DNA of 64,000 nt from Candidatus Cloacimonadales bacterium. GTDB lineage: Bacteria > Cloacimonadota > Cloacimonadia > Cloacimonadales > JAFGVF01. The stretch covers positions 2,924,752 to 2,988,751 of the forward strand of contig OY782781.1 of the NCBI GenBank assembly GCA_963678315.1. Reading direction: 5' to 3'. Both the position numbers and the translations under genes were made by a program. Under the pieces are notes generated by a model. It was given only the letters and a program-made list of their open reading frames with translations, was not told the DNA's origin and did no database searches. Positions 1 through 64,000 of this stretch are shown piece after piece. Every line of letters begins with the position of its first letter. The first letter of the stretch is position 1.

Positions 1-177
1 GCAAAACATGCTTATTACCAGAAACTTAACACACTATTCCCTCTTCAAATATCATAGAAGAATACTCCCCTCTATAAACATATAGGGCACACTTTATTTA
101 TGTTCAGCACACTTTTTGAAAAAAGTTTAATTATTTAAATAAATTGGTACAATTTTATAAGTATAAAATTTTTTTAG

Positions 178-285
178 CTGATGAAGATAATTAATCACTC
201 TTCTCAAGCTGTTACTCTTAGATATATTGGTATCACTAAAGAGCAGATTGATGATGTTTATATTAATCTGGATAAGATACTATGA
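178..285 (+). pseudogene. C-terminal relic of a tyrosine recombinase/integrase
   Basis: Manual translation gives LMKIINHSSQAVTLRYIGITKEQIDDVYINLDKIL*, matching the box II H-S-S-x-x-x-T-x-R-Y motif with catalytic Tyr. An in-frame TAG lies directly upstream (175-177), so there is no intact N-terminus. Confidence 0.7.
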
Positions 286-339
286 TTATTGAAGTTCATT
301 TTCTCCCAAGTGAGAAAGTGAATTTTGTTTATTATTTTT

Positions 340-3300
340 CTATTCAGCAAGCTTATTTACTCGTTCTTTATATTGTTCTTTAAGCAATCTATCATGCTTA
401 TTATCAGATGGTAATGAATCTACAAACTCATTCAAATCAGATAGAAACTCCTCTCGAAGTTCTATTGATTCTTTAGTTTGTTCTGGTTTAAGTTCTAATG
501 ATTCATTTAGATTATAAATTGAAATCACATTATCAATATATGTAGGTACTTCTCGTGGTAAAAATGTTTCCCAAGGTATTGATGTATCATTGTTAAGAAT
601 TTTAGTTAAACTATCACTATATAAACTGAAACAAGAACGACTAAACCTATAGTTGTTGTATATAGGAACAAACCAGTAACAATATATATCAGTGGTATTA
701 TTATTCTGCAAATCATTTACAATATTCAAAATATCTTGAAAATTCATTATTGGTTCACTTGGTGCATAAAACAGTACGATATTCTTTATATGTCCATATA
801 CAACAATCTTATTAAATAATTCTACTGACGGAGGTAAAGTTTCTTTAATTTTTTGCAATATATTATTTTCTTTTTCAACCCTCATTTCTTTTATACAATC
901 AATAGGGTTTCTAACTTTGATTGATGATTTTGTACTCCATAAATAATCAAGTAAATCATAAACATCTTGATAGTATTGAAGCTCTGTTTCGTTTATCTGA
1001 CTAATATTGAAGAAATCAGTATTATCTTTAAAATAGTCATTGAAGAAAGAATGAACCTTAGATATGTGATTTATTGAATCATACAGGTTGTGCAAACACA
1101 ATTTGTGTTCTTTATTAGTCCCTAATATAATAGTATTGAATTGTGTATAAAATTTGCTGATTGATGTTGCCCAATTATTCAAATCATCATTTGAAACCAT
1201 TCTTTTAACATTGAATGATAATGATTTTATTATAGATATCTGATCTATTGTTTTTCCTCCAATATGAATCACTTGCGAGTAAAGTTTGTGCATTTTGGGC
1301 AATAAATGATCTAAATCATTAGGTTTAACTCCATTGAGATAAAATAATCTTAGTTCAGTCATTATATTAAAAGATGTTCTTCTAAAATCGTTCCAATACC
1401 CTTGTAAATCATAACTAGTTTTAGGTAAGAAAGGTATAATCATTTGTCTATATAATTCTGAATAAATCATTGTAACAAAGCTTGGTTGCAGATTCTTAGG
1501 GGGGGTATGTTTTGTATTTTTACTAGCATTTGGCACTAAACCACCAATATTTATTTCCTTTGGTCGACTATCATATCTATTATATCCAGGATATATCATG
1601 TATAGTTTTTCTAATTTTTTTGAAGCAATATTAAGATATTCCGTATCACCTGCTAAAATAGGACAAAATTCAATAATGATTGAATCTTTGTTTTCAATAA
1701 TGTTGTGGCAACTCAAATTATACTTCACTGAGTCTTGTAAGTTTTTTTGATTTTGCTTTATGAATTTCAAATAAAGATCATAATTGTAATTAAATAAACC
1801 AAATGTAAAATAACAAAGTTCACTAAAATCGACCTTATCAATTTCAATTTCCTTAATTATAATTGAAAGTTCATTACTTAAATTACATTCAAATTTAACT
1901 AAATTTATCCAATATAAAAATATACCTATATCCTTAATATTTTTAAGATGTGTCTTTATATCAATACTCTGCAAGAAATAAAGAATGTATTCATAACTAT
2001 TCAAATCTTTACTGAATCGGCTAACAATATCTCGTAATTTTGGGTAGAAACCCTTAACAGACTCATTAAGAGCTGATACAAATCCAAGGTTTTTGCCAAT
2101 TAATGATAATTCATAAGATATTATCATTAATGAACCAAATCCTGTTAAGCTATATGCTTTATTAATTAAAGTAATGTTATTTGCAACATATTTACATACT
2201 GAAGCTGAGTAAAATGCTTTCAACACATTGATTACAGATGCTAAATCAAGGGTAGAAAAGAAACTTTTAGATTTATCGATAAAATTATTATACTCAATAT
2301 CATAGTTAGTTAGAATATTATAGACTGTACTGTATATGTTTGATAATGAACAATATGGTAGTATTTGATTCAAAGTATTAATAACGGGAATGTATTTATC
2401 GTGTAGTATTTCAACAAGATGTTTTGATCTAGTCTGATGTAGTCCGGTAAAATAATCTCCGTTCTCCATAATATATTCGTTGTTTAGAGTATTTAAGATT
2501 ATTTGAGTATCTTCGTATAGTGGGATAAGTTTTACAATTTCATCTATAGGAATGTATATATCTAACATATGTGCAAGTGAAACTAACCTGATAATATTTT
2601 TCTTTGTTACTGAATAATTTCCATATGATAGTTCTCTAATTTGATCATTCAACCTATCTTTTAACAGGATTCCTTTTGTACTTAAGTATACATATTCAAT
2701 TAATAATCTAGGTTTATCAAGCAACTCGAATGGTTGAAGATAAGACTTGAAACTTTTGCAAACTAGTCCTTTATCGTTTAACTTCTTAAAAACACTTTCA
2801 GCTTCCGAATCATCTAAGTAAACATCCACAACTTTAAACTCGAAATTGCTAATAGGTATATGATTCCAGTTTTCTTGCCTAATTGTTATCAAAAAATTAA
2901 TATCTTTATCTTGGCACTGTGAGATAATTTTTGATTTATATCTAAAGCTTGCTTTAACATCATCAATAAGTATTAAAATTGGTAAACCTAATTTACAAAT
3001 ACTATTTAGATACCTGACAACACTTACTGCTTCATTTTCAGATTCAACATTATTTATAATATATATTTGATTTTCGTTATAAAATTCCAAAGCATATTGA
3101 TACATCAACGTTGTCTTTCCTTGTCCACTAGAAGCTCTAAGAAAAACAACATCAGACTTATCATTAATGTCATTGAATTTATTGAATATGTAATTAATCC
3201 AATTTGATCTTTTTATCCCACATTTATCTTTTATATGGCTAGGTAATGTGTATTTTCCATTATAAAAATCATCTTCTTTTGACGTATTTGACCAATCTAC

Positions 3301-4008
3301 TCTTGAAATAAGTCCTTCCCCATAAGCATTATATTCTTCAGAAGCAATAGTCTCTTGAGTATTGGTACAGATATTTGATATTATATCATAAGTAATATTA
3401 CCACGATTTATAGAAACATTATAAAACTGAGCTAGTAATACATCATGAATATATTTTGCAGTTTCTTCTAAGCAATTACATTCAGAAATTATCATTTCAA
3501 CATTTTGCTGTTCTAATTCGTGTTTCGAGTGTATTTCTAGATTAATTTTAGAAAGTAGTTCATCTATTTCTTGATTGGATAAAGAGATAGTTGTATCGTC
3601 CACTATCTTCTTTTTTAATTTTTTCTTTTTCAGGAAATCTTTAACTGATGTTGCAAATTTTTTATTTGTTATTACCTTAAAATCTCTAGTCTTATCTACA
3701 ACATATATCTTTGCAAAACCAACTACAATTTCACTAAAGTCTGTCCAATTGAGCTCACTCTTTCTATATTTTACTTGTATATAAGAAGAACTATTTTTAC
3801 ATTCTGAACCAACTTTATCTTTGATATTTTTTAATAGGTCTATATCTTCGATACCTTCTAATGTTAATACATCTTCTCTATTTGAAAATAATGAACATCC
3901 AAGATTTACAGAAAATAATATTTGATAGTAAAATCCATTTATGCTTACTGCTCCATGATATCTTTTACTTAATAATATTTCTAACCCAATATTAGCATAA
4001 TCTTTCAT
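340..4008 (-). CDS. Large N-terminal PD-(D/E)XK-like nuclease + P-loop (STAND-like) NTPase; probable anti-phage defence protein
   Basis: N-terminal GFYYQ...LEGIEDID...YIQVK nuclease-like motif, Walker A ASSGQGKTT, Walker B ILILIDD, long C-terminal region. ATG at 4008 has a GAGGT RBS (the ORF track starts at TTG 4035). Confidence 0.7.
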   Translation of the reverse strand: MKDYANIGLEILLSKRYHGAVSINGFYYQILFSVNLGCSLFSNREDVLTLEGIEDIDLLKNIKDKVGSECKNSSSYIQVKYRKSELNWTDFSEIVVGFAKIYVVDKTRDFKVITNKKFATSVKDFLKKKKLKKKIVDDTTISLSNQEIDELLSKINLEIHSKHELEQQNVEMIISECNCLEETAKYIHDVLLAQFYNVSINRGNITYDIISNICTNTQETIASEEYNAYGEGLISRVDWSNTSKEDDFYNGKYTLPSHIKDKCGIKRSNWINYIFNKFNDINDKSDVVFLRASSGQGKTTLMYQYALEFYNENQIYIINNVESENEAVSVVRYLNSICKLGLPILILIDDVKASFRYKSKIISQCQDKDINFLITIRQENWNHIPISNFEFKVVDVYLDDSEAESVFKKLNDKGLVCKSFKSYLQPFELLDKPRLLIEYVYLSTKGILLKDRLNDQIRELSYGNYSVTKKNIIRLVSLAHMLDIYIPIDEIVKLIPLYEDTQIILNTLNNEYIMENGDYFTGLHQTRSKHLVEILHDKYIPVINTLNQILPYCSLSNIYSTVYNILTNYDIEYNNFIDKSKSFFSTLDLASVINVLKAFYSASVCKYVANNITLINKAYSLTGFGSLMIISYELSLIGKNLGFVSALNESVKGFYPKLRDIVSRFSKDLNSYEYILYFLQSIDIKTHLKNIKDIGIFLYWINLVKFECNLSNELSIIIKEIEIDKVDFSELCYFTFGLFNYNYDLYLKFIKQNQKNLQDSVKYNLSCHNIIENKDSIIIEFCPILAGDTEYLNIASKKLEKLYMIYPGYNRYDSRPKEINIGGLVPNASKNTKHTPPKNLQPSFVTMIYSELYRQMIIPFLPKTSYDLQGYWNDFRRTSFNIMTELRLFYLNGVKPNDLDHLLPKMHKLYSQVIHIGGKTIDQISIIKSLSFNVKRMVSNDDLNNWATSISKFYTQFNTIILGTNKEHKLCLHNLYDSINHISKVHSFFNDYFKDNTDFFNISQINETELQYYQDVYDLLDYLWSTKSSIKVRNPIDCIKEMRVEKENNILQKIKETLPPSVELFNKIVVYGHIKNIVLFYAPSEPIMNFQDILNIVNDLQNNNTTDIYCYWFVPIYNNYRFSRSCFSLYSDSLTKILNNDTSIPWETFLPREVPTYIDNVISIYNLNESLELKPEQTKESIELREEFLSDLNEFVDSLPSDNKHDRLLKEQYKERVNKLAE

Positions 4009-4281
4009 TCCTATAACCTCTCTCTTACCCCTCAAACGTCTCTCTCAACACTGCTTGCATCAAGTGTTCAAATGTCTCTTTATTAACTTTATTTTTCATC
4101 ATTAAGTTAGGATAAATATATTGTGTGCAAGTTTCTCTTTCAGTTAGATCTTTTTTTAACATCTAATCTCCTCTATGCAACCAAAATTACAAGTAATGTT
4201 ACTAAATTTCATCAATCCATTATCAATTATTTAATTAGTCAAGTAAAAAAGCAATTTTTTAATACAGTGATTTGTACATTA

Positions 4282-4529
4282 TTAATGCAGACGAACAGAC
4301 CACTTCTCAAAGGCAACACCTGAACCTGTCTTGAGGTACGTTCAAATTGATGTGCTTTGTTCTCATCTGAAAAGGATGTATATGTTACTAGTTCCCAAGG
4401 TTTGTATTTCTTGGTGTGATATGATTTGCCGGAGTTGTGGGCTATTAAACGTTGTTTTAAGTCTGAGGTTTTACCAGTATAATACCTTTCTGGAAAATTG
4501 ATGCTTCTTATGATATAAACGTAATACAT
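4282..4529 (-). pseudogene. Small GIY-YIG nuclease family protein, frameshifted near the C-terminus
   Basis: MYYVYIIRS...YYTGKTSDLKQRLIAHNSG motif. The family-typical C-terminus FERYLKTGSGVAF appears only after a 1-nt frameshift near 4338. Confidence 0.75.
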
Positions 4530-4622
4530 GTGCCCTACTCTTGTATATTTTTTTTTCTTTCTTTCTTTCTTTCTACTTCGCAATTTCCTACTCCTACAGT
4601 CGTAGTTGCTTCGTAGAATGTA

Positions 4623-5083
4623 ACTTCGCTATCAATTAATGAAACTTTTCCGCATACGGTACACCATACGAAGCTCCCATGAGTTTACGAATGGAAAAGA
4701 GCGAAACTATTTAGACTGTCCAACTTCGCTAAAGCTACGAAGGACATACTTCGCTATCAATTAATGAAACTTTTCCGCGTACGGTACACCATACGAAGCT
4801 CCCATGAGTTTACGAATGGAAAAGAGCGAAACTATTTAGACTGTCCAACTTCGCTAAAGCTACGAAGGACATACTTCGCTATCAATTAATGAAACTTTTC
4901 CGCGTACGGTACACCATACGAAGCTTTTGAAATGAGCGTAGCAAATGAAAAAAGCGAAACTATTTAGACTGTCCAACTTCGCTAAAGCTACGAAGGACAT
5001 ACTTCGCTATCAATTAATGAAACTTTTCCGCATACGGTACACCATACGAAGCTCCCATGAGTTTACGAATGGAAAAGAGCGAA
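4623..5083. repeat. Tandem repeat of ~125-bp unit (about 3.7 copies) abutting the tmRNA 3' end
   Basis: Units start at 4623, 4748, 4873 and 5001 (ACTTCGCTATCAATTAATGAAACTTTTCCGC...CTTCGCTAAAGCTACGAAGGACAT). Unit 3 carries a divergent internal segment. Confidence 0.95.
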
Positions 5084-5085
5084 GT

Positions 5086-5440
<355 letters not shown>

Positions 5441-5541
5441 ATTCATTTCAATCGGCAAACAGCTTGTTTGATATATTATTATTAAAAAAGCTTTAATGTC
5501 AAGTAATAATTAAGAATCAGTCTTAATTTCATAATATTTTA

Positions 5542-6033
5542 TTAACTTACAATATCAACAATCTTCTGCGAAACGTCATTCAATGATAAAGAGGAAGAGT
5601 CTATCTTTATAGTATTCATTTGATAATAAGACTCCTGCCTTTTTATTGAGTCAGCAATTTCTATTTGACTTCTTCCATCCTTTTTAAGTCGCTTTTCAAG
5701 TACATCTAAGTCAGAGCAAACTAGTGATATCTTATAAGTTTTCACTCCCTTAAGATTAAGATTATCAGTTATTCTTTTCATGAGTTTTTCATGTCCTATA
5801 ACCCAATTAAAGATAATATAGTGGAATTGTGAATTAGCTAGAAAGTTGTTTAGTACATGAAATATATTACTTTCTACCATTTCTTTATTTTTATCATTAA
5901 CAAGAAAGGGATTCATCATCCAGCACCAGTCTCCATCAAGCCAAACAGAAGCATTCAATGATTGATAAAGTATTGATGCTACGCTTGTTTTACCACTTCC
6001 GGGGGCACCATTGATAATAATTAACTTCTTCAT
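5542..6033 (-). CDS. P-loop nucleotide kinase-like (AAA family) protein
   Basis: N-terminal GAPGSGKT Walker A, WLDGDWCW motif, 163 aa. Confidence 0.8.
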   Translation of the reverse strand: MKKLIIINGAPGSGKTSVASILYQSLNASVWLDGDWCWMMNPFLVNDKNKEMVESNIFHVLNNFLANSQFHYIIFNWVIGHEKLMKRITDNLNLKGVKTYKISLVCSDLDVLEKRLKKDGRSQIEIADSIKRQESYYQMNTIKIDSSSLSLNDVSQKIVDIVS

Positions 6034-6139
6034 ATTTACCTCATGCTAATTAGATTAGCTGTCTGCTTTTTGTCTAGAACTTTAAGAAAATATTTGACTT
6101 TGAGTATAGTTTATGTATTTATTGGTTTATGGAGGATTT

Positions 6140-9100
6140 ATGGAAGTTAAAATAGTCCCTTACAATGATAAATACGCAAAAGCAGTAGCGGTAATGTGGA
6201 GCCAGAGTAGCCAAGGTTGGAACGGATCTGAAATGTCTTTTTCAGAAGAGTCTGTAATCAATGAAGAAAAGAAAGGGAAAGTTGCAACAAATCTTGCCCT
6301 TTCAGGAGATAAAGTAGTAGGTTATTGTAATTTAGAAAGCGGTAAATTCGCTGATGCATATTATATTGGGCTATTAAATGTTCTTCCTGAGATGCACGGT
6401 AAAAAGATTGGGAAAAGGCTAATTTTGAAGGCACTTGATAAAACAATTGAAGATGGTATTAAGAGGTTAGATCTTCATACTTGGAGTGGGAATACTTTAG
6501 CTGTCCCATTGTATAAGAAGACTGGTTTTCTATGGCGAGAATCGCCTCAAGGTGTCCATTTAGTAAATTATATACCATATCTATTAACCCATGACTTCTT
6601 CAAAGAATTTTTTGCTAAGCTTGATTGGTATAAAGATAGAAGTGATGAGATAATTGTTGAGCCAGATGGTAGACTGATTGATAATTTTTATGTATATGAA
6701 TATAGTTGGAAGAACAATCAAGAAGAGTTAACTATTATTATTGAAGACAATGGAAAATCTATATGCGGAATAGAAACAAAAGATTATTCACTTTCAATAG
6801 CCTGTCCCAACAAAGATTTAACAATTGGTCAGGAGCATATTGCAGAAGTCACATTTACTCCAAAGCAGGATAAAAACTTCGATTTAATAATAGATGGTGT
6901 AAGTAATAAGTATGTTAACATGGATTTTCATACAAAGGATGTTACTAATCAGAAGAAAACATTCCCACTAGCATTCTCATTGAATCCGCAAGATAATAGT
7001 TTTGTAGCTTTACCATCACTTCCTACGGTAGGATGCAATATTTCTATTAATGCCAAGAGCATAGCTTTAGGTTTGGGAATTAATCCCATCTATGCAGTAG
7101 ATTTAAAGTTTGAAAGTAAACAAGACTTCTTTATAAAAAACAGTCAAACTGAAGTTTTACTTTGGTGCAAAAACAATTCTGATAAGGATATAGAGATAGA
7201 GATTGATTTATCTAGCCTTGAGTGCTATACAGGAAATAATCTTTCTATTTCTATCAATTCTCATAAAGAAGCAAGTCTCACCGTGCCTCTTACAATGACT
7301 CAATCTATGTCAGGCAAATATATAATACCTGTTAAGTTCATAGATACAGATATTCGAGCTATGATTCCTATGGAAGTATGCCTGGTGCTTCATAATGAAT
7401 CAAAGTTAAGTGAGTTTAAATCTTGCCTTTTTTATTCTTACAACAACATCAATTATGTATTAACGAAGTCAGGAAACCGAATTTTAAGAGTTAATAATAA
7501 TGATTGTTTTTCACATTTGAACTTACCTATCTTAGGAGATAATTATACAAATGAATTTATTAAAGATGGTTATGAAGGTGCTGAAGTAGATTCACATAAT
7601 ATGTCTGTAACAGAAACAATGTTCAGTAATATTTATCCAGGTCTTAGGATTGTTAGAATTACAAGTTTTGATAGAAATCATGTTAATGTACGTTTATCGG
7701 CTTTTAACGATTCAGCAAAGCAAATATCTAATATAAAACTTGCTCAAGGAATTGGAGGTTATCCACGATATCAGCACACTTATAAAGATGGAATATATAA
7801 TCGAGGAATTGACTATCCTGATTTAGATCCTAAAAATATAACAGAACCATGGTTGCTCTATAAAAAAGACAATAGTTCTATCTTAATGCTCTTTTCTGAA
7901 CATGATTCTTTTGAGATAATCGGCTGGCAATGGCATTTAAAAAAAGCTATAGATAGCCTCTCTGCTAAGCAAGAATGCATCGTGTTTGATATTAATTATT
8001 ACTTTGACTTAGTCTCTAATTATCAGCAAGTTAGAAGGAATTTCTTTAATAAAGAAGGATTTTTAAAAGAATACAGTCTCTTTAACGTAAATACATCTGA
8101 CAACAATCCAGTTTATGATATTGATAAGACCCAGAAACTAGAATTTAGTATAGAAGCAGTGGATATAGGAAGAGCTAATGTAGAATGCAATGGTCATGAA
8201 ATTGCAATCTCAAACAACAATTTTAAAGATAGCTTTGATGCACTAAAAGAAGTTGGTTTAAATACTTATATCTTAAATTTTAACCAGTCCAATTGCCAAT
8301 TTACCTATAAAAAGTGTTTCTTAGCTTTTAAAGCGGGATCACCTATAACTAAGAAAGAAGATGACAGTCTAATTGTTAGCAATGCTTTCATAGAGATCTC
8401 AAGTGATATCAAACATCATCCAGGAATATATTCACTAAAGATAGATAATCAGGAGATCCTAGACATATCTTATCCAAATCCTAAACCTCACGGCTGGTAC
8501 AATCCTTGGTATGGTGGAATTGCTCTTACAGATCAACACAATGGGGCAGGTAGACTTATGAAAGAAGCATCAAGTCAGAAATTTGTATCTGTAAATGACG
8601 ATTTTGGTAATTTATGGGAAGGTATTAGACTATCAACAAAATATAGTCAGGCTGATGACTGGAAAGAAGATGTAACAATTAACCAGTTCTATTTACTGCT
8701 AGCAAATTCACCTGTAATGATTGCTTTTGCTCTTTTTGATTATTCTCACAAGAAAATTGATTCTAACAAAAATTGGAATCTTGAAGTATTCCTTGGGGGG
8801 GCTGACTTAAAGAATTATTCTGTTATAGCTAAAGAAGATAATATTCAATATAGAAAAATCAACTGTGGTATTTCCCAGAATTCATTAGAATCTAGAGTTT
8901 TACAAGTAAAGAGAAAAGACTGTCATAGCTTCATCTTCTTTTCTTCTAACCCTAATAAAGACTCTTATGCTGTAGGAGCTGACAGATTTTTGAATCTTAC
9001 AAGTAGCAACTTCCTTAAGAGAAAGAAAATCTCTGATAAAAAAGTAATATCCGATATTCAGTTCATGGTATTTACTGAAGATCTCCCTGAATCAGAGGAG

Positions 9101-9145
9101 TTACATAAAATTCGAGAGATTTCTTTTAACTCTTTATTGAAATGA
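6140..9145 (+). CDS. GNAT N-acetyltransferase with large C-terminal region
   Basis: GNAT motif A (LNVLPEMHGKKIGKRL) and LYKKTGF. GGAGG RBS before ATG 6140. Confidence 0.8.
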   Translation: MEVKIVPYNDKYAKAVAVMWSQSSQGWNGSEMSFSEESVINEEKKGKVATNLALSGDKVVGYCNLESGKFADAYYIGLLNVLPEMHGKKIGKRLILKALDKTIEDGIKRLDLHTWSGNTLAVPLYKKTGFLWRESPQGVHLVNYIPYLLTHDFFKEFFAKLDWYKDRSDEIIVEPDGRLIDNFYVYEYSWKNNQEELTIIIEDNGKSICGIETKDYSLSIACPNKDLTIGQEHIAEVTFTPKQDKNFDLIIDGVSNKYVNMDFHTKDVTNQKKTFPLAFSLNPQDNSFVALPSLPTVGCNISINAKSIALGLGINPIYAVDLKFESKQDFFIKNSQTEVLLWCKNNSDKDIEIEIDLSSLECYTGNNLSISINSHKEASLTVPLTMTQSMSGKYIIPVKFIDTDIRAMIPMEVCLVLHNESKLSEFKSCLFYSYNNINYVLTKSGNRILRVNNNDCFSHLNLPILGDNYTNEFIKDGYEGAEVDSHNMSVTETMFSNIYPGLRIVRITSFDRNHVNVRLSAFNDSAKQISNIKLAQGIGGYPRYQHTYKDGIYNRGIDYPDLDPKNITEPWLLYKKDNSSILMLFSEHDSFEIIGWQWHLKKAIDSLSAKQECIVFDINYYFDLVSNYQQVRRNFFNKEGFLKEYSLFNVNTSDNNPVYDIDKTQKLEFSIEAVDIGRANVECNGHEIAISNNNFKDSFDALKEVGLNTYILNFNQSNCQFTYKKCFLAFKAGSPITKKEDDSLIVSNAFIEISSDIKHHPGIYSLKIDNQEILDISYPNPKPHGWYNPWYGGIALTDQHNGAGRLMKEASSQKFVSVNDDFGNLWEGIRLSTKYSQADDWKEDVTINQFYLLLANSPVMIAFALFDYSHKKIDSNKNWNLEVFLGGADLKNYSVIAKEDNIQYRKINCGISQNSLESRVLQVKRKDCHSFIFFSSNPNKDSYAVGADRFLNLTSSNFLKRKKISDKKVISDIQFMVFTEDLPESEELHKIREISFNSLLK

Positions 9146-9275
9146 TGAAATGATACACGTCCCAGAGTAACAACTTAGGAAAACATGTTCAGAGCCTTGA
9201 AAAATCAAGGCTCTTTGTTTTTGCTTTATTTCCCAAAATAAAATCTGCAATAGACTAACTAAAGCATTAGTCGAA

Positions 9276-9476
9276 GAGACCTTTTTTCCAAACATCTCTA
9301 CATCCTTACTTGCCTCATTGAAAAAAAGCCGATTTTTCAAGGAGACCCTTAAGGAAGGAGTTATGAGTGCGGAGTGAGGAGTTATGAATTAGGACAGGAG
9401 TCTCGGAGGGACGACATGGACATACTGGGATCGCTAGCCTCTGTGCTGGCTTCACTTAGAACATAGTGATAAGTGA
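9276..9476. repeat. Composite palindromic dispersed repeat (inverted copy at 34278-34440)
   Basis: Shares GAGAC..TTTTCCAAAC.TCTCTACATCCTTACTTGCC, TTGAAAAAAAGCCGATTTTTCAAG and GGATCGCTAGCCTCTGTGCTGGCTTCACTTAGAAC modules with the reverse complement of 34278-34440. Confidence 0.85.
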
Positions 9477-9478
9477 GC

Positions 9479-10338
9479 CCATCAAGCTGATGGCCTTCCG
9501 ACTTTGCAGGATAGCCGGCTATTCAAATACATAGAACACAGATAACACAGATTATACAGATAAAAAATGTTTAGATGTTTAGTTGTTAAGAGGTTTAATT
9601 GTTTAGGGTCTGGATTTGTGTAGCTTAGTGTTTTTTCGTGTCATTGTGTTAAATATGTTTTTAGTCCTGAAAGGACGACATTTATTAGCATGGGTCTTGC
9701 ACCCCATGTAACATGATATAAAAGGTTTTAGTCCCAGAGGGACGACATAATGAAAAATTAAAAGTGAATAATGAAAAATTATTGATGGACTGTAAGCATC
9801 CACCAATAGGTTGAAAATAGTTCATGCTTACACTAAGAGATGTTTTAAAACATCTCCATAAATTCACATATCACTATGTACTAAGTGAAGCCATCAAGCT
9901 GATGGCGTTCCGACTTTGCAGGATAGTCGGCTATTCAAATACATAGAACACAGATAACACAGATTATACAGATAAAAAATGTTTAGATGTTTAGTTGTTA
10001 AGAGGTTTAATTGTTTAGGGTCTGGATTTGTGTAGCTTAGTGTTTTTTCGTGTCATTGTGTTAAATATGTTTTTAGTCCTGAAAGGACGACATTTATTAG
10101 CATGGGGTCTTGCACCCCATGTAACATGATATAAAAGGTTTTAGTCCCAGAGGGACGACATAATGAAAAATTAAAAGTGAATAATGAAAAATTATTGATG
10201 GACTGTAAGCATCCATCAACAGGTTGAACATAGTTCATGCTTACACTAAGAGATGTTTTAAAACATCTCCATAAATTCACATATCACTATGTACTAAGTG
10301 AAGCCATCAAGCTGATGGCGTTCCGACTTTGCAGGATA
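9479..10338. repeat. Tandem duplication of ~412-413-bp non-coding, hairpin-rich unit (2 copies plus the start of a third)
   Basis: CCATCAAGCTGATGGC.TTCCGACTTTGCAGGATA recurs at 9479, 9891 and 10304, with near-identical sequence in between. Confidence 0.95.
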
Positions 10339-10406
10339 CTCTCAAAGGAGTAAACAAAAAAGCCCATGAGTTCTATCGTGGTTTAAGTCATGTCAAAATA
10401 AACAGG

Positions 10407-11060
10407 TTAAAAGAGTCCAGGAATTGTAGCTTGTGAACAAGGTGAGAATGATAGTCTATGGTGTTTTGTTATGCCATGCTTATCAATAGCTTGCATGTGT
10501 TCTTTAGTAGGATAGCCTTTATTCTTCTTCCAATTATAGACCGGATGTTTTTCATGGAGTTCAAGCATTATATTATCTCTAGTAACTTTTGCCAGCACTG
10601 AAGCAGCCGCGATTGAGAGATATTTGCTATCACCTTTAATGATAAATCTAGATTTACTAGCATTTCTAGGAGGAAGTTTATTGCCATCTATGAGACACAA
10701 GTCTGGATTAACTGACAAGGATTCGATAGCTCTATCCATTCCTTCCAGCGATGCCCATAAGATGTTAAGAGTGTCAATAGTTTCAGGGTCAATTAAGATT
10801 ATTGAATAAGATTGAGCATATTTTTTAATCAAAGGAAAAAGCTTATTTCTTTTACTTTCGGAGAGTTTCTTAGAATCATTTAATGTTTCTACTAAGTATT
10901 TAATCTCTTCATTGTCGTTATTTTCAAGTATATCTAAATTAAATGATACTGCAGCGCAGACAACAGGTCCGGCCAAAGGACCACGACCTGCTTCATCTGC
11001 TCCACAAACTATTTTATAATCTTTTAGTATCTTTAATTCATTATTTAGAAGTTCAGACAT
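10407..11060 (-). CDS. rnhB: Ribonuclease HII
   Basis: DEAGRGPLAGPV, DSKKL, IDGN, IAAASVLAKVTRD and KGYPT motifs. Confidence 0.97.
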   Translation of the reverse strand: MSELLNNELKILKDYKIVCGADEAGRGPLAGPVVCAAVSFNLDILENNDNEEIKYLVETLNDSKKLSESKRNKLFPLIKKYAQSYSIILIDPETIDTLNILWASLEGMDRAIESLSVNPDLCLIDGNKLPPRNASKSRFIIKGDSKYLSIAAASVLAKVTRDNIMLELHEKHPVYNWKKNKGYPTKEHMQAIDKHGITKHHRLSFSPCSQATIPGLF

Positions 11061-11062
11061 AA

Positions 11063-12766
11063 CTATTTAGCAATGAAATATATTCTAGAGAATCTTTCAT
11101 CAAGATCTTCAGGGTAGTAGTTAATTAGATTCATGTTATCATTGTTGTTATAGACAGCGATAAGCTCAAATCCTGCTTTATCTAGCAAGTCTCTGATTCT
11201 ACGAACTGGATAAATTCTTTGATAATGTGTCTCTTGTATGTTCTTACAGAAAAATCTTTCTTTCTTATAAATATCTAAGAAAGACTTTTGCAGACTCTCA
11301 TCTGGGTCCCAATCACTAGTATGCAGAACTTTGTAATCAGCATACTCTTCATAATTGATAAAGCCATCAAGGATTTCTTCACAATTATAGATTGTAGAAA
11401 TATCGAATATAAAAAGCCCAGTTTTTGACATAGCTTTCTTAACATTCTTAAAACAAGTTAAAACATGGTCCTCACTTAGCAGATAATTTATACTGTCAAA
11501 GACGCATAAAGTTAGATCAATGTCTGCTACAGGTAATTCTTCTAACATATTATGTCTAAATAGATTAAGTTCAGCTTCTTTCTTTTCTGCAATATGAAGC
11601 ATTCCTTCTGATATATCACCAGCAAAAACCTCATTTTCAGGATTCACCATTCTTTTAGCAATCTCACCAGTACCACAGGCAAGCTCATAAATTCTTTTTA
11701 CTTTATGAGAAGAATATTGTGAAACCCAATTCTTAATCTTAGAAGTCCACTTATCATAGCTAACATGAGCCATATAGTTATCATAGAAGTTACCAAACTC
11801 ATTATAGGTCTTCTCTTGGATAACATCATCAACCAAGCGACTTTCCACCCAATGAATAGCAGACTTCATAGATGTGAAGTCAGCACTGTTATCTTTAGCG
11901 ATATCAAAAGCTGTACCATGGTCTGCTGAAGCTCTATAGATTGGTAGTCCAAGAGTCACATTTACTCCTGCCCCATCAGCAAGCATTTTGAAGGGAATTA
12001 ACCCCTGATCATGATAGGGGGATATTACAAAATCATAGTTATCTTTTGCATAAGAGAAAAAAGTATCTGCCGGGAAAGGTCCTTCAAGGTCATGGCCATT
12101 AGCTTTAATTTTTCCCACTAGAGATTTGAACATCTCATCAGTTAGACCAAAGGCACCATCTTCACCTGCGTGAGGATTCTTACCTAGAAGAGCAAACTTA
12201 GGATTCTTTATAATCTTAGATACTTCTAGGCAGATAAGAGAAATCTTGTCATAGGCATACTTTTCATCTATTATCTCAGCCAATTGATGAAGTGGATAAT
12301 GGGTCGTTAGAAGTCCAACTTTGATATCATTAGACCAGAAGGTCATCGCCACATCACTAGCATTTAAGATCTTTTCTAAGAACTCAGTATGACCTATAAA
12401 GTCTTTGTGACTTTCACGAATATACTTCTTTGAAAGTGGTGCTGTTACAATAGCATCAAGCTTTCCATTCTTTGCATCATTGCTGCATCTTTCTAAAATA
12501 CTATAAGCAAGCTTACCGCTCAATGTTGAGGGGCAACCGAGCTGAATTTCCTTATCATTAATGTCGATATGATATATTTTGCCTGATTCTACAGCTTGGT
12601 CAATATCTTCAATCTTAATTGCTTTATGACCATTTTGATTTTCGATATATTTGCCATATACAACATAAGCTACATTATCTTGTAGCTTATGGTATTTTAA
12701 ACTTTTAGCTGTAATTTCAGGACCAATACCAGCAGGATCGCCGGTAGTAATCCCAATTCTTTTCAC
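11063..12766 (-). CDS. pdxA: 4-hydroxythreonine-4-phosphate dehydrogenase (PdxA family) fused to a C-terminal class I SAM methyltransferase
   Basis: GDPAGIGPEI, NPHAGE, YHDQG and DHGTAFDIA motifs, followed by ELACGTG...DSINYL methyltransferase motifs. Confidence 0.88.
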   Translation of the reverse strand: MKRIGITTGDPAGIGPEITAKSLKYHKLQDNVAYVVYGKYIENQNGHKAIKIEDIDQAVESGKIYHIDINDKEIQLGCPSTLSGKLAYSILERCSNDAKNGKLDAIVTAPLSKKYIRESHKDFIGHTEFLEKILNASDVAMTFWSNDIKVGLLTTHYPLHQLAEIIDEKYAYDKISLICLEVSKIIKNPKFALLGKNPHAGEDGAFGLTDEMFKSLVGKIKANGHDLEGPFPADTFFSYAKDNYDFVISPYHDQGLIPFKMLADGAGVNVTLGLPIYRASADHGTAFDIAKDNSADFTSMKSAIHWVESRLVDDVIQEKTYNEFGNFYDNYMAHVSYDKWTSKIKNWVSQYSSHKVKRIYELACGTGEIAKRMVNPENEVFAGDISEGMLHIAEKKEAELNLFRHNMLEELPVADIDLTLCVFDSINYLLSEDHVLTCFKNVKKAMSKTGLFIFDISTIYNCEEILDGFINYEEYADYKVLHTSDWDPDESLQKSFLDIYKKERFFCKNIQETHYQRIYPVRRIRDLLDKAGFELIAVYNNNDNMNLINYYPEDLDERFSRIYFIAK

Positions 12767-13554
12767 TATTTATCACTCCTACCTGGTTTAGTAAGAGGAA
12801 TTCCATCTTTGCATAGTGGACATTCTTCTGCTTCCCAAGAAACAGCATCAACAGTAAGTAATGCTTCGACAGGAGTTCCAAAATCGATAGTACCATTAGA
12901 TCTATCAACTAATAGACCTATAGCTACACATTCCATGCCTTTATCTTCAAGAAGTTTTTTCACTTCAAAAATAGAACCACCTGTAGTTGTCACATCTTCA
13001 ATAATAAGTGCTTTCATACCAGGCTTTACATCAAAACCAGAACGGAATGACATTTCTCCATCCTTTCTTTGTGAGAAGGCAAATGGTTTGTTTAGCTGTT
13101 TAGCAACTTCATAACCAAGAACTATAGCCCCATAAGCAGGTCCAATTACTATATCAGCATTGTAGTCAGCAAGTCTCTTTGCTAGCATATTACATAATAT
13201 TGCAACTTTAGCTGGATTTTGGATTACTTTAATCTTTTCAAAATATTGGTTACTGTGTCTGCCAGAAGTTAAAAGGAAATGGCCATCTAATTTAGCGCCG
13301 ATTTCAATAAAAATTCTTTCTGTAAGATAACTATCACTGATATCTTCGAGGAATTCTTTAGCATCTTCAAGTTCTTCTTTGATAACTTGCACTTCTAAGA
13401 ACATAGTATCTCCACCAGCTACTCCTGGTAGGTTTGAAACCATGTATTCATTCTTTAAATTTACAGTAAAATTGTTGTCTTCAAGTAGTTCTTTAACTAG
13501 TTCTGCTTCAAATATGTCTGTATAACTTCTAAGAGTAACGAAACTGTTTTCCAT
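12766..13554 (-). CDS. pyrE: Orotate phosphoribosyltransferase with ~75-aa N-terminal extra domain (DUF2007-like)
   Basis: GHFLLTSGRHS and IIEDVTTTGGS PRPP-binding motifs. N-terminal FEAELVKELLEDN...EVQV..E.LEDAKEFL segment. Confidence 0.9.
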   Translation of the reverse strand: MENSFVTLRSYTDIFEAELVKELLEDNNFTVNLKNEYMVSNLPGVAGGDTMFLEVQVIKEELEDAKEFLEDISDSYLTERIFIEIGAKLDGHFLLTSGRHSNQYFEKIKVIQNPAKVAILCNMLAKRLADYNADIVIGPAYGAIVLGYEVAKQLNKPFAFSQRKDGEMSFRSGFDVKPGMKALIIEDVTTTGGSIFEVKKLLEDKGMECVAIGLLVDRSNGTIDFGTPVEALLTVDAVSWEAEECPLCKDGIPLTKPGRSDK

Positions 13555-13705
13555 TGTTCCTCCAATGATGTTAGGAATTTATATAAAGTCATGTTTTCTT
13601 GTTTATGTTATTAACTAGTGAATATTTTTAGTTATTGAGTAGCTAATAAGAAGGGGCTAATTTCTCAGCCCCATACCTTCTATTTATAATCTAATTAACT
13701 TTGAC

Positions 13706-14902
13706 TTATCTGTCAAGCTTCTTATATTCTTCAAGTCCAGATTTAAAGATAGCCATAGCCTTTCTGAGGTCTTCTTCTTTTAAAATATAAGCGAAACGAA
13801 CTTCATTAAGTCCCATATTCTCAGTTGCATAGAAGCCTTGAGCTGGGGCAACCATAACTGTTTCATTATTAACAGAATATTCTTCTAACATCCACTGAAC
13901 AAAATCTTCTGCATTAGCAATAGGTAACTTAGCAACAATATAGAAAGCACCTTCTGGTTTAACACAAACTAATCCATCTATAGTTTGCAATTCTTCGAAG
14001 ACAATATCTCTTCTCTTACAATATTCATCTTTGATATCATTGATATATTTATCATCCAAGTTAACACAAGCTTCACCTGCTTTTTGGTCAATAGTTGGAG
14101 GACATAATCTAGCTTGAGCAAGCTTAAGAACTGCTTTCATTAGGTCTTTATTCTTGGAAACAAGGCAACCAATTCTAGCACCACAAGCACTATATCTTTT
14201 TGAAATAGAATCAACTAAGATTGCATGTTCTTCAAGGCCTTCGATTTCCATTATTGAAGTAGCTTTGCCTCCATCATAAACAAACTCTCTATAAACTTCA
14301 TCAGAGATAATATATAAATCATTTTCTTTAGCTAAATCAGCAACCATTTGCACAGTTTCTTTAGGATATACTTTACCAGTAGGATTACCAGGATTACAAA
14401 TCATAATAGCCTTAGTTTTTGGACTGATTAATTTAGCTATTTCTTCTTTAGAAGGTAACTCAAATCCATTTTCAGCATAGGTTGTTATTGGTTTAAGAAT
14501 AACACCTGCAGAAGTTGAAAAACCATTATAGTTAGTATAGAATGGTTCTGGAAGTAATATCTCATCACCAGGATTACATGTTGCCATCATAGCAAATACA
14601 AGTGCTTCAGAACCAGCAGTAGTAACAATAACTTCATCATCAGTAATTTTTATATCATGTTTGCCATAATATTTAACTAATGCTTTTCTATATGATGCCA
14701 AACCTTGTGAAGGTCCGTAAGCCAATACTTTATCACTAAAATTATGATAAACATCCATCATTTCTTTTGGAGTTTCAATATCAGGTTGACCGATATTTAA
14801 ATGATAAACTTTAATACCTCTTGCCTTTGCACTATCAGAGAAAGGAAGAAACTTACGAATTGGAGAAGCTTGCATACTCTCCACACGTTGAGATAATTTC
14901 AT
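13706..14902 (-). CDS. Class I/II PLP-dependent aminotransferase (aspartate aminotransferase-like)
   Basis: LNIGQPD, NPGNPTG, SDEVYREF and SISKRYSACGARIG motifs. Confidence 0.93.
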   Translation of the reverse strand: MKLSQRVESMQASPIRKFLPFSDSAKARGIKVYHLNIGQPDIETPKEMMDVYHNFSDKVLAYGPSQGLASYRKALVKYYGKHDIKITDDEVIVTTAGSEALVFAMMATCNPGDEILLPEPFYTNYNGFSTSAGVILKPITTYAENGFELPSKEEIAKLISPKTKAIMICNPGNPTGKVYPKETVQMVADLAKENDLYIISDEVYREFVYDGGKATSIMEIEGLEEHAILVDSISKRYSACGARIGCLVSKNKDLMKAVLKLAQARLCPPTIDQKAGEACVNLDDKYINDIKDEYCKRRDIVFEELQTIDGLVCVKPEGAFYIVAKLPIANAEDFVQWMLEEYSVNNETVMVAPAQGFYATENMGLNEVRFAYILKEEDLRKAMAIFKSGLEEYKKLDR

Positions 14903-15208
14903 ACTACACCTCGAACTAATATATTTTTTTGAGGTAAATATTATTTTTCAAGCTTTTATGGCAAGGAAATATTTTACTATTTTCCTCGAACTCTTAAACT
15001 CTTATTATTTAACAACTTAATCAACACAATAGGTTAAGACAATTAGACTTTAGTAATATGTCATAATTCCTAGAGATAAAAATGCAACACATGATAAACA
15101 AAAATAACTTAATAGTGTTAATGTGAATAGCTAATGAAAATCTTTGACAGGAAATTAATAAGATTAATCATGTCACATAGGAAAAAAAATATAATAGGAG
15201 ATTTTATT

Positions 15209-16453
15209 ATGTCAGGAAAATTAAATCTAACTAAATCTATGAAGATGTATGAAGAAGCTTTAGAGCTTGTTCCAGGTGCTGTAGCAGGTATTAGAAGACC
15301 TTACAACTTTGTTCCCGGTGAATACCCAATATTCTTTGACCATGCTAAAGGTGGTAAAGTATGGGATGTTGATGGTAATGAATATCTTGATTTCTTATGT
15401 GCTTATGGTCCTATCATTATTGGACATCGTGAAGAAGTTATTGATGAAGCAGTGATTGAACAAATTAGAACAAAAGGCTTCTGTTTCTCATTAACACAAG
15501 AAGTTCAAAATAAGCTTATCAGAAAATTACAAGAACATATTCCTTCATGCGAGATGGCTGCTTTACTTAAAACTGGTTCAGATTCAACAACTGCTGCTAT
15601 TAGAGTAGCTAGAGCTTATACCGATAGGAAGAAAATCATTAGATGTGGTTATCACGGATGGCATGATTGGTGCTGTGAAGTGAAAGGTGGAATTCTTGAA
15701 AAGAACTATGAAGATACTTTAGAATTTACTTATAATCATCTTGATGAATTAGAAGATTTAATGAAAAAGCACGGTGATGATGTAGCTGGTATTATTGTAA
15801 CTCCAGTAGGTCATCCTCTAGGTCATGAAGTTGAAATGCCAAAAGCAGGCTTCTTAGAAGGTGTAAGAGATATTGCAACAAAACATGGTTCTGTTTTAAT
15901 CTTTGATGAAATCAGATCAGGTTTTAGATGCTCTTTAGGTGGCGCTCAAAAATACTTTGGAGTTACTCCTGATTTATCTACATTCGGTAAAGCTATGGCT
16001 AACGGTTATGCAATTGCTGCTCTAGTAGGTAAAAAAGAGTTTATGAAAGTGTTAGCAGATAAAGCATTCTTATCATCTACTTACTTCCCAAATAGTGATT
16101 CACAAGTTGCTTCTTTAGCTACAATTAAGTTCTTAGAAGAAAACAATGTGCTTGATGTAATTCATGATAAAGGCCTTAGATTCGGACAAACTGTTAGTAA
16201 GATTGTTGAAGAATCAGGCTTACCAATTAACTTCTCTGGTTCTCCTTGGATGCCTTTCTTAACATTCAGACCTGATGCTGATAAGATTTATAAAAAAGCT
16301 AGAGTTCAATTCTATTCTGAGCTAATCAGAAGAGGTGTTTTCTTACAACCTTACCACCATGGTTATATTGCATTTAGACACACTGAAGAAGAATTAACTC
16401 ATGCTGCGAATATGATAAAAGAAGCTCTTAACGAGATTAAATCTATATACTAA
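15209..16453 (+). CDS. kat: Class III aminotransferase, probable 3-aminobutyryl-CoA aminotransferase (lysine fermentation variant)
   Basis: GSAM-like motifs (YHGWHD, IFDEIRSGFR, TFGKAMANG). Lies directly upstream of kce. AGGAG RBS before ATG 15209. Confidence 0.78.
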   Translation: MSGKLNLTKSMKMYEEALELVPGAVAGIRRPYNFVPGEYPIFFDHAKGGKVWDVDGNEYLDFLCAYGPIIIGHREEVIDEAVIEQIRTKGFCFSLTQEVQNKLIRKLQEHIPSCEMAALLKTGSDSTTAAIRVARAYTDRKKIIRCGYHGWHDWCCEVKGGILEKNYEDTLEFTYNHLDELEDLMKKHGDDVAGIIVTPVGHPLGHEVEMPKAGFLEGVRDIATKHGSVLIFDEIRSGFRCSLGGAQKYFGVTPDLSTFGKAMANGYAIAALVGKKEFMKVLADKAFLSSTYFPNSDSQVASLATIKFLEENNVLDVIHDKGLRFGQTVSKIVEESGLPINFSGSPWMPFLTFRPDADKIYKKARVQFYSELIRRGVFLQPYHHGYIAFRHTEEELTHAANMIKEALNEIKSIY

Positions 16454-16472
16454 AAAATAATATAATATGTGA

Positions 16473-17312
<840 letters not shown>

Positions 17313-17335
17313 GAATTCTATCTTAAAGATATATT

Positions 17336-17366
17336 AGAGATTGTTCAATGAGCAATCTCTTTTTTT
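17336..17366 (+). terminator. Intrinsic terminator after kce
   Basis: AGAGATTG...CAATCTCT stem followed by a T-run. Confidence 0.75.
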
Positions 17367-17448
17367 GTGTATCAAATATAATATAATTCTTGCTTACTTT
17401 ACACTGTTTTCTGAAAATGTCCAAACTAATCTAAACGAGAGGACTTTT

Positions 17449-18798
17449 GTGAATAAAAATAAATTGTTACAGAGTGAAAATATACCCCAGCTACTGCTTA
17501 AATTAACCATTCCTGCGACCATTGGAATGTTGGTTATGGCACTATATAACATAGTAGATACTATTTTTATAGGTCGTTATATTGGACCTAAAGGAATAGC
17601 AGGCCTATCAATTGTTTTCCCAATTCAGTTAATTGTTATGGCATTTGGACAACTTGTTGGTATGGGGGGAGCGTCAATAATATCTAGAGCATTTGGAGCT
17701 GAGGACTTTGAGAAAGCAAATCGTACTTTCGGCAATCAAGTAATTTCTACTTTCTTCTTTTCAGCATTAGTTATTATCCCTGGGGTCATGTTCCCACAAG
17801 AGATATTAAAACTCTTTGGAGCAACCGATAGCATTTTACCATATTCACTAGATTACTATAGAATAGTTGTATTTAACGCATGGCTCTTCATGTTTGCTAT
17901 GATGACCAACAACGTATTGAGGGCTGAAGGAAGAGCTAAGCTGGCAATGACCAATATGATAATTTCGGCAGTTCTGAACATGATTTTAGATGCCGTTTTC
18001 ATAGCTGGTTTAGGAATGGGTATTAAAGGAGCAGCCTTAGCAACAGTAATAGCTCAAGGTATTGTTGTTCTTTATTTTATCTATCATTTCACTTTTGGAC
18101 AAAGTTACTTCAAGATTAGATTAAAATATCTAATACCTAACTTCAAGCTATTAAGAGAGATATATGCTATTGGATTATCAGCATTCTTTAGACAAGTCTC
18201 AGGTTCTTTGATCGTAGTGTTGATTAACAACAAACTTGCTTCTTTTGATACTCAAGGAATCTACATCGCTGTTTATGGAGTGATTAATAGACTTTGCTCG
18301 CTATTCTTCATGACAATGTTTGGTATTGCTCAAGGCTTACAACCTGTACTTGGTTTTAACTATGGCGCTAAACGTCTTCATCTTGCTAAGAAATCAATCA
18401 GATTAGCCTTTACCTGGGCTACAGGAGTAGCATTAGTTAGTTTTGCACTCATAATGATTGTTCCTGAATCTTTGATTAGTATGTTTACTAAAGACCCTGA
18501 AGTTATTGCCAAAGGTACCTATGCAATGAGAAGAATCAACTTGTTATTCCCTCTCTTAGGTTTCCAGATTATTGGAGCAGTAATATTCCAATCTCTGGGT
18601 AAAGCTACTGAATCATTGATTTTAGCAATGTCTAGACAGGTAATATTCTTCTTACCAGCATTATATATACTATCTTATTATTTCCGCTTTGATGGAGTTT
18701 GGTATGCTTTTCCAGCAGCTGATATGATTTCAGTTCTTGTAACATTATTCTTTGTTAAAAAGGAATTGAATTCATGGAAGAAATTTCAAGTTAATTAA
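17449..18798 (+). CDS. MATE family efflux transporter (MepA-like)
   Basis: IPATIGMLVMALYNIVDTIFIG, RAEG and GLQPVLGFNYGA motifs; ~12 hydrophobic segments. GTG start at 17449 with GAGG RBS. Confidence 0.92.
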   Translation: MNKNKLLQSENIPQLLLKLTIPATIGMLVMALYNIVDTIFIGRYIGPKGIAGLSIVFPIQLIVMAFGQLVGMGGASIISRAFGAEDFEKANRTFGNQVISTFFFSALVIIPGVMFPQEILKLFGATDSILPYSLDYYRIVVFNAWLFMFAMMTNNVLRAEGRAKLAMTNMIISAVLNMILDAVFIAGLGMGIKGAALATVIAQGIVVLYFIYHFTFGQSYFKIRLKYLIPNFKLLREIYAIGLSAFFRQVSGSLIVVLINNKLASFDTQGIYIAVYGVINRLCSLFFMTMFGIAQGLQPVLGFNYGAKRLHLAKKSIRLAFTWATGVALVSFALIMIVPESLISMFTKDPEVIAKGTYAMRRINLLFPLLGFQIIGAVIFQSLGKATESLILAMSRQVIFFLPALYILSYYFRFDGVWYAFPAADMISVLVTLFFVKKELNSWKKFQVN

Positions 18799-18960
18799 TG
18801 TGATTGAGTTAGACTTCTAACTGCCTTCTTACCCAAGCCCCTCCTGCATAAAAAGCCGATTTAATGCTGGAGACCTTTAATCATTAAGTAAAAAAGAAGA
18901 GTAATAAATTACTCCTCCCATTTTGAAATTTGTTACTGGTTAAAATAAAACTGTTGAATA

Positions 18961-19809
18961 TTAATTCATTATCTGAAGTTTATTATTTTCTTTAGCAGTC
19001 TTACTTAATTCAGCTACATAAGAGTGAACATACATTTGAGACTTACCATCTATAAGGCAATCAAACATAAAGTCTTTTCTTTCATGTTGATTAAGATTAG
19101 TCCCTTGGCAACGTTCAGTAACAAGAATCAAGTGATGCCCAAATTCAGATTTAATTGGTAAAGAAACTTCATTGAGGTTAATATCAAAAATAATATCATC
19201 TAGCTCTTTGATTAGGACATTCGGTATAACATAGCCCATATCGCCACATTTAACATTACTAGGGCATTCTGAGTACTTATCAGCCATGTTTTCGAAATCT
19301 TCAAGAGTATTAATCGAATCTCTAATGTTAATAGCTTTTTTATAACCATCAATAGATTTATCAGCAATGAGTATATTGTATACACGAGCTTGATGACAAC
19401 AGGCAAAAATATCAGAGTGTTTATCTACAAAATCACCAATATCCTGTGAAACTTGTTCTTTAATAAAAGTATTGAATTTATCTAAGAATTTAGAAATTAA
19501 AATATTTTCTTTTAGTGCAATTTCATATCTAACTCTAGTTAACTTGTGAGAACCAATATAATCCTCGTATTCTTCAACAGTATCAAATCTAGTTGATATA
19601 TCAAAAATCTTGTCATTCCATTCATCATCAGAAACAGTCAAATTGAATTTCTTAGCCTCATGTAGTAACAAACATCTATCTATAAGATATTCTAAGGCTT
19701 TATGTTCTACATCATTACAATTGCAATTAAAACTTGAAACAAGAGTTTTAGCATAATCTAATTCTTTATCGGTAATTTCAAAGTCATATACTCTCGCGAT
19801 AACAGACAT
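18961..19809 (-). CDS. PpiC/parvulin-type peptidyl-prolyl isomerase with SurA-like N-terminal domain
   Basis: FENMADKYSECPS...GDMG...VSLPIKSEFGHHLI rotamase motif. Confidence 0.85.
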   Translation of the reverse strand: MSVIARVYDFEITDKELDYAKTLVSSFNCNCNDVEHKALEYLIDRCLLLHEAKKFNLTVSDDEWNDKIFDISTRFDTVEEYEDYIGSHKLTRVRYEIALKENILISKFLDKFNTFIKEQVSQDIGDFVDKHSDIFACCHQARVYNILIADKSIDGYKKAINIRDSINTLEDFENMADKYSECPSNVKCGDMGYVIPNVLIKELDDIIFDINLNEVSLPIKSEFGHHLILVTERCQGTNLNQHERKDFMFDCLIDGKSQMYVHSYVAELSKTAKENNKLQIMN

Positions 19810-19820
19810 TACTTCTCCAT

Positions 19821-20738
19821 CTAATTATTTTCATTTATAAACTTTTCAATATAATAATCTATATCTTTATATTTAATCGATTTTCGGTAAAAAACAAGGT
19901 CTAATTTACATTTTCTATACCATGTTAGCTGTCTTTTGGCATAATTTCTAGAATGTTGTTTTGCTAAATTGATACATTCTGACAAGGGCCTTTTATGCAA
20001 AAGGTTTTCTAACAGTTCTTTGTAACCAACAGCCGTCATCCCGGGGTCATTCTCTTTGTAGCCCATTTCAAGAAGTTTTCTAGTCTCATCTAAGAGCCCG
20101 TTCTTTACCATTATTTCATATCTTGTATTAATTCTATGATATATATCTTCTCTATCATCAACAACCACAATGTTAAGAACTTTCCTTGGTGTGAGAATTC
20201 CCTGTTCTTCCCAGAAGTCACTGAGTTTCTTACCTGTTCCAAAGAAGACTTCTAGTCCTCTACATATTCTCTGCTTGTCATTATCAGAAATACGCTTCGC
20301 TACTATGGGGTCAATTTCGCTTAGCTTATCATACATCAAGATAGAACCAAGTTTATCATAATCTGACATAACTTTGTTCCTTACTTCAACAGCTATTTCA
20401 GGAATAATACAAAGCCCTTCTAAGAAAGAAGAAATATAGAATCCTGTACCACCACATATAATAGGGAATTTAAGATCTGTATCATCAACCAGTCTACTTG
20501 CGTCTTGAGCAAAAGCTCCGGCGTTATACTTCTCATCAGGTCTTATTATGTCTATAAGATGATGCTTAACTCTTGCTAACTCATCTGCTTCAGGCTTAGC
20601 AGTTCCTAAATCCATATATTTGTATATCTGCCTTGAATCTGCTGAAATTATATCTAAATTAAATTTCTCTGCTAAAGAAAGAGCCAAGGAACTCTTGCCT
20701 ACAGCAGTAGGACCTTGAATTATAATCACTGGTTTCAT
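19821..20738 (-). CDS. miaA: tRNA dimethylallyltransferase
   Basis: GPTAVGKS, DSRQIY, GGTGFY and YAKRQLTW motifs; downstream of mutL. Confidence 0.97.
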   Translation of the reverse strand: MKPVIIIQGPTAVGKSSLALSLAEKFNLDIISADSRQIYKYMDLGTAKPEADELARVKHHLIDIIRPDEKYNAGAFAQDASRLVDDTDLKFPIICGGTGFYISSFLEGLCIIPEIAVEVRNKVMSDYDKLGSILMYDKLSEIDPIVAKRISDNDKQRICRGLEVFFGTGKKLSDFWEEQGILTPRKVLNIVVVDDREDIYHRINTRYEIMVKNGLLDETRKLLEMGYKENDPGMTAVGYKELLENLLHKRPLSECINLAKQHSRNYAKRQLTWYRKCKLDLVFYRKSIKYKDIDYYIEKFINENN

Positions 20739-22760
20739 TTATATTATCCGTTTAAATTTCTTTTTGAAATCATCCACACCATACTTGATGATTAAAGGTC
20801 TTCCGTGTGGACAATAATAAGGTACTTGACAGCCAAAAAGGTCACCTATCAACTTAACCATCTCTTTTGCAGTAAGCATTTTCCCTGCTTTTATTGCAGC
20901 TTTACAAGATACTGATTTAGCAATACTATCTCTAAAATCCTCTGTTTCTTCATATTCTTCATCAAGTTGCTGTAGAATCTCCAAGAAGATATCTCCTCCA
21001 CCCCATTCTTCGAGTTCAACCGGAATTTCATCAATCACAAGTGAGTTTCCAGAGAAAGTTTTTACTGAGAAACCGATACTATAGAATACTTCTAAATTAT
21101 CTTCTATCAACTCTTTCACTGTAGAAGAAATATAGTTTGGTAAGTCTATTACGAGTGGGAAAAGAAGTTTTTGAGTTTCTGGCTCTTCACCTCGTATTCT
21201 ACTCATAATCTTTTCATAAAGAATACGTTCATGGGCAGCATGCTGATCAATAACCATTAAATCTTCGCCAACTTGAATGAAGATAAATGTATTTTGAAAC
21301 TGCCAAGGATTAACAGCATCTATTTCACTTTTTACAGGCAAGCCAAGATGTCTATTTTCAGGTACTTCTATAGATTTGCTATCTTCATTAGAATCAGCTT
21401 GCTCAAATATATTAGCTTGAACAACCTGTTGAAATTCTTTCTTATAAGTTGAGAATCTAGGTATTTGTTCCTTAGTATAATTGTGTTCAGAACTAAGTCT
21501 AGAAGTGTTATTTGCAGAGACAGTATCTGGGTTTGATGGAAGCTTCATCTTTTGATTATCTTGAAGTGTCTCCTTTCTCCTTTCTTCAGACTTACCATAA
21601 TCTGATATAGCTTGTGGATACATCTCTCGCTGAACATCTGGCGTGTTTTCTTCAATAATCCTTTGTGCTTGCACTTCAGAAAACTGTCTTGCTGATTGAG
21701 CAAACCCACTTCCAAATTTCCTTTTTATCTCTTGGAAACGTTCTTCTTGCAAAAGATTTAGCTTATTTGAGATAGCTCTTTTTATAGAATCAAATACTAA
21801 GTGATTATCTCTAAATCTAACTTCGCGTTTAGCTGGGTGAACATTAATATCAATCAGTTCTGGTTCAATTTCTAAGAAAAGAATAAATGGTGGGACTGTA
21901 CCCTGTTGCATACTTCTTACTTTTGCCATAAATGGCTGGTAAGCAGTCTTGATTGCTTTAATAATTATCTTATCGTTGATGTATCTTCCATTAATAAAGA
22001 GATATTTGAACTTTTCATAGCCTTTATGAAATTCTTCTAGTCCAGAGATATAACCAGTAATATTTAGCTTACCAATATCATATCTAACTTCTACAAAATC
22101 CTGATTTTCAAAGGATTTACCAAACACTTCTTTGATTCTTTTCTTATAGTTCTTAACTGCCGGGTAATTTAACTTTTCTCTACCATTAGCAATTAGTTTA
22201 AAAGTAACATTTGGATATAAAATAGATTGATAATGAACATAATTAAGAATATGTCTAAACTCTACTAAATCAGATTTTAAGAATTTTCTTCTAGCAGGAA
22301 TATTATAGAATATTTTACGAACAGAGATTGATGTTCCTCGGTTAGCAGCTGTTTTACGGACATCTTTAAGAGTTCCGCCCTCAATATAAATATCTGTAGC
22401 AACATCAGAATCATTATCTCTAGTAATCAAATTGAATCTACTAATAGATGCTATAGAAGGAATTGCCTCACCCCTGAATCCTAAGGTATCAATGTGAATT
22501 ATATCATCCACTGTCTTAATCTTACTAGTAGCGTGACGTTCTAAACATAGCATGGCATCATCATTTGACATACCTTGTCCATCATCGATTACTTGAATGA
22601 GCTCTTTTCCACCTTTCTCAATTCTAATATAAATGTTCGTAGAACCTGCATCAAGAGAGTTCTCAACAAGTTCCTTAACCACAGACACCGGTCGTTCAAT
22701 TACTTCACCTGCAGCAATTCTGTTTGTTACATTCTCAGATAGAAGCTTTATTCTGTTCAT
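20739..22760 (-). CDS. mutL: DNA mismatch repair endonuclease MutL
   Basis: IAAGEVIERP, GFRGEA, DQHAAHERILYE and CPHGRP motifs. Confidence 0.98.
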   Translation of the reverse strand: MNRIKLLSENVTNRIAAGEVIERPVSVVKELVENSLDAGSTNIYIRIEKGGKELIQVIDDGQGMSNDDAMLCLERHATSKIKTVDDIIHIDTLGFRGEAIPSIASISRFNLITRDNDSDVATDIYIEGGTLKDVRKTAANRGTSISVRKIFYNIPARRKFLKSDLVEFRHILNYVHYQSILYPNVTFKLIANGREKLNYPAVKNYKKRIKEVFGKSFENQDFVEVRYDIGKLNITGYISGLEEFHKGYEKFKYLFINGRYINDKIIIKAIKTAYQPFMAKVRSMQQGTVPPFILFLEIEPELIDINVHPAKREVRFRDNHLVFDSIKRAISNKLNLLQEERFQEIKRKFGSGFAQSARQFSEVQAQRIIEENTPDVQREMYPQAISDYGKSEERRKETLQDNQKMKLPSNPDTVSANNTSRLSSEHNYTKEQIPRFSTYKKEFQQVVQANIFEQADSNEDSKSIEVPENRHLGLPVKSEIDAVNPWQFQNTFIFIQVGEDLMVIDQHAAHERILYEKIMSRIRGEEPETQKLLFPLVIDLPNYISSTVKELIEDNLEVFYSIGFSVKTFSGNSLVIDEIPVELEEWGGGDIFLEILQQLDEEYEETEDFRDSIAKSVSCKAAIKAGKMLTAKEMVKLIGDLFGCQVPYYCPHGRPLIIKYGVDDFKKKFKRII

Positions 22761-22774
22761 ATTATTTTAGATCC

Positions 22775-23887
22775 TTAAAATTCCCCATCCATTTCTTGAA
22801 AGGCAAGAAATGATTTTAATTTGCTATGCAACACTTCATCTCTTCTGATTACATCAATTATTATATTATTAATTTCAGCTTTATTTATGTAGAATTGAGA
22901 ATAAGTTTTATACTTGTCTTGAGCTATTTGTATAGTCTTATCTCTCTCTTTTTGAGAATTAATCTTTCTTGACATAATCTCATTTTTTATGTCTCTTTTG
23001 AAATCTTGGAATTCAAGTTCGTTATAGCCTGTTTCAGCTCTAAATGATTCAACAAACTCTTTTGAATACCTAACAGCCATTTCTTTGGTGTTATCTTTGC
23101 ATAGTTTATAAGCCTTAGAAATAGACCTCTTTTTATTACTATCTACAGCAAACTTATTCACCATGATTTTTTTATTGTTCTGTGATATCTTGAACCAGGA
23201 AGGTACTATATCATTGTATTTTGTATTATCTATTTGAGGCTTTTCAGCAACTGCTTCTTCCTCTGCTGTTAACTCTAAGGCTTCAACTCCCTGCTCTTTC
23301 AAAATCTTCTTATAAGTCTCTGATTTAGCCATCCATTTAGCTATAGTCTTTCTTTTCTGGACTTGATCAACATATATTTTATGCAATTCCTTTTTAGGGA
23401 AGCCTACAACAACAAAACATCTAACTGAATCATCATTCTTTTCAAGGCTTTCTGTTTGAATAACTTTGAAATATTTAGAATAGTTATATTCAAAAACTAA
23501 ACTGTTTAGAGCTCTGATTCTGTTCATCTTGAATCTGCTTGCTGAATCACATTCGTGCAATATTTTGCTTGTTAAATTAATGACATAGCCTTTATTAACA
23601 TGAAGAAATCTTTTTTGAGCTTTATCAACAGCAATTTGCTTAGCTTCAGTTAAGTCTGCCCCATCACCTATATTATAAGAAAAAATATAAACATCTTCAT
23701 TTAAACTTTTCCACCAAGAAGGTCTGTAAGAATCATCATAATTATCAACATTACTTGCAACTTCGACAGAAGCTTCTTCATTAGAGTTATTTACACTTTC
23801 ACTTTGTAATTCTTTATCTTTACTCTTGCAACTTATTGATATTAGTGTCATAAAAGCTACCAATAAAATGATATGACTTCTTTTCAT
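22775..23887 (-). CDS. Putative lipoprotein with two similar P-S-W-containing domains
   Basis: Lipobox-like ISISC after a hydrophobic stretch; RPSWWK and VPSWFK repeats; GGAGG RBS. Confidence 0.6.
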   Translation of the reverse strand: MKRSHIILLVAFMTLISISCKSKDKELQSESVNNSNEEASVEVASNVDNYDDSYRPSWWKSLNEDVYIFSYNIGDGADLTEAKQIAVDKAQKRFLHVNKGYVINLTSKILHECDSASRFKMNRIRALNSLVFEYNYSKYFKVIQTESLEKNDDSVRCFVVVGFPKKELHKIYVDQVQKRKTIAKWMAKSETYKKILKEQGVEALELTAEEEAVAEKPQIDNTKYNDIVPSWFKISQNNKKIMVNKFAVDSNKKRSISKAYKLCKDNTKEMAVRYSKEFVESFRAETGYNELEFQDFKRDIKNEIMSRKINSQKERDKTIQIAQDKYKTYSQFYINKAEINNIIIDVIRRDEVLHSKLKSFLAFQEMDGEF

Positions 23888-23975
23888 ACATTCCTCCATC
23901 TTTATCACTGTTATTTTTTTAATAATTATTCTTCAAAATATTGAAGAAGATAATGTCTTGTCAATATTCTTTTTC

Positions 23976-24067
23976 GCCGGTTAGCAGCTCAGCGTTCCCA
24001 GTTTTTGCCGGCTAGCAGCCTAGCGTTCCCAGTGTTTGCCGGCTAGCAGCTCAGCGTTCCCAGTTTT
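23976..24067. repeat. 31-bp GC-rich tandem repeat x3
   Basis: GCCGG(T/C)TAGCAGC(TC/CT)AGCGTTCCCAGT(T/G)TTT at 23976, 24007 and 24038. Confidence 0.9.
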
Positions 24068-24124
24068 ACAGGTAGAACTAGTGTTTCCATTCAAGTCTTC
24101 TTTAGTCCACCTGCTTAAAGTTCC

Positions 24125-24769
24125 CTACCACGTAACTAAATTATAGGCATCATCCATGAATTTATAGTCTAGTTTACATGAATAATCAAAAACTTCTTTC
24201 ATTTTTTTAATAGTCTGTTCATCAACATCACTGCTATACTTTTCAACTAGACTCTTTATCCATTCTGTTTGCTGCATGAATTCTTGGCTCACATAAGTAT
24301 CTATCCAAGATTGATATTTATTGTTTTCTACTGTACGTTCTTGAATATATTTACCATTTTCCAAATAAACCCAAAAGCATGGTAAGAGGGAAGATAAGCC
24401 TATTATAAAGGATTCTTCTTGTACAGTCATCTTCAAAAAACTAGAATAAGCTAAGCAAGCTGGTTGCATCGTACTTGTATATTCTATATCAAAGCTTTTA
24501 AAGAACTCTTGTTGAATTATATATTCAAGTTCATAGGATTCTTGAGCCATTCGATACAGTTCATCCTTAAGAACTTCATCTGGAGCTTTATCAGAAAGTA
24601 ATCTCATTGCGTCAGCATAATGTTTTATATAAAGAGAATCCTGCTGAATGAAAAATCTAAATTTTTCTACATTTAAGGTGCCATTAGCTAGCTCTAAAGG
24701 GAAATTATGTTCTTTGAACCTTTCGATTGTTGTTCTGGAGTTTGCCCATAGTTTATCGCAAATATTCAT
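24125..24769 (-). CDS. tenA: Thiaminase II / TenA family
   Basis: FRFFIQQDSLY, LLPCFWVY and YQSWIDTY motifs; thi operon context. Confidence 0.92.
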   Translation of the reverse strand: MNICDKLWANSRTTIERFKEHNFPLELANGTLNVEKFRFFIQQDSLYIKHYADAMRLLSDKAPDEVLKDELYRMAQESYELEYIIQQEFFKSFDIEYTSTMQPACLAYSSFLKMTVQEESFIIGLSSLLPCFWVYLENGKYIQERTVENNKYQSWIDTYVSQEFMQQTEWIKSLVEKYSSDVDEQTIKKMKEVFDYSCKLDYKFMDDAYNLVTW

Positions 24770-25576
24770 TTATTCCCAAGTCTTGTAAAAGTGCTTTACT
24801 GGGCTTTTCCCTTTTCCTAGTCGCATACTTGATCCAGCTAGAATCGCGTGAGTTATATATTCTTTTGCTTTGATTACGGCATCTAATGTTGTGTAACCTT
24901 TAGCTATATATGAAGCAATAGCAGAAGAAAGAGTACAGCCGGTTCCATGATTATTCTTTGTTTCTATCCTTTGGCTTTTAAACCACTCAACATAGCCAGT
25001 ATGGTCACAGTACAAATCAGGAATCTCATCATTTTTATAGTAAGAACCTTTGAGATATACTGATGAACAGCCAAAAGATAACATTTTCTTCGCTGCCTTA
25101 AGCATATCATCTTTTGAATTAATACTTACACCGGTTAACTCAGTTGCTTCCATTTGATTTGGAGTTACAACTCTTGCTAATGGGAAAAGATAGTCCTTAA
25201 TAGCATCAATTGCATCATTTTCTAATAATTTATCTCCTGATTTAGCTACCATAACAGGATCTAAGACTACATCTTTCACTTTATAATCTAAAAGTTTATG
25301 TGCAACAGTAGCTATTAGTTCAACTGTACCAAGCATACCAATTTTTACTGCATTCGCCCCTATATCTTCAAAAACTGAATCAATCTGTTTTCCTACAAAT
25401 TCTGCATCAACAGGGTATATTCCTTGAACTCCAACAGTATTTTGAGCAGTGAGAGCAGTTATAGCTGTCATACCATAACATCCTAAAGCACTAAATGTTT
25501 TTAAATCTGCTTGAATTCCAGCTCCTCCCCCACTATCTGAGCCTGCAATTGAAAGAACTTTATGATAATAAATCAT
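24770..25576 (-). CDS. thiD: Hydroxymethylpyrimidine/phosphomethylpyrimidine kinase
   Basis: AGSDSGGGAGIQADLKT, DPVMVAKSG and HGTGCTLSSA motifs. Confidence 0.97.
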   Translation of the reverse strand: MIYYHKVLSIAGSDSGGGAGIQADLKTFSALGCYGMTAITALTAQNTVGVQGIYPVDAEFVGKQIDSVFEDIGANAVKIGMLGTVELIATVAHKLLDYKVKDVVLDPVMVAKSGDKLLENDAIDAIKDYLFPLARVVTPNQMEATELTGVSINSKDDMLKAAKKMLSFGCSSVYLKGSYYKNDEIPDLYCDHTGYVEWFKSQRIETKNNHGTGCTLSSAIASYIAKGYTTLDAVIKAKEYITHAILAGSSMRLGKGKSPVKHFYKTWE

Positions 25577-25582
25577 GAAAAT

Positions 25583-26218
25583 CTATATCCTTTTAAACTT
25601 ATTTATTTTATTTGTAAATTCTCTAGATGCTGCTTCTGGGGAATCTGCAGAACAAATTGCTGAAACTACAGCAACGCCATCAACACCTGCTTCGAATAAC
25701 TTTTCTACATTATCAATGTTTATTCCACCTATACCGACAAGCTTATGTGAAGATAGGCTCTTAATTTTCTTAATACCTTCTAAACCGAGAGGTTTTGCAA
25801 TATCTAGTTTTGTATTAGTTGAAAATACTGGTGATATACCTAGATAATCAACGTCTAACTTTTCTGCATCAATTGCATCTTGAATTGTTTCCACTGATAA
25901 GCCTATTATAGCACCTTTACCCATTATTCTTCTTGCAACTTGATAAGGAATATCGCTTTGACCAATATGAAGTCCTTGAGCATTTACTGCTAAGGCAATA
26001 TCTAATCTATCATTGATTATCAAGGGAATATTTAATGTTTTCAGAAAGTTCTTAACTTCTAAAGCAATATTATAGAAGTCTCTTGAAGAACAATCTTTTT
26101 CCCTAAGTTGAACAACAGAAACCCCACCAGTAACAGCTTCTTTGATAACATTTATCAAATCTCTGCCATTGGTAAGGTTTCTATCAGTTACCAAATATAA
26201 ACTATAATCAAGATCCAT
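25583..26218 (-). CDS. thiE: Thiamine-phosphate synthase
   Basis: LYLVTD, QLREK, IINDRLD, HIGQSD and GIGGI motifs. Confidence 0.97.
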   Translation of the reverse strand: MDLDYSLYLVTDRNLTNGRDLINVIKEAVTGGVSVVQLREKDCSSRDFYNIALEVKNFLKTLNIPLIINDRLDIALAVNAQGLHIGQSDIPYQVARRIMGKGAIIGLSVETIQDAIDAEKLDVDYLGISPVFSTNTKLDIAKPLGLEGIKKIKSLSSHKLVGIGGINIDNVEKLFEAGVDGVAVVSAICSADSPEAASREFTNKINKFKRI

Positions 26219-26220
26219 TT

Positions 26221-27015
26221 CTATGATAGCCTTAAATGGGATACGACATCAACTTCAGATAATGTATATAGCTTATCAATGAAGTTCATTTGTAAGGAAG
26301 CAGGACCATTTGATGTTTGTACAGCTATTTCACCTGCAATCCCCATGACAGACATTGCAGACACACATGCTATTAAATAATTATCATGAACAGCACAGAA
26401 AGCACCAACTAATGCTGTTGCAGTACAACCTAGTCCTGTAACCTTCGGCATCATTTCATTACCATTATTAACACAAATTGTTCTGTTGCCATCTGTAATT
26501 ATATCTTGTGGCCCAGAAATTACAACAACACACTTATATTCTGTAGCTAATTTTTCTGCATAAGAACGAGCTGTTGAAGTTGAACTTGAGCTATCAACAC
26601 CTTTTGTCTTAATTGAGCTATCCACTAAAGCCATGATTTCTGAAGCATTTCCTCTTATTACACTTGGACGTACTTCATTTATTAATTTCAGAACTGTCTC
26701 TGTTCTATATTTAGTTGCTCCAGCACCCACAGGGTCAATCACTATTGGTATATTCCTCAATTTCGCAGCCTTCATAGCTAGACTCATAGATTCAATCCAA
26801 TTTTCTGAAAGAGTACCAATATTAATCACTAAAGCTGAAGCTATCATGACCATATCTTCAACTTCATCAATAGCATGAGCCATCACTGGAGAAGCTCCAA
26901 TTGATAAAAGAGCATTAGCAGTATTATTCATCACTACATAATTTGTTATATTATGTACAAGTGGGGATTTTTCTCTTACTTTTTGAACAAGTCCCCATAC
27001 ATCAGAGCTATTCAT
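26221..27015 (-). CDS. thiM: Hydroxyethylthiazole kinase
   Basis: PLVHNITNYV, GASPVMA, DPVGAGAT, RGNASEI and TGLGC motifs. Confidence 0.97.
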   Translation of the reverse strand: MNSSDVWGLVQKVREKSPLVHNITNYVVMNNTANALLSIGASPVMAHAIDEVEDMVMIASALVINIGTLSENWIESMSLAMKAAKLRNIPIVIDPVGAGATKYRTETVLKLINEVRPSVIRGNASEIMALVDSSIKTKGVDSSSSTSTARSYAEKLATEYKCVVVISGPQDIITDGNRTICVNNGNEMMPKVTGLGCTATALVGAFCAVHDNYLIACVSAMSVMGIAGEIAVQTSNGPASLQMNFIDKLYTLSEVDVVSHLRLS

Positions 27016-27028
27016 TTTATCTCCTAAT

Positions 27029-27733
27029 CTACTTCTTAATCGCTTTTACAGCAACATAATCACCACAATCATATCCAGGAATTGGTTGTTCAATAACATC
27101 ATCTGAATAAGCAGGGTGCTTAGTTAAAGTTTGTGCAAATTCTAATTCTACAAAACCAGCTTTTTCTAGCATAGTTATCTTTTCAGGAGTAGAACGCCAA
27201 TTTGATTCTTTGATAAATGATATAGGGTAAGCATTAGGTGCCTTAGCATCTTCAAAATATGGATTATCCCATGTACCAATTTCTTTTGCTAAATTGTATA
27301 AAAGGCCATAAGAGCTCTCTTTTGGTACATCAAGAACTACTATCATTCCACCTTTCTTTAATGCTTTATATGCTTTATCAAAAGCTTTTTGCAAGTCATC
27401 TATATAGCTTGGAGTACCGTTAAAGATTACAGTATCGTATTGATCTGTGCCGAATTCAGTTTCCTCAGCAGTGCCGACTGTAACTTTTAGTCCTCTCTTT
27501 TGAGCTATTTCAGCCATACCTGTTGCTGGTTCAATACCTTCTGTAATTTGGATATTGTATTCTTTCTTTAGAATAGCTTCAAATAAGCCACTTCCGCAAC
27601 CTACTGAAAGAGATTTTCCTGGTTCTTTTAAGAAATGAGCTAGTAAAGCAGCCTCTGAAGCTAACAAGTTAAGGTTTTTTAAAAACCATTCATCATATTT
27701 ATCTGCGTATTGATCAAATGCACCATCTATCAT
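27029..27733 (-). CDS. Class I SAM-dependent methyltransferase
   Basis: FDQYADKYDEWF and SVGCGSGLF motif I; first gene of the thi cluster. Confidence 0.88.
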   Translation of the reverse strand: MIDGAFDQYADKYDEWFLKNLNLLASEAALLAHFLKEPGKSLSVGCGSGLFEAILKKEYNIQITEGIEPATGMAEIAQKRGLKVTVGTAEETEFGTDQYDTVIFNGTPSYIDDLQKAFDKAYKALKKGGMIVVLDVPKESSYGLLYNLAKEIGTWDNPYFEDAKAPNAYPISFIKESNWRSTPEKITMLEKAGFVELEFAQTLTKHPAYSDDVIEQPIPGYDCGDYVAVKAIKK

Positions 27734-27829
27734 TTGTTTTCCACCTTTAATTTTATATTGTTTTTACAAGAAATTATACTGTAATATTTGTCAAGATACA
27801 TTAAACAGTGAAGATTGTTTGGTAAATCT

Positions 27830-28939
27830 CTATTTCTTTATACTCTCTATTATAACGAACTTTTTATTCTGTGCTAGAATTTTAACTTCAGTAAATATTT
27901 TTGTTAAGTGTTGTTGGTATCCCAAATGCCTATTTGCAACTATAATTAGCTTCCCATTGGCTTTTAAAACTTTTTTACTAGCTTCAAAGATTTCTAAGGC
28001 TGTAGAAATTGATATTTTATGCTTATCATGAAATGGAGGGTTACAGACTATAGCATCAACTCCCACTTCTTTGATAGCATCTAAAGAATTATCTCTGTAT
28101 ATTGAAGCTTCCTTATTTTGTAACTGATTAACCTTGAGGTTATCTTTTGTTGATTCTATTGCAGAATAACTTATATCACTAAATATCAATCTGCTGATAT
28201 TTTTTGTCTTTGCTAGATAGATTCCTAAAATCCCATTCCCACAGCATACATCAATTAGTGAATCCCACTTGTCTATATTCATCTTGTCTACATTTTCTAG
28301 AAAGAACCTTGTGCCTAAATCTAACTTCTTTGAAGAAAATGAATTTATTTTATTTACCATTTTGATATTAAATTCAGGAATATCAAGGTGAATATAGTCT
28401 TGCACTTCATTATCACAAGCTTTAACTCCAGCAGTTATTACTTTTGCTTTTTTCCAAGAAAGTGAATAAGTTGTATTTGATAGCTGCTCTGTTAATAAGT
28501 TATAAACAGAAGAATTAAGATATTTAACCATAGCCGAGCAAATTACTTTTGTACCTTCTGGATAGGATGAGTTAATCTTGTCTATTAGGAACTTTAAGTA
28601 ATCATTGCTTTTGGGAATCTTGATAATAATATAGTCTATCTTTTCAGGAAATTTCTCATAAGGAGAAAGATGACTTATCTTATCCTGATTTATTCCATTT
28701 CTAGAAAAGTTCTCGACTATTCCCTTTTCAGATAAAACAGAATCATTTACAAGATAAGCTTTATCATAAGATAGATTTAAGGCTAAAGCTCCAAATTCAT
28801 CTTCGATTATAAGAACATTACCTAGACTATCTTCATTATCAGTCAAGAAACTAATAATATATTCATCTGCAGAATTCCACGCTTGAAAGCTATCATCTGT
28901 TCGATATGGATATCTGCATAATTTTATATCTTTTTTCAT
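27830..28939 (-). CDS. RlmG/RsmC-family rRNA (guanine-N2) methyltransferase
   Basis: QAWNSADEY, FS..KLDLGTRF, DVCCGNG, CNPPFH and VANRHLGY motifs. Confidence 0.85.
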   Translation of the reverse strand: MKKDIKLCRYPYRTDDSFQAWNSADEYIISFLTDNEDSLGNVLIIEDEFGALALNLSYDKAYLVNDSVLSEKGIVENFSRNGINQDKISHLSPYEKFPEKIDYIIIKIPKSNDYLKFLIDKINSSYPEGTKVICSAMVKYLNSSVYNLLTEQLSNTTYSLSWKKAKVITAGVKACDNEVQDYIHLDIPEFNIKMVNKINSFSSKKLDLGTRFFLENVDKMNIDKWDSLIDVCCGNGILGIYLAKTKNISRLIFSDISYSAIESTKDNLKVNQLQNKEASIYRDNSLDAIKEVGVDAIVCNPPFHDKHKISISTALEIFEASKKVLKANGKLIIVANRHLGYQQHLTKIFTEVKILAQNKKFVIIESIKK

Positions 28940-28966
28940 TCTATCTATATGTGTTAGCTAATTATC

Positions 28967-30109
28967 TTATCGCATGATTATCTTAGCTAACTTAGTATCA
29001 AGATTACCATTTTTTAAAGATTTCTTCCAATGTGCCCTAAGTCTTAATTTTGGAACTAAGTCAGCAGAGCCGCAAAGAACATAAGCTACACTTGCCGGAC
29101 ACTTCTGTTTAAAGAAGTCACCTAAGTCATTATAGAGCTTTTCTGTTCTTTTTAAGTCTCCCATCCTTACTCCATAAGGAGGATTACAGACTATTGTTCT
29201 ATCTTGGCCTGCTTCTAAATCTTGAAACTTAGAAACTTTCAATTCTACTCTATCACCATAAGGTAATAAACTTAATGATTTCTTTGCAAAAGATAGACTT
29301 TTTGAAGATACATCAGAGCCTTGAATCAGCCCCTGTGGCAATGGTACTATAGCATCGTTTGCATCTTTTCTTACTCTTTCCCACAATTCTTTATCGAAAT
29401 CTGGCATATAGTAGATTCCACTATCGTCACGCAAATATCCAGCCGGAATCTTACAGTAACGCATGAGAGCTTCCACTAGCAGTGTTCCTGCCCCACACAT
29501 TACATCCATTAAAACATTCTCTCCATTCCATTCTGTTAACTTAATTACTACTGCAGCTAATGTTTCTTGCATAGGAGCGACATTTGTTCCTTTACGATAG
29601 TTCCTCTTGTGAAGACTCTTTCCAGCAACATCTATCGATACAGTAGCGAAGTTCTTTCTGATATGAAGTGAGAAAACTATGTCTGAGTCCTTAGCATCAA
29701 AGTCCGGTCTATCTCCATATTTTTCTCTGAACTGGTCACAAATAGCATCTTTCATGACCTGCCCTGCATATAATGAGTTTTGAATCTTACTATCGCTTAC
29801 ATTAGAAATGATACAAAATCTTTCTTCTAAATCAAATAAGCTAGTCCAATCTATATTTTTATAAAGCTGTGAATAAAGGTAATTTTCACTGTGACACTCT
29901 AAACTAATTATCGGAGCTAAAACTCTCTGAATCAAACGTGCCTTATAAATGATATTATACAATGTCTCTTTGTCACAAGAGAATCTAATACCTCTTGGAA
30001 CTTCTTGTTCTATCTTTGCCCCAAAAGAAATTAATTCTTCTTTTGCATGTGCCTCTATGCCACCTGAAACTTGAGCAAAATACTTTTCTGTTTTTATATA
30101 TTCGTACAT
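28967..30109 (-). CDS. THUMP-domain RNA methyltransferase (RlmL-like)
   Basis: SLHKRNYR, APMQETLAA, DVMCGAGT and NPPYG motifs. Confidence 0.9.
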   Translation of the reverse strand: MYEYIKTEKYFAQVSGGIEAHAKEELISFGAKIEQEVPRGIRFSCDKETLYNIIYKARLIQRVLAPIISLECHSENYLYSQLYKNIDWTSLFDLEERFCIISNVSDSKIQNSLYAGQVMKDAICDQFREKYGDRPDFDAKDSDIVFSLHIRKNFATVSIDVAGKSLHKRNYRKGTNVAPMQETLAAVVIKLTEWNGENVLMDVMCGAGTLLVEALMRYCKIPAGYLRDDSGIYYMPDFDKELWERVRKDANDAIVPLPQGLIQGSDVSSKSLSFAKKSLSLLPYGDRVELKVSKFQDLEAGQDRTIVCNPPYGVRMGDLKRTEKLYNDLGDFFKQKCPASVAYVLCGSADLVPKLRLRAHWKKSLKNGNLDTKLAKIIMR

Positions 30110-30111
30110 TT

Positions 30112-30555
30112 CTAACTCTTCTTATTTATTTTTCCGGTTAAAGATTCTATATCAAAGACTAACATTGTTACTGCCTCAATATGTTTTAGAGAAGCTTGAC
30201 TGAATTCTCCCCCAAAATGTTCAATCAAACATTTTAAAGCATATTCTTTTTCTTCCTTGCTTTCACAAAGACTAATTTGACCATAACCCATTACTGAGCG
30301 ATAACGCATGGTTGAGCCATCTACATAAGAATCAATATCGACAACAAAGGCTGCTTTAGGATTCTTTTCTATCAACTCAAGTTTATGGCCTTCATTCGCA
30401 CAATGAATATACAATTTATTATCTTTATATCCATAATTTAATGGCACTATATATGGAAATGGCTCATCATGAAGAGCAACTCTACATACAATTCCCTTTC
30501 TTAGAATATCTTCCAAAACTTGAATATCTGTTACTTCTCTATCCTTTCTTCTCAT
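30112..30555 (-). CDS. Pyridoxamine 5'-phosphate oxidase-like (NimA-type) flavin-binding protein
   Basis: MRRKDREVTD...PYIVPLNYG...YIHCANEGHK...YRSVMGYG. AGGAG RBS before ATG 30555. Confidence 0.88.
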   Translation of the reverse strand: MRRKDREVTDIQVLEDILRKGIVCRVALHDEPFPYIVPLNYGYKDNKLYIHCANEGHKLELIEKNPKAAFVVDIDSYVDGSTMRYRSVMGYGQISLCESKEEKEYALKCLIEHFGGEFSQASLKHIEAVTMLVFDIESLTGKINKKS

Positions 30556-30576
30556 AAATACTCCTATCATTCTAAA

Positions 30577-30689
30577 CCCAGATGATATATTAGGCTTGAC
30601 GAAAATAGTGCAGATTCCATCTAAGCCGGACACGGTATTTCAGCAAAATAATATAGTGCTATTTTTCAAGTTCTAATGCATTATTTGGG
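30577..30689. mobile_element. MITE-like element with imperfect terminal inverted repeats, copy 1
   Basis: CCCAGATGAT...ATTATTTGGG ends; shared core GAAAATAGTGCAGATTC and AGCAAAATAATATAGTGCTATTTT with 32641-32733. Confidence 0.5.
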
Positions 30690-30755
30690 TTAAATATTAT
30701 TTTTTGATAGGCTGTGTGGATGTCAACGTAAAGTTGTTATAAGATTAAAAGAACT

Positions 30756-30850
30756 ATCTCTTAGCGTAAGCATGAACTTTCTTGTTCAGCCTAACGGCGG
30801 ATGCTTACACTCCTTTTTCTGAGACGTTTTTCCAAACGTCTCTACAAATT
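30756..30850. repeat. 95-bp structured dispersed repeat, copy 1
   Basis: One mismatch from 34184-34278. Contains a GTAAGCAT/ATGCTTAC stem and a GAGACGTTT..AAACGTCTCTAC hairpin. Confidence 0.92.
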
Positions 30851-30983
30851 AACTTTGGGTTGGAAGCATCTTGCTTGCATTTGAGACATTCTGCCGAACA
30901 TCTCTACCGGTTTAGCATAAAGAAGAGTCTTGACTGGTTCAAGACTCTCATATTATCAATTAATATTATTAATTAGTATGATA

Positions 30984-32624
30984 CTATTTAATCAAGGTAA
31001 TTTTTTTGTTTACAGTATTTTTTTCAGTAGAAATACGTGTAAAATATATACCAGAAGAGACTTCTTTATTATCATTGTTTTTACCATTCCAAACAATATC
31101 ATGATAACCAGCTTCCATATTTTCATGACAAAGATTTTTTATTAGCTGTCCTTTAATATTATATATTGATATTTTAACATTACTTTCTTGTGGCAAACCA
31201 AATCTTATTGTGGTTTCTGGGTTAAATGGATTTGGGTAAGCCATAATTTCTAAAGATGATATTTGTTCAACAATACTGTTGTCATTGCCTACAGTAGTAT
31301 CAGAAAGGTCTGCATTCCCAGCAAAGACATAAACTTTACCATGCCAAGAGTTGTTACCACCATAAGGAGCTGAAAAAGCTATATCATCAAAACCATCATT
31401 ATTAAAATCACCTACAACAATTTCTTTACCAAATCCACCAGTATGTTCAGGTGATTCAAGAATTAAATCACATATCCCATTGGGATTTTCTCTACCTAAC
31501 CAAATGCCTCCAATTCCACTTTCAAAAGCATGCTCATCTTTACTTCCAACAATATCAGAGTAACCATCATTATTGAAATCCCCGTATCCTGTATGATCTT
31601 GTAATACTCCTGCGTCAATTAAATTAGGTCTCAACCAATCTCCATATAGAGGGAACTCATCGGTATTGAGAATATCTTCTCCACCTAACTTAAGACCAAA
31701 ACCTATATCTGTAATATCTAAATCACTTGGATATATATAATCATCAAAACCATCGTTGTTGTAATCACCAATTCCTCTAGCTCCATTGAAGAAACGCCCC
31801 TGAGTAGTTAAATAGAGGAAGTCAAATGGATTAGAAAATCCATCATTCTCTACATCAAGATGAAACTCTGTAATGTGAGGAAGATCATAGCCGTCTCCAG
31901 TATGGGCACAGTGGCCTATTGCGTAATCAACTTGACCATCATTGTTTATATCTCCAAGTCTGCAGAAGTTGTGTGCACTTGCACATGACTGATAATCATA
32001 TATAGTTTCTATCTCAAAGTTCCCACCGTGCATAAGACATACCATTCTATTTCCCCACTCTCTAGTTGTAACCATGGGTATATCATCATAGCCATCATTA
32101 TCAACATCGCCTATAGTATGAAGTAGTCTATCCTCATACTCATAATCATCAGGGCTAACCCAGAAATCATATAGATAATCGGCTTCTAAGTCTGCATCTG
32201 GTCCCCCATAATAAAATGAATAACCTGCATGATATTCAACTACATGAACATCACACTCTTCTAATTGCCCTAATGAAGCAAAATCCTCATAACCATCCCC
32301 ATTTATGTCTCCACAATCATGAAGTCCTCTCCCATATTGTTGAAAATGTTCTCCTGTTACCATCATATCTGGAACATTGTCAAAATCATCTCCTCCGAAA
32401 TATACATAGATTCGACCAAACCAATCAGGATAATCATTATAAGTTGACTCAACTATTAAATCATCTATACCATCGCCATTGAAATCAAGAGATATTATCC
32501 CTTTCCCAAAAAGTGAACATTCATAGACCCCTTCCATCTCAGCCATAATTTCCAGGATGTTTTCTGATGCTAATGATGATGCGACAAGAATCATTAAGCA
32601 TGTAACTATTATTTTTATCTTCAT
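30984..32624 (-). CDS. Secreted FG-GAP repeat (integrin-alpha-like beta-propeller) protein with FlgD-Ig/T9SS-like CTD
   Basis: Signal peptide, multiple GD(F/I/Y)N(N/G)DG..D repeats, C-terminal YPNPFNPETTI...IYNIKGQL...W.G.......SSGIYF domain. Confidence 0.9.
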   Translation of the reverse strand: MKIKIIVTCLMILVASSLASENILEIMAEMEGVYECSLFGKGIISLDFNGDGIDDLIVESTYNDYPDWFGRIYVYFGGDDFDNVPDMMVTGEHFQQYGRGLHDCGDINGDGYEDFASLGQLEECDVHVVEYHAGYSFYYGGPDADLEADYLYDFWVSPDDYEYEDRLLHTIGDVDNDGYDDIPMVTTREWGNRMVCLMHGGNFEIETIYDYQSCASAHNFCRLGDINNDGQVDYAIGHCAHTGDGYDLPHITEFHLDVENDGFSNPFDFLYLTTQGRFFNGARGIGDYNNDGFDDYIYPSDLDITDIGFGLKLGGEDILNTDEFPLYGDWLRPNLIDAGVLQDHTGYGDFNNDGYSDIVGSKDEHAFESGIGGIWLGRENPNGICDLILESPEHTGGFGKEIVVGDFNNDGFDDIAFSAPYGGNNSWHGKVYVFAGNADLSDTTVGNDNSIVEQISSLEIMAYPNPFNPETTIRFGLPQESNVKISIYNIKGQLIKNLCHENMEAGYHDIVWNGKNNDNKEVSSGIYFTRISTEKNTVNKKITLIK

Positions 32625-32640
32625 ATTGTCTCCTTATTAT

Positions 32641-32733
32641 CCCAGATGATGCATTAGACTTCTCGAAAATAGTGCAGATTCTTTTAGCAAAATAATATAG
32701 TGCTATTTTAGAAGTTCTAGTGCTTTATTTGGG
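32641..32733. mobile_element. MITE-like element, copy 2
   Basis: CCCAGATGATGCATTAGACTT ... AAGTTCTAGTGCTTTATTTGGG imperfect inverted termini. Confidence 0.5.
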
Positions 32734-32830
32734 ATTATTTACCTCTAGTGTCAATTAACTAAACCCAGCTATCTAGACTGTATATGCAAAATACAAGAAT
32801 TAAGCAAATGCGCCAGTTAACTCATTAACA

Positions 32831-32950
32831 TTATCCTTCACAATTATCATATGCAACTCTTGGTGCATTTTCATAATTTACTTGACTTGAATTAACAGCT
32901 GTACAATAAAATACTAACAATAATAAAATTATAAATCTGTATCTTTTCAT
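32831..32950 (-). CDS. 39-aa ORF with signal-peptide-like N-terminus (small secreted peptide or truncated gene)
   Basis: AGGAGA RBS; manual translation MKRYRFIILLLLVFYCTAVNSSQVNYENAPRVAYDNCEG*. Confidence 0.45.
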   Translation of the reverse strand: MKRYRFIILLLLVFYCTAVNSSQVNYENAPRVAYDNCEG

Positions 32951-33043
32951 ATATTCTCCTACTTAGTATACAGATGATTATTGAAAAGTTACCTAAAGGC
33001 ATCTTAACTTATTAATAGACAGGCAGTAAATAAAGGTCTAGCA

Positions 33044-34024
33044 ATGGATAATGTTTTAAAAGAGATTGAGCAAATAGCACGTAGAGTTGCGTGTAATTAT
33101 TTAGATGGTAATATATACACTGAAGATGTTGTACAAGAAGCATTAATTATATTTTACAAAAATAGAGATAAGATTGACTTAGATAATCTTGTAAACTGGA
33201 CATATACGGTTGTAAAGCACCTATGCCTTAACCTTATAGATAAAGATAAACGGAACTTAAAACTAAAGCAAGAAATTGAATTAAATAGACTTGCTGATAA
33301 AGAAACTATTATAGACGATTACAACAAACAGACTGTTGATAATTTTCAATCAATTTTGGAAGAACTCGACAGCTATACTTTTATAAATGATACAGATAAA
33401 AAGATATTAAAGAAGTATCTTCTAAAAGAACAAGGTCTTACCCAACTAAGTAGAAGCTATAAAATTAAAAAGAGTGTTTTAAAGAAGCGTATATATCAAG
33501 CACTTAGGGAGATTAAATTCTTTGAAATGTTATCAAAAGATGTTGTGGATTTTAATACTATTCCTGGAACTAAGATGCATACTAACGTAAGTAATTTCTT
33601 AAAGGCTCTGGAAAAAGCTCTAATAGATAATAATTTAAGTATTTTAAAAAACTATCTCAGATATGCGATTATTCATGATACCATAGCTAAAATAAATCTA
33701 AAACAGATAGTCGGTCATAGAATATCACTATTAAAAAATGATTCTTATAGGTTAACAATTACTTATCAAGATAACAATGACAACTATAAAGTGTTTGGTA
33801 TTAAATACTCTATCTTAGATAACAAAAGGATTTCAGTAGATGAAATTCCAATATTTCCTAAAAGTGTAAAACTAATAAGTCAAGAATATGCTGAAGGCAA
33901 GAAGGGCTTAAAGATGTTAACTAGCAAAAGAGGTATATACAACGGTAGACTAGGTGGTTTAGACGGCAAGATAGATAGAACAATTGGAAAAGTAATTCAG
34001 GATAAATCTGACTTTGTTGAATAA
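33044..34024 (+). CDS. Sigma-70/ECF-like sigma factor with C-terminal extension
   Basis: Region-2-like EDVVQEALIIFY...NWTYTVVKHLCLN and region-4-like LTQLSRSYKIKKSVLKKRIYQA, plus ~165 extra residues. Confidence 0.65.
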   Translation: MDNVLKEIEQIARRVACNYLDGNIYTEDVVQEALIIFYKNRDKIDLDNLVNWTYTVVKHLCLNLIDKDKRNLKLKQEIELNRLADKETIIDDYNKQTVDNFQSILEELDSYTFINDTDKKILKKYLLKEQGLTQLSRSYKIKKSVLKKRIYQALREIKFFEMLSKDVVDFNTIPGTKMHTNVSNFLKALEKALIDNNLSILKNYLRYAIIHDTIAKINLKQIVGHRISLLKNDSYRLTITYQDNNDNYKVFGIKYSILDNKRISVDEIPIFPKSVKLISQEYAEGKKGLKMLTSKRGIYNGRLGGLDGKIDRTIGKVIQDKSDFVE

Positions 34025-34183
34025 CTTATTCTTGGTTAATCTTTCGGATGGAGTCTTTCCTTCCAATTAACTAAAGCATTCTATCCGAAGTCTAGCTAAC
34101 ATTATCAATTAGCATTTCTTCCTCTCATCACCCACGATTGAAATCATGGTCTCTGAAGAGATATGTTCTTCCAGGACAATACA

Positions 34184-34440
34184 ATCTCTTAGCGTAAGCA
34201 TGAACTTTCTTGTTCAGCCTAACGGCGGATGCTTACACTCCATTTTCTGAGACGTTTTTCCAAACGTCTCTACAAATTCACTTATAACTACGTTCTAAGT
34301 GAAGCCAGCACAGAGGCTAGCGATCCAATTATGTCATTCCTCACCCCTCACTCCTAACTCCTAACTTACTGGTCTCCTTGAAAAAAAGCCGATTTTTCAA
34401 GGGGCAAGTAAGGATGTAGAGACCTTAGGAAAAACGTCTC
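34184..34440. repeat. Composite repeat: copy 2 of the 95-bp repeat joined to an inverted copy of the 9276-9476 element
   Basis: Direct match to 30756-30850, then reverse-complement match to 9276-9476. Confidence 0.88.
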
Positions 34441-34478
34441 AAGCCAGCTCGGAAGGCTGGCGATCCTAATTAAGTTTG

Positions 34479-35255
34479 TCATTGATTTAAGTAATTAACT
34501 GCTTCCTTAATTGTCATAATCTTTAAGTCATTACGACATAAATAGTCCATAATTTCTCTGAAGTTATTTATGGTACAGACATCAGGGCCTAAATTAATAT
34601 CATCATAAACTCGATGAAAGCCCAAGATAATTAGATCTTCATTATTATTTATGCCTGTTGTAATTCTATCAATTACATCCCGATAAGAATACTCTGAGCT
34701 ATAAAAGAAGTAACCTAAGTCATATTGATTTAATGGTACCTTCATTCTTTGATCTAGACTTGTACGAATAATTGGGAAGTACTTTTTTAACATTTCTCTT
34801 TGTTCAAAAGTAGCGTGTCCGTTAGGCAAGGAAAATCCACTTGGCTTAAGTCCATGTTCTTGAAAATTAGCTAAATCAGTTTCAATATCTCGGATAAACT
34901 CTTGGTTAGTGTAATCTTCTAAGTGATTGTGATTAAGAGAATGAGCAAAAACTTCCCATTCATAATCATTGGTAAGTTCTGTAAGTTGTTGCCAGGACAT
35001 GTGTCCATACTTATTCATTCCACCAGAATAGACTGTATTTGACGCTACAAGCCTGCAATTGTATCTTGTGGCATATTCTTGCATAATTGGTAAAGCCTTG
35101 GTATAAGTTGAGACATGCTCATCATCGAAACTTATCACTATTATAGGTTTATTAGTAGTCTGTGGTTGAACTATATCACAAGAAGTCAAAATTAATACTA
35201 AGCTAATTAAAATTAAGCTCAATTTGCATGCCTGCATCATAATATGAGTCTCCAT
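34479..35255 (-). CDS. Polysaccharide deacetylase (NodB/CE4) family lipoprotein
   Basis: LTSC lipobox, ISFDD, HSLNH, LPNG and LGFH motifs. The true start is probably slightly downstream of 35255. Confidence 0.8.
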   Translation of the reverse strand: METHIMMQACKLSLILISLVLILTSCDIVQPQTTNKPIIVISFDDEHVSTYTKALPIMQEYATRYNCRLVASNTVYSGGMNKYGHMSWQQLTELTNDYEWEVFAHSLNHNHLEDYTNQEFIRDIETDLANFQEHGLKPSGFSLPNGHATFEQREMLKKYFPIIRTSLDQRMKVPLNQYDLGYFFYSSEYSYRDVIDRITTGINNNEDLIILGFHRVYDDINLGPDVCTINNFREIMDYLCRNDLKIMTIKEAVNYLNQ

Positions 35256-36231
35256 AAGGTGGATTAGTAAGGGTTGAATTTACACCAATATTGAAAAATT
35301 CAGATAGCTGGTACTTAATAATTGCCATATTTTGGCAAGTTTGTTCAGAAAAAATAGAAGATCTTTTGTTAATCAGATTTATTTGCATGTGTCCCATTCT
35401 GTAAACCAAAGCTAAAGCAAAGCCTTGCTCATTATCCCAATCATTAGGTCCATCAGAATAATCTGTTAACTTATAATATGCGAGCAAGTCTATTCTCTTG
35501 TTTAAGAGTTCTTTTACACTTCCTTCGATGAAGTATCTATTAACAAAGTATTTTCCCTCTTCATAATCATTGTCTATCAAATTGAGGTCAGCTGCTAATT
35601 TTATACTGAAATGCTGACTAGCTAACTTATTCTTTAAGATAAAATGGTGATTAAACTGATTATAGATTTCATCTCTACCTGTATTTATATAGTTTGCTGT
35701 AAAATCAAAAAAGTCACTTTTAATGTTATACAAGAAGCTAAATATCCCAGTATCTAATTGATTACCTCCAAGATTCATTATGACACTATGCCCACCCTTA
35801 TGAAAATGGACTACAGCCCCATTAAATCGAATATTACTCAAAACATCTTGATTAAAATAAGGTAATCGAGGACTTAAAGATTCTACTTCAGATTTAAATG
35901 AATATTCCATGTCAGTTAACTCATAACCTATCTTAAAGTCTTTGTACTTATAGTAATATTTCAGCTGATTAAGTTCAAGATCTGTGTTCTTTAACTCTTC
36001 CTTATTAAGTAAAACAAGACTGAGATAATTACTGTCATATTCAAGCTTATATCCCAATTCAATTCTTTTGCTATCAAGGTAAGTATATTGACAATTGCTC
36101 TGCTTGTTTTCATTTATTTCAAGAGCTGAAAAAGCAAAAGCTTTAACATAAATGTCATCTTTTAGATTTATACCAAAAGAACAAAGCTGACTAACATAAG
36201 CAAATATAATTAATATAAGTATTCTTTTCAC
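35203..36231 (-). CDS. Hypothetical exported, probably outer-membrane protein
   Basis: Signal peptide, alternating beta-strand-like pattern, aromatic penultimate residue (LNFN). Confidence 0.55.
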   Translation of the reverse strand: MKRILILIIFAYVSQLCSFGINLKDDIYVKAFAFSALEINENKQSNCQYTYLDSKRIELGYKLEYDSNYLSLVLLNKEELKNTDLELNQLKYYYKYKDFKIGYELTDMEYSFKSEVESLSPRLPYFNQDVLSNIRFNGAVVHFHKGGHSVIMNLGGNQLDTGIFSFLYNIKSDFFDFTANYINTGRDEIYNQFNHHFILKNKLASQHFSIKLAADLNLIDNDYEEGKYFVNRYFIEGSVKELLNKRIDLLAYYKLTDYSDGPNDWDNEQGFALALVYRMGHMQINLINKRSSIFSEQTCQNMAIIKYQLSEFFNIGVNSTLTNPPYGDSYYDAGMQIELNFN

Positions 36232-36456
36232 TATAACTCCTTGAACTAATTAAAAGTGTTTAATTTATATTGTAAATAAAAAATAAGTTGGTAAGCGTTT
36301 TATATATCATTAAATACGATTATATATATGTCTCTTACATTATTATATAAATCAAAGACTGCTAAATAATTCTTTATTTTGTGTTAAGTCTAAGAAGAAA
36401 TTTGACAAATGCATGTATCTGATTTTATCTAGTAATGTAATTTTTACTTTCAAGAG

Positions 36457-38430
36457 GTGATAATGACTATTAATAAAATACAAGATTCGGAGCTTCCTTT
36501 TTTAGGATTGCTATCTGAAAAATTCCCTAATATTGCTAGTGCAAGCACAGAGATTATTAACTTATCAGCAATACTAAATTTACCCAAAGGAACTGAGCAT
36601 TTCCTTTCTGATATACATGGTGAATTTGATTCTTTTCAACATGTTTTACGAAATGCTTCTGGAGTTATAAGAAATAAAGTTAAATCCCTTTTTGAGATGC
36701 ACCTTACTGAATCTGAAATTGGAGAATTATGTTTCTTAGTTTATTATCCTGAGGAAATACTGAAAACAGCATTAAGCACACAAGAGTCAATCATGGATTG
36801 GTACACTGTAAACCTTTATAGATTAATTTTACTCTGTAAAGAATCTACTTCAAAATATACCAGATCAAAAGTTAGAAAAGCTCTTCCTAAAGAATTTGCT
36901 TACATTATTGACGAGCTTCTCTATGAACATGCAGAAAATAAACATGAGTATTATACTCAAATCATTAAAGCAATAATAGAATATGGCCAAGCAGAACCTT
37001 TCATTATCCAAATAGCTAAACTAATCCAACGTTTTTCAATCGACCATCTACATATAATTGGAGATATTTTCGACAGAGGACCTAGCCCACACCTAATCAT
37101 GGATATGCTAGCTAAACATCACTCACTTGATATCCAATGGGGAAACCATGATATACTATGGATGGGGGCAGGTGCTGGATCAGAAGCTTGTATTGCTAAT
37201 GTTCTTAGAATTAGCCTCAGATATGGCAATCTAGAAACTATTGAAGATGGATATGGAATTAACCTTCGTCCTCTTTGGAACTTCGCTACTGAAACATATA
37301 AAGAAGATCCTTGCCTAGAGTTTTACCCAAAAAATAAAGAAGAACTTTCTGATGAGTTGGCTATTAACTTAGCTAAAGTTGCTAAGGCTATCACAATTAT
37401 TCAACTTAAACTTGAATCACAACTGATTAAAAGAAGACCTCTCTTCGATATGAATGATAGACTTTTACTTAATTGTGTCGACTACAAGCAAGGAACTATT
37501 AATATTCAAGATAAAACTTATCAGCTAACAAGCTGTAACTTCCCTACTATCGATCCTGATAACCCTGGTAAATTAAGCAAGAAAGAAAAAGATATTGTTG
37601 AACAATTAAGATCTGCTTTTATTCAAAATGATAAGCTTCAATCTCATGTAAGATTGTTATATTCTCGTGGTTCTCTTTATAAAATTCACAATAACAATCT
37701 GCTTTTCCATGGTTGCATACTTCTGAATGATGATAAAACTCTAAAAGAACTTACAATTCAAGGTAAAGAATACTCTGGCAAAGCCTTAATGGACAAGTTT
37801 GAGAAACTTGCAAGACAGGGCTATATGTCTAAAGATAGCAACAAAAAGTCTTATGGAAAGGATATTATGTGGTATCTTTGGTCAGGAATGGATTCTCCCC
37901 TCTTCGGAAAGACTAAAATGGCAACTTTCGAAAGACTCTTCATAAATGATAAAGAAACTCACAAAGAAGAAAAGAATCCATATTATAGCTATAGAAATGA
38001 GGAAGCGACCTGTAAAATGATAATTAGAGAGTTTGGCTTAGACCCTGATTCTTCTCATATCATTAATGGTCATGTTCCTGTTAAAACTATTGCTGGTGAA
38101 TCCCCTGTAAAAGCAAATGGTAAATTGATAGTCATTGATGGTGGACTATCAAAAGCTTATCAAAAAGTTACCGGTATTGCTGGCTACACACTTATAGCGA
38201 ATTCTCATGGGCTTACCCTTACTGCTCATCAACCATTTGTATCTCAACAAGAAGCAATTTCTAAGAGAATAGACATTGAATCCCAGCGTTCTATCCTTGA
38301 AACTTCCAAACAAAGAATAAGAGTTAAAGATACAGATACTGGAAAAAAACTACAAGAACAGATTAATAATATTAAGAAACTTTTGATAGCTTATAGGTCA
38401 GGAGATTTCCCTGAAATAAAAAGTTTATGA
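36457..38430 (+). CDS. fbp: Fructose-1,6-bisphosphatase class 3
   Basis: LNLPKGTEHFLSDIHGE, GDIFDRGP, QWGNHD, NGHVPVK and IDGGLSKAYQ motifs. Confidence 0.95.
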   Translation: MIMTINKIQDSELPFLGLLSEKFPNIASASTEIINLSAILNLPKGTEHFLSDIHGEFDSFQHVLRNASGVIRNKVKSLFEMHLTESEIGELCFLVYYPEEILKTALSTQESIMDWYTVNLYRLILLCKESTSKYTRSKVRKALPKEFAYIIDELLYEHAENKHEYYTQIIKAIIEYGQAEPFIIQIAKLIQRFSIDHLHIIGDIFDRGPSPHLIMDMLAKHHSLDIQWGNHDILWMGAGAGSEACIANVLRISLRYGNLETIEDGYGINLRPLWNFATETYKEDPCLEFYPKNKEELSDELAINLAKVAKAITIIQLKLESQLIKRRPLFDMNDRLLLNCVDYKQGTINIQDKTYQLTSCNFPTIDPDNPGKLSKKEKDIVEQLRSAFIQNDKLQSHVRLLYSRGSLYKIHNNNLLFHGCILLNDDKTLKELTIQGKEYSGKALMDKFEKLARQGYMSKDSNKKSYGKDIMWYLWSGMDSPLFGKTKMATFERLFINDKETHKEEKNPYYSYRNEEATCKMIIREFGLDPDSSHIINGHVPVKTIAGESPVKANGKLIVIDGGLSKAYQKVTGIAGYTLIANSHGLTLTAHQPFVSQQEAISKRIDIESQRSILETSKQRIRVKDTDTGKKLQEQINNIKKLLIAYRSGDFPEIKSL

Positions 38431-38629
38431 ATTTAAGAAAAATTGTTGAATTGTTAACAAAAAAATATATTTACTTATAAAAAAAAGTGTTTGACAAATT
38501 AATACTACTATTGAAGTTGTTATAATAGTCTTATTTTATGCAATAGAATAGGTGTAGTAAGAGTTCTAAACGACTTAATATAAATATTTTATTAGTAAAA
38601 GCTTATTTTATAATGATAAGGAGAAATCT

Positions 38630-41491
38630 ATGCACAGAAACCAGCACAAGACATGGTCGATATTGTTACTATGTTTAACTGCTTTAGTTTTTTCTTTTAA
38701 TCTTCATGCATCTGATGCAAAAGAAGTTAAAATTGAGAACTTCAAAGTGGAGGATATCCCTGGTGATCGCGGTAATGGTTTGATTCTAAAATGGAAACCA
38801 CTATCAGATGATCTAAGGATTATGGAATATAGAGTATATCGTGGAACCACAAAAGATGCTCTATACTATTTAGGAACCGTTGCTTTAAACCCAGATGTGG
38901 GATTTAAAGGTGACACATTAACTTTTTCAGATCAAGGTTGGAAACCTTTCGTTGATAAAACTTGTCCAGGCTCTAGAGTAGTCGACAAAAATGTTGAATC
39001 AACTGAAGCAACTTTCTACGGAACCATGCAAAAAGGTTACCCAAGAGATCTTGATATTCTTGCTCAAGAAAATGGAAAACTACAATTTTTAACTCAGATT
39101 GACAGAGGAATCTACTATAGTAAAGGTAAAATGGTACAAGAAGATTCTACTACTGTTTTATCAAGCTATCCAATTGGTAATGTAAGTGTTCTTGCACAAA
39201 TAATACCAGATAGCACTTACTATTATAGTGTAGTTCCTGTTAATGAAAACAGAAGATATTATTCTCCATCAGAAATTGTTAGTGGCTCTCCTATAGCTAA
39301 TCCATATTTTAGACCTGCTAAGGATTTTTATGGTGCATTAATAACAGATGAAGATACAAATGAAAAGACTCTAAACTTTGAATGGGATTATCATTCAGAT
39401 TCTTCATTACCTTTAACAAAAATTTATTTATTTGATGCTTATTGGGATGATGTTGCTACTGATATTAAATATAAAGATCAGGCTAAGAGAATTCCTTATT
39501 CAAATTCATATAATACTCTTTTCACTCCTATTGTTCTTCCTATTACATCATCAGAAAATAGACAAAGCTATAAACTAGAACAAATTGAAGATAATTACTG
39601 CTTCATGACTGGTAATGATACTATTATTATTGATGTTGATAATATTGAAAAATATACTGTAGCTATCGTTGGTACTCTTCAAGGTGAAGATTATCTTTAT
39701 TATTTAGAAGAAAACGAAAACCTTAATTCTGGAATAAATTATAAAGAGATAGTAAGATATACTACTGCTGATTTACCTCAAGTTAAAGAAGTAACAGTAT
39801 CAGATAAACCTAATGATAAAGGTGATACACAAGTATTAGTATGGGAAAAACCAACTATTGAGATTACTAAAACCAATTTCTCTAACAAACTTGGTTCTTA
39901 CCTAATTGTTAACTATGAGTACTATGAATCAGAAGCTGAAAAGATTAAATCTGTTAACTTTGATTTCATGTATGATGATAATGATGAAGTTATAATGTCT
40001 TACAATGAGTTCTATCTTAACAATATTATTAAGATGTCATTACCTGAAGAATATGACAATCATAACTTAATTGTTAAAATGACTATTACAACTAACAATA
40101 AAGAAACAGAACCTTATTCAATTATTCAGTATTTAAACTATGATGAAATCATGAAATCACTAAATCCTGGTGATATTTTCAAAGATGGTTTAAACCTTAG
40201 AGATTTCACTTATGATATATATGCTAAATCTCAAAGACCTAACTTTGGTCTTATTAAAACAAGAACACCTGGTAAAACAAACAATTACCCTGATGTAATT
40301 AGTTATGAAGATAAGATTACTACTTTAGTTCATAGATTTGATGTTGAAACAAAAGGTATTTTAATTGCTTCTGATCTTACAGTTTTTTATGATACTCAAT
40401 CAGAAATGTCATTAGAATTAAGTCCTTTCTCTGAAATTGCTCAAGGTCAGATGGACAAGCAACTTGCTCAACTTGAAAAACAAGCAGAGACAAACGAAAA
40501 AGCTCAACTTTTCAAAACAAACATCATGTACATTAAAGAGTTTCTTGATACTAACCCATCAGACTCAAAATGGATGTCATTTGTTAAGAAGCAAAGAGAT
40601 AAATCTCTTCGTCAAAGAGCTTATAAAATGGTTGCTACCAATTCAAAAGGTTTATTTGTAGATTACAAATTACCTCAAGATGAACAAGGTAATGATATTT
40701 ACTTCATGCCTGTATCAAACGACTTTGACTATACAAAGTGGCCAATGCTTTTAGCTACAATCATTTTCGGTTTATTAGTTGCTGTAATGGTTTCTATGGC
40801 TAAACGTGGTAAAGATTTATATATCAGACCTATCGCAGGTATTCAAGAAATTGACAATGCTATCGGTCGTGCTACAGAGATGGGACGTCCAATCCTATTC
40901 GTACCTGGTATGTCATCAATTAGTGCAGTTGCAACACTTGCTGCTTTATCTATATTGGGTAAAGTTGCTAAGAAAGCTGCAGAATATGATACAAGAATCA
41001 TTGTACCTTGTAAAGACTTCATCGTGATGCCTATTGCTCAAGAAATTGTTAAAGAATCACATATTGAAGCTGGTAGACCTGATACTTATGATAAGAACTC
41101 AGTGTTCTTCATTACTCAATCACAATTTGCTTATGTGGCTGGTGTTAATGGTATCATGATTCGTGAAAAGACTGCTACAAACTTCTACATGGGACAATAC
41201 TTCGCTGAATCACTTCTTATGACAGAAACTGGTAACACTACTGGTGCTATCCAGATTGCTGGTACTGACTCAGTTACTCAAATCCCATTCTTTATTACTA
41301 CTTGTGACTATACTCTAATTGGTGAAGAGTTATATGCTGCTTCAGCTTATATGTCTAAAGAACCAATGATTTTGGGTACTCTTAAAGCTCAGGATTATTT
41401 CAAGTTTATCATCTTGTTCTTCGTGATTGTTGGAACTATTCTTTCAACTGCACAAGTAACATTCCTACTTGATATATTCCCAACTAAATAG
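38630..41491 (+). CDS. Exported FN3-like-domain protein with C-terminal membrane-associated conserved domain (DUF6754-like)
   Basis: Signal peptide, two D-x-P-x-D-x-G...W motifs, a TM helix, then IRPIAGIQEIDNAIGRATEMGRP...DYTLIGEELYAASAY. Confidence 0.7.
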   Translation: MHRNQHKTWSILLLCLTALVFSFNLHASDAKEVKIENFKVEDIPGDRGNGLILKWKPLSDDLRIMEYRVYRGTTKDALYYLGTVALNPDVGFKGDTLTFSDQGWKPFVDKTCPGSRVVDKNVESTEATFYGTMQKGYPRDLDILAQENGKLQFLTQIDRGIYYSKGKMVQEDSTTVLSSYPIGNVSVLAQIIPDSTYYYSVVPVNENRRYYSPSEIVSGSPIANPYFRPAKDFYGALITDEDTNEKTLNFEWDYHSDSSLPLTKIYLFDAYWDDVATDIKYKDQAKRIPYSNSYNTLFTPIVLPITSSENRQSYKLEQIEDNYCFMTGNDTIIIDVDNIEKYTVAIVGTLQGEDYLYYLEENENLNSGINYKEIVRYTTADLPQVKEVTVSDKPNDKGDTQVLVWEKPTIEITKTNFSNKLGSYLIVNYEYYESEAEKIKSVNFDFMYDDNDEVIMSYNEFYLNNIIKMSLPEEYDNHNLIVKMTITTNNKETEPYSIIQYLNYDEIMKSLNPGDIFKDGLNLRDFTYDIYAKSQRPNFGLIKTRTPGKTNNYPDVISYEDKITTLVHRFDVETKGILIASDLTVFYDTQSEMSLELSPFSEIAQGQMDKQLAQLEKQAETNEKAQLFKTNIMYIKEFLDTNPSDSKWMSFVKKQRDKSLRQRAYKMVATNSKGLFVDYKLPQDEQGNDIYFMPVSNDFDYTKWPMLLATIIFGLLVAVMVSMAKRGKDLYIRPIAGIQEIDNAIGRATEMGRPILFVPGMSSISAVATLAALSILGKVAKKAAEYDTRIIVPCKDFIVMPIAQEIVKESHIEAGRPDTYDKNSVFFITQSQFAYVAGVNGIMIREKTATNFYMGQYFAESLLMTETGNTTGAIQIAGTDSVTQIPFFITTCDYTLIGEELYAASAYMSKEPMILGTLKAQDYFKFIILFFVIVGTILSTAQVTFLLDIFPTK

Positions 41492-41501
41492 GAGAAAATA
41501 A

Positions 41502-42140
41502 ATGAAGAAAAATATACCTTTAGCGATAGTTATCCTACTTGGATTCGTATTTGTTGGTTGGACTCTTATTCCAGCTAAATGGATGCAAGATGATTTCTAT
41601 TTTGCTTTCCAAGAATTTTCTAAAACTATGTCACCATTTGCTGCATTTTTGGGTATTTACTCATTAGTATCAGTTAACTGGGCTAAGATTAGAATGAAAG
41701 CTCCTAAATGGGGTTACTCAGTTGTTACTCTTGCAGGTCTTGTAATCACAGCTACTGTTGGTTTCATGTGGGGTGTAAAAGCTGGTACTCCTGCAATGTG
41801 GATATTCAAAAACATTCAAATGCCTATGAGTGCAACAATGTTCTCATTACTTGCATTCTACATGGCAACTGCTGCTTATAAATCATTTAGAGCACGTTCA
41901 GCTGAAGCTACAGTTCTTTTAGTAGCAGCTGTTATTGTTATGCTCGGTCAAGTTCCTCTTGGAATGACTTTAACCAAAAGCTGGCCTATTAATATTCTAG
42001 ACATTTCACAATGGATTATGGATGTACCTAACTTAGCATCTAAAAGAGGAATTGCTCTAGGTGTTGGTTTAGGATCTGTGGCTACAGCACTTAAAATCCT
42101 CCTTGGTATTGAAAGAACATACCTTGGTGGTGGAGACTAG
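41502..42140 (+). CDS. Uncharacterised integral membrane protein (cluster gene 2)
   Basis: About 6 hydrophobic segments; FSLLAFYMATAAYKSFRARS motif; tight operon spacing. Confidence 0.8.
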   Translation: MKKNIPLAIVILLGFVFVGWTLIPAKWMQDDFYFAFQEFSKTMSPFAAFLGIYSLVSVNWAKIRMKAPKWGYSVVTLAGLVITATVGFMWGVKAGTPAMWIFKNIQMPMSATMFSLLAFYMATAAYKSFRARSAEATVLLVAAVIVMLGQVPLGMTLTKSWPINILDISQWIMDVPNLASKRGIALGVGLGSVATALKILLGIERTYLGGGD

Positions 42141-42151
42141 AGGAGGAATTA

Positions 42152-43183
42152 ATGGCTAATTTAAAAAACTTACAAAACTTAGATAGAAGATGGGTTTACT
42201 TATTCATAGCTGTTGCTATTATTACACCACTTATCTTCCCGTTTAACTCAAAAACATATTCAACAACTTATGTTGAAAGCTTATACCAATTAGTTGATTC
42301 TTACTCTCCTTATGTGAGAGCTGATGATATTAACCAAGATGGTGTTATTGATGACAGTGAAGTTGAGAAATTCAAAATAGACCGTGCTATTTTCATGGAC
42401 TTCTATCATGATGCATCAACTATGCCTGAGCTCTTCCCTATGGAAGTTGCTATGCTTAGACACTGTTTCTACCGTAGAATTCCAGTATTTACTTTCACTG
42501 CTTTGATTGCTGCAGCTCCGATTATTGAAGACGCTATTGCTCAAGCAAGTGAAGGTGTTTCAAAACAAACAGGAAGACCAATTGTTCGTGGTAAAGACTA
42601 CTGTAACATTGGCTACAAACCTGCTGCTCTTTACTTACCTATTCTTCTTGGTATGGGTGATGATATTGCGAAAGTTGTTGAAACAGATGCTGACGGTAAC
42701 AGAATGGAATCACTTCCAATCTTTACTGAAACTACTATTAAAAACTATACTCAAATGAATCTTGTTTATGAAACTTCTGGTTCTGAACCTGGTACATCAT
42801 GGATGATTTATGCTAGACCTAAGTTTGGTGTTAATGTTGGTGTTGGACTTACTGCTGTTATGGCAGCTGACCAATATCCTTACCTACAATCAGGTCAATG
42901 TGTTGGTATGACTGCTGGACTAAAAGGTGCTGCTGAATACGAAATGCTCGTTGATAGATTTGCTATGCGTGGTATACCATTCTCTAAAGGTCAATTAGAC
43001 TCTTATGATGAAGAAGCTGAAAAGGTTCTAGATATTACTAGTGATGCTGTTCCTACTAGCTTTAAACAAGCTCGTCTTGGTATGAATGCTCAGTCTGTTG
43101 CTCACATGTTAATCATTCTTTTCATTATCGTAGGTAACATTGGTTACTTCATGGAAAGAAAGAAATCTAAAAAGAATTTATAG
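42152..43183 (+). CDS. Uncharacterised membrane-anchored protein (cluster gene 3)
   Basis: N- and C-terminal TM segments; YPYLQSGQ..G...GLKGAAEYE motif; DINQDGVIDDSE Ca-binding-like loop. Confidence 0.8.
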   Translation: MANLKNLQNLDRRWVYLFIAVAIITPLIFPFNSKTYSTTYVESLYQLVDSYSPYVRADDINQDGVIDDSEVEKFKIDRAIFMDFYHDASTMPELFPMEVAMLRHCFYRRIPVFTFTALIAAAPIIEDAIAQASEGVSKQTGRPIVRGKDYCNIGYKPAALYLPILLGMGDDIAKVVETDADGNRMESLPIFTETTIKNYTQMNLVYETSGSEPGTSWMIYARPKFGVNVGVGLTAVMAADQYPYLQSGQCVGMTAGLKGAAEYEMLVDRFAMRGIPFSKGQLDSYDEEAEKVLDITSDAVPTSFKQARLGMNAQSVAHMLIILFIIVGNIGYFMERKKSKKNL

Positions 43184-43195
43184 GAGGTAAATAAG

Positions 43196-43792
43196 ATGAC
43201 TTTACTCGGTCAAATTGTTGCGGTATTTTTTACGCTAGCAATATTCTCATTTCTCTATAAGGATAATCCAGCTTATAGATTTGCTGAATACCTCCTTGTA
43301 GGTGTATCAATGGGTTACGGTATTCCCCTAATTTGGGAACAAGCCTTTATGCCATTCGTTTATCAAAGACTATTTGTTGAACATAAATGGATCTTTATTA
43401 TTCCATGTCTATTCGGTATGTTATACTGGTTTAGATTCAGCAGAAACCTAGGTTGGTTATCTAGATATCCAATCGCTATCGGTATGGGTGCTGTTGGTAT
43501 GAGTGTTACTATGAGTATGAACTCTATGGTTCTTGTTCAAGTTAGACAAGCTATGGTTCCACTAGAAAACTTTAACTTATTCTTAGTTTTCTTAGGTACT
43601 ATTACTGTGCTTTTCTACTTCTTCTTCTCAAAAGCTCATACAGGACTCTACGGGAAGTTCTCTAAGATTGGTATCTGGTACATGATGATTGGTTTCGGTG
43701 CTTCATTCGGTTTTACCGTTATGGCTCGTATCTCTCTTCTTATCGGAAGACTTCAATTCTTAGCACAAACTTTCAGTGGTTGGTTCTCATAG
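43196..43792 (+). CDS. Uncharacterised integral membrane protein (cluster gene 4)
   Basis: TLAIFSFLYKDNP.YRFAE and MIGFGASFGFTVMARISLL motifs; hydrophobic. Confidence 0.8.
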   Translation: MTLLGQIVAVFFTLAIFSFLYKDNPAYRFAEYLLVGVSMGYGIPLIWEQAFMPFVYQRLFVEHKWIFIIPCLFGMLYWFRFSRNLGWLSRYPIAIGMGAVGMSVTMSMNSMVLVQVRQAMVPLENFNLFLVFLGTITVLFYFFFSKAHTGLYGKFSKIGIWYMMIGFGASFGFTVMARISLLIGRLQFLAQTFSGWFS

Positions 43793-43821
43793 AAACTGAA
43801 ATATAAGAATATAAAATATCT

Positions 43822-43856
43822 AAGAGCTTTGACTTATGTCAGAGCTCTTTCTTTTT
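43822..43856 (+). terminator. Intrinsic terminator of the 4-gene membrane operon
   Basis: AAGAGCTTTGAC-TTAT-GTCAGAGCTCTT stem followed by a T-rich tail. Confidence 0.8.
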
Positions 43857-44188
43857 GATGTATAAGTATACACAAATATATCGAAGGAAGTATGATAGCA
43901 TTCTGCTAGAGTGCTTTCCATGTTCATGCTTATACAAACTGTAGAGACGTTTGGAAAAACGTCTCAATTGCAAGCAAGTTGCTTGCAACCATCTCTTATG
44001 GGGTGCATTCAATCGTCTTCGCCGATCACGGTCCCTTTTGAATGCGCATCTTTAAACCCTATTCGCAGTCGAGAATTCCTGCAATCCGTAAGCTAGCTTC
44101 CTTGTTCACCTATCTCTGAGCTTAATAGTCTCCTGCATTAAATCTCATTTTAATTCAAGAGGCCTTTGACTATGACAAGAATTCAAAG

Positions 44189-44225
44189 CAAAAAAAAAGA
44201 GAGCCTTGACAAAGTCAAAGCTCCC
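44189..44225 (-). terminator. Intrinsic terminator after ppdK
   Basis: GAGC.TTGAC-AAA-GTCAA.GCTC stem with an adjacent A-run (U-tract on the minus strand). Confidence 0.75.
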
Positions 44226-44260
44226 AATCTATTTTCAATTATCTAAATAATCTTAGTTAA

Positions 44261-46993
44261 TTATGATCTAGGGTTTTTAGCTGCTGCTTGTGCTGCTGCT
44301 AATCTAGCGATAGGTACACGGAATGGTGAGCATGAAACATAGTTCATACCAACACTATGACAGAATTCAACTGATGATGGTTCACCACCATGTTCGCCAC
44401 AGATACCAACTTTAAGTTCAGGTCTAGTTGAACGACCTTTTTCTGTACCCATTTGAACTAATTGTCCAACACCTGATTGATCAAGTTGTTGGAAAGGATC
44501 TGATGGTAGAAGACCTTTTTCAAGATAGATAGGTAAGAATTTACCAGCATCGTCACGTGAGTAACCGAATGTCATTTGAGTAAGGTCATTAGTACCGAAT
44601 GAGAAGAATTCAGCAACTTCAGCAACTTGGTCAGCAGTTAAAGCAGCTCTAGGAATTTCAATCATTGTACCAACCATGTAATCTACAGATTCGCCTGTTT
44701 CAGAAAATACTTTAGAAGCAGTTTCTCTGATGATACTTTCTTGAAGTTTAAGTTCAGCAACTGTACCGATAAGTGGAACCATGATTTCTGGGTGTACATC
44801 GATACCTTCTTTTTTCACATTGATAGCAGCTTCGATGATTGCTCTAGCTTGCATAGCAGTGATTTCTGGGTATGTGTTACCTAAACGACAACCACGGTGA
44901 CCAAGCATAGGGTTGAATTCAGCTAATGATTCAACTTTGTCTTTAACTTCTTGAAGAGTTAAGCCCATTTCGTCAGCCATGATTTGTTGTGCTTTTTCAT
45001 CATGAGGTACGAATTCGTGTAATGGTGGATCAAGTAATCTAACAGTTACACCGAATGTATCCATAGCTCTGAAAATACCTTCGAAGTCTTCACGTTGGTA
45101 AGGTAAAATTTTAGCTAAAGCAGTTTCTCTACCATTAACGTCTTCAGAAAGAATCATTTCTCTAACAGCTTTAATTCTTTCACCTTCGAAGAACATGTGT
45201 TCTGTACGGCAAAGACCGATACCTTGAGCACCGAAGTTTCTAGCTACTTCAGCATCATGTGGAGTATCAGCATTAGTTCTAACATACATGTTTGTGAATT
45301 TGTCTGCAAGTTCCATTAATTTACCGAAGTTACCTGATAATTCAGGATCGATAGTTTCAATGTTACCTTCATAAACTTCACCAGTAGATCCGTTTAATGA
45401 AATCCAGTCGTTTTCACCATAAACTGTACCACCGATTGTAAGTGTTCTTTTCTTATAGTCGATTTTTAAAGCACCAACACCTGATACACAGCATTTACCC
45501 ATACCACGAGCCACAACAGCAGCGTGAGAAGTCATTCCACCACGAGCAGTAAGGATACCTTGAGCAGTGTTCATACCTGCTAAATCTTCAGGAGAAGTTT
45601 CGATTCTAACAAGAATAACTTTTTCACCTTTAGCAAATCTTTCTTCAGCTTCATCAGAGAAGAAACAGATTTTACCTGTAGCAGCACCAGGAGATGCAGG
45701 AAGACCAGAAGCTAATACTTTACCAGCAGCTAAAGCTTCTTTCTTGAATACAGGGTGTAGAAGTTCATCTAATTTGTTAGGTTCAACTCTTAATAGAGCT
45801 GTTTTAGCATCGATGAAACCTTCTTCCATCATTTCGATAGCCATTCTTACCATGGCTGCACCAGTTCTTTTGCCATTACGAGTTTGTAAGAACCATAATT
45901 TACCATCTTGGATAGTGAATTCAAGGTCTTGCATATCTTTATAATGATCTTCTAGTTTTTGTTGAATATCATCTAATTCTTTATAGATTTCAGGCATTGT
46001 TTCTTCTAATGAAGGATAATTAGCTGCTCTGTCTTCTTCTGTAACATTAGCTAATTTAGCCCATCTTCTTGAACCTTCAAGAGTAATTTCTTGTGGAGTT
46101 CTAACACCAGCAACAACGTCTTCACCTTGAGCATTGATTAAATACTCACCATTGAAGATGTTTTCACCTGTAGCAGCGTCACGTGTGAAAGCAACACCAG
46201 TAGCTGAGTTTTCACCCATGTTACCATAAACCATTGCTTGAACGTTAACAGCTGTTCCCCATTCACCAGGAATGCTATTCATTTTTCTATAATAGATAGC
46301 TCTTTCATTATTCCAGCTACCAAACACAGCAAAGATTGCACCCCATAATTGTTCCCAAGGACAATCAGGGAAATCTCTACCTGTATTTTCTTTAACAGCA
46401 GCTTTAAATTTAGCAACTAAAACTTTTAAGTCTTCAACTGTTAAATCTAAATCACTTTCAACACCTTTTGCTTCTTTCACTTCTTCAATGATTTCTTCAA
46501 AAGGATCAATATCTTCTTTTGATTTTGGTTTCATATCAAGAACAACATCACCGTACATTTGTACGAAACGTCTGTATGAATCCCAAGCAAATCTGTCATT
46601 TCCTGATTTCTTTGCAATGCCTTCGACAGCATCATCATTTAAACCAAGATTAAGAACTGTGTCCATCATACCTGGCATTGAAACTCTAGCGCCTGAACGT
46701 ACTGATAAAAGAAGTGGATTTTCATTAGAACCAAATTTAGTTCCAAGAATATCTTCTACATTTTTAATAGCAGCTTCAACTTCTGCTTTCAATAATTCTT
46801 TAATTTTCTCTTCACCAATTGTGTTATATTCAGTACATACATCTGTAGTAATTGTGAATCCTGGAGGCACAGGAACTCCAACCAAGTTCATCTCTGCCAA
46901 GTTTGCACCTTTACCACCAAGAAGGTTCTTCATTGAAGTCTTACCTTCTGCTTTGCCATTGCCAAATAAATAAACGCGTTTCACGTCGGACAT
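44261..46993 (-). CDS. ppdK: Pyruvate, phosphate dikinase
   Basis: [49 protein letters not shown] and GICGEHGG motifs. Confidence 0.98.
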
Positions 46994-47243
46994 TTTTCCT
47001 CCTAACTTTTAGGTTATATATTGTCTTTAAATAAGTTACAACTTAATTATTTTACGCATTCATTTCTAATAACTTATGCTATCTTGTCAATTAATATTTG
47101 GGAAAAACTTAACAATTCTCAAATGAACTCTTTGAATGCTAATTCTTGATTAATTTATGATAAATTTACTATCAATATTAATCATAAAAACACTTCTTAA
47201 CTTGAGACTGACAATACATTATTCGACTAATTCAACAAATAGT

Positions 47244-47271
47244 TTGACATCTAAACTAAAAAAGCTAAAGT
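47244..47271 (+). promoter_or_regulatory. Putative sigma70 promoter repeated in every cassette
   Basis: TTGACA, then 16-17 nt, then TAAAGT/TAACGT/TACGTT in all six leaders. Confidence 0.55.
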
Positions 47272-47302
47272 TTGCAATATTTTTTAATAGCAAGAGGTAA
47301 AC

Positions 47303-47434
47303 ATGAAAGAAAATGGGGTTTATATTTTAAACAAATTTGAAGTAGGACAATTCTACGCTAAAAATCATAACTTAAACTATGGGGCAAACAATCCTCATAA
47401 GTTATATATATATATATATACTTTAGAAATCTAG
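47303..47434 (+). CDS. Putative leader peptide ORF, cassette 1 (homologues at 50331-50471, 53406-53531, 56442-56561, 59516-59635, 62596-62715)
   Basis: AAGAGGT RBS followed by ATG; MKENGVYILNKFEVGQFYAKNHNLNYGANNPHKLYIYIYTLEI*; reads through a (TA)n tract. Confidence 0.5.
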   Translation: MKENGVYILNKFEVGQFYAKNHNLNYGANNPHKLYIYIYTLEI

Positions 47435-47450
47435 CTTTCCCATAAAAAAC

Positions 47451-47482
47451 GACTGAATTCAATGTGAGAGCTGAATTCAGTC
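47451..47482. promoter_or_regulatory. Perfect 11-bp inverted repeat conserved in all leaders
   Basis: GACTGAATTCA-N10-TGAATTCAGTC; also at 50477, 53548, 56586, 59660 and 62740. Confidence 0.75.
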
Positions 47483-47563
47483 CGTAATAAACACTACAAG
47501 TGTTGTGTTGAAATTAATCAACGCAACATTATTACAAAAATAAAAAAAGTAAAGGAAAATATT

Positions 47564-47926
47564 ATGAAAAAGATAATAATAATGTTGTTAGCCTTGTTGG
47601 CTATTGGGATAGTTAGTGCATATACATTAGTGATTAGAACTGATGTACCTGTAGATTTAACAAATTGGATGTATAGATACAACGATAATGGACCATATTA
47701 TCCATGTCCAAATCATGATGAACATTTATCACCTGGAGTTTATACTTATGAATTAGCTGCACCGCATTATAAATTTAACTATAAGTACTTTTCAGAAATA
47801 ACAGGGAATATGAGAACTGGAGTAAAATATTTAGATTTTAGTTCAACAGATGTTATAGAAATTGTGTTCAAAGGTAAACTTGGTATAACACCAATAGAAC
47901 CTGTGTTTCCACCAAGTGGACAATAA
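47564..47926 (+). CDS. Small secreted protein, cassette 1 (type A)
   Basis: Invariant signal MKKIIIMLLALLAIGIVSA, unique mature region, Pro-rich tail ending in Q. Confidence 0.85.
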   Translation: MKKIIIMLLALLAIGIVSAYTLVIRTDVPVDLTNWMYRYNDNGPYYPCPNHDEHLSPGVYTYELAAPHYKFNYKYFSEITGNMRTGVKYLDFSSTDVIEIVFKGKLGITPIEPVFPPSGQ

Positions 47927-47978
47927 TTATAAGTAATTACAAAGGGAGCTAATGCTCCCTTTGAATAAGGAGGAAGAT

Positions 47979-50183
47979 ATGTTAAAAAGACTATTTTTAT
48001 TAGTAATATTACTAGCTATTTTAAGTTTGAGTGCTGTTTTCGACTTAAGTTTAGAATCTGAGTTTAATACTTCGTCTAGAACTAGATGTTTGCACATGAG
48101 TATTGATGGAGATTACTTATGCTACAATAGTTTTCATGGACTACATATTATTGACCAAGACTTTAATGAATTTAATGAGATACCATTGTCCAATATTGAT
48201 GATTTTCAGATGTGCAACAATAATTTATATACATACACTGACCATGGGGAGCTTAATTCATACACAATAGATCTTTATAGGAACTATTTAACCAATAGTG
48301 GAGAATATAGATCTATAACATTTACCAATAGTTCAATGTGGCGAATGTCCAAGTGTAACAATGTTTTATTAATCAACTATTATGACTATGATAATCACGG
48401 ATATCGTACTCTGACTTTAGATTCCTACTTAGCTGTATCTCATATTGAATCTTTAGATGATTATAAATTTCTATCCAAAATTAATAATAGTGATTATATC
48501 TTAGCAAATAATGAGAATAATGATTCAATATGCATGTTCTCTATTTCATCTGAGGCAAATAATACTGTCGATATTATAGACTTGCCAGATAGTAACTATT
48601 ATGAAGGGAGTCTCTACAACAATATATTAGCATTAAGAAACCAAGAAAGTGTTGATTTTATAAATCTAGAGACAAATGAGACTTTCTACAACTATACTTA
48701 TGATGATGCCCTGAACTCATACAATGGTATCTATGTTGATGAGACTGTATTGATTTTTGCTACATACATTGACTCCAGATTTAAACTAAAGGTTGTTGAT
48801 ATTGCTTCAGGAGAACTTCTAATGTACAAGGATGTTAATGATCTAGTGAATCTGCAATATATGGAATTATCATTTTTATCAGAATTGTGTCAATGTGAGA
48901 ATGATTTATATTTAATTGCTAACAATCAACCGTTAATCAAACTACAAGTTAACAATGATGATATTGAGTTAGTTGATTATTTTAACAATGTTTACTCTCC
49001 TATACTAGGGACTTACAGCAATGAAAACTACTTTTATCATTGTAATATTCCAGAGCTACTTGTTACAGATATAAGTGACCCCTCAAATCCTGTTAACATA
49101 GAGCACAATCTCCCAGATGGTATATATCAATGGTATGATATAAATGAACAACTAACTGCTTTGCGATATAATCTTGATAATGGTATGCTATATCACTACA
49201 CAATAGAAAATAATGAAATAGTAAGCTCTGACTCATTAGTTAACCTATCTATTTTTCAAGATGACTATATGACCCCTTTAGATTGTAATGAAGAAAGAGT
49301 AATATATAAAAACTCAGAGGGGGTTAAAGCTGTTGATCTAATAGATCATTCGCTAATGTGGGAGTTAGATTATAACTCACCAGTTATGTTACAAGCAGTT
49401 ATTGGTGATTACTTATATGTTGGTGAATTTATGCACAATGATTATACAGTATATCAGTTTGATAATGAGTCTATTACATTTATTCAAGATTTCCATACTG
49501 ATAACATTGAGTTTGCTGATTTTTACACTCAAGATGAAATGTTAGTTGTTCATGGTTTTGAAGGTGGCTATTGCTATGATATCAGAGAAAATCCTGTACC
49601 GCAAGAGCCAATCTTAGAAGATGTTATAACTAACGTCAACAGTAATATTGTTTCATTTAACAATAGCAAGCTGTTTGTAGGGAATATACTACAAGATGGT
49701 CAAGAATTATCCAACTACTTGTGTTGTATCAATGAAGATGATGGAAACTTCTCTCTTATTGGAGCAATACCTGTAATGTATGAATACGTCAATGTAAGTT
49801 TAAATTACATCGACAATACAAACTTCAACATTATCTTTGATGGAAATGTAGGTTCTGCGATCTATTCATGTCATTTAACCCCCAACGGAAACTTTGAAGT
49901 TCAACCTGTTAATCTAGAATGTTCAAACTACCCTAATCCTTTTAATCCGCAAACGACTATTTCCTATAATATTGATAAAGCGTCAGATGTAGAGCTAACA
50001 ATCTATAATATTAAAGGTCAGAAAGTAAGAACACTTGTTGATGATCAACAAGAAGCAGGTAGACATGATATTGTTTGGGATGGTACAGATAGCAAGGGTA
50101 AGAAAGTAGCTTCAGGAACTTACCTCTATAAGGTAAAAGCTGATGACCAAGAAGTAGTAAATAAGATGTTAATGATTAAATAA
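47979..50183 (+). CDS. Large secreted protein (probable beta-propeller) with FlgD-Ig/T9SS-like CTD, cassette 1 (type A)
   Basis: AGGAGG RBS before ATG 47979, signal peptide, D(I/V)SD P repeats, NYPNPFNP CTD. Confidence 0.87.
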   Translation: MLKRLFLLVILLAILSLSAVFDLSLESEFNTSSRTRCLHMSIDGDYLCYNSFHGLHIIDQDFNEFNEIPLSNIDDFQMCNNNLYTYTDHGELNSYTIDLYRNYLTNSGEYRSITFTNSSMWRMSKCNNVLLINYYDYDNHGYRTLTLDSYLAVSHIESLDDYKFLSKINNSDYILANNENNDSICMFSISSEANNTVDIIDLPDSNYYEGSLYNNILALRNQESVDFINLETNETFYNYTYDDALNSYNGIYVDETVLIFATYIDSRFKLKVVDIASGELLMYKDVNDLVNLQYMELSFLSELCQCENDLYLIANNQPLIKLQVNNDDIELVDYFNNVYSPILGTYSNENYFYHCNIPELLVTDISDPSNPVNIEHNLPDGIYQWYDINEQLTALRYNLDNGMLYHYTIENNEIVSSDSLVNLSIFQDDYMTPLDCNEERVIYKNSEGVKAVDLIDHSLMWELDYNSPVMLQAVIGDYLYVGEFMHNDYTVYQFDNESITFIQDFHTDNIEFADFYTQDEMLVVHGFEGGYCYDIRENPVPQEPILEDVITNVNSNIVSFNNSKLFVGNILQDGQELSNYLCCINEDDGNFSLIGAIPVMYEYVNVSLNYIDNTNFNIIFDGNVGSAIYSCHLTPNGNFEVQPVNLECSNYPNPFNPQTTISYNIDKASDVELTIYNIKGQKVRTLVDDQQEAGRHDIVWDGTDSKGKKVASGTYLYKVKADDQEVVNKMLMIK

Positions 50184-50192
50184 TTCTGTTAG

Positions 50193-50217
50193 GAGCAGGC
50201 TTTTTAGTCTGCTCTTT
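50193..50217 (+). terminator. Cassette terminator (also ~53266, 56304, 59376, 62456)
   Basis: GAGCAGGCT-loop-AGTCTGCTC followed by TTT after every CTD gene. Confidence 0.75.
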
Positions 50218-50589
50218 AATTAATTTTGTTACAGTGAGATAACAAATTATTCGACTAAATCAATAAATAGTTTGACATCTAAATTAAAAATGCTAAAGTT
50301 TGCAATATGTTTTAATAGCAAGAGGTAAACATGAAAGAAAATGGGGTTTATATTTTAAACAAATTTGAAGTAGGACAATTCTACGCTAAAAATCATAACT
50401 TAAATTATGGGGCAAATAATCCTCATAAGCTATATATATATATATACTTTAGAAATCTAGCTTTCCCATAATAAACGACTGAATTCAATGTGAGAGCTGA
50501 ATTCAGTCCGTAATAAACACTACAAGTGTTGTGTTGAAATTAATCAACGCAACATTATTACAAAAATAAAAAAAATAAAGGAAAATATT

Positions 50590-50931
50590 ATGAAAAAGAT
50601 AATAATAATGTTGTTAGCCTTGTTGGCTATTGGGATAGTTAGTGCGAAAACAATACATATACACACAGATATGATAATTGATAACATAGCCGTATATAGA
50701 TACGACCATCTTGGCACCTGTAGTTTGTATAATACATATGGTAATTGTAAAGATATCAGTGGCCTACCTTCAGGAACATACAGAACAGTTATTGACGGAA
50801 AAACTATAATTGATCGTTTCCCTGTTACATGGGTTGAAGATAATATTTGGTTGATTACTGGCGATGAAGTTACTATTGAAAAATACTATGATACGGCGTC
50901 TGGTGATCCAGGAACAGGTAATGAACAATAA
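50590..50931 (+). CDS. Small secreted protein, cassette 2 (type B)
   Basis: Invariant signal peptide; ends GDPGTGNEQ. Confidence 0.85.
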   Translation: MKKIIIMLLALLAIGIVSAKTIHIHTDMIIDNIAVYRYDHLGTCSLYNTYGNCKDISGLPSGTYRTVIDGKTIIDRFPVTWVEDNIWLITGDEVTIEKYYDTASGDPGTGNEQ

Positions 50932-50987
50932 ATAAAGCATTCAGGGTAGATAATCTACCCTGAATTCTACACTTTTAAGGAGGATAA

Positions 50988-53258
50988 ATGGCTTTTTTTA
51001 GAATTTCAACTATCTTATTATTTTGTTTTTTAGCAGTTAGCTTATTTTGTAATGTAGATTTTGAGAGTTCCAATTATTTTGGAATTGCAGATTCACCTCA
51101 AAATTTTTTTAAAAGTATACATATGATGAACGACTTACTAATCTCAGAAACTGCATTTGGGTTAAATTTCAAACAAATTCATGAAGATGGTTCTCTAGAA
51201 AACTTGTGCTCTCTTAGATGTGACAGTCTTAGCAGCATTGTTGCATCCAATAATTATATAGGTATACATTATGGCCATTATAACGACCTAGATGATCTCT
51301 ACCATCTTGTAATCTATGACATTAGTGATGTAGATAATATCCATGAGTTATTCACAATTGATATCGATACATATTCTTTAGAACCAAATGCACATATAAG
51401 TAATAATATTATGGCAGTTAAGGTAAGTGAGTACGAGACTAAAATGTATAATATTGAAACAGGTCAGATTATAAATACTTCCACAACATATTACCCTGAA
51501 CGATATCAGAACAATTATAATGAAATAGGACTTTATCGAAACTTAAGCACTGGCCAATCTGTAGTGTGTAGATTGGAGCAAGATGGTTCATTAACAGAAT
51601 TAGGATCATTAGGAATTGGAAGATTTAAATTTGTAATTTCGAATAATAAACTTGCTGCCTGTAATTTTGATACTTATAAATTGCAACTATATGATTTAGA
51701 TGAAAATGATTACCTTTCTTCAATAGGAGAATTCACTTATGGTTATGAAATAAGTCAAATACCCACATTTTTCTATAAGGACGACTTGTTTGGCTACTAC
51801 CTTACAGAGAATAATGAAGGTTTCTATGATAGATTGATGGTTTATGATGTTTCAGATATGTCAGATATTAACTTAACAGGTGAATATAATATTTTTGATT
51901 TTGATACCATTAGATATAGCTGGTTTGTTGAAATCCAGCAAACTGAAAATTTTATTTATGTTTGCAACCAACCCTATGGTTTATATAAATTAGAGCTTAC
52001 GGATAGCTCTGCTCAAATTGGTGAAAATTATTTAGATAGAGGATATTCGGTTGTAAAAAACTATATTACAGATAATACTTTATTTAATGTTGGCAAAAAA
52101 GGCAAATATCAACTTTTCACCTATGACGTAACAAATGTAAACAATATCACAGAAACAGATAACTACTTTGAAGATAATTGTTTTTACTGGTTTTTTGACA
52201 ATGGAAACTACGTAATAAGTCTTAATAATAACACTTTATTACTGACACTATATAAAAAGATTGGTGAAAATTATGATCAGATATTAAATTTTGAAATAGA
52301 GAATATAGATTTGTTTAATTTGGATATGTTATACTTTGATGAAGATGAGCTTATCTTTTGTCATGAAGAAAGTACATATTATTATAAAATAGAGAACAAT
52401 GAAATGATACTACTAGATGAAGTATTTATTCCTGCTCAGTATGGTATTAATCGTATATATAAGTACTATCAAGGATATTTGTATGCTTTATCTAGGACTA
52501 GTAATTCTCTCAAGATTTATCATCTAGTAGACAATCAATTTGAATATGTTCATGATATTCAAGTAGAATATCAGGGCGGTCCTAGATATATTCTTCAAAG
52601 TGGTTCGCTTATAACAGTAAATGACTGCTATATTTATGATTTGGATATTGACCCAGTAAATCTTAATCATATATGGAATATTAATACAAGTATAATTAAT
52701 GGAACTGCTTCCAAAAAAGATAATACTATTATTTTTGTCGGTCATGATGAAGAAACGTATATGACAAGTCTTGAAAAGAATAAGCTTGTACAGATTTACG
52801 ATGTCAGTGATATTTCTACACCTGCAAAAGTTGGTTATATTGATGTCGGAGAATTTGTAATCAACGCAGATTTTTTACACTATGAAAGTGCCCAAGACTT
52901 TTCTATAATAGTTGAATTAGCTGGTGCAATGAAAGTATACTCCTGCCACATTACCCCCAACGGAGACTTTGAAGTTCAGCCTGTTAAGCTAGAATGTTCA
53001 AACTACCCTAATCCATTTAATCCGCATACAACTATTTCCTATAATATTGATAAAGCCTCAGATGTAGAGCTAACAATCTATAATATTAAAGGTCAGAAAG
53101 TAAGAACACTTGTTGATGATCAACAAGAAGCAGGTAGACATGATATTGTATGGGATGGTACAGATAGCAAGGGTAAGAAAGTAGCTTCAGGAACTTACCT
53201 TTATAAGGTAAAAGCTGATGACCAAGAAGTAGTAAATAAGATGTTAATGATTAAATAA
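50988..53258 (+). CDS. Large secreted CTD protein, cassette 2 (type B)
   Basis: 756 aa, signal peptide, YD(I/V)SD repeats, constant CTD. Confidence 0.88.
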   Translation: MAFFRISTILLFCFLAVSLFCNVDFESSNYFGIADSPQNFFKSIHMMNDLLISETAFGLNFKQIHEDGSLENLCSLRCDSLSSIVASNNYIGIHYGHYNDLDDLYHLVIYDISDVDNIHELFTIDIDTYSLEPNAHISNNIMAVKVSEYETKMYNIETGQIINTSTTYYPERYQNNYNEIGLYRNLSTGQSVVCRLEQDGSLTELGSLGIGRFKFVISNNKLAACNFDTYKLQLYDLDENDYLSSIGEFTYGYEISQIPTFFYKDDLFGYYLTENNEGFYDRLMVYDVSDMSDINLTGEYNIFDFDTIRYSWFVEIQQTENFIYVCNQPYGLYKLELTDSSAQIGENYLDRGYSVVKNYITDNTLFNVGKKGKYQLFTYDVTNVNNITETDNYFEDNCFYWFFDNGNYVISLNNNTLLLTLYKKIGENYDQILNFEIENIDLFNLDMLYFDEDELIFCHEESTYYYKIENNEMILLDEVFIPAQYGINRIYKYYQGYLYALSRTSNSLKIYHLVDNQFEYVHDIQVEYQGGPRYILQSGSLITVNDCYIYDLDIDPVNLNHIWNINTSIINGTASKKDNTIIFVGHDEETYMTSLEKNKLVQIYDVSDISTPAKVGYIDVGEFVINADFLHYESAQDFSIIVELAGAMKVYSCHITPNGDFEVQPVKLECSNYPNPFNPHTTISYNIDKASDVELTIYNIKGQKVRTLVDDQQEAGRHDIVWDGTDSKGKKVASGTYLYKVKADDQEVVNKMLMIK

Positions 53259-53660
53259 TTCTGAGAAGAGCAGGCTGTTTAGTCTGCTCTTTATCTAGGC
53301 TTATTTTATTAGAATAATTTTTTATTCGACCAATTCAATAAATAGTTTGACACATAATTTAAAAAAGCTTACGTTTGCAATATGTTTTAATAGCAAGAGG
53401 TAAACATGAAAGAAAATGGGGTTAATATTTTAAACAAATTTGAAGTAGGACAATTCTACGCTAAAAATCATAACCTAAACTATGGGGCGAATAACCCTCA
53501 TAAGTTATATATATATACTTTAGAAATCTAGCTTTCCCATAAAAAACGACTGAATTCAATGTCAGAGCTGAATTCAGTCCGTAATAAACACTACATGTGT
53601 TGTGTTGAAATTAATCAACGCAACATTATTACAAAAATAAAAAAAATAAAGGAAAATATT

Positions 53661-53984
53661 ATGAAAAAGATAATAATAATGTTGTTAGCCTTGTTGGCTA
53701 TTGGGATAGTTAGTGCGGATACTTTAGTTACTATACATACAGATGTTCAATCAACAATAACATATGATAAAAATTTTCCAAACCAATTTACTGGTGATGA
53801 ATGGTACAATCCTGAAATGCTAGATATTGGCTCATATACAGTACATATTCAATATATGAGCATTGAAGGAATTATGGTTACTTTTGATGATACTTTTTGG
53901 ATCTATGATAATACTCCTAGACTTGATTTAGAATACAACTTTATCACAGCAAAACCTGATCCTGGAACACCAATTAATCAATAA
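53661..53984 (+). CDS. Small secreted protein, cassette 3 (type C)
   Basis: Start set at MKKIII by homology (the ORF track begins at upstream ATG 53559); ends PDPGTPINQ. Confidence 0.85.
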   Translation: MKKIIIMLLALLAIGIVSADTLVTIHTDVQSTITYDKNFPNQFTGDEWYNPEMLDIGSYTVHIQYMSIEGIMVTFDDTFWIYDNTPRLDLEYNFITAKPDPGTPINQ

Positions 53985-54044
53985 CAAAAATAAAACGACC
54001 AAGTCACTTGATGGCTTGGTCGTAAAAATAAAAGGAGACAATTT

Positions 54045-56294
54045 ATGAGTAGATTAATGAAGATATTAACTTTATTATTATCTGTAGTAAATTTATTTAG
54101 TATTGTGGATTATAGCAAAATCAACACATTTAATATTCATGATCAAACATTATTTGTAAGTACTGAGTATATTAATTCTAACAATAAAGTGATTAAGATA
54201 ACTGATACATATTTTAAAATATATCAGATAAATGATGAAGGAGCCTTGATTCATAAGTTCAATATTGAAAGTACCATGCCTGCTTACGCAAGCATCAATG
54301 GTAAATATATGATAATTAGTGAAATTAATAGTGCTTTTGATTTTGAAAATCCTTATAAACATACTTTATATGACATTTCTGATATTGATAACCCACAGGC
54401 TGTACATACTCAATATTCCACAAAGAGGGAGAGTTTAATTTGTGGTACCTTTTATATTATTGCAGGTGTAGGTTCTTTAGATGTTTTTTCATTAAATGAT
54501 TATAGTTTTATAGAGAGATATGACGATTACAAACCTTATGATAACATAGAAGAGATAGGTAAATTTAGATTATGGAAACATTCAGATGAATCTATTCATA
54601 TATGTCATTTTGATGAAAATGGGAGTATTGTTTTTGACAAAGATTTAGAACAATGCTATGGCAATATTTGCGTATCAGGAGACTCTCTTTTAAATTGTTG
54701 TAGCGATTTTATCTACATCTATAATCTTGCAGACTCCTTAAATCATGTAGAAACATTATACTTTCCTAACAGTAAATCATTAAACTTCAAACCTTATTTT
54801 AATGGACAACGACTAGGCTTGATAAAAGATAACCCCAATCCATCCTTTAATGACAAGCTAGCAATCTATGATTTAGATGATACAGGTGAATTCAATTTAG
54901 TGTCTGAATATGATTTAATTGCTGATTCTCAATATGCCTGGGGAATGAACTCTTATGACTCTATGCAACATAACCAATATTACTATTTTGGTTTTGTTAT
55001 GTATGGCTATTATAAATTCAATATGGAAGATCTTGCCAATGAACCTGAGCTCATTGAACATCAAGAATTACCACTGAGCATCTCAATAAATGATAATATA
55101 ATGAATTATAATTACTTTAGAAACTTTGGTTATAACAAACAATATGATATATCTAATATAAATGATATAACAAGAATAGCTAATGCTGATTCTCTAGGAG
55201 AACGTTTATATTTTGGAGATGATTCGGAGCGGATGATTCTTAAAGATTGGAGAGATGGGACTATAAAACTTTACAGTTTAGACAATAGTCAATACAATCT
55301 AGTAACGACTCTTACTATTGAAGACAATCCATTCTTCTTTAATTTTGTTAATGTATTAAAGTGGGATGGTGTTGATTTAATCTATAGCCAAGCAGAGAAT
55401 TTATTTTGGAAAAGATATAATAATGGATCCTTCGAAGAGATAGATAGTTACACTGAGAACACGCTTGATTATTCTTGCCACTGGTTTTTCAATGAAAATT
55501 ATCTCTATAAACTTTATGAAAATGGGATATTAGAATCTTATAGTATAGAAAACAATCAATTTGAGATGTTAAGTTCTGTGCGTTGGGCTGGGCATGATGG
55601 TTCAATTCGTAAATATGGATTAGAGTGTGGCTTATTATATGCCACTAAGTATGATGGTAGCCATAAAATATATGATTTAAATGAAGACCCAATTGATTTT
55701 TCTGTAACCTTAGATTTGAATTCTAGCCTCTTAAATGGTGGAGTTCAAAAATATGGAGATTACTACATTTATCCTGGATCAGACAATGAAAACTATGTTA
55801 ATTTTTGGGGCTTTGAAAGCCTTAAATATATTAATATTTATAAAAAGCTAGGAAGTGACTTTGTTAGAGTTGGAGATATCTATAATGAGCATCAAATAGG
55901 AATTCTTCGTATAATACCTATAGCAGAAGATGATTTTTATATATTTGCTATAGGCTGTAATGGAACTCAGATATATTCCTGTCATACCACCCCCAACGGA
56001 GACTTTGAAGTTCAACCTGTTAAGCTAGAATGTTCAAACTACCCAAATCCATTTAATCCGCAAACAACTATTTCCTATAATATAGATAAAGCCTCAGATG
56101 TAGAACTTACTATCTATAATATTAAAGGTCAGAAAGTAAGAACTTTGGTTGATGATCAACAAGAAGCAGGTAGACATGATATTGTTTGGGATGGTGCAGA
56201 TAGCAAGGGTAAGAAAGTAGCTTCAGGAACTTACCTCTATAAGGTAAAAGCTGATGACCAAGAAGTAGTAAATAAGATGTTAATGATTAAATAA
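54045..56294 (+). CDS. Large secreted CTD protein, cassette 3 (type C)
   Basis: 749 aa, unique body, constant CTD. Confidence 0.88.
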   Translation: MSRLMKILTLLLSVVNLFSIVDYSKINTFNIHDQTLFVSTEYINSNNKVIKITDTYFKIYQINDEGALIHKFNIESTMPAYASINGKYMIISEINSAFDFENPYKHTLYDISDIDNPQAVHTQYSTKRESLICGTFYIIAGVGSLDVFSLNDYSFIERYDDYKPYDNIEEIGKFRLWKHSDESIHICHFDENGSIVFDKDLEQCYGNICVSGDSLLNCCSDFIYIYNLADSLNHVETLYFPNSKSLNFKPYFNGQRLGLIKDNPNPSFNDKLAIYDLDDTGEFNLVSEYDLIADSQYAWGMNSYDSMQHNQYYYFGFVMYGYYKFNMEDLANEPELIEHQELPLSISINDNIMNYNYFRNFGYNKQYDISNINDITRIANADSLGERLYFGDDSERMILKDWRDGTIKLYSLDNSQYNLVTTLTIEDNPFFFNFVNVLKWDGVDLIYSQAENLFWKRYNNGSFEEIDSYTENTLDYSCHWFFNENYLYKLYENGILESYSIENNQFEMLSSVRWAGHDGSIRKYGLECGLLYATKYDGSHKIYDLNEDPIDFSVTLDLNSSLLNGGVQKYGDYYIYPGSDNENYVNFWGFESLKYINIYKKLGSDFVRVGDIYNEHQIGILRIIPIAEDDFYIFAIGCNGTQIYSCHTTPNGDFEVQPVKLECSNYPNPFNPQTTISYNIDKASDVELTIYNIKGQKVRTLVDDQQEAGRHDIVWDGADSKGKKVASGTYLYKVKADDQEVVNKMLMIK

Positions 56295-56698
56295 TTCTGT
56301 TAGGAGCAGGCTTTTTAGTCTGCTCTTTAATTAATTTTGTTACATTGTCATAACAAATTATTCGACTAAATCAATAAATAGTTTGACATCTAAATTAAAA
56401 AAGCTAACGTTTGCAATATGTTTTAATAGCAAGAGGTAAACATGACTAAAAATGGGGTTTATATTTTAAACAAATTTGAAGTAGGACAATTCTACGCTAA
56501 AAATCATAACCTAAACTATGGGGCGAATAACCCTCATAAGTTATATATATATATACTTTAGAAATCTAGCTTTCCCATAAAAAACGACTGAATTCAATGT
56601 CAGAGCTGAATTCAGTCCGTAATAAACACTACAAGTGTTGTGTTGAAATTAATCAACGCAACATTATTACAAAAATAAATAAAGTAAAGGAAAATATT

Positions 56699-57040
56699 AT
56701 GAAAAAGATAATAATAATGTTGTTGGCCTTGTTGGCTATTGGGATAGTTAGTGCGAAAACAATACATATACACACAGATATGATAATTGATAACATTGAT
56801 GTGTATAGATACGACCATCTTGGCACCTGTACTTTGTTTAATTCACATGGTACAAGTAAAGATATTAGTGGCTTACCTTCAGGAGTATACAAAACAGTTA
56901 TTGAAGGAAAAACTATGATTGATGGTTTCCCTGTTACATGGATTGAAGATAATATTTGGTTGATTACTGGAGATGAAGTTACTATTGAAAAATACTATGA
57001 TACGGCGTCTGGTGATCCAGGAACAGGTAATGAACAATAA
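56699..57040 (+). CDS. Small secreted protein, cassette 4 (type B')
   Basis: Close paralogue of 50590-50931. Confidence 0.85.
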   Translation: MKKIIIMLLALLAIGIVSAKTIHIHTDMIIDNIDVYRYDHLGTCTLFNSHGTSKDISGLPSGVYKTVIEGKTMIDGFPVTWIEDNIWLITGDEVTIEKYYDTASGDPGTGNEQ

Positions 57041-57097
57041 ATAAACTATTCAGGGTAGATATATCTACCCTGAATTCTACACTTTTAAGGAGGATAA

Positions 57098-59368
57098 ATG
57101 ACTTTTTTTAGAATTTCAACTATCTTAGTATTTTGTTTTTTAGCAGTTAGCTTATTTTGTAATGTAGATTTTGAGAGTTCCAATTATTTTGGAATTGCAG
57201 ATTCACCTCAAACTTTTTTTAAAAGTATACATATGATGAACGACTTACTAATCTCAGAAACTGCATTTGGGTTGAATTTCAAACAAATTCATGAAGATGG
57301 TTCTCTTGAAAACTTATGTTCAGTTAGATGTGATAGTCTTAACTACTTTGTTGCATCTAATCATTATGTAGCTACTTTTCATAATAGATATAACAACCTC
57401 GATGATCAATACCATCTTATAATATATGATATCAGCGATTTAAATAATATCCATGATTTATTCACCATTGATCTTGATACATATTATTTAGAACCAAATG
57501 CTCATATAAGTAATAATATTATGGCAGTTAAGGTAAGTGAGTACGAGACTAAAATGTATAATATTGAAACAGGTCAGATTATAAATACTTCCACAACATA
57601 TTACCCTGAAAGCTATCAGAATAATTATAATGAAAAAGGACTTTATCGAAATTGGAACACTGGCCAATCTGTAGTATGTAGATTGGAGCAAGATGGTTCA
57701 TTAACAGAATTAGGATCATTAGGAATTGGTAGTTTTAAATTTGTAATTTCTAATAATAAACTTGCTGCCTGTAATTTTGATACTTATACATTTCAGCTAT
57801 ATGATTTAGACGAAAATGATTACCTTTCTCCAATAGGAGAATTCACTTATGGTTATGAAATAAGTCAAATACCCACATTTTTCTATAAAGACGACTTGTT
57901 TGGCTACTACCTTACAGAGAATAATGAAGGTTTCTATGATAGATTGATGGTTTATGATGTTTCAGATATGTCAGATATTAACTTAACAGGTGAATATAAT
58001 ATTTTTGATTTTGATACCATTAGATATAGCTGGTTTGTTGAAATCCAGCAAACTGAAAATTTTATTTATGTTTGCAACCAACCCTATGGTTTATATAAAT
58101 TAGAGCTTACGGATAGCTCTGCTCAAATTGGTGAAAATTATTTAGATAGAGGATACTCGGTTGTAAAAAATTATATTACAGATAATACTTTATTTAATGT
58201 TGGCAAAAAAGGTAAATATCAACTTTTCACCTATGACGTAACAAATGTAAATAATATCACAGAAACAGATAATTACTTTGAAGATAATTGTTTTTACTGG
58301 TTTTTTGACAATGGAAACTTAGTAATAAGTCTTAATAATAACACTTTATTACTGACACTATATAAAAAGATTGGTGAAAATTATGATCAGATATTAAATT
58401 TTGAAATAGAGAATATAGATTTGTTTAATTTGGATATGTTATACTTTGATGAAGATGAGCTTATCTTTTGTCATGAAGAAAGTACATATTATTATAAAAT
58501 AGAGAACAATGAAATGATACTACTAGATGAAGTATTTATTCCTGCTCAGTATGGTATTAATCGTATATATAAGTACTATCAAGGATATTTGTATGCTTTA
58601 TCTAGGACTAGTAATTCTCTCAAGATTTATCATCTAGTAGACAATCAATTTGAATATGTTCATGATATTCAAGTAGAATATCAGGGCGGTTCTAGATACA
58701 TTCTTCAAAGTGGTTCGCTTATAACAGTAAATGACTGCTATATTTATGATTTGGATATTGACCCAGTAAATCTTAATCATATATGGAATATTAATACAAG
58801 TATAATTAATGGAACAGCTTCCAAAAAAGATAATACTATTATTTTTGTCGGTCATGATGAAGAAACGTATATGACAAGTCTTGAAAGGAATAAGCTTGTA
58901 CAGATTTACGATGTCAGTGATATTTCTACACCTGCAAAAGTTGGTTATATTGATGTCGGAGAATTTGTAATTAATGTAGATTTTTTACACTATGAAAGTG
59001 CCCAAGACTTTTCTATAATAGTTGAATTAGCTGGTGCAATGAAAGTATACTCCTGTCACATTACCCCCAACGGAGACTTTGAAGTTCAGCCTGTTAAGCT
59101 TGAATGTTCAAACTACCCTAATCCTTTTAATCCTGAAACGACTATTTCCTATAATATTGATAAAGCCTCAGATGTAGAGCTAACAATCTATAATATTAAA
59201 GGTCAGAAAGTAAGAACACTTGTTGATGATCAACAAGAAGCAGGTAGACATGATATTGTATGGGATGGTACAGATAGCAAGGGTAAGAAAGTAGCTTCAG
59301 GAACTTACCTTTATAAGGTAAAAGCTGATGACCAAGAAGTAGTAAATAAGATGTTAATGATTAAATAA
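57098..59368 (+). CDS. Large secreted CTD protein, cassette 4 (type B')
   Basis: Near-identical to 50988-53258, with differences concentrated in the first ~250 aa. Confidence 0.88.
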   Translation: MTFFRISTILVFCFLAVSLFCNVDFESSNYFGIADSPQTFFKSIHMMNDLLISETAFGLNFKQIHEDGSLENLCSVRCDSLNYFVASNHYVATFHNRYNNLDDQYHLIIYDISDLNNIHDLFTIDLDTYYLEPNAHISNNIMAVKVSEYETKMYNIETGQIINTSTTYYPESYQNNYNEKGLYRNWNTGQSVVCRLEQDGSLTELGSLGIGSFKFVISNNKLAACNFDTYTFQLYDLDENDYLSPIGEFTYGYEISQIPTFFYKDDLFGYYLTENNEGFYDRLMVYDVSDMSDINLTGEYNIFDFDTIRYSWFVEIQQTENFIYVCNQPYGLYKLELTDSSAQIGENYLDRGYSVVKNYITDNTLFNVGKKGKYQLFTYDVTNVNNITETDNYFEDNCFYWFFDNGNLVISLNNNTLLLTLYKKIGENYDQILNFEIENIDLFNLDMLYFDEDELIFCHEESTYYYKIENNEMILLDEVFIPAQYGINRIYKYYQGYLYALSRTSNSLKIYHLVDNQFEYVHDIQVEYQGGSRYILQSGSLITVNDCYIYDLDIDPVNLNHIWNINTSIINGTASKKDNTIIFVGHDEETYMTSLERNKLVQIYDVSDISTPAKVGYIDVGEFVINVDFLHYESAQDFSIIVELAGAMKVYSCHITPNGDFEVQPVKLECSNYPNPFNPETTISYNIDKASDVELTIYNIKGQKVRTLVDDQQEAGRHDIVWDGTDSKGKKVASGTYLYKVKADDQEVVNKMLMIK

Positions 59369-59772
59369 TTCTGAGAAGAGCAGGCTGTTTAGTCTGCTCT
59401 TTATCTAGGCTTATTTTATTAGAATAATTTTTTATTCGACCAATTCAATAAATAGTTTGACACATAATTTAAAAAAGCTTACGTTTGCAATATGTTTTAA
59501 TAGCAAGAGGTAAACATGAAAGAAAATGGGGTTAATATTTTAAACAAATTTGAAGTAGGACAATTCTACGCTAAAAATCATAAATTAAACTATGGGGCAA
59601 ACAATCCTCATAATTTATATATATATATACTTTAGAAATCTAGCTTTCCCATAAATAACGACTGAATTCAATGTGAGAGCTGAATTCAGTCCGTAATAAA
59701 CACTACAAGTGTTGTGTTGAAGTTAATCAACGCAACATTATTACAAAAATAAAAAAAGTAAAGGAAAATATT

Positions 59773-60126
59773 ATGAAAAAGATAATAATAATGTTGTTGA
59801 CCTTGTTGGCTATTGGGATAGTTAGTGCTGCTTCTATACATTTATATACTGATATGACTGTGGATAATTGTGCAGAAAGATTAGAAACTTCAGCTGGAAA
59901 TTGGACACCCTGGAGGGACTGCAATTTCCACAGAGATGGTAACCATTATGTAATTGAGGTAACTAATTGGGTTGCAGAAGTTGAAATTATTGGTCATACA
60001 TTTCTATCCGGTACACACACTATCAATGTTGATCCATATTTTTATCATGATGGTGATGTTATAGTAATTGAAAGGTATTATGATAAAATTCCTGGTGGTG
60101 GAGATGACACACCAATAACACAATAG
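59773..60126 (+). CDS. Small secreted protein, cassette 5 (type D)
   Basis: Same signal peptide (one A-to-T change); ends PGGGDDTPITQ. Confidence 0.85.
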   Translation: MKKIIIMLLTLLAIGIVSAASIHLYTDMTVDNCAERLETSAGNWTPWRDCNFHRDGNHYVIEVTNWVAEVEIIGHTFLSGTHTINVDPYFYHDGDVIVIERYYDKIPGGGDDTPITQ

Positions 60127-60177
60127 ATTAATCAGCTAGCAGTATAAATTATACTGCTAGCTTACTTTGGAGAAAAA

Positions 60178-62448
60178 ATGCAGATAAAATTCACATTTAT
60201 AGCATTGATTTTATTTATAGCTACAGTTATGTTTGGGCTATCTATTGACAATAACTTTGATTTAAACGGAATTTATAATATTAATAAATATTCCATGAAT
60301 AGTTGTAATTGGAGATCACAATTTATCAAAGATAATAAAATATTTTATAATAATCAGTACGGTATTCATTTATTTGACTTAGAAGAAGAGTCTTTTGGTA
60401 ATATTACAACTTATAGTTCAGAAAAGCATTTTTCTCCTTATGATTATTATAATGGAATTATTGCTGAGTATGATGTCAATCAAGCTACTAACTGTTTTAA
60501 GGTTGATTTTTACACTTTTGATGATGAGAACGAAATTAATTATGTATCAACCCTCGAGCTAAGTCCTTTCGTAAACTTTATGGGAGTACAACTTTATAAT
60601 GATTTTTATGTAGTTGCAGGAGAAAACAATAGTAGCTATATTCGTTCATACGAATCAAATCAGCTTTTAAAACATCAACAAGGATTAATACCTAATAATA
60701 ATCTCAGATATGATGACAACCATGGTGTGTTCTATGATTGTTTTACTGAGCATTCCTATTTTTGCCAGGTATCAAGTGATTCAATAGAGGTTATATATGA
60801 CCTAGGAGAAAGTTCACGTGATATAAAAATTTGTGGTGACAAGTTGATAAGTTATAGTAATTATGAAATTGATTTTTATGATATCTCGGATGGTTATAAT
60901 TATGTAAATACAATGCTTTTAACTCATGGAATAAACCTAGAAGGTTGTTTCTTTAATGGTGACTTGCTAGGATTTGTAAGTAGAGATTTCACTATACCAT
61001 CAAAAATAATTTTTAGACTATATGATACTAGTGATTTAAGCAATGTTTCATTAATTTCGACAAAAGTATTGAAGGAGTTTCCTTCTGAATTTTATTGTAA
61101 TCAAACTATGGTAAGTTCTGAACAAGAGCAAATATTATCTATCAATAATAATATTTATATCTTTGGAACTGGCTTTTATCAAGTACTGAATATTGAAGGA
61201 AATTCTGTTAATATAAGTGATGTTAGCTCTTATGGTCATTTATCAGATCAATGCCATAAAATATCTCCATCTATTTTGTATTGTACAAGGTTTGAAAATC
61301 AAACTTATACTCAAGTATATGATTTTACAAATGATGACAACGTAACAATAAACCAGTTATCAGACATTAGTGACCGCCTATCTTGTTTTAGTGATAATAA
61401 TGAATATATAGCTGGTAAAAACTTTAGTGATTGTTGTATAAATCTTTACCACCAATCTAACAATGATTTGGAATATCTTGATTCTTTCTCACTAGGGGAC
61501 CAATCAACAGAAATTACTAGTGTGCAAATTGTTAAGTGGGATGGCACAAGACTTATATATCGTTCTGATGAGCTATTGTATTGTTATAGTTATCAAAATC
61601 ATGAGTTTCAACAAGAATGGACCTACTCAATAAACTCATCGAATCCGTGGTGGGTTTATGGACTAACCTACTTAGATTACATATACCTATTTGATATGAC
61701 TGATAAAGATGCCACAGTTTTACAATTAGAAGAATCTTCATACAATGTATTGTATGAAGATTCCTACAACTCAGAATTAACACATGGAAGATATGGACTT
61801 AGTGATGGTATTTTAACGATAAATGATAAAGCAATAGACTTACAAAGTGACCCTGTAAATTTAACTCATGAGATAGAACTAGATATTGTTGATCTTGATA
61901 GTACTGTAAAAAAATGTGGAGATTATCTACTTTATTGTGGAAGAAATAATAATTCCTTTTCTCCAGAAGACTATGATATTGTTCATATCTATAAGTTGAT
62001 AAATGATGACTACCACGAAGTTGGCTATATTCCAATTCAATGGTATTGTAATAGTGTTGATATGTTCTTATCTGATAATGAAGACAATTTTAAAGTATTT
62101 GTTTCAACCTCTGAATGTAACTTAATCTACTCCTGCCACATTACCCCCAACGGAGACTTTGAAGTTCAACCTGTTAATCTAGAATGTTCAAACTACCCAA
62201 ATCCATTTAATCCTGAAACGACTATTTCCTATAATATAGATAAAGCCTCAGATGTAGAACTTACAATCTATAATATTAAAGGTCAGAAAGTAAGAACACT
62301 TGTTGATGATCAACAAGAAGCAGGTAGACATGATATTGTATGGGATGGTACAGATAGCAAGGGTAAGAGAGTAGCCTCAGGAACTTACCTCTATAAGGTA
62401 AAAGCTGATGACCAAGAAGTAGTAAATAAAATGCTAATGATTAAATAA
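60178..62448 (+). CDS. Large secreted CTD protein, cassette 5 (type D)
   Basis: 756 aa, unique body, constant CTD. Confidence 0.88.
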   Translation: MQIKFTFIALILFIATVMFGLSIDNNFDLNGIYNINKYSMNSCNWRSQFIKDNKIFYNNQYGIHLFDLEEESFGNITTYSSEKHFSPYDYYNGIIAEYDVNQATNCFKVDFYTFDDENEINYVSTLELSPFVNFMGVQLYNDFYVVAGENNSSYIRSYESNQLLKHQQGLIPNNNLRYDDNHGVFYDCFTEHSYFCQVSSDSIEVIYDLGESSRDIKICGDKLISYSNYEIDFYDISDGYNYVNTMLLTHGINLEGCFFNGDLLGFVSRDFTIPSKIIFRLYDTSDLSNVSLISTKVLKEFPSEFYCNQTMVSSEQEQILSINNNIYIFGTGFYQVLNIEGNSVNISDVSSYGHLSDQCHKISPSILYCTRFENQTYTQVYDFTNDDNVTINQLSDISDRLSCFSDNNEYIAGKNFSDCCINLYHQSNNDLEYLDSFSLGDQSTEITSVQIVKWDGTRLIYRSDELLYCYSYQNHEFQQEWTYSINSSNPWWVYGLTYLDYIYLFDMTDKDATVLQLEESSYNVLYEDSYNSELTHGRYGLSDGILTINDKAIDLQSDPVNLTHEIELDIVDLDSTVKKCGDYLLYCGRNNNSFSPEDYDIVHIYKLINDDYHEVGYIPIQWYCNSVDMFLSDNEDNFKVFVSTSECNLIYSCHITPNGDFEVQPVNLECSNYPNPFNPETTISYNIDKASDVELTIYNIKGQKVRTLVDDQQEAGRHDIVWDGTDSKGKRVASGTYLYKVKADDQEVVNKMLMIK

Positions 62449-62852
62449 ATATGTGAAGAGCAGGCTGTTTAGTCTGCTCTTTAATTAATTTTGTTACATT
62501 GTCAAAATAAATTAACCGACTAATTCAATAAATAGTTTGACATCTAAATTAAAAAAGCTAACGTTTGCAATATGTTTTAATAGCAAGAGGTAAACATGAC
62601 TAAAAATGGGGTTTATATTTTAAACAAATTTGAAGTAGGACAATTATACGCTAAAAATCATAACTTAAACTATGGGGCAAACAATCCTCATAAGTTATAT
62701 ATATATATACTTTAGAAATCTAGCTTTCCCATAAAAAAAGACTGAATTCAATGTGAGACCTGAATTCAGTCCGTAATAAACACTACAAGTGTTGTGTTGA
62801 AATTAATCAACGCAACATTATTACAAAAATAAAAAAAGTAAAGGAAAATATT

Positions 62853-63197
62853 ATGAAAAAGATAATAATAATGTTGTTGGCCTTGTTGGCTATTGGGATA
62901 GTTAGTGCGAAAACAATACATATACACACAGATATGATAATTGATAATGCAGTATTATATAGATATGAAAATTACAATATTCTTCATTATGTCAGAACTT
63001 ACACAGGTAATCTCCACGAGATAACTGTTGATCAAGCTGCTGTATATAAACTTGAGATTAATGGAAAAACTTTAATTGATGGTTTCCCTGTTAAATGGGT
63101 TGAAGATGATATTTGGTTAATAACTGGCGATGAAGTTACTATTGAAAAATACTATGATACGACGTCTGGTGATCCAGGAACAGGTAATGAACAATAA
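62853..63197 (+). CDS. Small secreted protein, cassette 6 (type B'')
   Basis: B-type N- and C-terminal segments with a replaced central segment. Confidence 0.85.
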   Translation: MKKIIIMLLALLAIGIVSAKTIHIHTDMIIDNAVLYRYENYNILHYVRTYTGNLHEITVDQAAVYKLEINGKTLIDGFPVKWVEDDIWLITGDEVTIEKYYDTTSGDPGTGNEQ

Positions 63198-63254
63198 ATA
63201 AACTATTCAGGGTAGATATATCTACCCTGAATTCTACACTTTTAAGGAGGATAA

Positions 63255-64000
63255 ATGACTTTTTTTAGAATTTCAACTATCTTAGTATTTTGCTTTTTTA
63301 CATTTAGCTTATTTAGTAATGTAGATTTTGAAAGTTCCGATTATTTCGGAATTTCAGATTCTCCTCTAAATTACAACAAAAGTATGTTTGTCAGAAATAA
63401 TCAATTAATCTCAGAAACAGCATTTGGAATAAATTTTAAACAAATAAATGGTGATGGTTCTCTAGAAAACTTGTGCTCTCTTAGATGTGACAGTCTTAGC
63501 AGTTTTGTTGCATCTAATAATTATATAGGTATATATTATGGTCATTATAACGACCTAGATGATCTCTACCATCTTGTAATCTATGATATTAGTGATTTAA
63601 ATAATATCCATGAGTTATTCACAATTGATATTGATACATATAATTTAGAACCAAATGCTCATATAAGTAATAGTATTATGGCAGTTAGGGTGAGTGAATA
63701 TGAGACTAAAATGTATAATCTTGAAACAGGTCAGATTATAAATACTTCTACGACATATTACCCTGAAAGCTATCAGAATAATTATAATGAAAAAGGACTT
63801 TATCGAAATTGGAACACTGGCCAATCTGTAGTATGTAGATTGGAGCAAGATGGTTCATTAACAGAATTAGGATCATTAGGAATTGGAAGATTTAAATTTG
63901 TAATTTCTAATAATAAATTAGCTGCCTGTAATTTTGATACTTATAAATTGCAACTATATGATTTAGACGAGAATAATACTCTTTCTCAAATTGGTGAATT
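63255..64000 (+). CDS. Large secreted protein, cassette 6 (type B''), truncated by the window edge
   Basis: AGGAGG RBS, MTFFRISTILVFCF..., homologous to 50988 and 57098, open to the window end. Confidence 0.85.
   Translation, partial: MTFFRISTILVFCFFTFSLFSNVDFESSDYFGISDSPLNYNKSMFVRNNQLISETAFGINFKQINGDGSLENLCSLRCDSLSSFVASNNYIGIYYGHYNDLDDLYHLVIYDISDLNNIHELFTIDIDTYNLEPNAHISNSIMAVRVSEYETKMYNLETGQIINTSTTYYPESYQNNYNEKGLYRNWNTGQSVVCRLEQDGSLTELGSLGIGRFKFVISNNKLAACNFDTYKLQLYDLDENNTLSQIGE

Follow-up and report, generated by a model that had tools for sequence, protein, structure and literature searches.

Tandem two-gene operons for predicted T9SS cargo have near-identical ends that probably serve as crossover sites for cassette exchange

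Our analysis of a 64,000-nt stretch of DNA from a Candidatus Cloacimonadales bacterium (the window) reveals an array of tandem two-gene operons whose ends have evolved in concert, whose order and copy number vary between related genomes, and whose cassettes are closer between species than the DNA that flanks them. We consider it quite probable that the ends of these operons are homogenized by recombination and serve as crossover sites for the exchange of whole cassettes. Each operon would provide a small Sec-exported protein without a known family and a protein of ~750 aa. [quoted passage not shown] With crossovers in the common ends, whole cassettes could be duplicated, lost, reordered, and traded between related species, always keeping the reading frame of the export and sorting signals. 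The pathway is presumably a general RecA-type one without a dedicated enzyme.

The array harbors direct units of 3.03 to 3.09 kb each and extends from position 47210 of the window to its end, and on through the first 1,540 bases of the contig, with units starting at 47210, 50238, 53313, 56349, 59423, and 62503. As the contig is circular (2,988,751 bp) and the last unit crosses its end and stops at genome position 1539/1540, the array consists of exactly six units, in agreement with the initial annotation, which had recognized at least six cassettes of the same architecture. Every unit contains a promoter-like site, a leader of ~290 nt, a gene for a small secreted protein, and a gene for a protein of 743 to 756 aa (Table 1). 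The uniform length previously ascribed to the large proteins holds for the five uninterrupted ones (743, 756, 749, 756, and 756 aa); the sixth, encoded by the third B copy, loses its reading frame at the contig junction to a 14-nt tandem duplication. The payloads are arranged in the order A-B-C-B-D-B, the B payload being present in three copies (a duplicated unit). A genome-wide search found no member of the protein family in the rest of the genome. The gene adjoining the array upstream encodes pyruvate phosphate dikinase, and in the opening half-block, similarity to the other units begins ~25 nt upstream of the -35 element (TTGACA at 47244).

Table 1. Features of the array, in window coordinates unless stated otherwise
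Feature	Position	Strand	Remarks
Opening half-block: promoter-like site, leader, 19-codon signal peptide of small gene 1	47210..47620	+	96% identity to reference-block positions 361-768
Upstream ORF, unit 1, 43 codons	47303..47434	+	Shine-Dalgarno AAGAGG; ends after (TA)9 at 47403-47420
Two-hairpin leader element, unit 1	47419..47527	+	covariance model
Small secreted protein, type A, 120 aa	47564..47926	+	common signal peptide MKKIIIMLLALLAIGIVSA
Large protein, type A, 743 aa	47952..50183	+	double propeller and T9SS CTD
Constant block 1/2: CTD, terminator hairpin, leader, signal peptide	49860..50646	+	terminator hairpin 50191-50216, -35 at 50272
Equivalent uORFs, units 2-6	50331-50471, 53406-53531, 56442-56561, 59516-59635, 62596-62715	+	
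Two-hairpin elements, units 2-6	50445-50553, 53516-53624, 56554-56662, 59628-59736, 62708-62816	+	
Small secreted protein, type B, 113 aa	50590..50931	+	other copies 56699-57040, 62853-63197
Large protein, type B, 756 aa	50988..53258	+	second copy 57098-59368, 95% aa identity
Further constant blocks	52935-53717, 55971-56755, 59045-59829, 62125-62909	+	identity profile, BLAST
Small secreted protein, type C, 107 aa counted from conserved start	53661..53984	+	
Large protein, type C, 749 aa	54045..56294	+	payload chosen for structure model
Small secreted protein, type D, 117 aa	59773..60126	+	
Large protein, type D, 756 aa	60178..62448	+	
Large protein, third B copy	63255..64000, continuing at genome positions 1-1539	+	

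Between the payloads lies a constant block of ~770 bp, from the CTD through the signal peptide, whose proposed near-identity was confirmed: it is 93 to 100% identical between units, and BLAST of the block at 49878-50645 against the whole genome returned five full copies (93.5 to 100%). The remaining CTDs in the genome are at most 72% identical to the block in this search, except for two fragments of 30 to 42 nt. The array is opened by a 5' half-copy of the block (promoter to signal peptide) and closed by a 3' half-copy (CTD). In 60-column windows, identity in the block is 86 to 100% for each of the 15 pairs of units and drops to 10 to 55% in most columns of payloads of different types, which align at just 20 to 50% at the DNA level. 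The edges of the block are as sharp as had been claimed, identity stopping at the Ala codon of ...GIVSA and returning about six codons ahead of TPNG(D/N)FEV (near 49860, 52935, 55971, 59045, and 62125). In the CTD, dS between units is just 0.07 to 0.27, whereas the payload DNA is unalignable. Since the blocks are not identical, even reaching the upper of these dS values, their homogenization was not very recent. The block is more than a homology arm, the leader being a conserved, structured regulatory region, and purifying selection contributes to the conservation of both the CTD and this leader.

The payloads had been described as only distantly similar. Their identity is indeed low (21 to 25% at the amino acid level outside the CTD), but they are related, full-length paralogs; the B and C large proteins are 33% identical over 789 columns with the CTD included. 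The B copies have a mosaic structure with diverged patches, and the copies of their small protein share 88% and 71% identity with each other. The type C payload scores 228 to 266 bits against proteins of the sister genus but at most 96 bits against the remaining payloads of the same genome; the best cross-genus scores of types A, B, and D (36, 99, and 125 bits) link them weakly to sister-genus lineages. The small proteins match no Pfam or NCBIfam family, and the true start of the type A large protein is probably Met10.

The CTD scored above the curated cut-off in all four large proteins scanned (TIGR04183, 37.9 to 39.2 bits, cut-off 23), as did PF18962 (32.4 to 35.9 bits, cut-off 27) and FlgD_ig (55.3 to 57.7 bits, cut-off 27). 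The genome harbors T9SS machinery: SprA scored 517.4 bits in sum, against a cut-off of 200, and the PorU sortase 573.6 bits, against a cut-off of 420; the top PorV-like match, at 131.8 bits, falls under the cut-off of 250. The large proteins are thus predicted to be exported by the T9SS, signal peptides here being hydrophobic N-termini judged by eye. Structure prediction, which had been suggested for the payloads, was carried out on type C and gave a model (pLDDT 82.1) with two 7-bladed beta-propellers: both halves match 7-bladed propellers (Z of ~19, ~275 residues aligned), and the model matches tandem WD40 proteins with a Foldseek E value of 1e-17. Given a putative signal peptide of its own, two propellers, and a type A T9SS CTD, the large protein is most likely a binding protein, predicted to be exported and then displayed on the surface or released. 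The small and large proteins of one unit presumably act as a pair.

The large proteins resemble LVIVD-repeat T9SS cargo (PF08309 plus PF18962) in their size of ~700 to 750 aa, in having beta-propeller repeats, and in carrying a type A CTD. Searched as a profile, the array family reaches LVIVD-type proteins by repeat-level matches (E of 1e-13 to 1e-5), and among 10 remote hits scanned, LVIVD was above its cut-off in nine and Por_Secre_tail in five. The array proteins do not reach the LVIVD cut-off of 20.2 bits, type A scoring 16.5 bits and the other three giving no hit, and full-length matches at E below 1e-30 numbered just 16 cluster representatives among 1.84 billion.

Comparison of payload order and content between related genomes, a check proposed in the initial annotation, showed that they differ in all seven genomes examined (C-A-D2-D1 in G005, A-C-insert-D2 in G007, C in G001, A-D-C in G003, D1-C-C in G011, and C in G009); some of the related genomes are fragmented, and G001, G003, G005, and G007 are single-contig or near-complete. 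Two payloads of G011 are 100% identical, and both G005 and G011 show a constant/variable identity profile like that of the array. The conserved and variable segments give incongruent phylogenies: the CTD tree requires six changes of genome label, which is the minimum and was matched by none of 200 shuffles, and the payload tree requires 13, against a shuffled mean of 13.2, with 121 of 200 shuffles as low; the tree tool warns of long branches. Because the CTDs group by genome and the payloads do not, the ends of the units have undergone concerted evolution.

Three sister species share an orthologous locus at which the cassettes (C and D2) are 95 to 97% identical, compared with 70 to 84% for the flanking core DNA. 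Between G005 and G007, the flanks share 70.6 to 83.7% identity, cassette C 96.7% over 2,775 nt, cassette D2 96.2% over 2,260 nt, and cassette A 71.0%; between G007 and G001, the flanks share 71.8 to 78.7% and cassette C 94.9%. This difference between cassettes and flanks points to exchange by homologous recombination at the common blocks. Switching of the assembler at repeats could produce a similar pattern, but an identity of 95 to 97%, rather than 100%, speaks otherwise. The tract of 96.7% between G005 and G007 breaks off at the end of the signal peptide of the next unit, so that rearrangement between genomes has a breakpoint in the conserved segment. The earlier proposal that the constant blocks act as homology arms for payload swapping therefore stands on an evolutionary scale, given the trees, the duplications, and the comparison of cassettes with flanks, but we found no evidence of a rapid or dedicated mechanism.

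The leader has features of its own. All 17 leaders from seven genomes share one layout, with TTGACA, 16 nt, TAnnnT, a Shine-Dalgarno sequence, and a uORF of 39 to 68 codons that carries a (TA)4-12 tract at its 3' end. Downstream of the tract lie two hairpins: a covariance model built only from sister-genus leaders recovers all six array elements (38.7 to 45.9 bits), fold z-scores are -4.2 to -6.4 in five of five leaders (-4.28 for the element of unit 2), and four stem pairs of hairpin 1 have changed on both sides between genera. The element matches no Rfam family at E of 1 or below.

This raises the possibility, which we regard as tentative and which would complement recombination, that the leaders are contingency loci and that each cassette is switched alone by slippage of the (TA)n tract. 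Every added or deleted TA would shift the uORF stop to another of three positions, which lie ahead of the first hairpin or within it, and thereby alter downstream transcription or translation. Consistent with this, besides the shared layout and the conserved, co-changed hairpins, the distance from ATG to tract is fixed despite many substitutions (100 nt in all six array units; 113 nt in 9 of 11 sister-genus leaders, with 118 and 109 in the other two), TA number varies between copies within a single genome (9, 8, 6, 7, 7, and 7 in units 1 to 6; 4 versus 12 in G011), the uORF stops fall into three classes, each of which is occupied, and the array leaders account for six of the eight (TA)>=6 tracts of the 2.99-Mb genome. 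There are precedents in the hmw genes of H. influenzae, whose 5'-UTR repeats are reported to act via RNA structure (PMC12721329), and in Rho attenuation that depends on a uORF (PMC12360218). In hmw1A, the heptameric repeat is described as one arm of a hairpin that RNase III cleaves; both there and in the array the repeat lies in a long structured 5' leader of a surface-protein gene, transcribed in hmw1A as described (PMC12721329), but the array, known from its sequence, has a dinucleotide tract at the 3' end of a uORF, ahead of two separate hairpins. A narrow literature search turned up no account of a repeat whose effect is to relocate a uORF stop codon. Against slippage, substitutions in the uORF are mostly non-synonymous (0 synonymous versus 14 between G003 a and b), so only its length and position look constrained; 4 to 9 TA copies are short for efficient slippage; stops in three frames are expected by chance at 33% G+C; and the hairpin stems barely vary within the sister genus (both partners changed in 1 of 18 pairs). 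Alternatively, the tract may work as a sensor of tRNA charging, through a run of Ile (AUA) and Tyr (UAU) codons, or may be neutral.

Programmed shuffling at high frequency by a dedicated recombinase or retroelement, as in shufflons, Mycoplasma vsp/vsa, or diversity-generating retroelements, would fit the sharp module edges, the in-frame constant blocks, and an order that differs in every genome examined, but we consider it very unlikely. The repeats are all direct, and inverted repeats of at least 18 nt were absent beyond local hairpins, TA runs, and low-identity matches. Among 11 flanking ORFs scanned (3.5 to 10.5 kb upstream and 0 to 10.4 kb downstream of the array, hence beyond the end of the window), none matched recombinase, integrase, transposase, or reverse transcriptase families, as the initial annotation had reported for the part visible to it; eight belong to ordinary or uncharacterized families, and three have no family match. 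Orthologous payloads evolve at ordinary rates (branches of 0.02 to 0.03 between sister species in the C-type tree; dN/dS of ~0.24 between B copies), and with a promoter-like site in every unit, the array lacks a single expression site. It is highly improbable that misassembly at the ~770-bp repeats produced the array itself, or the order and number of its units: the array does cross the contig junction with its gene-breaking duplication, and short-read contigs of public runs (compared as assembled Logan contigs, which are uninformative on unit order) break at every constant block, but in run X2 the contigs of the unique payloads A, C, and D match exactly at a depth of ~40 and the B pieces have a depth of 68 to 115, in line with single copies of A, C, and D and about three of B; the six constant blocks, like the three B copies, differ from one another at specific sites; and the four single-contig or near-complete genomes have a like architecture independently.

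Homologous recombination at common ends has parallels in known systems. In babA/babB of Helicobacter pylori, surface-protein genes with conserved ends and variable middles recombine; the vsp/vlp lipoproteins of Mycoplasma have a conserved 5' UTR and signal peptide; and the vmp cassettes of Borrelia have upstream and downstream homology sequences. In all of these, conserved export and expression sequences flank divergent mature regions and guide conversion or cassette replacement; the hosts are pathogens under immune selection, and several have a single expression site or a site-specific recombinase. The array differs in having a promoter-like site and leader for each unit, a gene pair as payload, and no recombinase family among the 11 flanking ORFs. 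It does not consist of silent cassettes of the Borrelia vmp/vls type, six of six units having a promoter-like site, leader, and start signals, nor, without long inverted repeats or a recombinase in those flanking ORFs, of shufflon-type or invertible cassettes. The tandem lipoprotein paralog cluster lpl of S. aureus, as described by Tsuru and Kobayashi (2008, PMC2568036), shares with the array the alternation of conserved and variable segments in tandem paralogs, a conserved segment proposed as the site of homologous recombination, disagreeing phylogenies of adjacent segments, deletions, duplications, apparent conversions, and translocations between genomes, and an ORF that is not equal to the unit of evolution. 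In that description the conserved segment of lpl sits in the middle of the ORF, and it is the variable unit that extends across the intergenic region. In the array, the intergenic region belongs to the conserved segment, and a gene pair forms the variable payload; the two systems also differ in secretion route, phylum, and protein fold, and in the array there is evidence of interspecies exchange.

What evolves as a unit here is not a gene or an operon but the payload between common export, sorting, and regulatory sequences. In this little-studied, uncultured lineage, predicted T9SS cargo genes seem to be traded between species as in-frame modules, without mobile-element machinery in the flanking ORFs scanned. 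The array also provides a small, defined protein family in which a double propeller is paired with a partner of ~95 aa, for structural and binding studies, and a caution for MAG assembly and annotation, as short-read contigs break at constant blocks and the contig junction breaks one gene here. The leader element, with its uORF, TA tract, and two hairpins, may represent a novel type of switch. It is a more doubtful proposition that the T9SS surface repertoire of this uncultured anaerobe diversifies on two tiers, by in-frame trading of cassettes and by independent switching of each through (TA)n and the uORF stop among three states, the repeat number fixing the point at which the ribosome on the leader halts with respect to a conserved hairpin; if true, six independently switched cassettes would give rise to combinatorial surface phenotypes.

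Our results bear out the gene-scale repeat-spacer observation of the initial annotation, which was real and well described: six two-gene units have constant ends and divergent middles. The window is the final 64 kb of one 2,988,751-bp contig, and the array crosses its end and closes beyond it; the array is therefore complete and sits on a circular replicon. The units are direct, 3,028 to 3,092 bp each, and consist of a sigma-70-like site (TTGACA, 16 nt, TAA(A/C)GT), a leader of ~290 nt, a small gene of 107 to 120 codons, a large gene of 743 to 756 codons, and a terminator-like hairpin. A 14-nt tandem duplication, 3 to 16 nt beyond the contig end, breaks up the sixth large gene, leaving two frames (259 and 473 codons), and is probably a circularisation artefact, an untrimmed overlap. 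A search of this genome found no further family member outside the array. Housekeeping genes surround the array, with a pyruvate phosphate dikinase gene on the 5' side and genes for a branched-chain amino-acid carrier, a glycosyltransferase, ApbE, FolE2, and an M16 peptidase on the 3' side. Directly 5' of the dikinase gene lie a gene for a 953-aa protein with DUF6754 at its C terminus and then three ORFs of 212, 343, and 198 aa, none of which matched a Pfam family. At E ≤ 1, Rfam yielded only two matches to the array, both at chance level and on the opposite strand.

Coordinates of the array, its units, and individual features in the window and in related genomes
Feature	Sequence	Position	Remark
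Unit 1 start	window	47210	payload A
Unit 2 start	window	50238	payload B
Unit 3 start	window	53313	payload C
Unit 4 start	window	56349	payload B
Unit 5 start	window	59423	payload D
Unit 6 start	window	62503	payload B
Array end	genome	1539/1540	
Constant block	window	49878-50645	reference copy
DUF6754 gene and three ORFs	window	38630-43792	
14-nt duplication	genome	3-16	window-equivalent 64003-64016
Type A large gene, listed start	window	47952	nine codons, 47952-47978
Type A large gene, probable start	window	47979	
Hairpin 1 loop variant, unit 3	window	53559-53660	G to C
Hairpin 1 loop variant, unit 4	window	56597-56698	G to C
Palindromic hairpin, unit 2	window	50939-50965	12 bp
Palindromic hairpin, unit 4	window	57048-57075	12 bp
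Palindromic hairpin, unit 6	window	63205-63232	12 bp
Small gene, unit d	G005, L013	14448-15261	frameshifted
Small gene and 445-aa ORF	G007, L015	12834-15210	truncated
Small gene	G001, L020	7374-7823	stop lost
Two C-type units, contig C6	G011, L019	2941-9255	payloads identical

The ~770-bp constant block, which runs from the C-terminal type IX secretion (T9SS) sorting domain (CTD) through the terminator, promoter, and leader to the signal peptide, is near-identical as claimed, with five full copies in the whole genome at 93.5 to 100% and half-copies at the array ends, the 5' half first and the 3' half last. In 60-column windows it is 86 to 100% identical in all 15 unit pairs, and the payload columns of unlike types are mostly 10 to 55% identical. 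Both abrupt boundaries were recovered: identity stops at the last codon of the signal peptide MKKIIIMLLALLAIGIVSA and returns at the CTD linker, ~six codons 5' of TPNG(D/N)FEV. The description of the payloads as only distantly similar holds insofar as amino acid identity outside the CTD is 21 to 25%, but they are full-length paralogs. Alignment of units 2, 4, and 6 shows that the three B copies are mosaics, as columns 180 to 360 contain 37 differing sites between units 2 and 4 and only 13 between units 2 and 6, and columns 720 to 990 show the reverse. With a dN/dS of ~0.24, the B copies give no sign of diversifying selection.

In the sister genus, related arrays of 1 to 4 units occupy at least two other positions on the chromosome. 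For 20 large proteins drawn from seven genomes, separate CTD and payload trees were constructed and compared with 200 label shuffles. The CTD tree strictly follows the genome of origin (label changes at the minimum of 6; 0 of 200 shuffles were as low), and the payload tree does not (13 label changes versus a shuffled mean of 13.2). The type C payload scores 228 to 266 bits against sister-genus proteins versus at most 96 bits against the non-C payloads of its own genome; the sister-genus link is weak for types A, B, and D. The constant/variable profile recurs in the related genomes G005 and G011, and in this genome the synonymous divergence of the CTD between units is 0.07 to 0.27 and payload DNA is unalignable. 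Together, the trees, the type C scores, the recurrent profile, and the CTD divergence indicate that the payload lineages are old and that their ends have been repeatedly homogenised within each genome. The payloads of the two C-type units on contig C6 of G011 are 100% identical, which points to a very recent duplication, and because contigs C55 and C199 carry three more leader copies in addition to the C6 units, G011 holds at least six units.

Comparison of payload order and content with relatives, proposed in the initial annotation, revealed an unlike order in each of the seven genomes examined: A-B-C-B-D-B in this genome, C-A-D2-D1 in G005, A-C-insert-D2 in G007, C in G001, A-D-C in G003, D1-C-C in G011, and C in G009. 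One orthologous locus houses the arrays of G005, G007, and G001, and some of its cassettes are far more alike between species than the flanking core DNA. Between G005 and G007, the core is 70.6 to 83.7% identical, versus 96.7% over 2,775 nt for C, 96.2% over 2,260 nt for D2, and 71.0% for A; between G007 and G001, the core is 71.8 to 78.7% and C is 94.9% over 2,293 nt; between G005 and G001, the values are 75.0 to 80.6% and 95.1%, respectively. The 96.7% tract begins close to the large-gene start and runs to the far edge of the constant block, where the signal peptide of the next unit ends. Selection cannot account for this contrast, since synonymous and intergenic sites are counted. The comparison indicates that whole cassettes have recently been exchanged between species, with crossovers within the shared blocks. 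The uneven divergence of this species' cassettes in contigs from two other studies agrees with this. In runs X3 and X5 (the second study), A has 10 differences in 2,326 nt, C has ~3.5% (32/941, 24/669, and 33/956), D has ~1%, and B pieces have 0 to 12 differences; in run X1, A differs by ~0.5% and D by 2 to 5.5%, the uncovered parts being no evidence of absence and the contigs uninformative on order. The contig joints listed have a shorter side of only 20 to 36 nt, mostly 20 to 24, and were left out. Metagenome scans with protein B and a 28-nt leader word, and a scan of genome contigs with protein C, found no other strain.

Consistent with the statement that no recombinase or reverse transcriptase is encoded in the visible part, a scan of 11 flanking ORFs found no recombinase, integrase, transposase, or reverse transcriptase family. 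Every long repeat in the array is direct, orthologous payloads evolve at ordinary rates, and the economical explanation is general homologous recombination. The modular-swap interpretation is correct in its essentials, in that the shared blocks act as substrates for recombination and move cassettes in frame; a programmed or fast process is unproven.

The constant block doubles as a putative regulatory element. An upstream ORF (uORF) of 39 to 68 codons with a Shine-Dalgarno site is found in 17 of 17 leaders from seven genomes, and in all of them its 3' end lies in or just past a (TA)4-12 tract. The ATG lies 100 nt from the tract in each of the six units here and 113 nt from it in nine of the 11 sister-genus leaders (118 and 109 nt in the remaining two), even though substitutions are many. 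Because this spacing is fixed while uORF substitutions are mostly non-synonymous, the sequences suggest that the act and extent of translation may count more than the peptide. TA copy number varies among the units of one genome (9, 8, 6, 7, 7, and 7 here) and decides which of three stop codons ends the uORF; the array accounts for six of the eight (TA)≥6 tracts genome-wide. The same two-hairpin fold lies 3' of the tract in five of five leaders (z-scores of -4.2 to -6.4), and a covariance model built from sister-genus leaders only recovers all six window leaders at 38.7 to 45.9 bits (next match, E of 0.25). Four stem pairs of hairpin 1 are changed on both sides; when the sister genus is taken by itself, covariation is weak. 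A family-level search detected the element in seven of seven sister-genus genomes and in none of four genomes of a third genus. Twelve of the 17 sister-genus matches are in the arrays examined, and the other five are in the sister-genus genome G010 and in contigs C55 and C199 of G011. We propose as a possibility that the TA repeat number would set the distance between a terminating leader ribosome and hairpin 1, a distance that might tune or switch the cassette. Alternatively, the tract may be neutral or, as a run of Ile/Tyr codons, may sense tRNA charging. Units 3 and 4 lack the stop after an upstream ATG owing to a G-to-C change in the hairpin 1 loop, and their small-gene frame then opens 34 codons early; the remaining four units have ATG TGA at this site.

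The four large proteins scanned all contain a type A T9SS sorting domain above the curated cut-offs. SprA and the PorU sortase are encoded in the genome, both scoring above cut-offs, along with dozens of other CTD-bearing frames; the closest PorV-like match is under its cut-off. The type C payload, modelled with AlphaFold from a 19-sequence alignment, is all-beta with a mean pLDDT of 82.1. Its residues ~10 to 316 and ~315 to 624 each align with seven-bladed propellers (Z of ~19 over ~275 residues, 3.1 to 3.8 Å), and the complete model matches tandem WD40 proteins (Foldseek E of 1e-17). PorZ, which combines two propellers and a CTD in the same layout as the large proteins of the window, is absent among the matches listed for this model (best 50, Foldseek and VIA). 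Among 1.84 billion cluster representatives, the payload profile has only 16 full-length relatives at an E below 1e-30, past which matches are at the repeat level; of 10 of these scanned, nine have LVIVD repeats and five have a T9SS tail. A word-indexed homolog search with payload B returned two matches only, an in-genome paralog and one 87% relative, and a sequence-profile search of PDB with the payload alignment gave only WD-repeat matches (E of ~0.05). In the type A large gene, a Met nine codons inside the listed start opens a typical signal peptide (MLKRLFLLVILL...) and is probably the true start.

The small proteins match no Pfam or NCBIfam family but share an N-terminal xIxIxTD motif and a C-terminal DPGTPIxQ tail. 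The small-protein model, of moderate confidence, has five strands and a pLDDT of 74.1 (only two of five models exceed 60), and Foldseek found nothing in PDB at E ≤ 0.001. An Atlas feature search gave unnamed clusters at top scores of 0.83 to 0.85 and CarboxypepD_reg-like clusters at ≤0.77, as leads only. Since small and large types remain paired across genomes wherever a small gene exists, we predict from this co-occurrence that they are cognate partners; complex prediction for the type C payload with its own small protein, both supplied as alignments, scored 0.00 in two runs, performed without controls, and carries no weight for or against binding. All three B units carry a palindromic hairpin between the two genes, directly 5' of the Shine-Dalgarno site of the large gene, which could be a partial terminator or processing site setting the small:large ratio. 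Small genes decay in relatives: that of G005 unit d is frameshifted past the signal peptide, that of G007 is cut short, with a 445-aa ORF without a Pfam family after it, and that of G001 has lost its stop and so extends into the large gene. In G005, G007, and G003, several large genes have neither a small gene nor a leader.

The closest described case is the Staphylococcus aureus lpl cluster, in which the proposed crossover site is a conserved segment inside each ORF and rearrangements are attributed to unequal crossing-over, to circles that are excised and reintegrated, and to exchange between strains (PMC2568036). The conserved segment of lpl lies within the ORF, whereas the one described here spans a gene boundary. 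We file the array with concerted, recombining surface-protein arrays, among which its two-gene payload, between-species exchange, and uORF-(TA)n leader are unusual.
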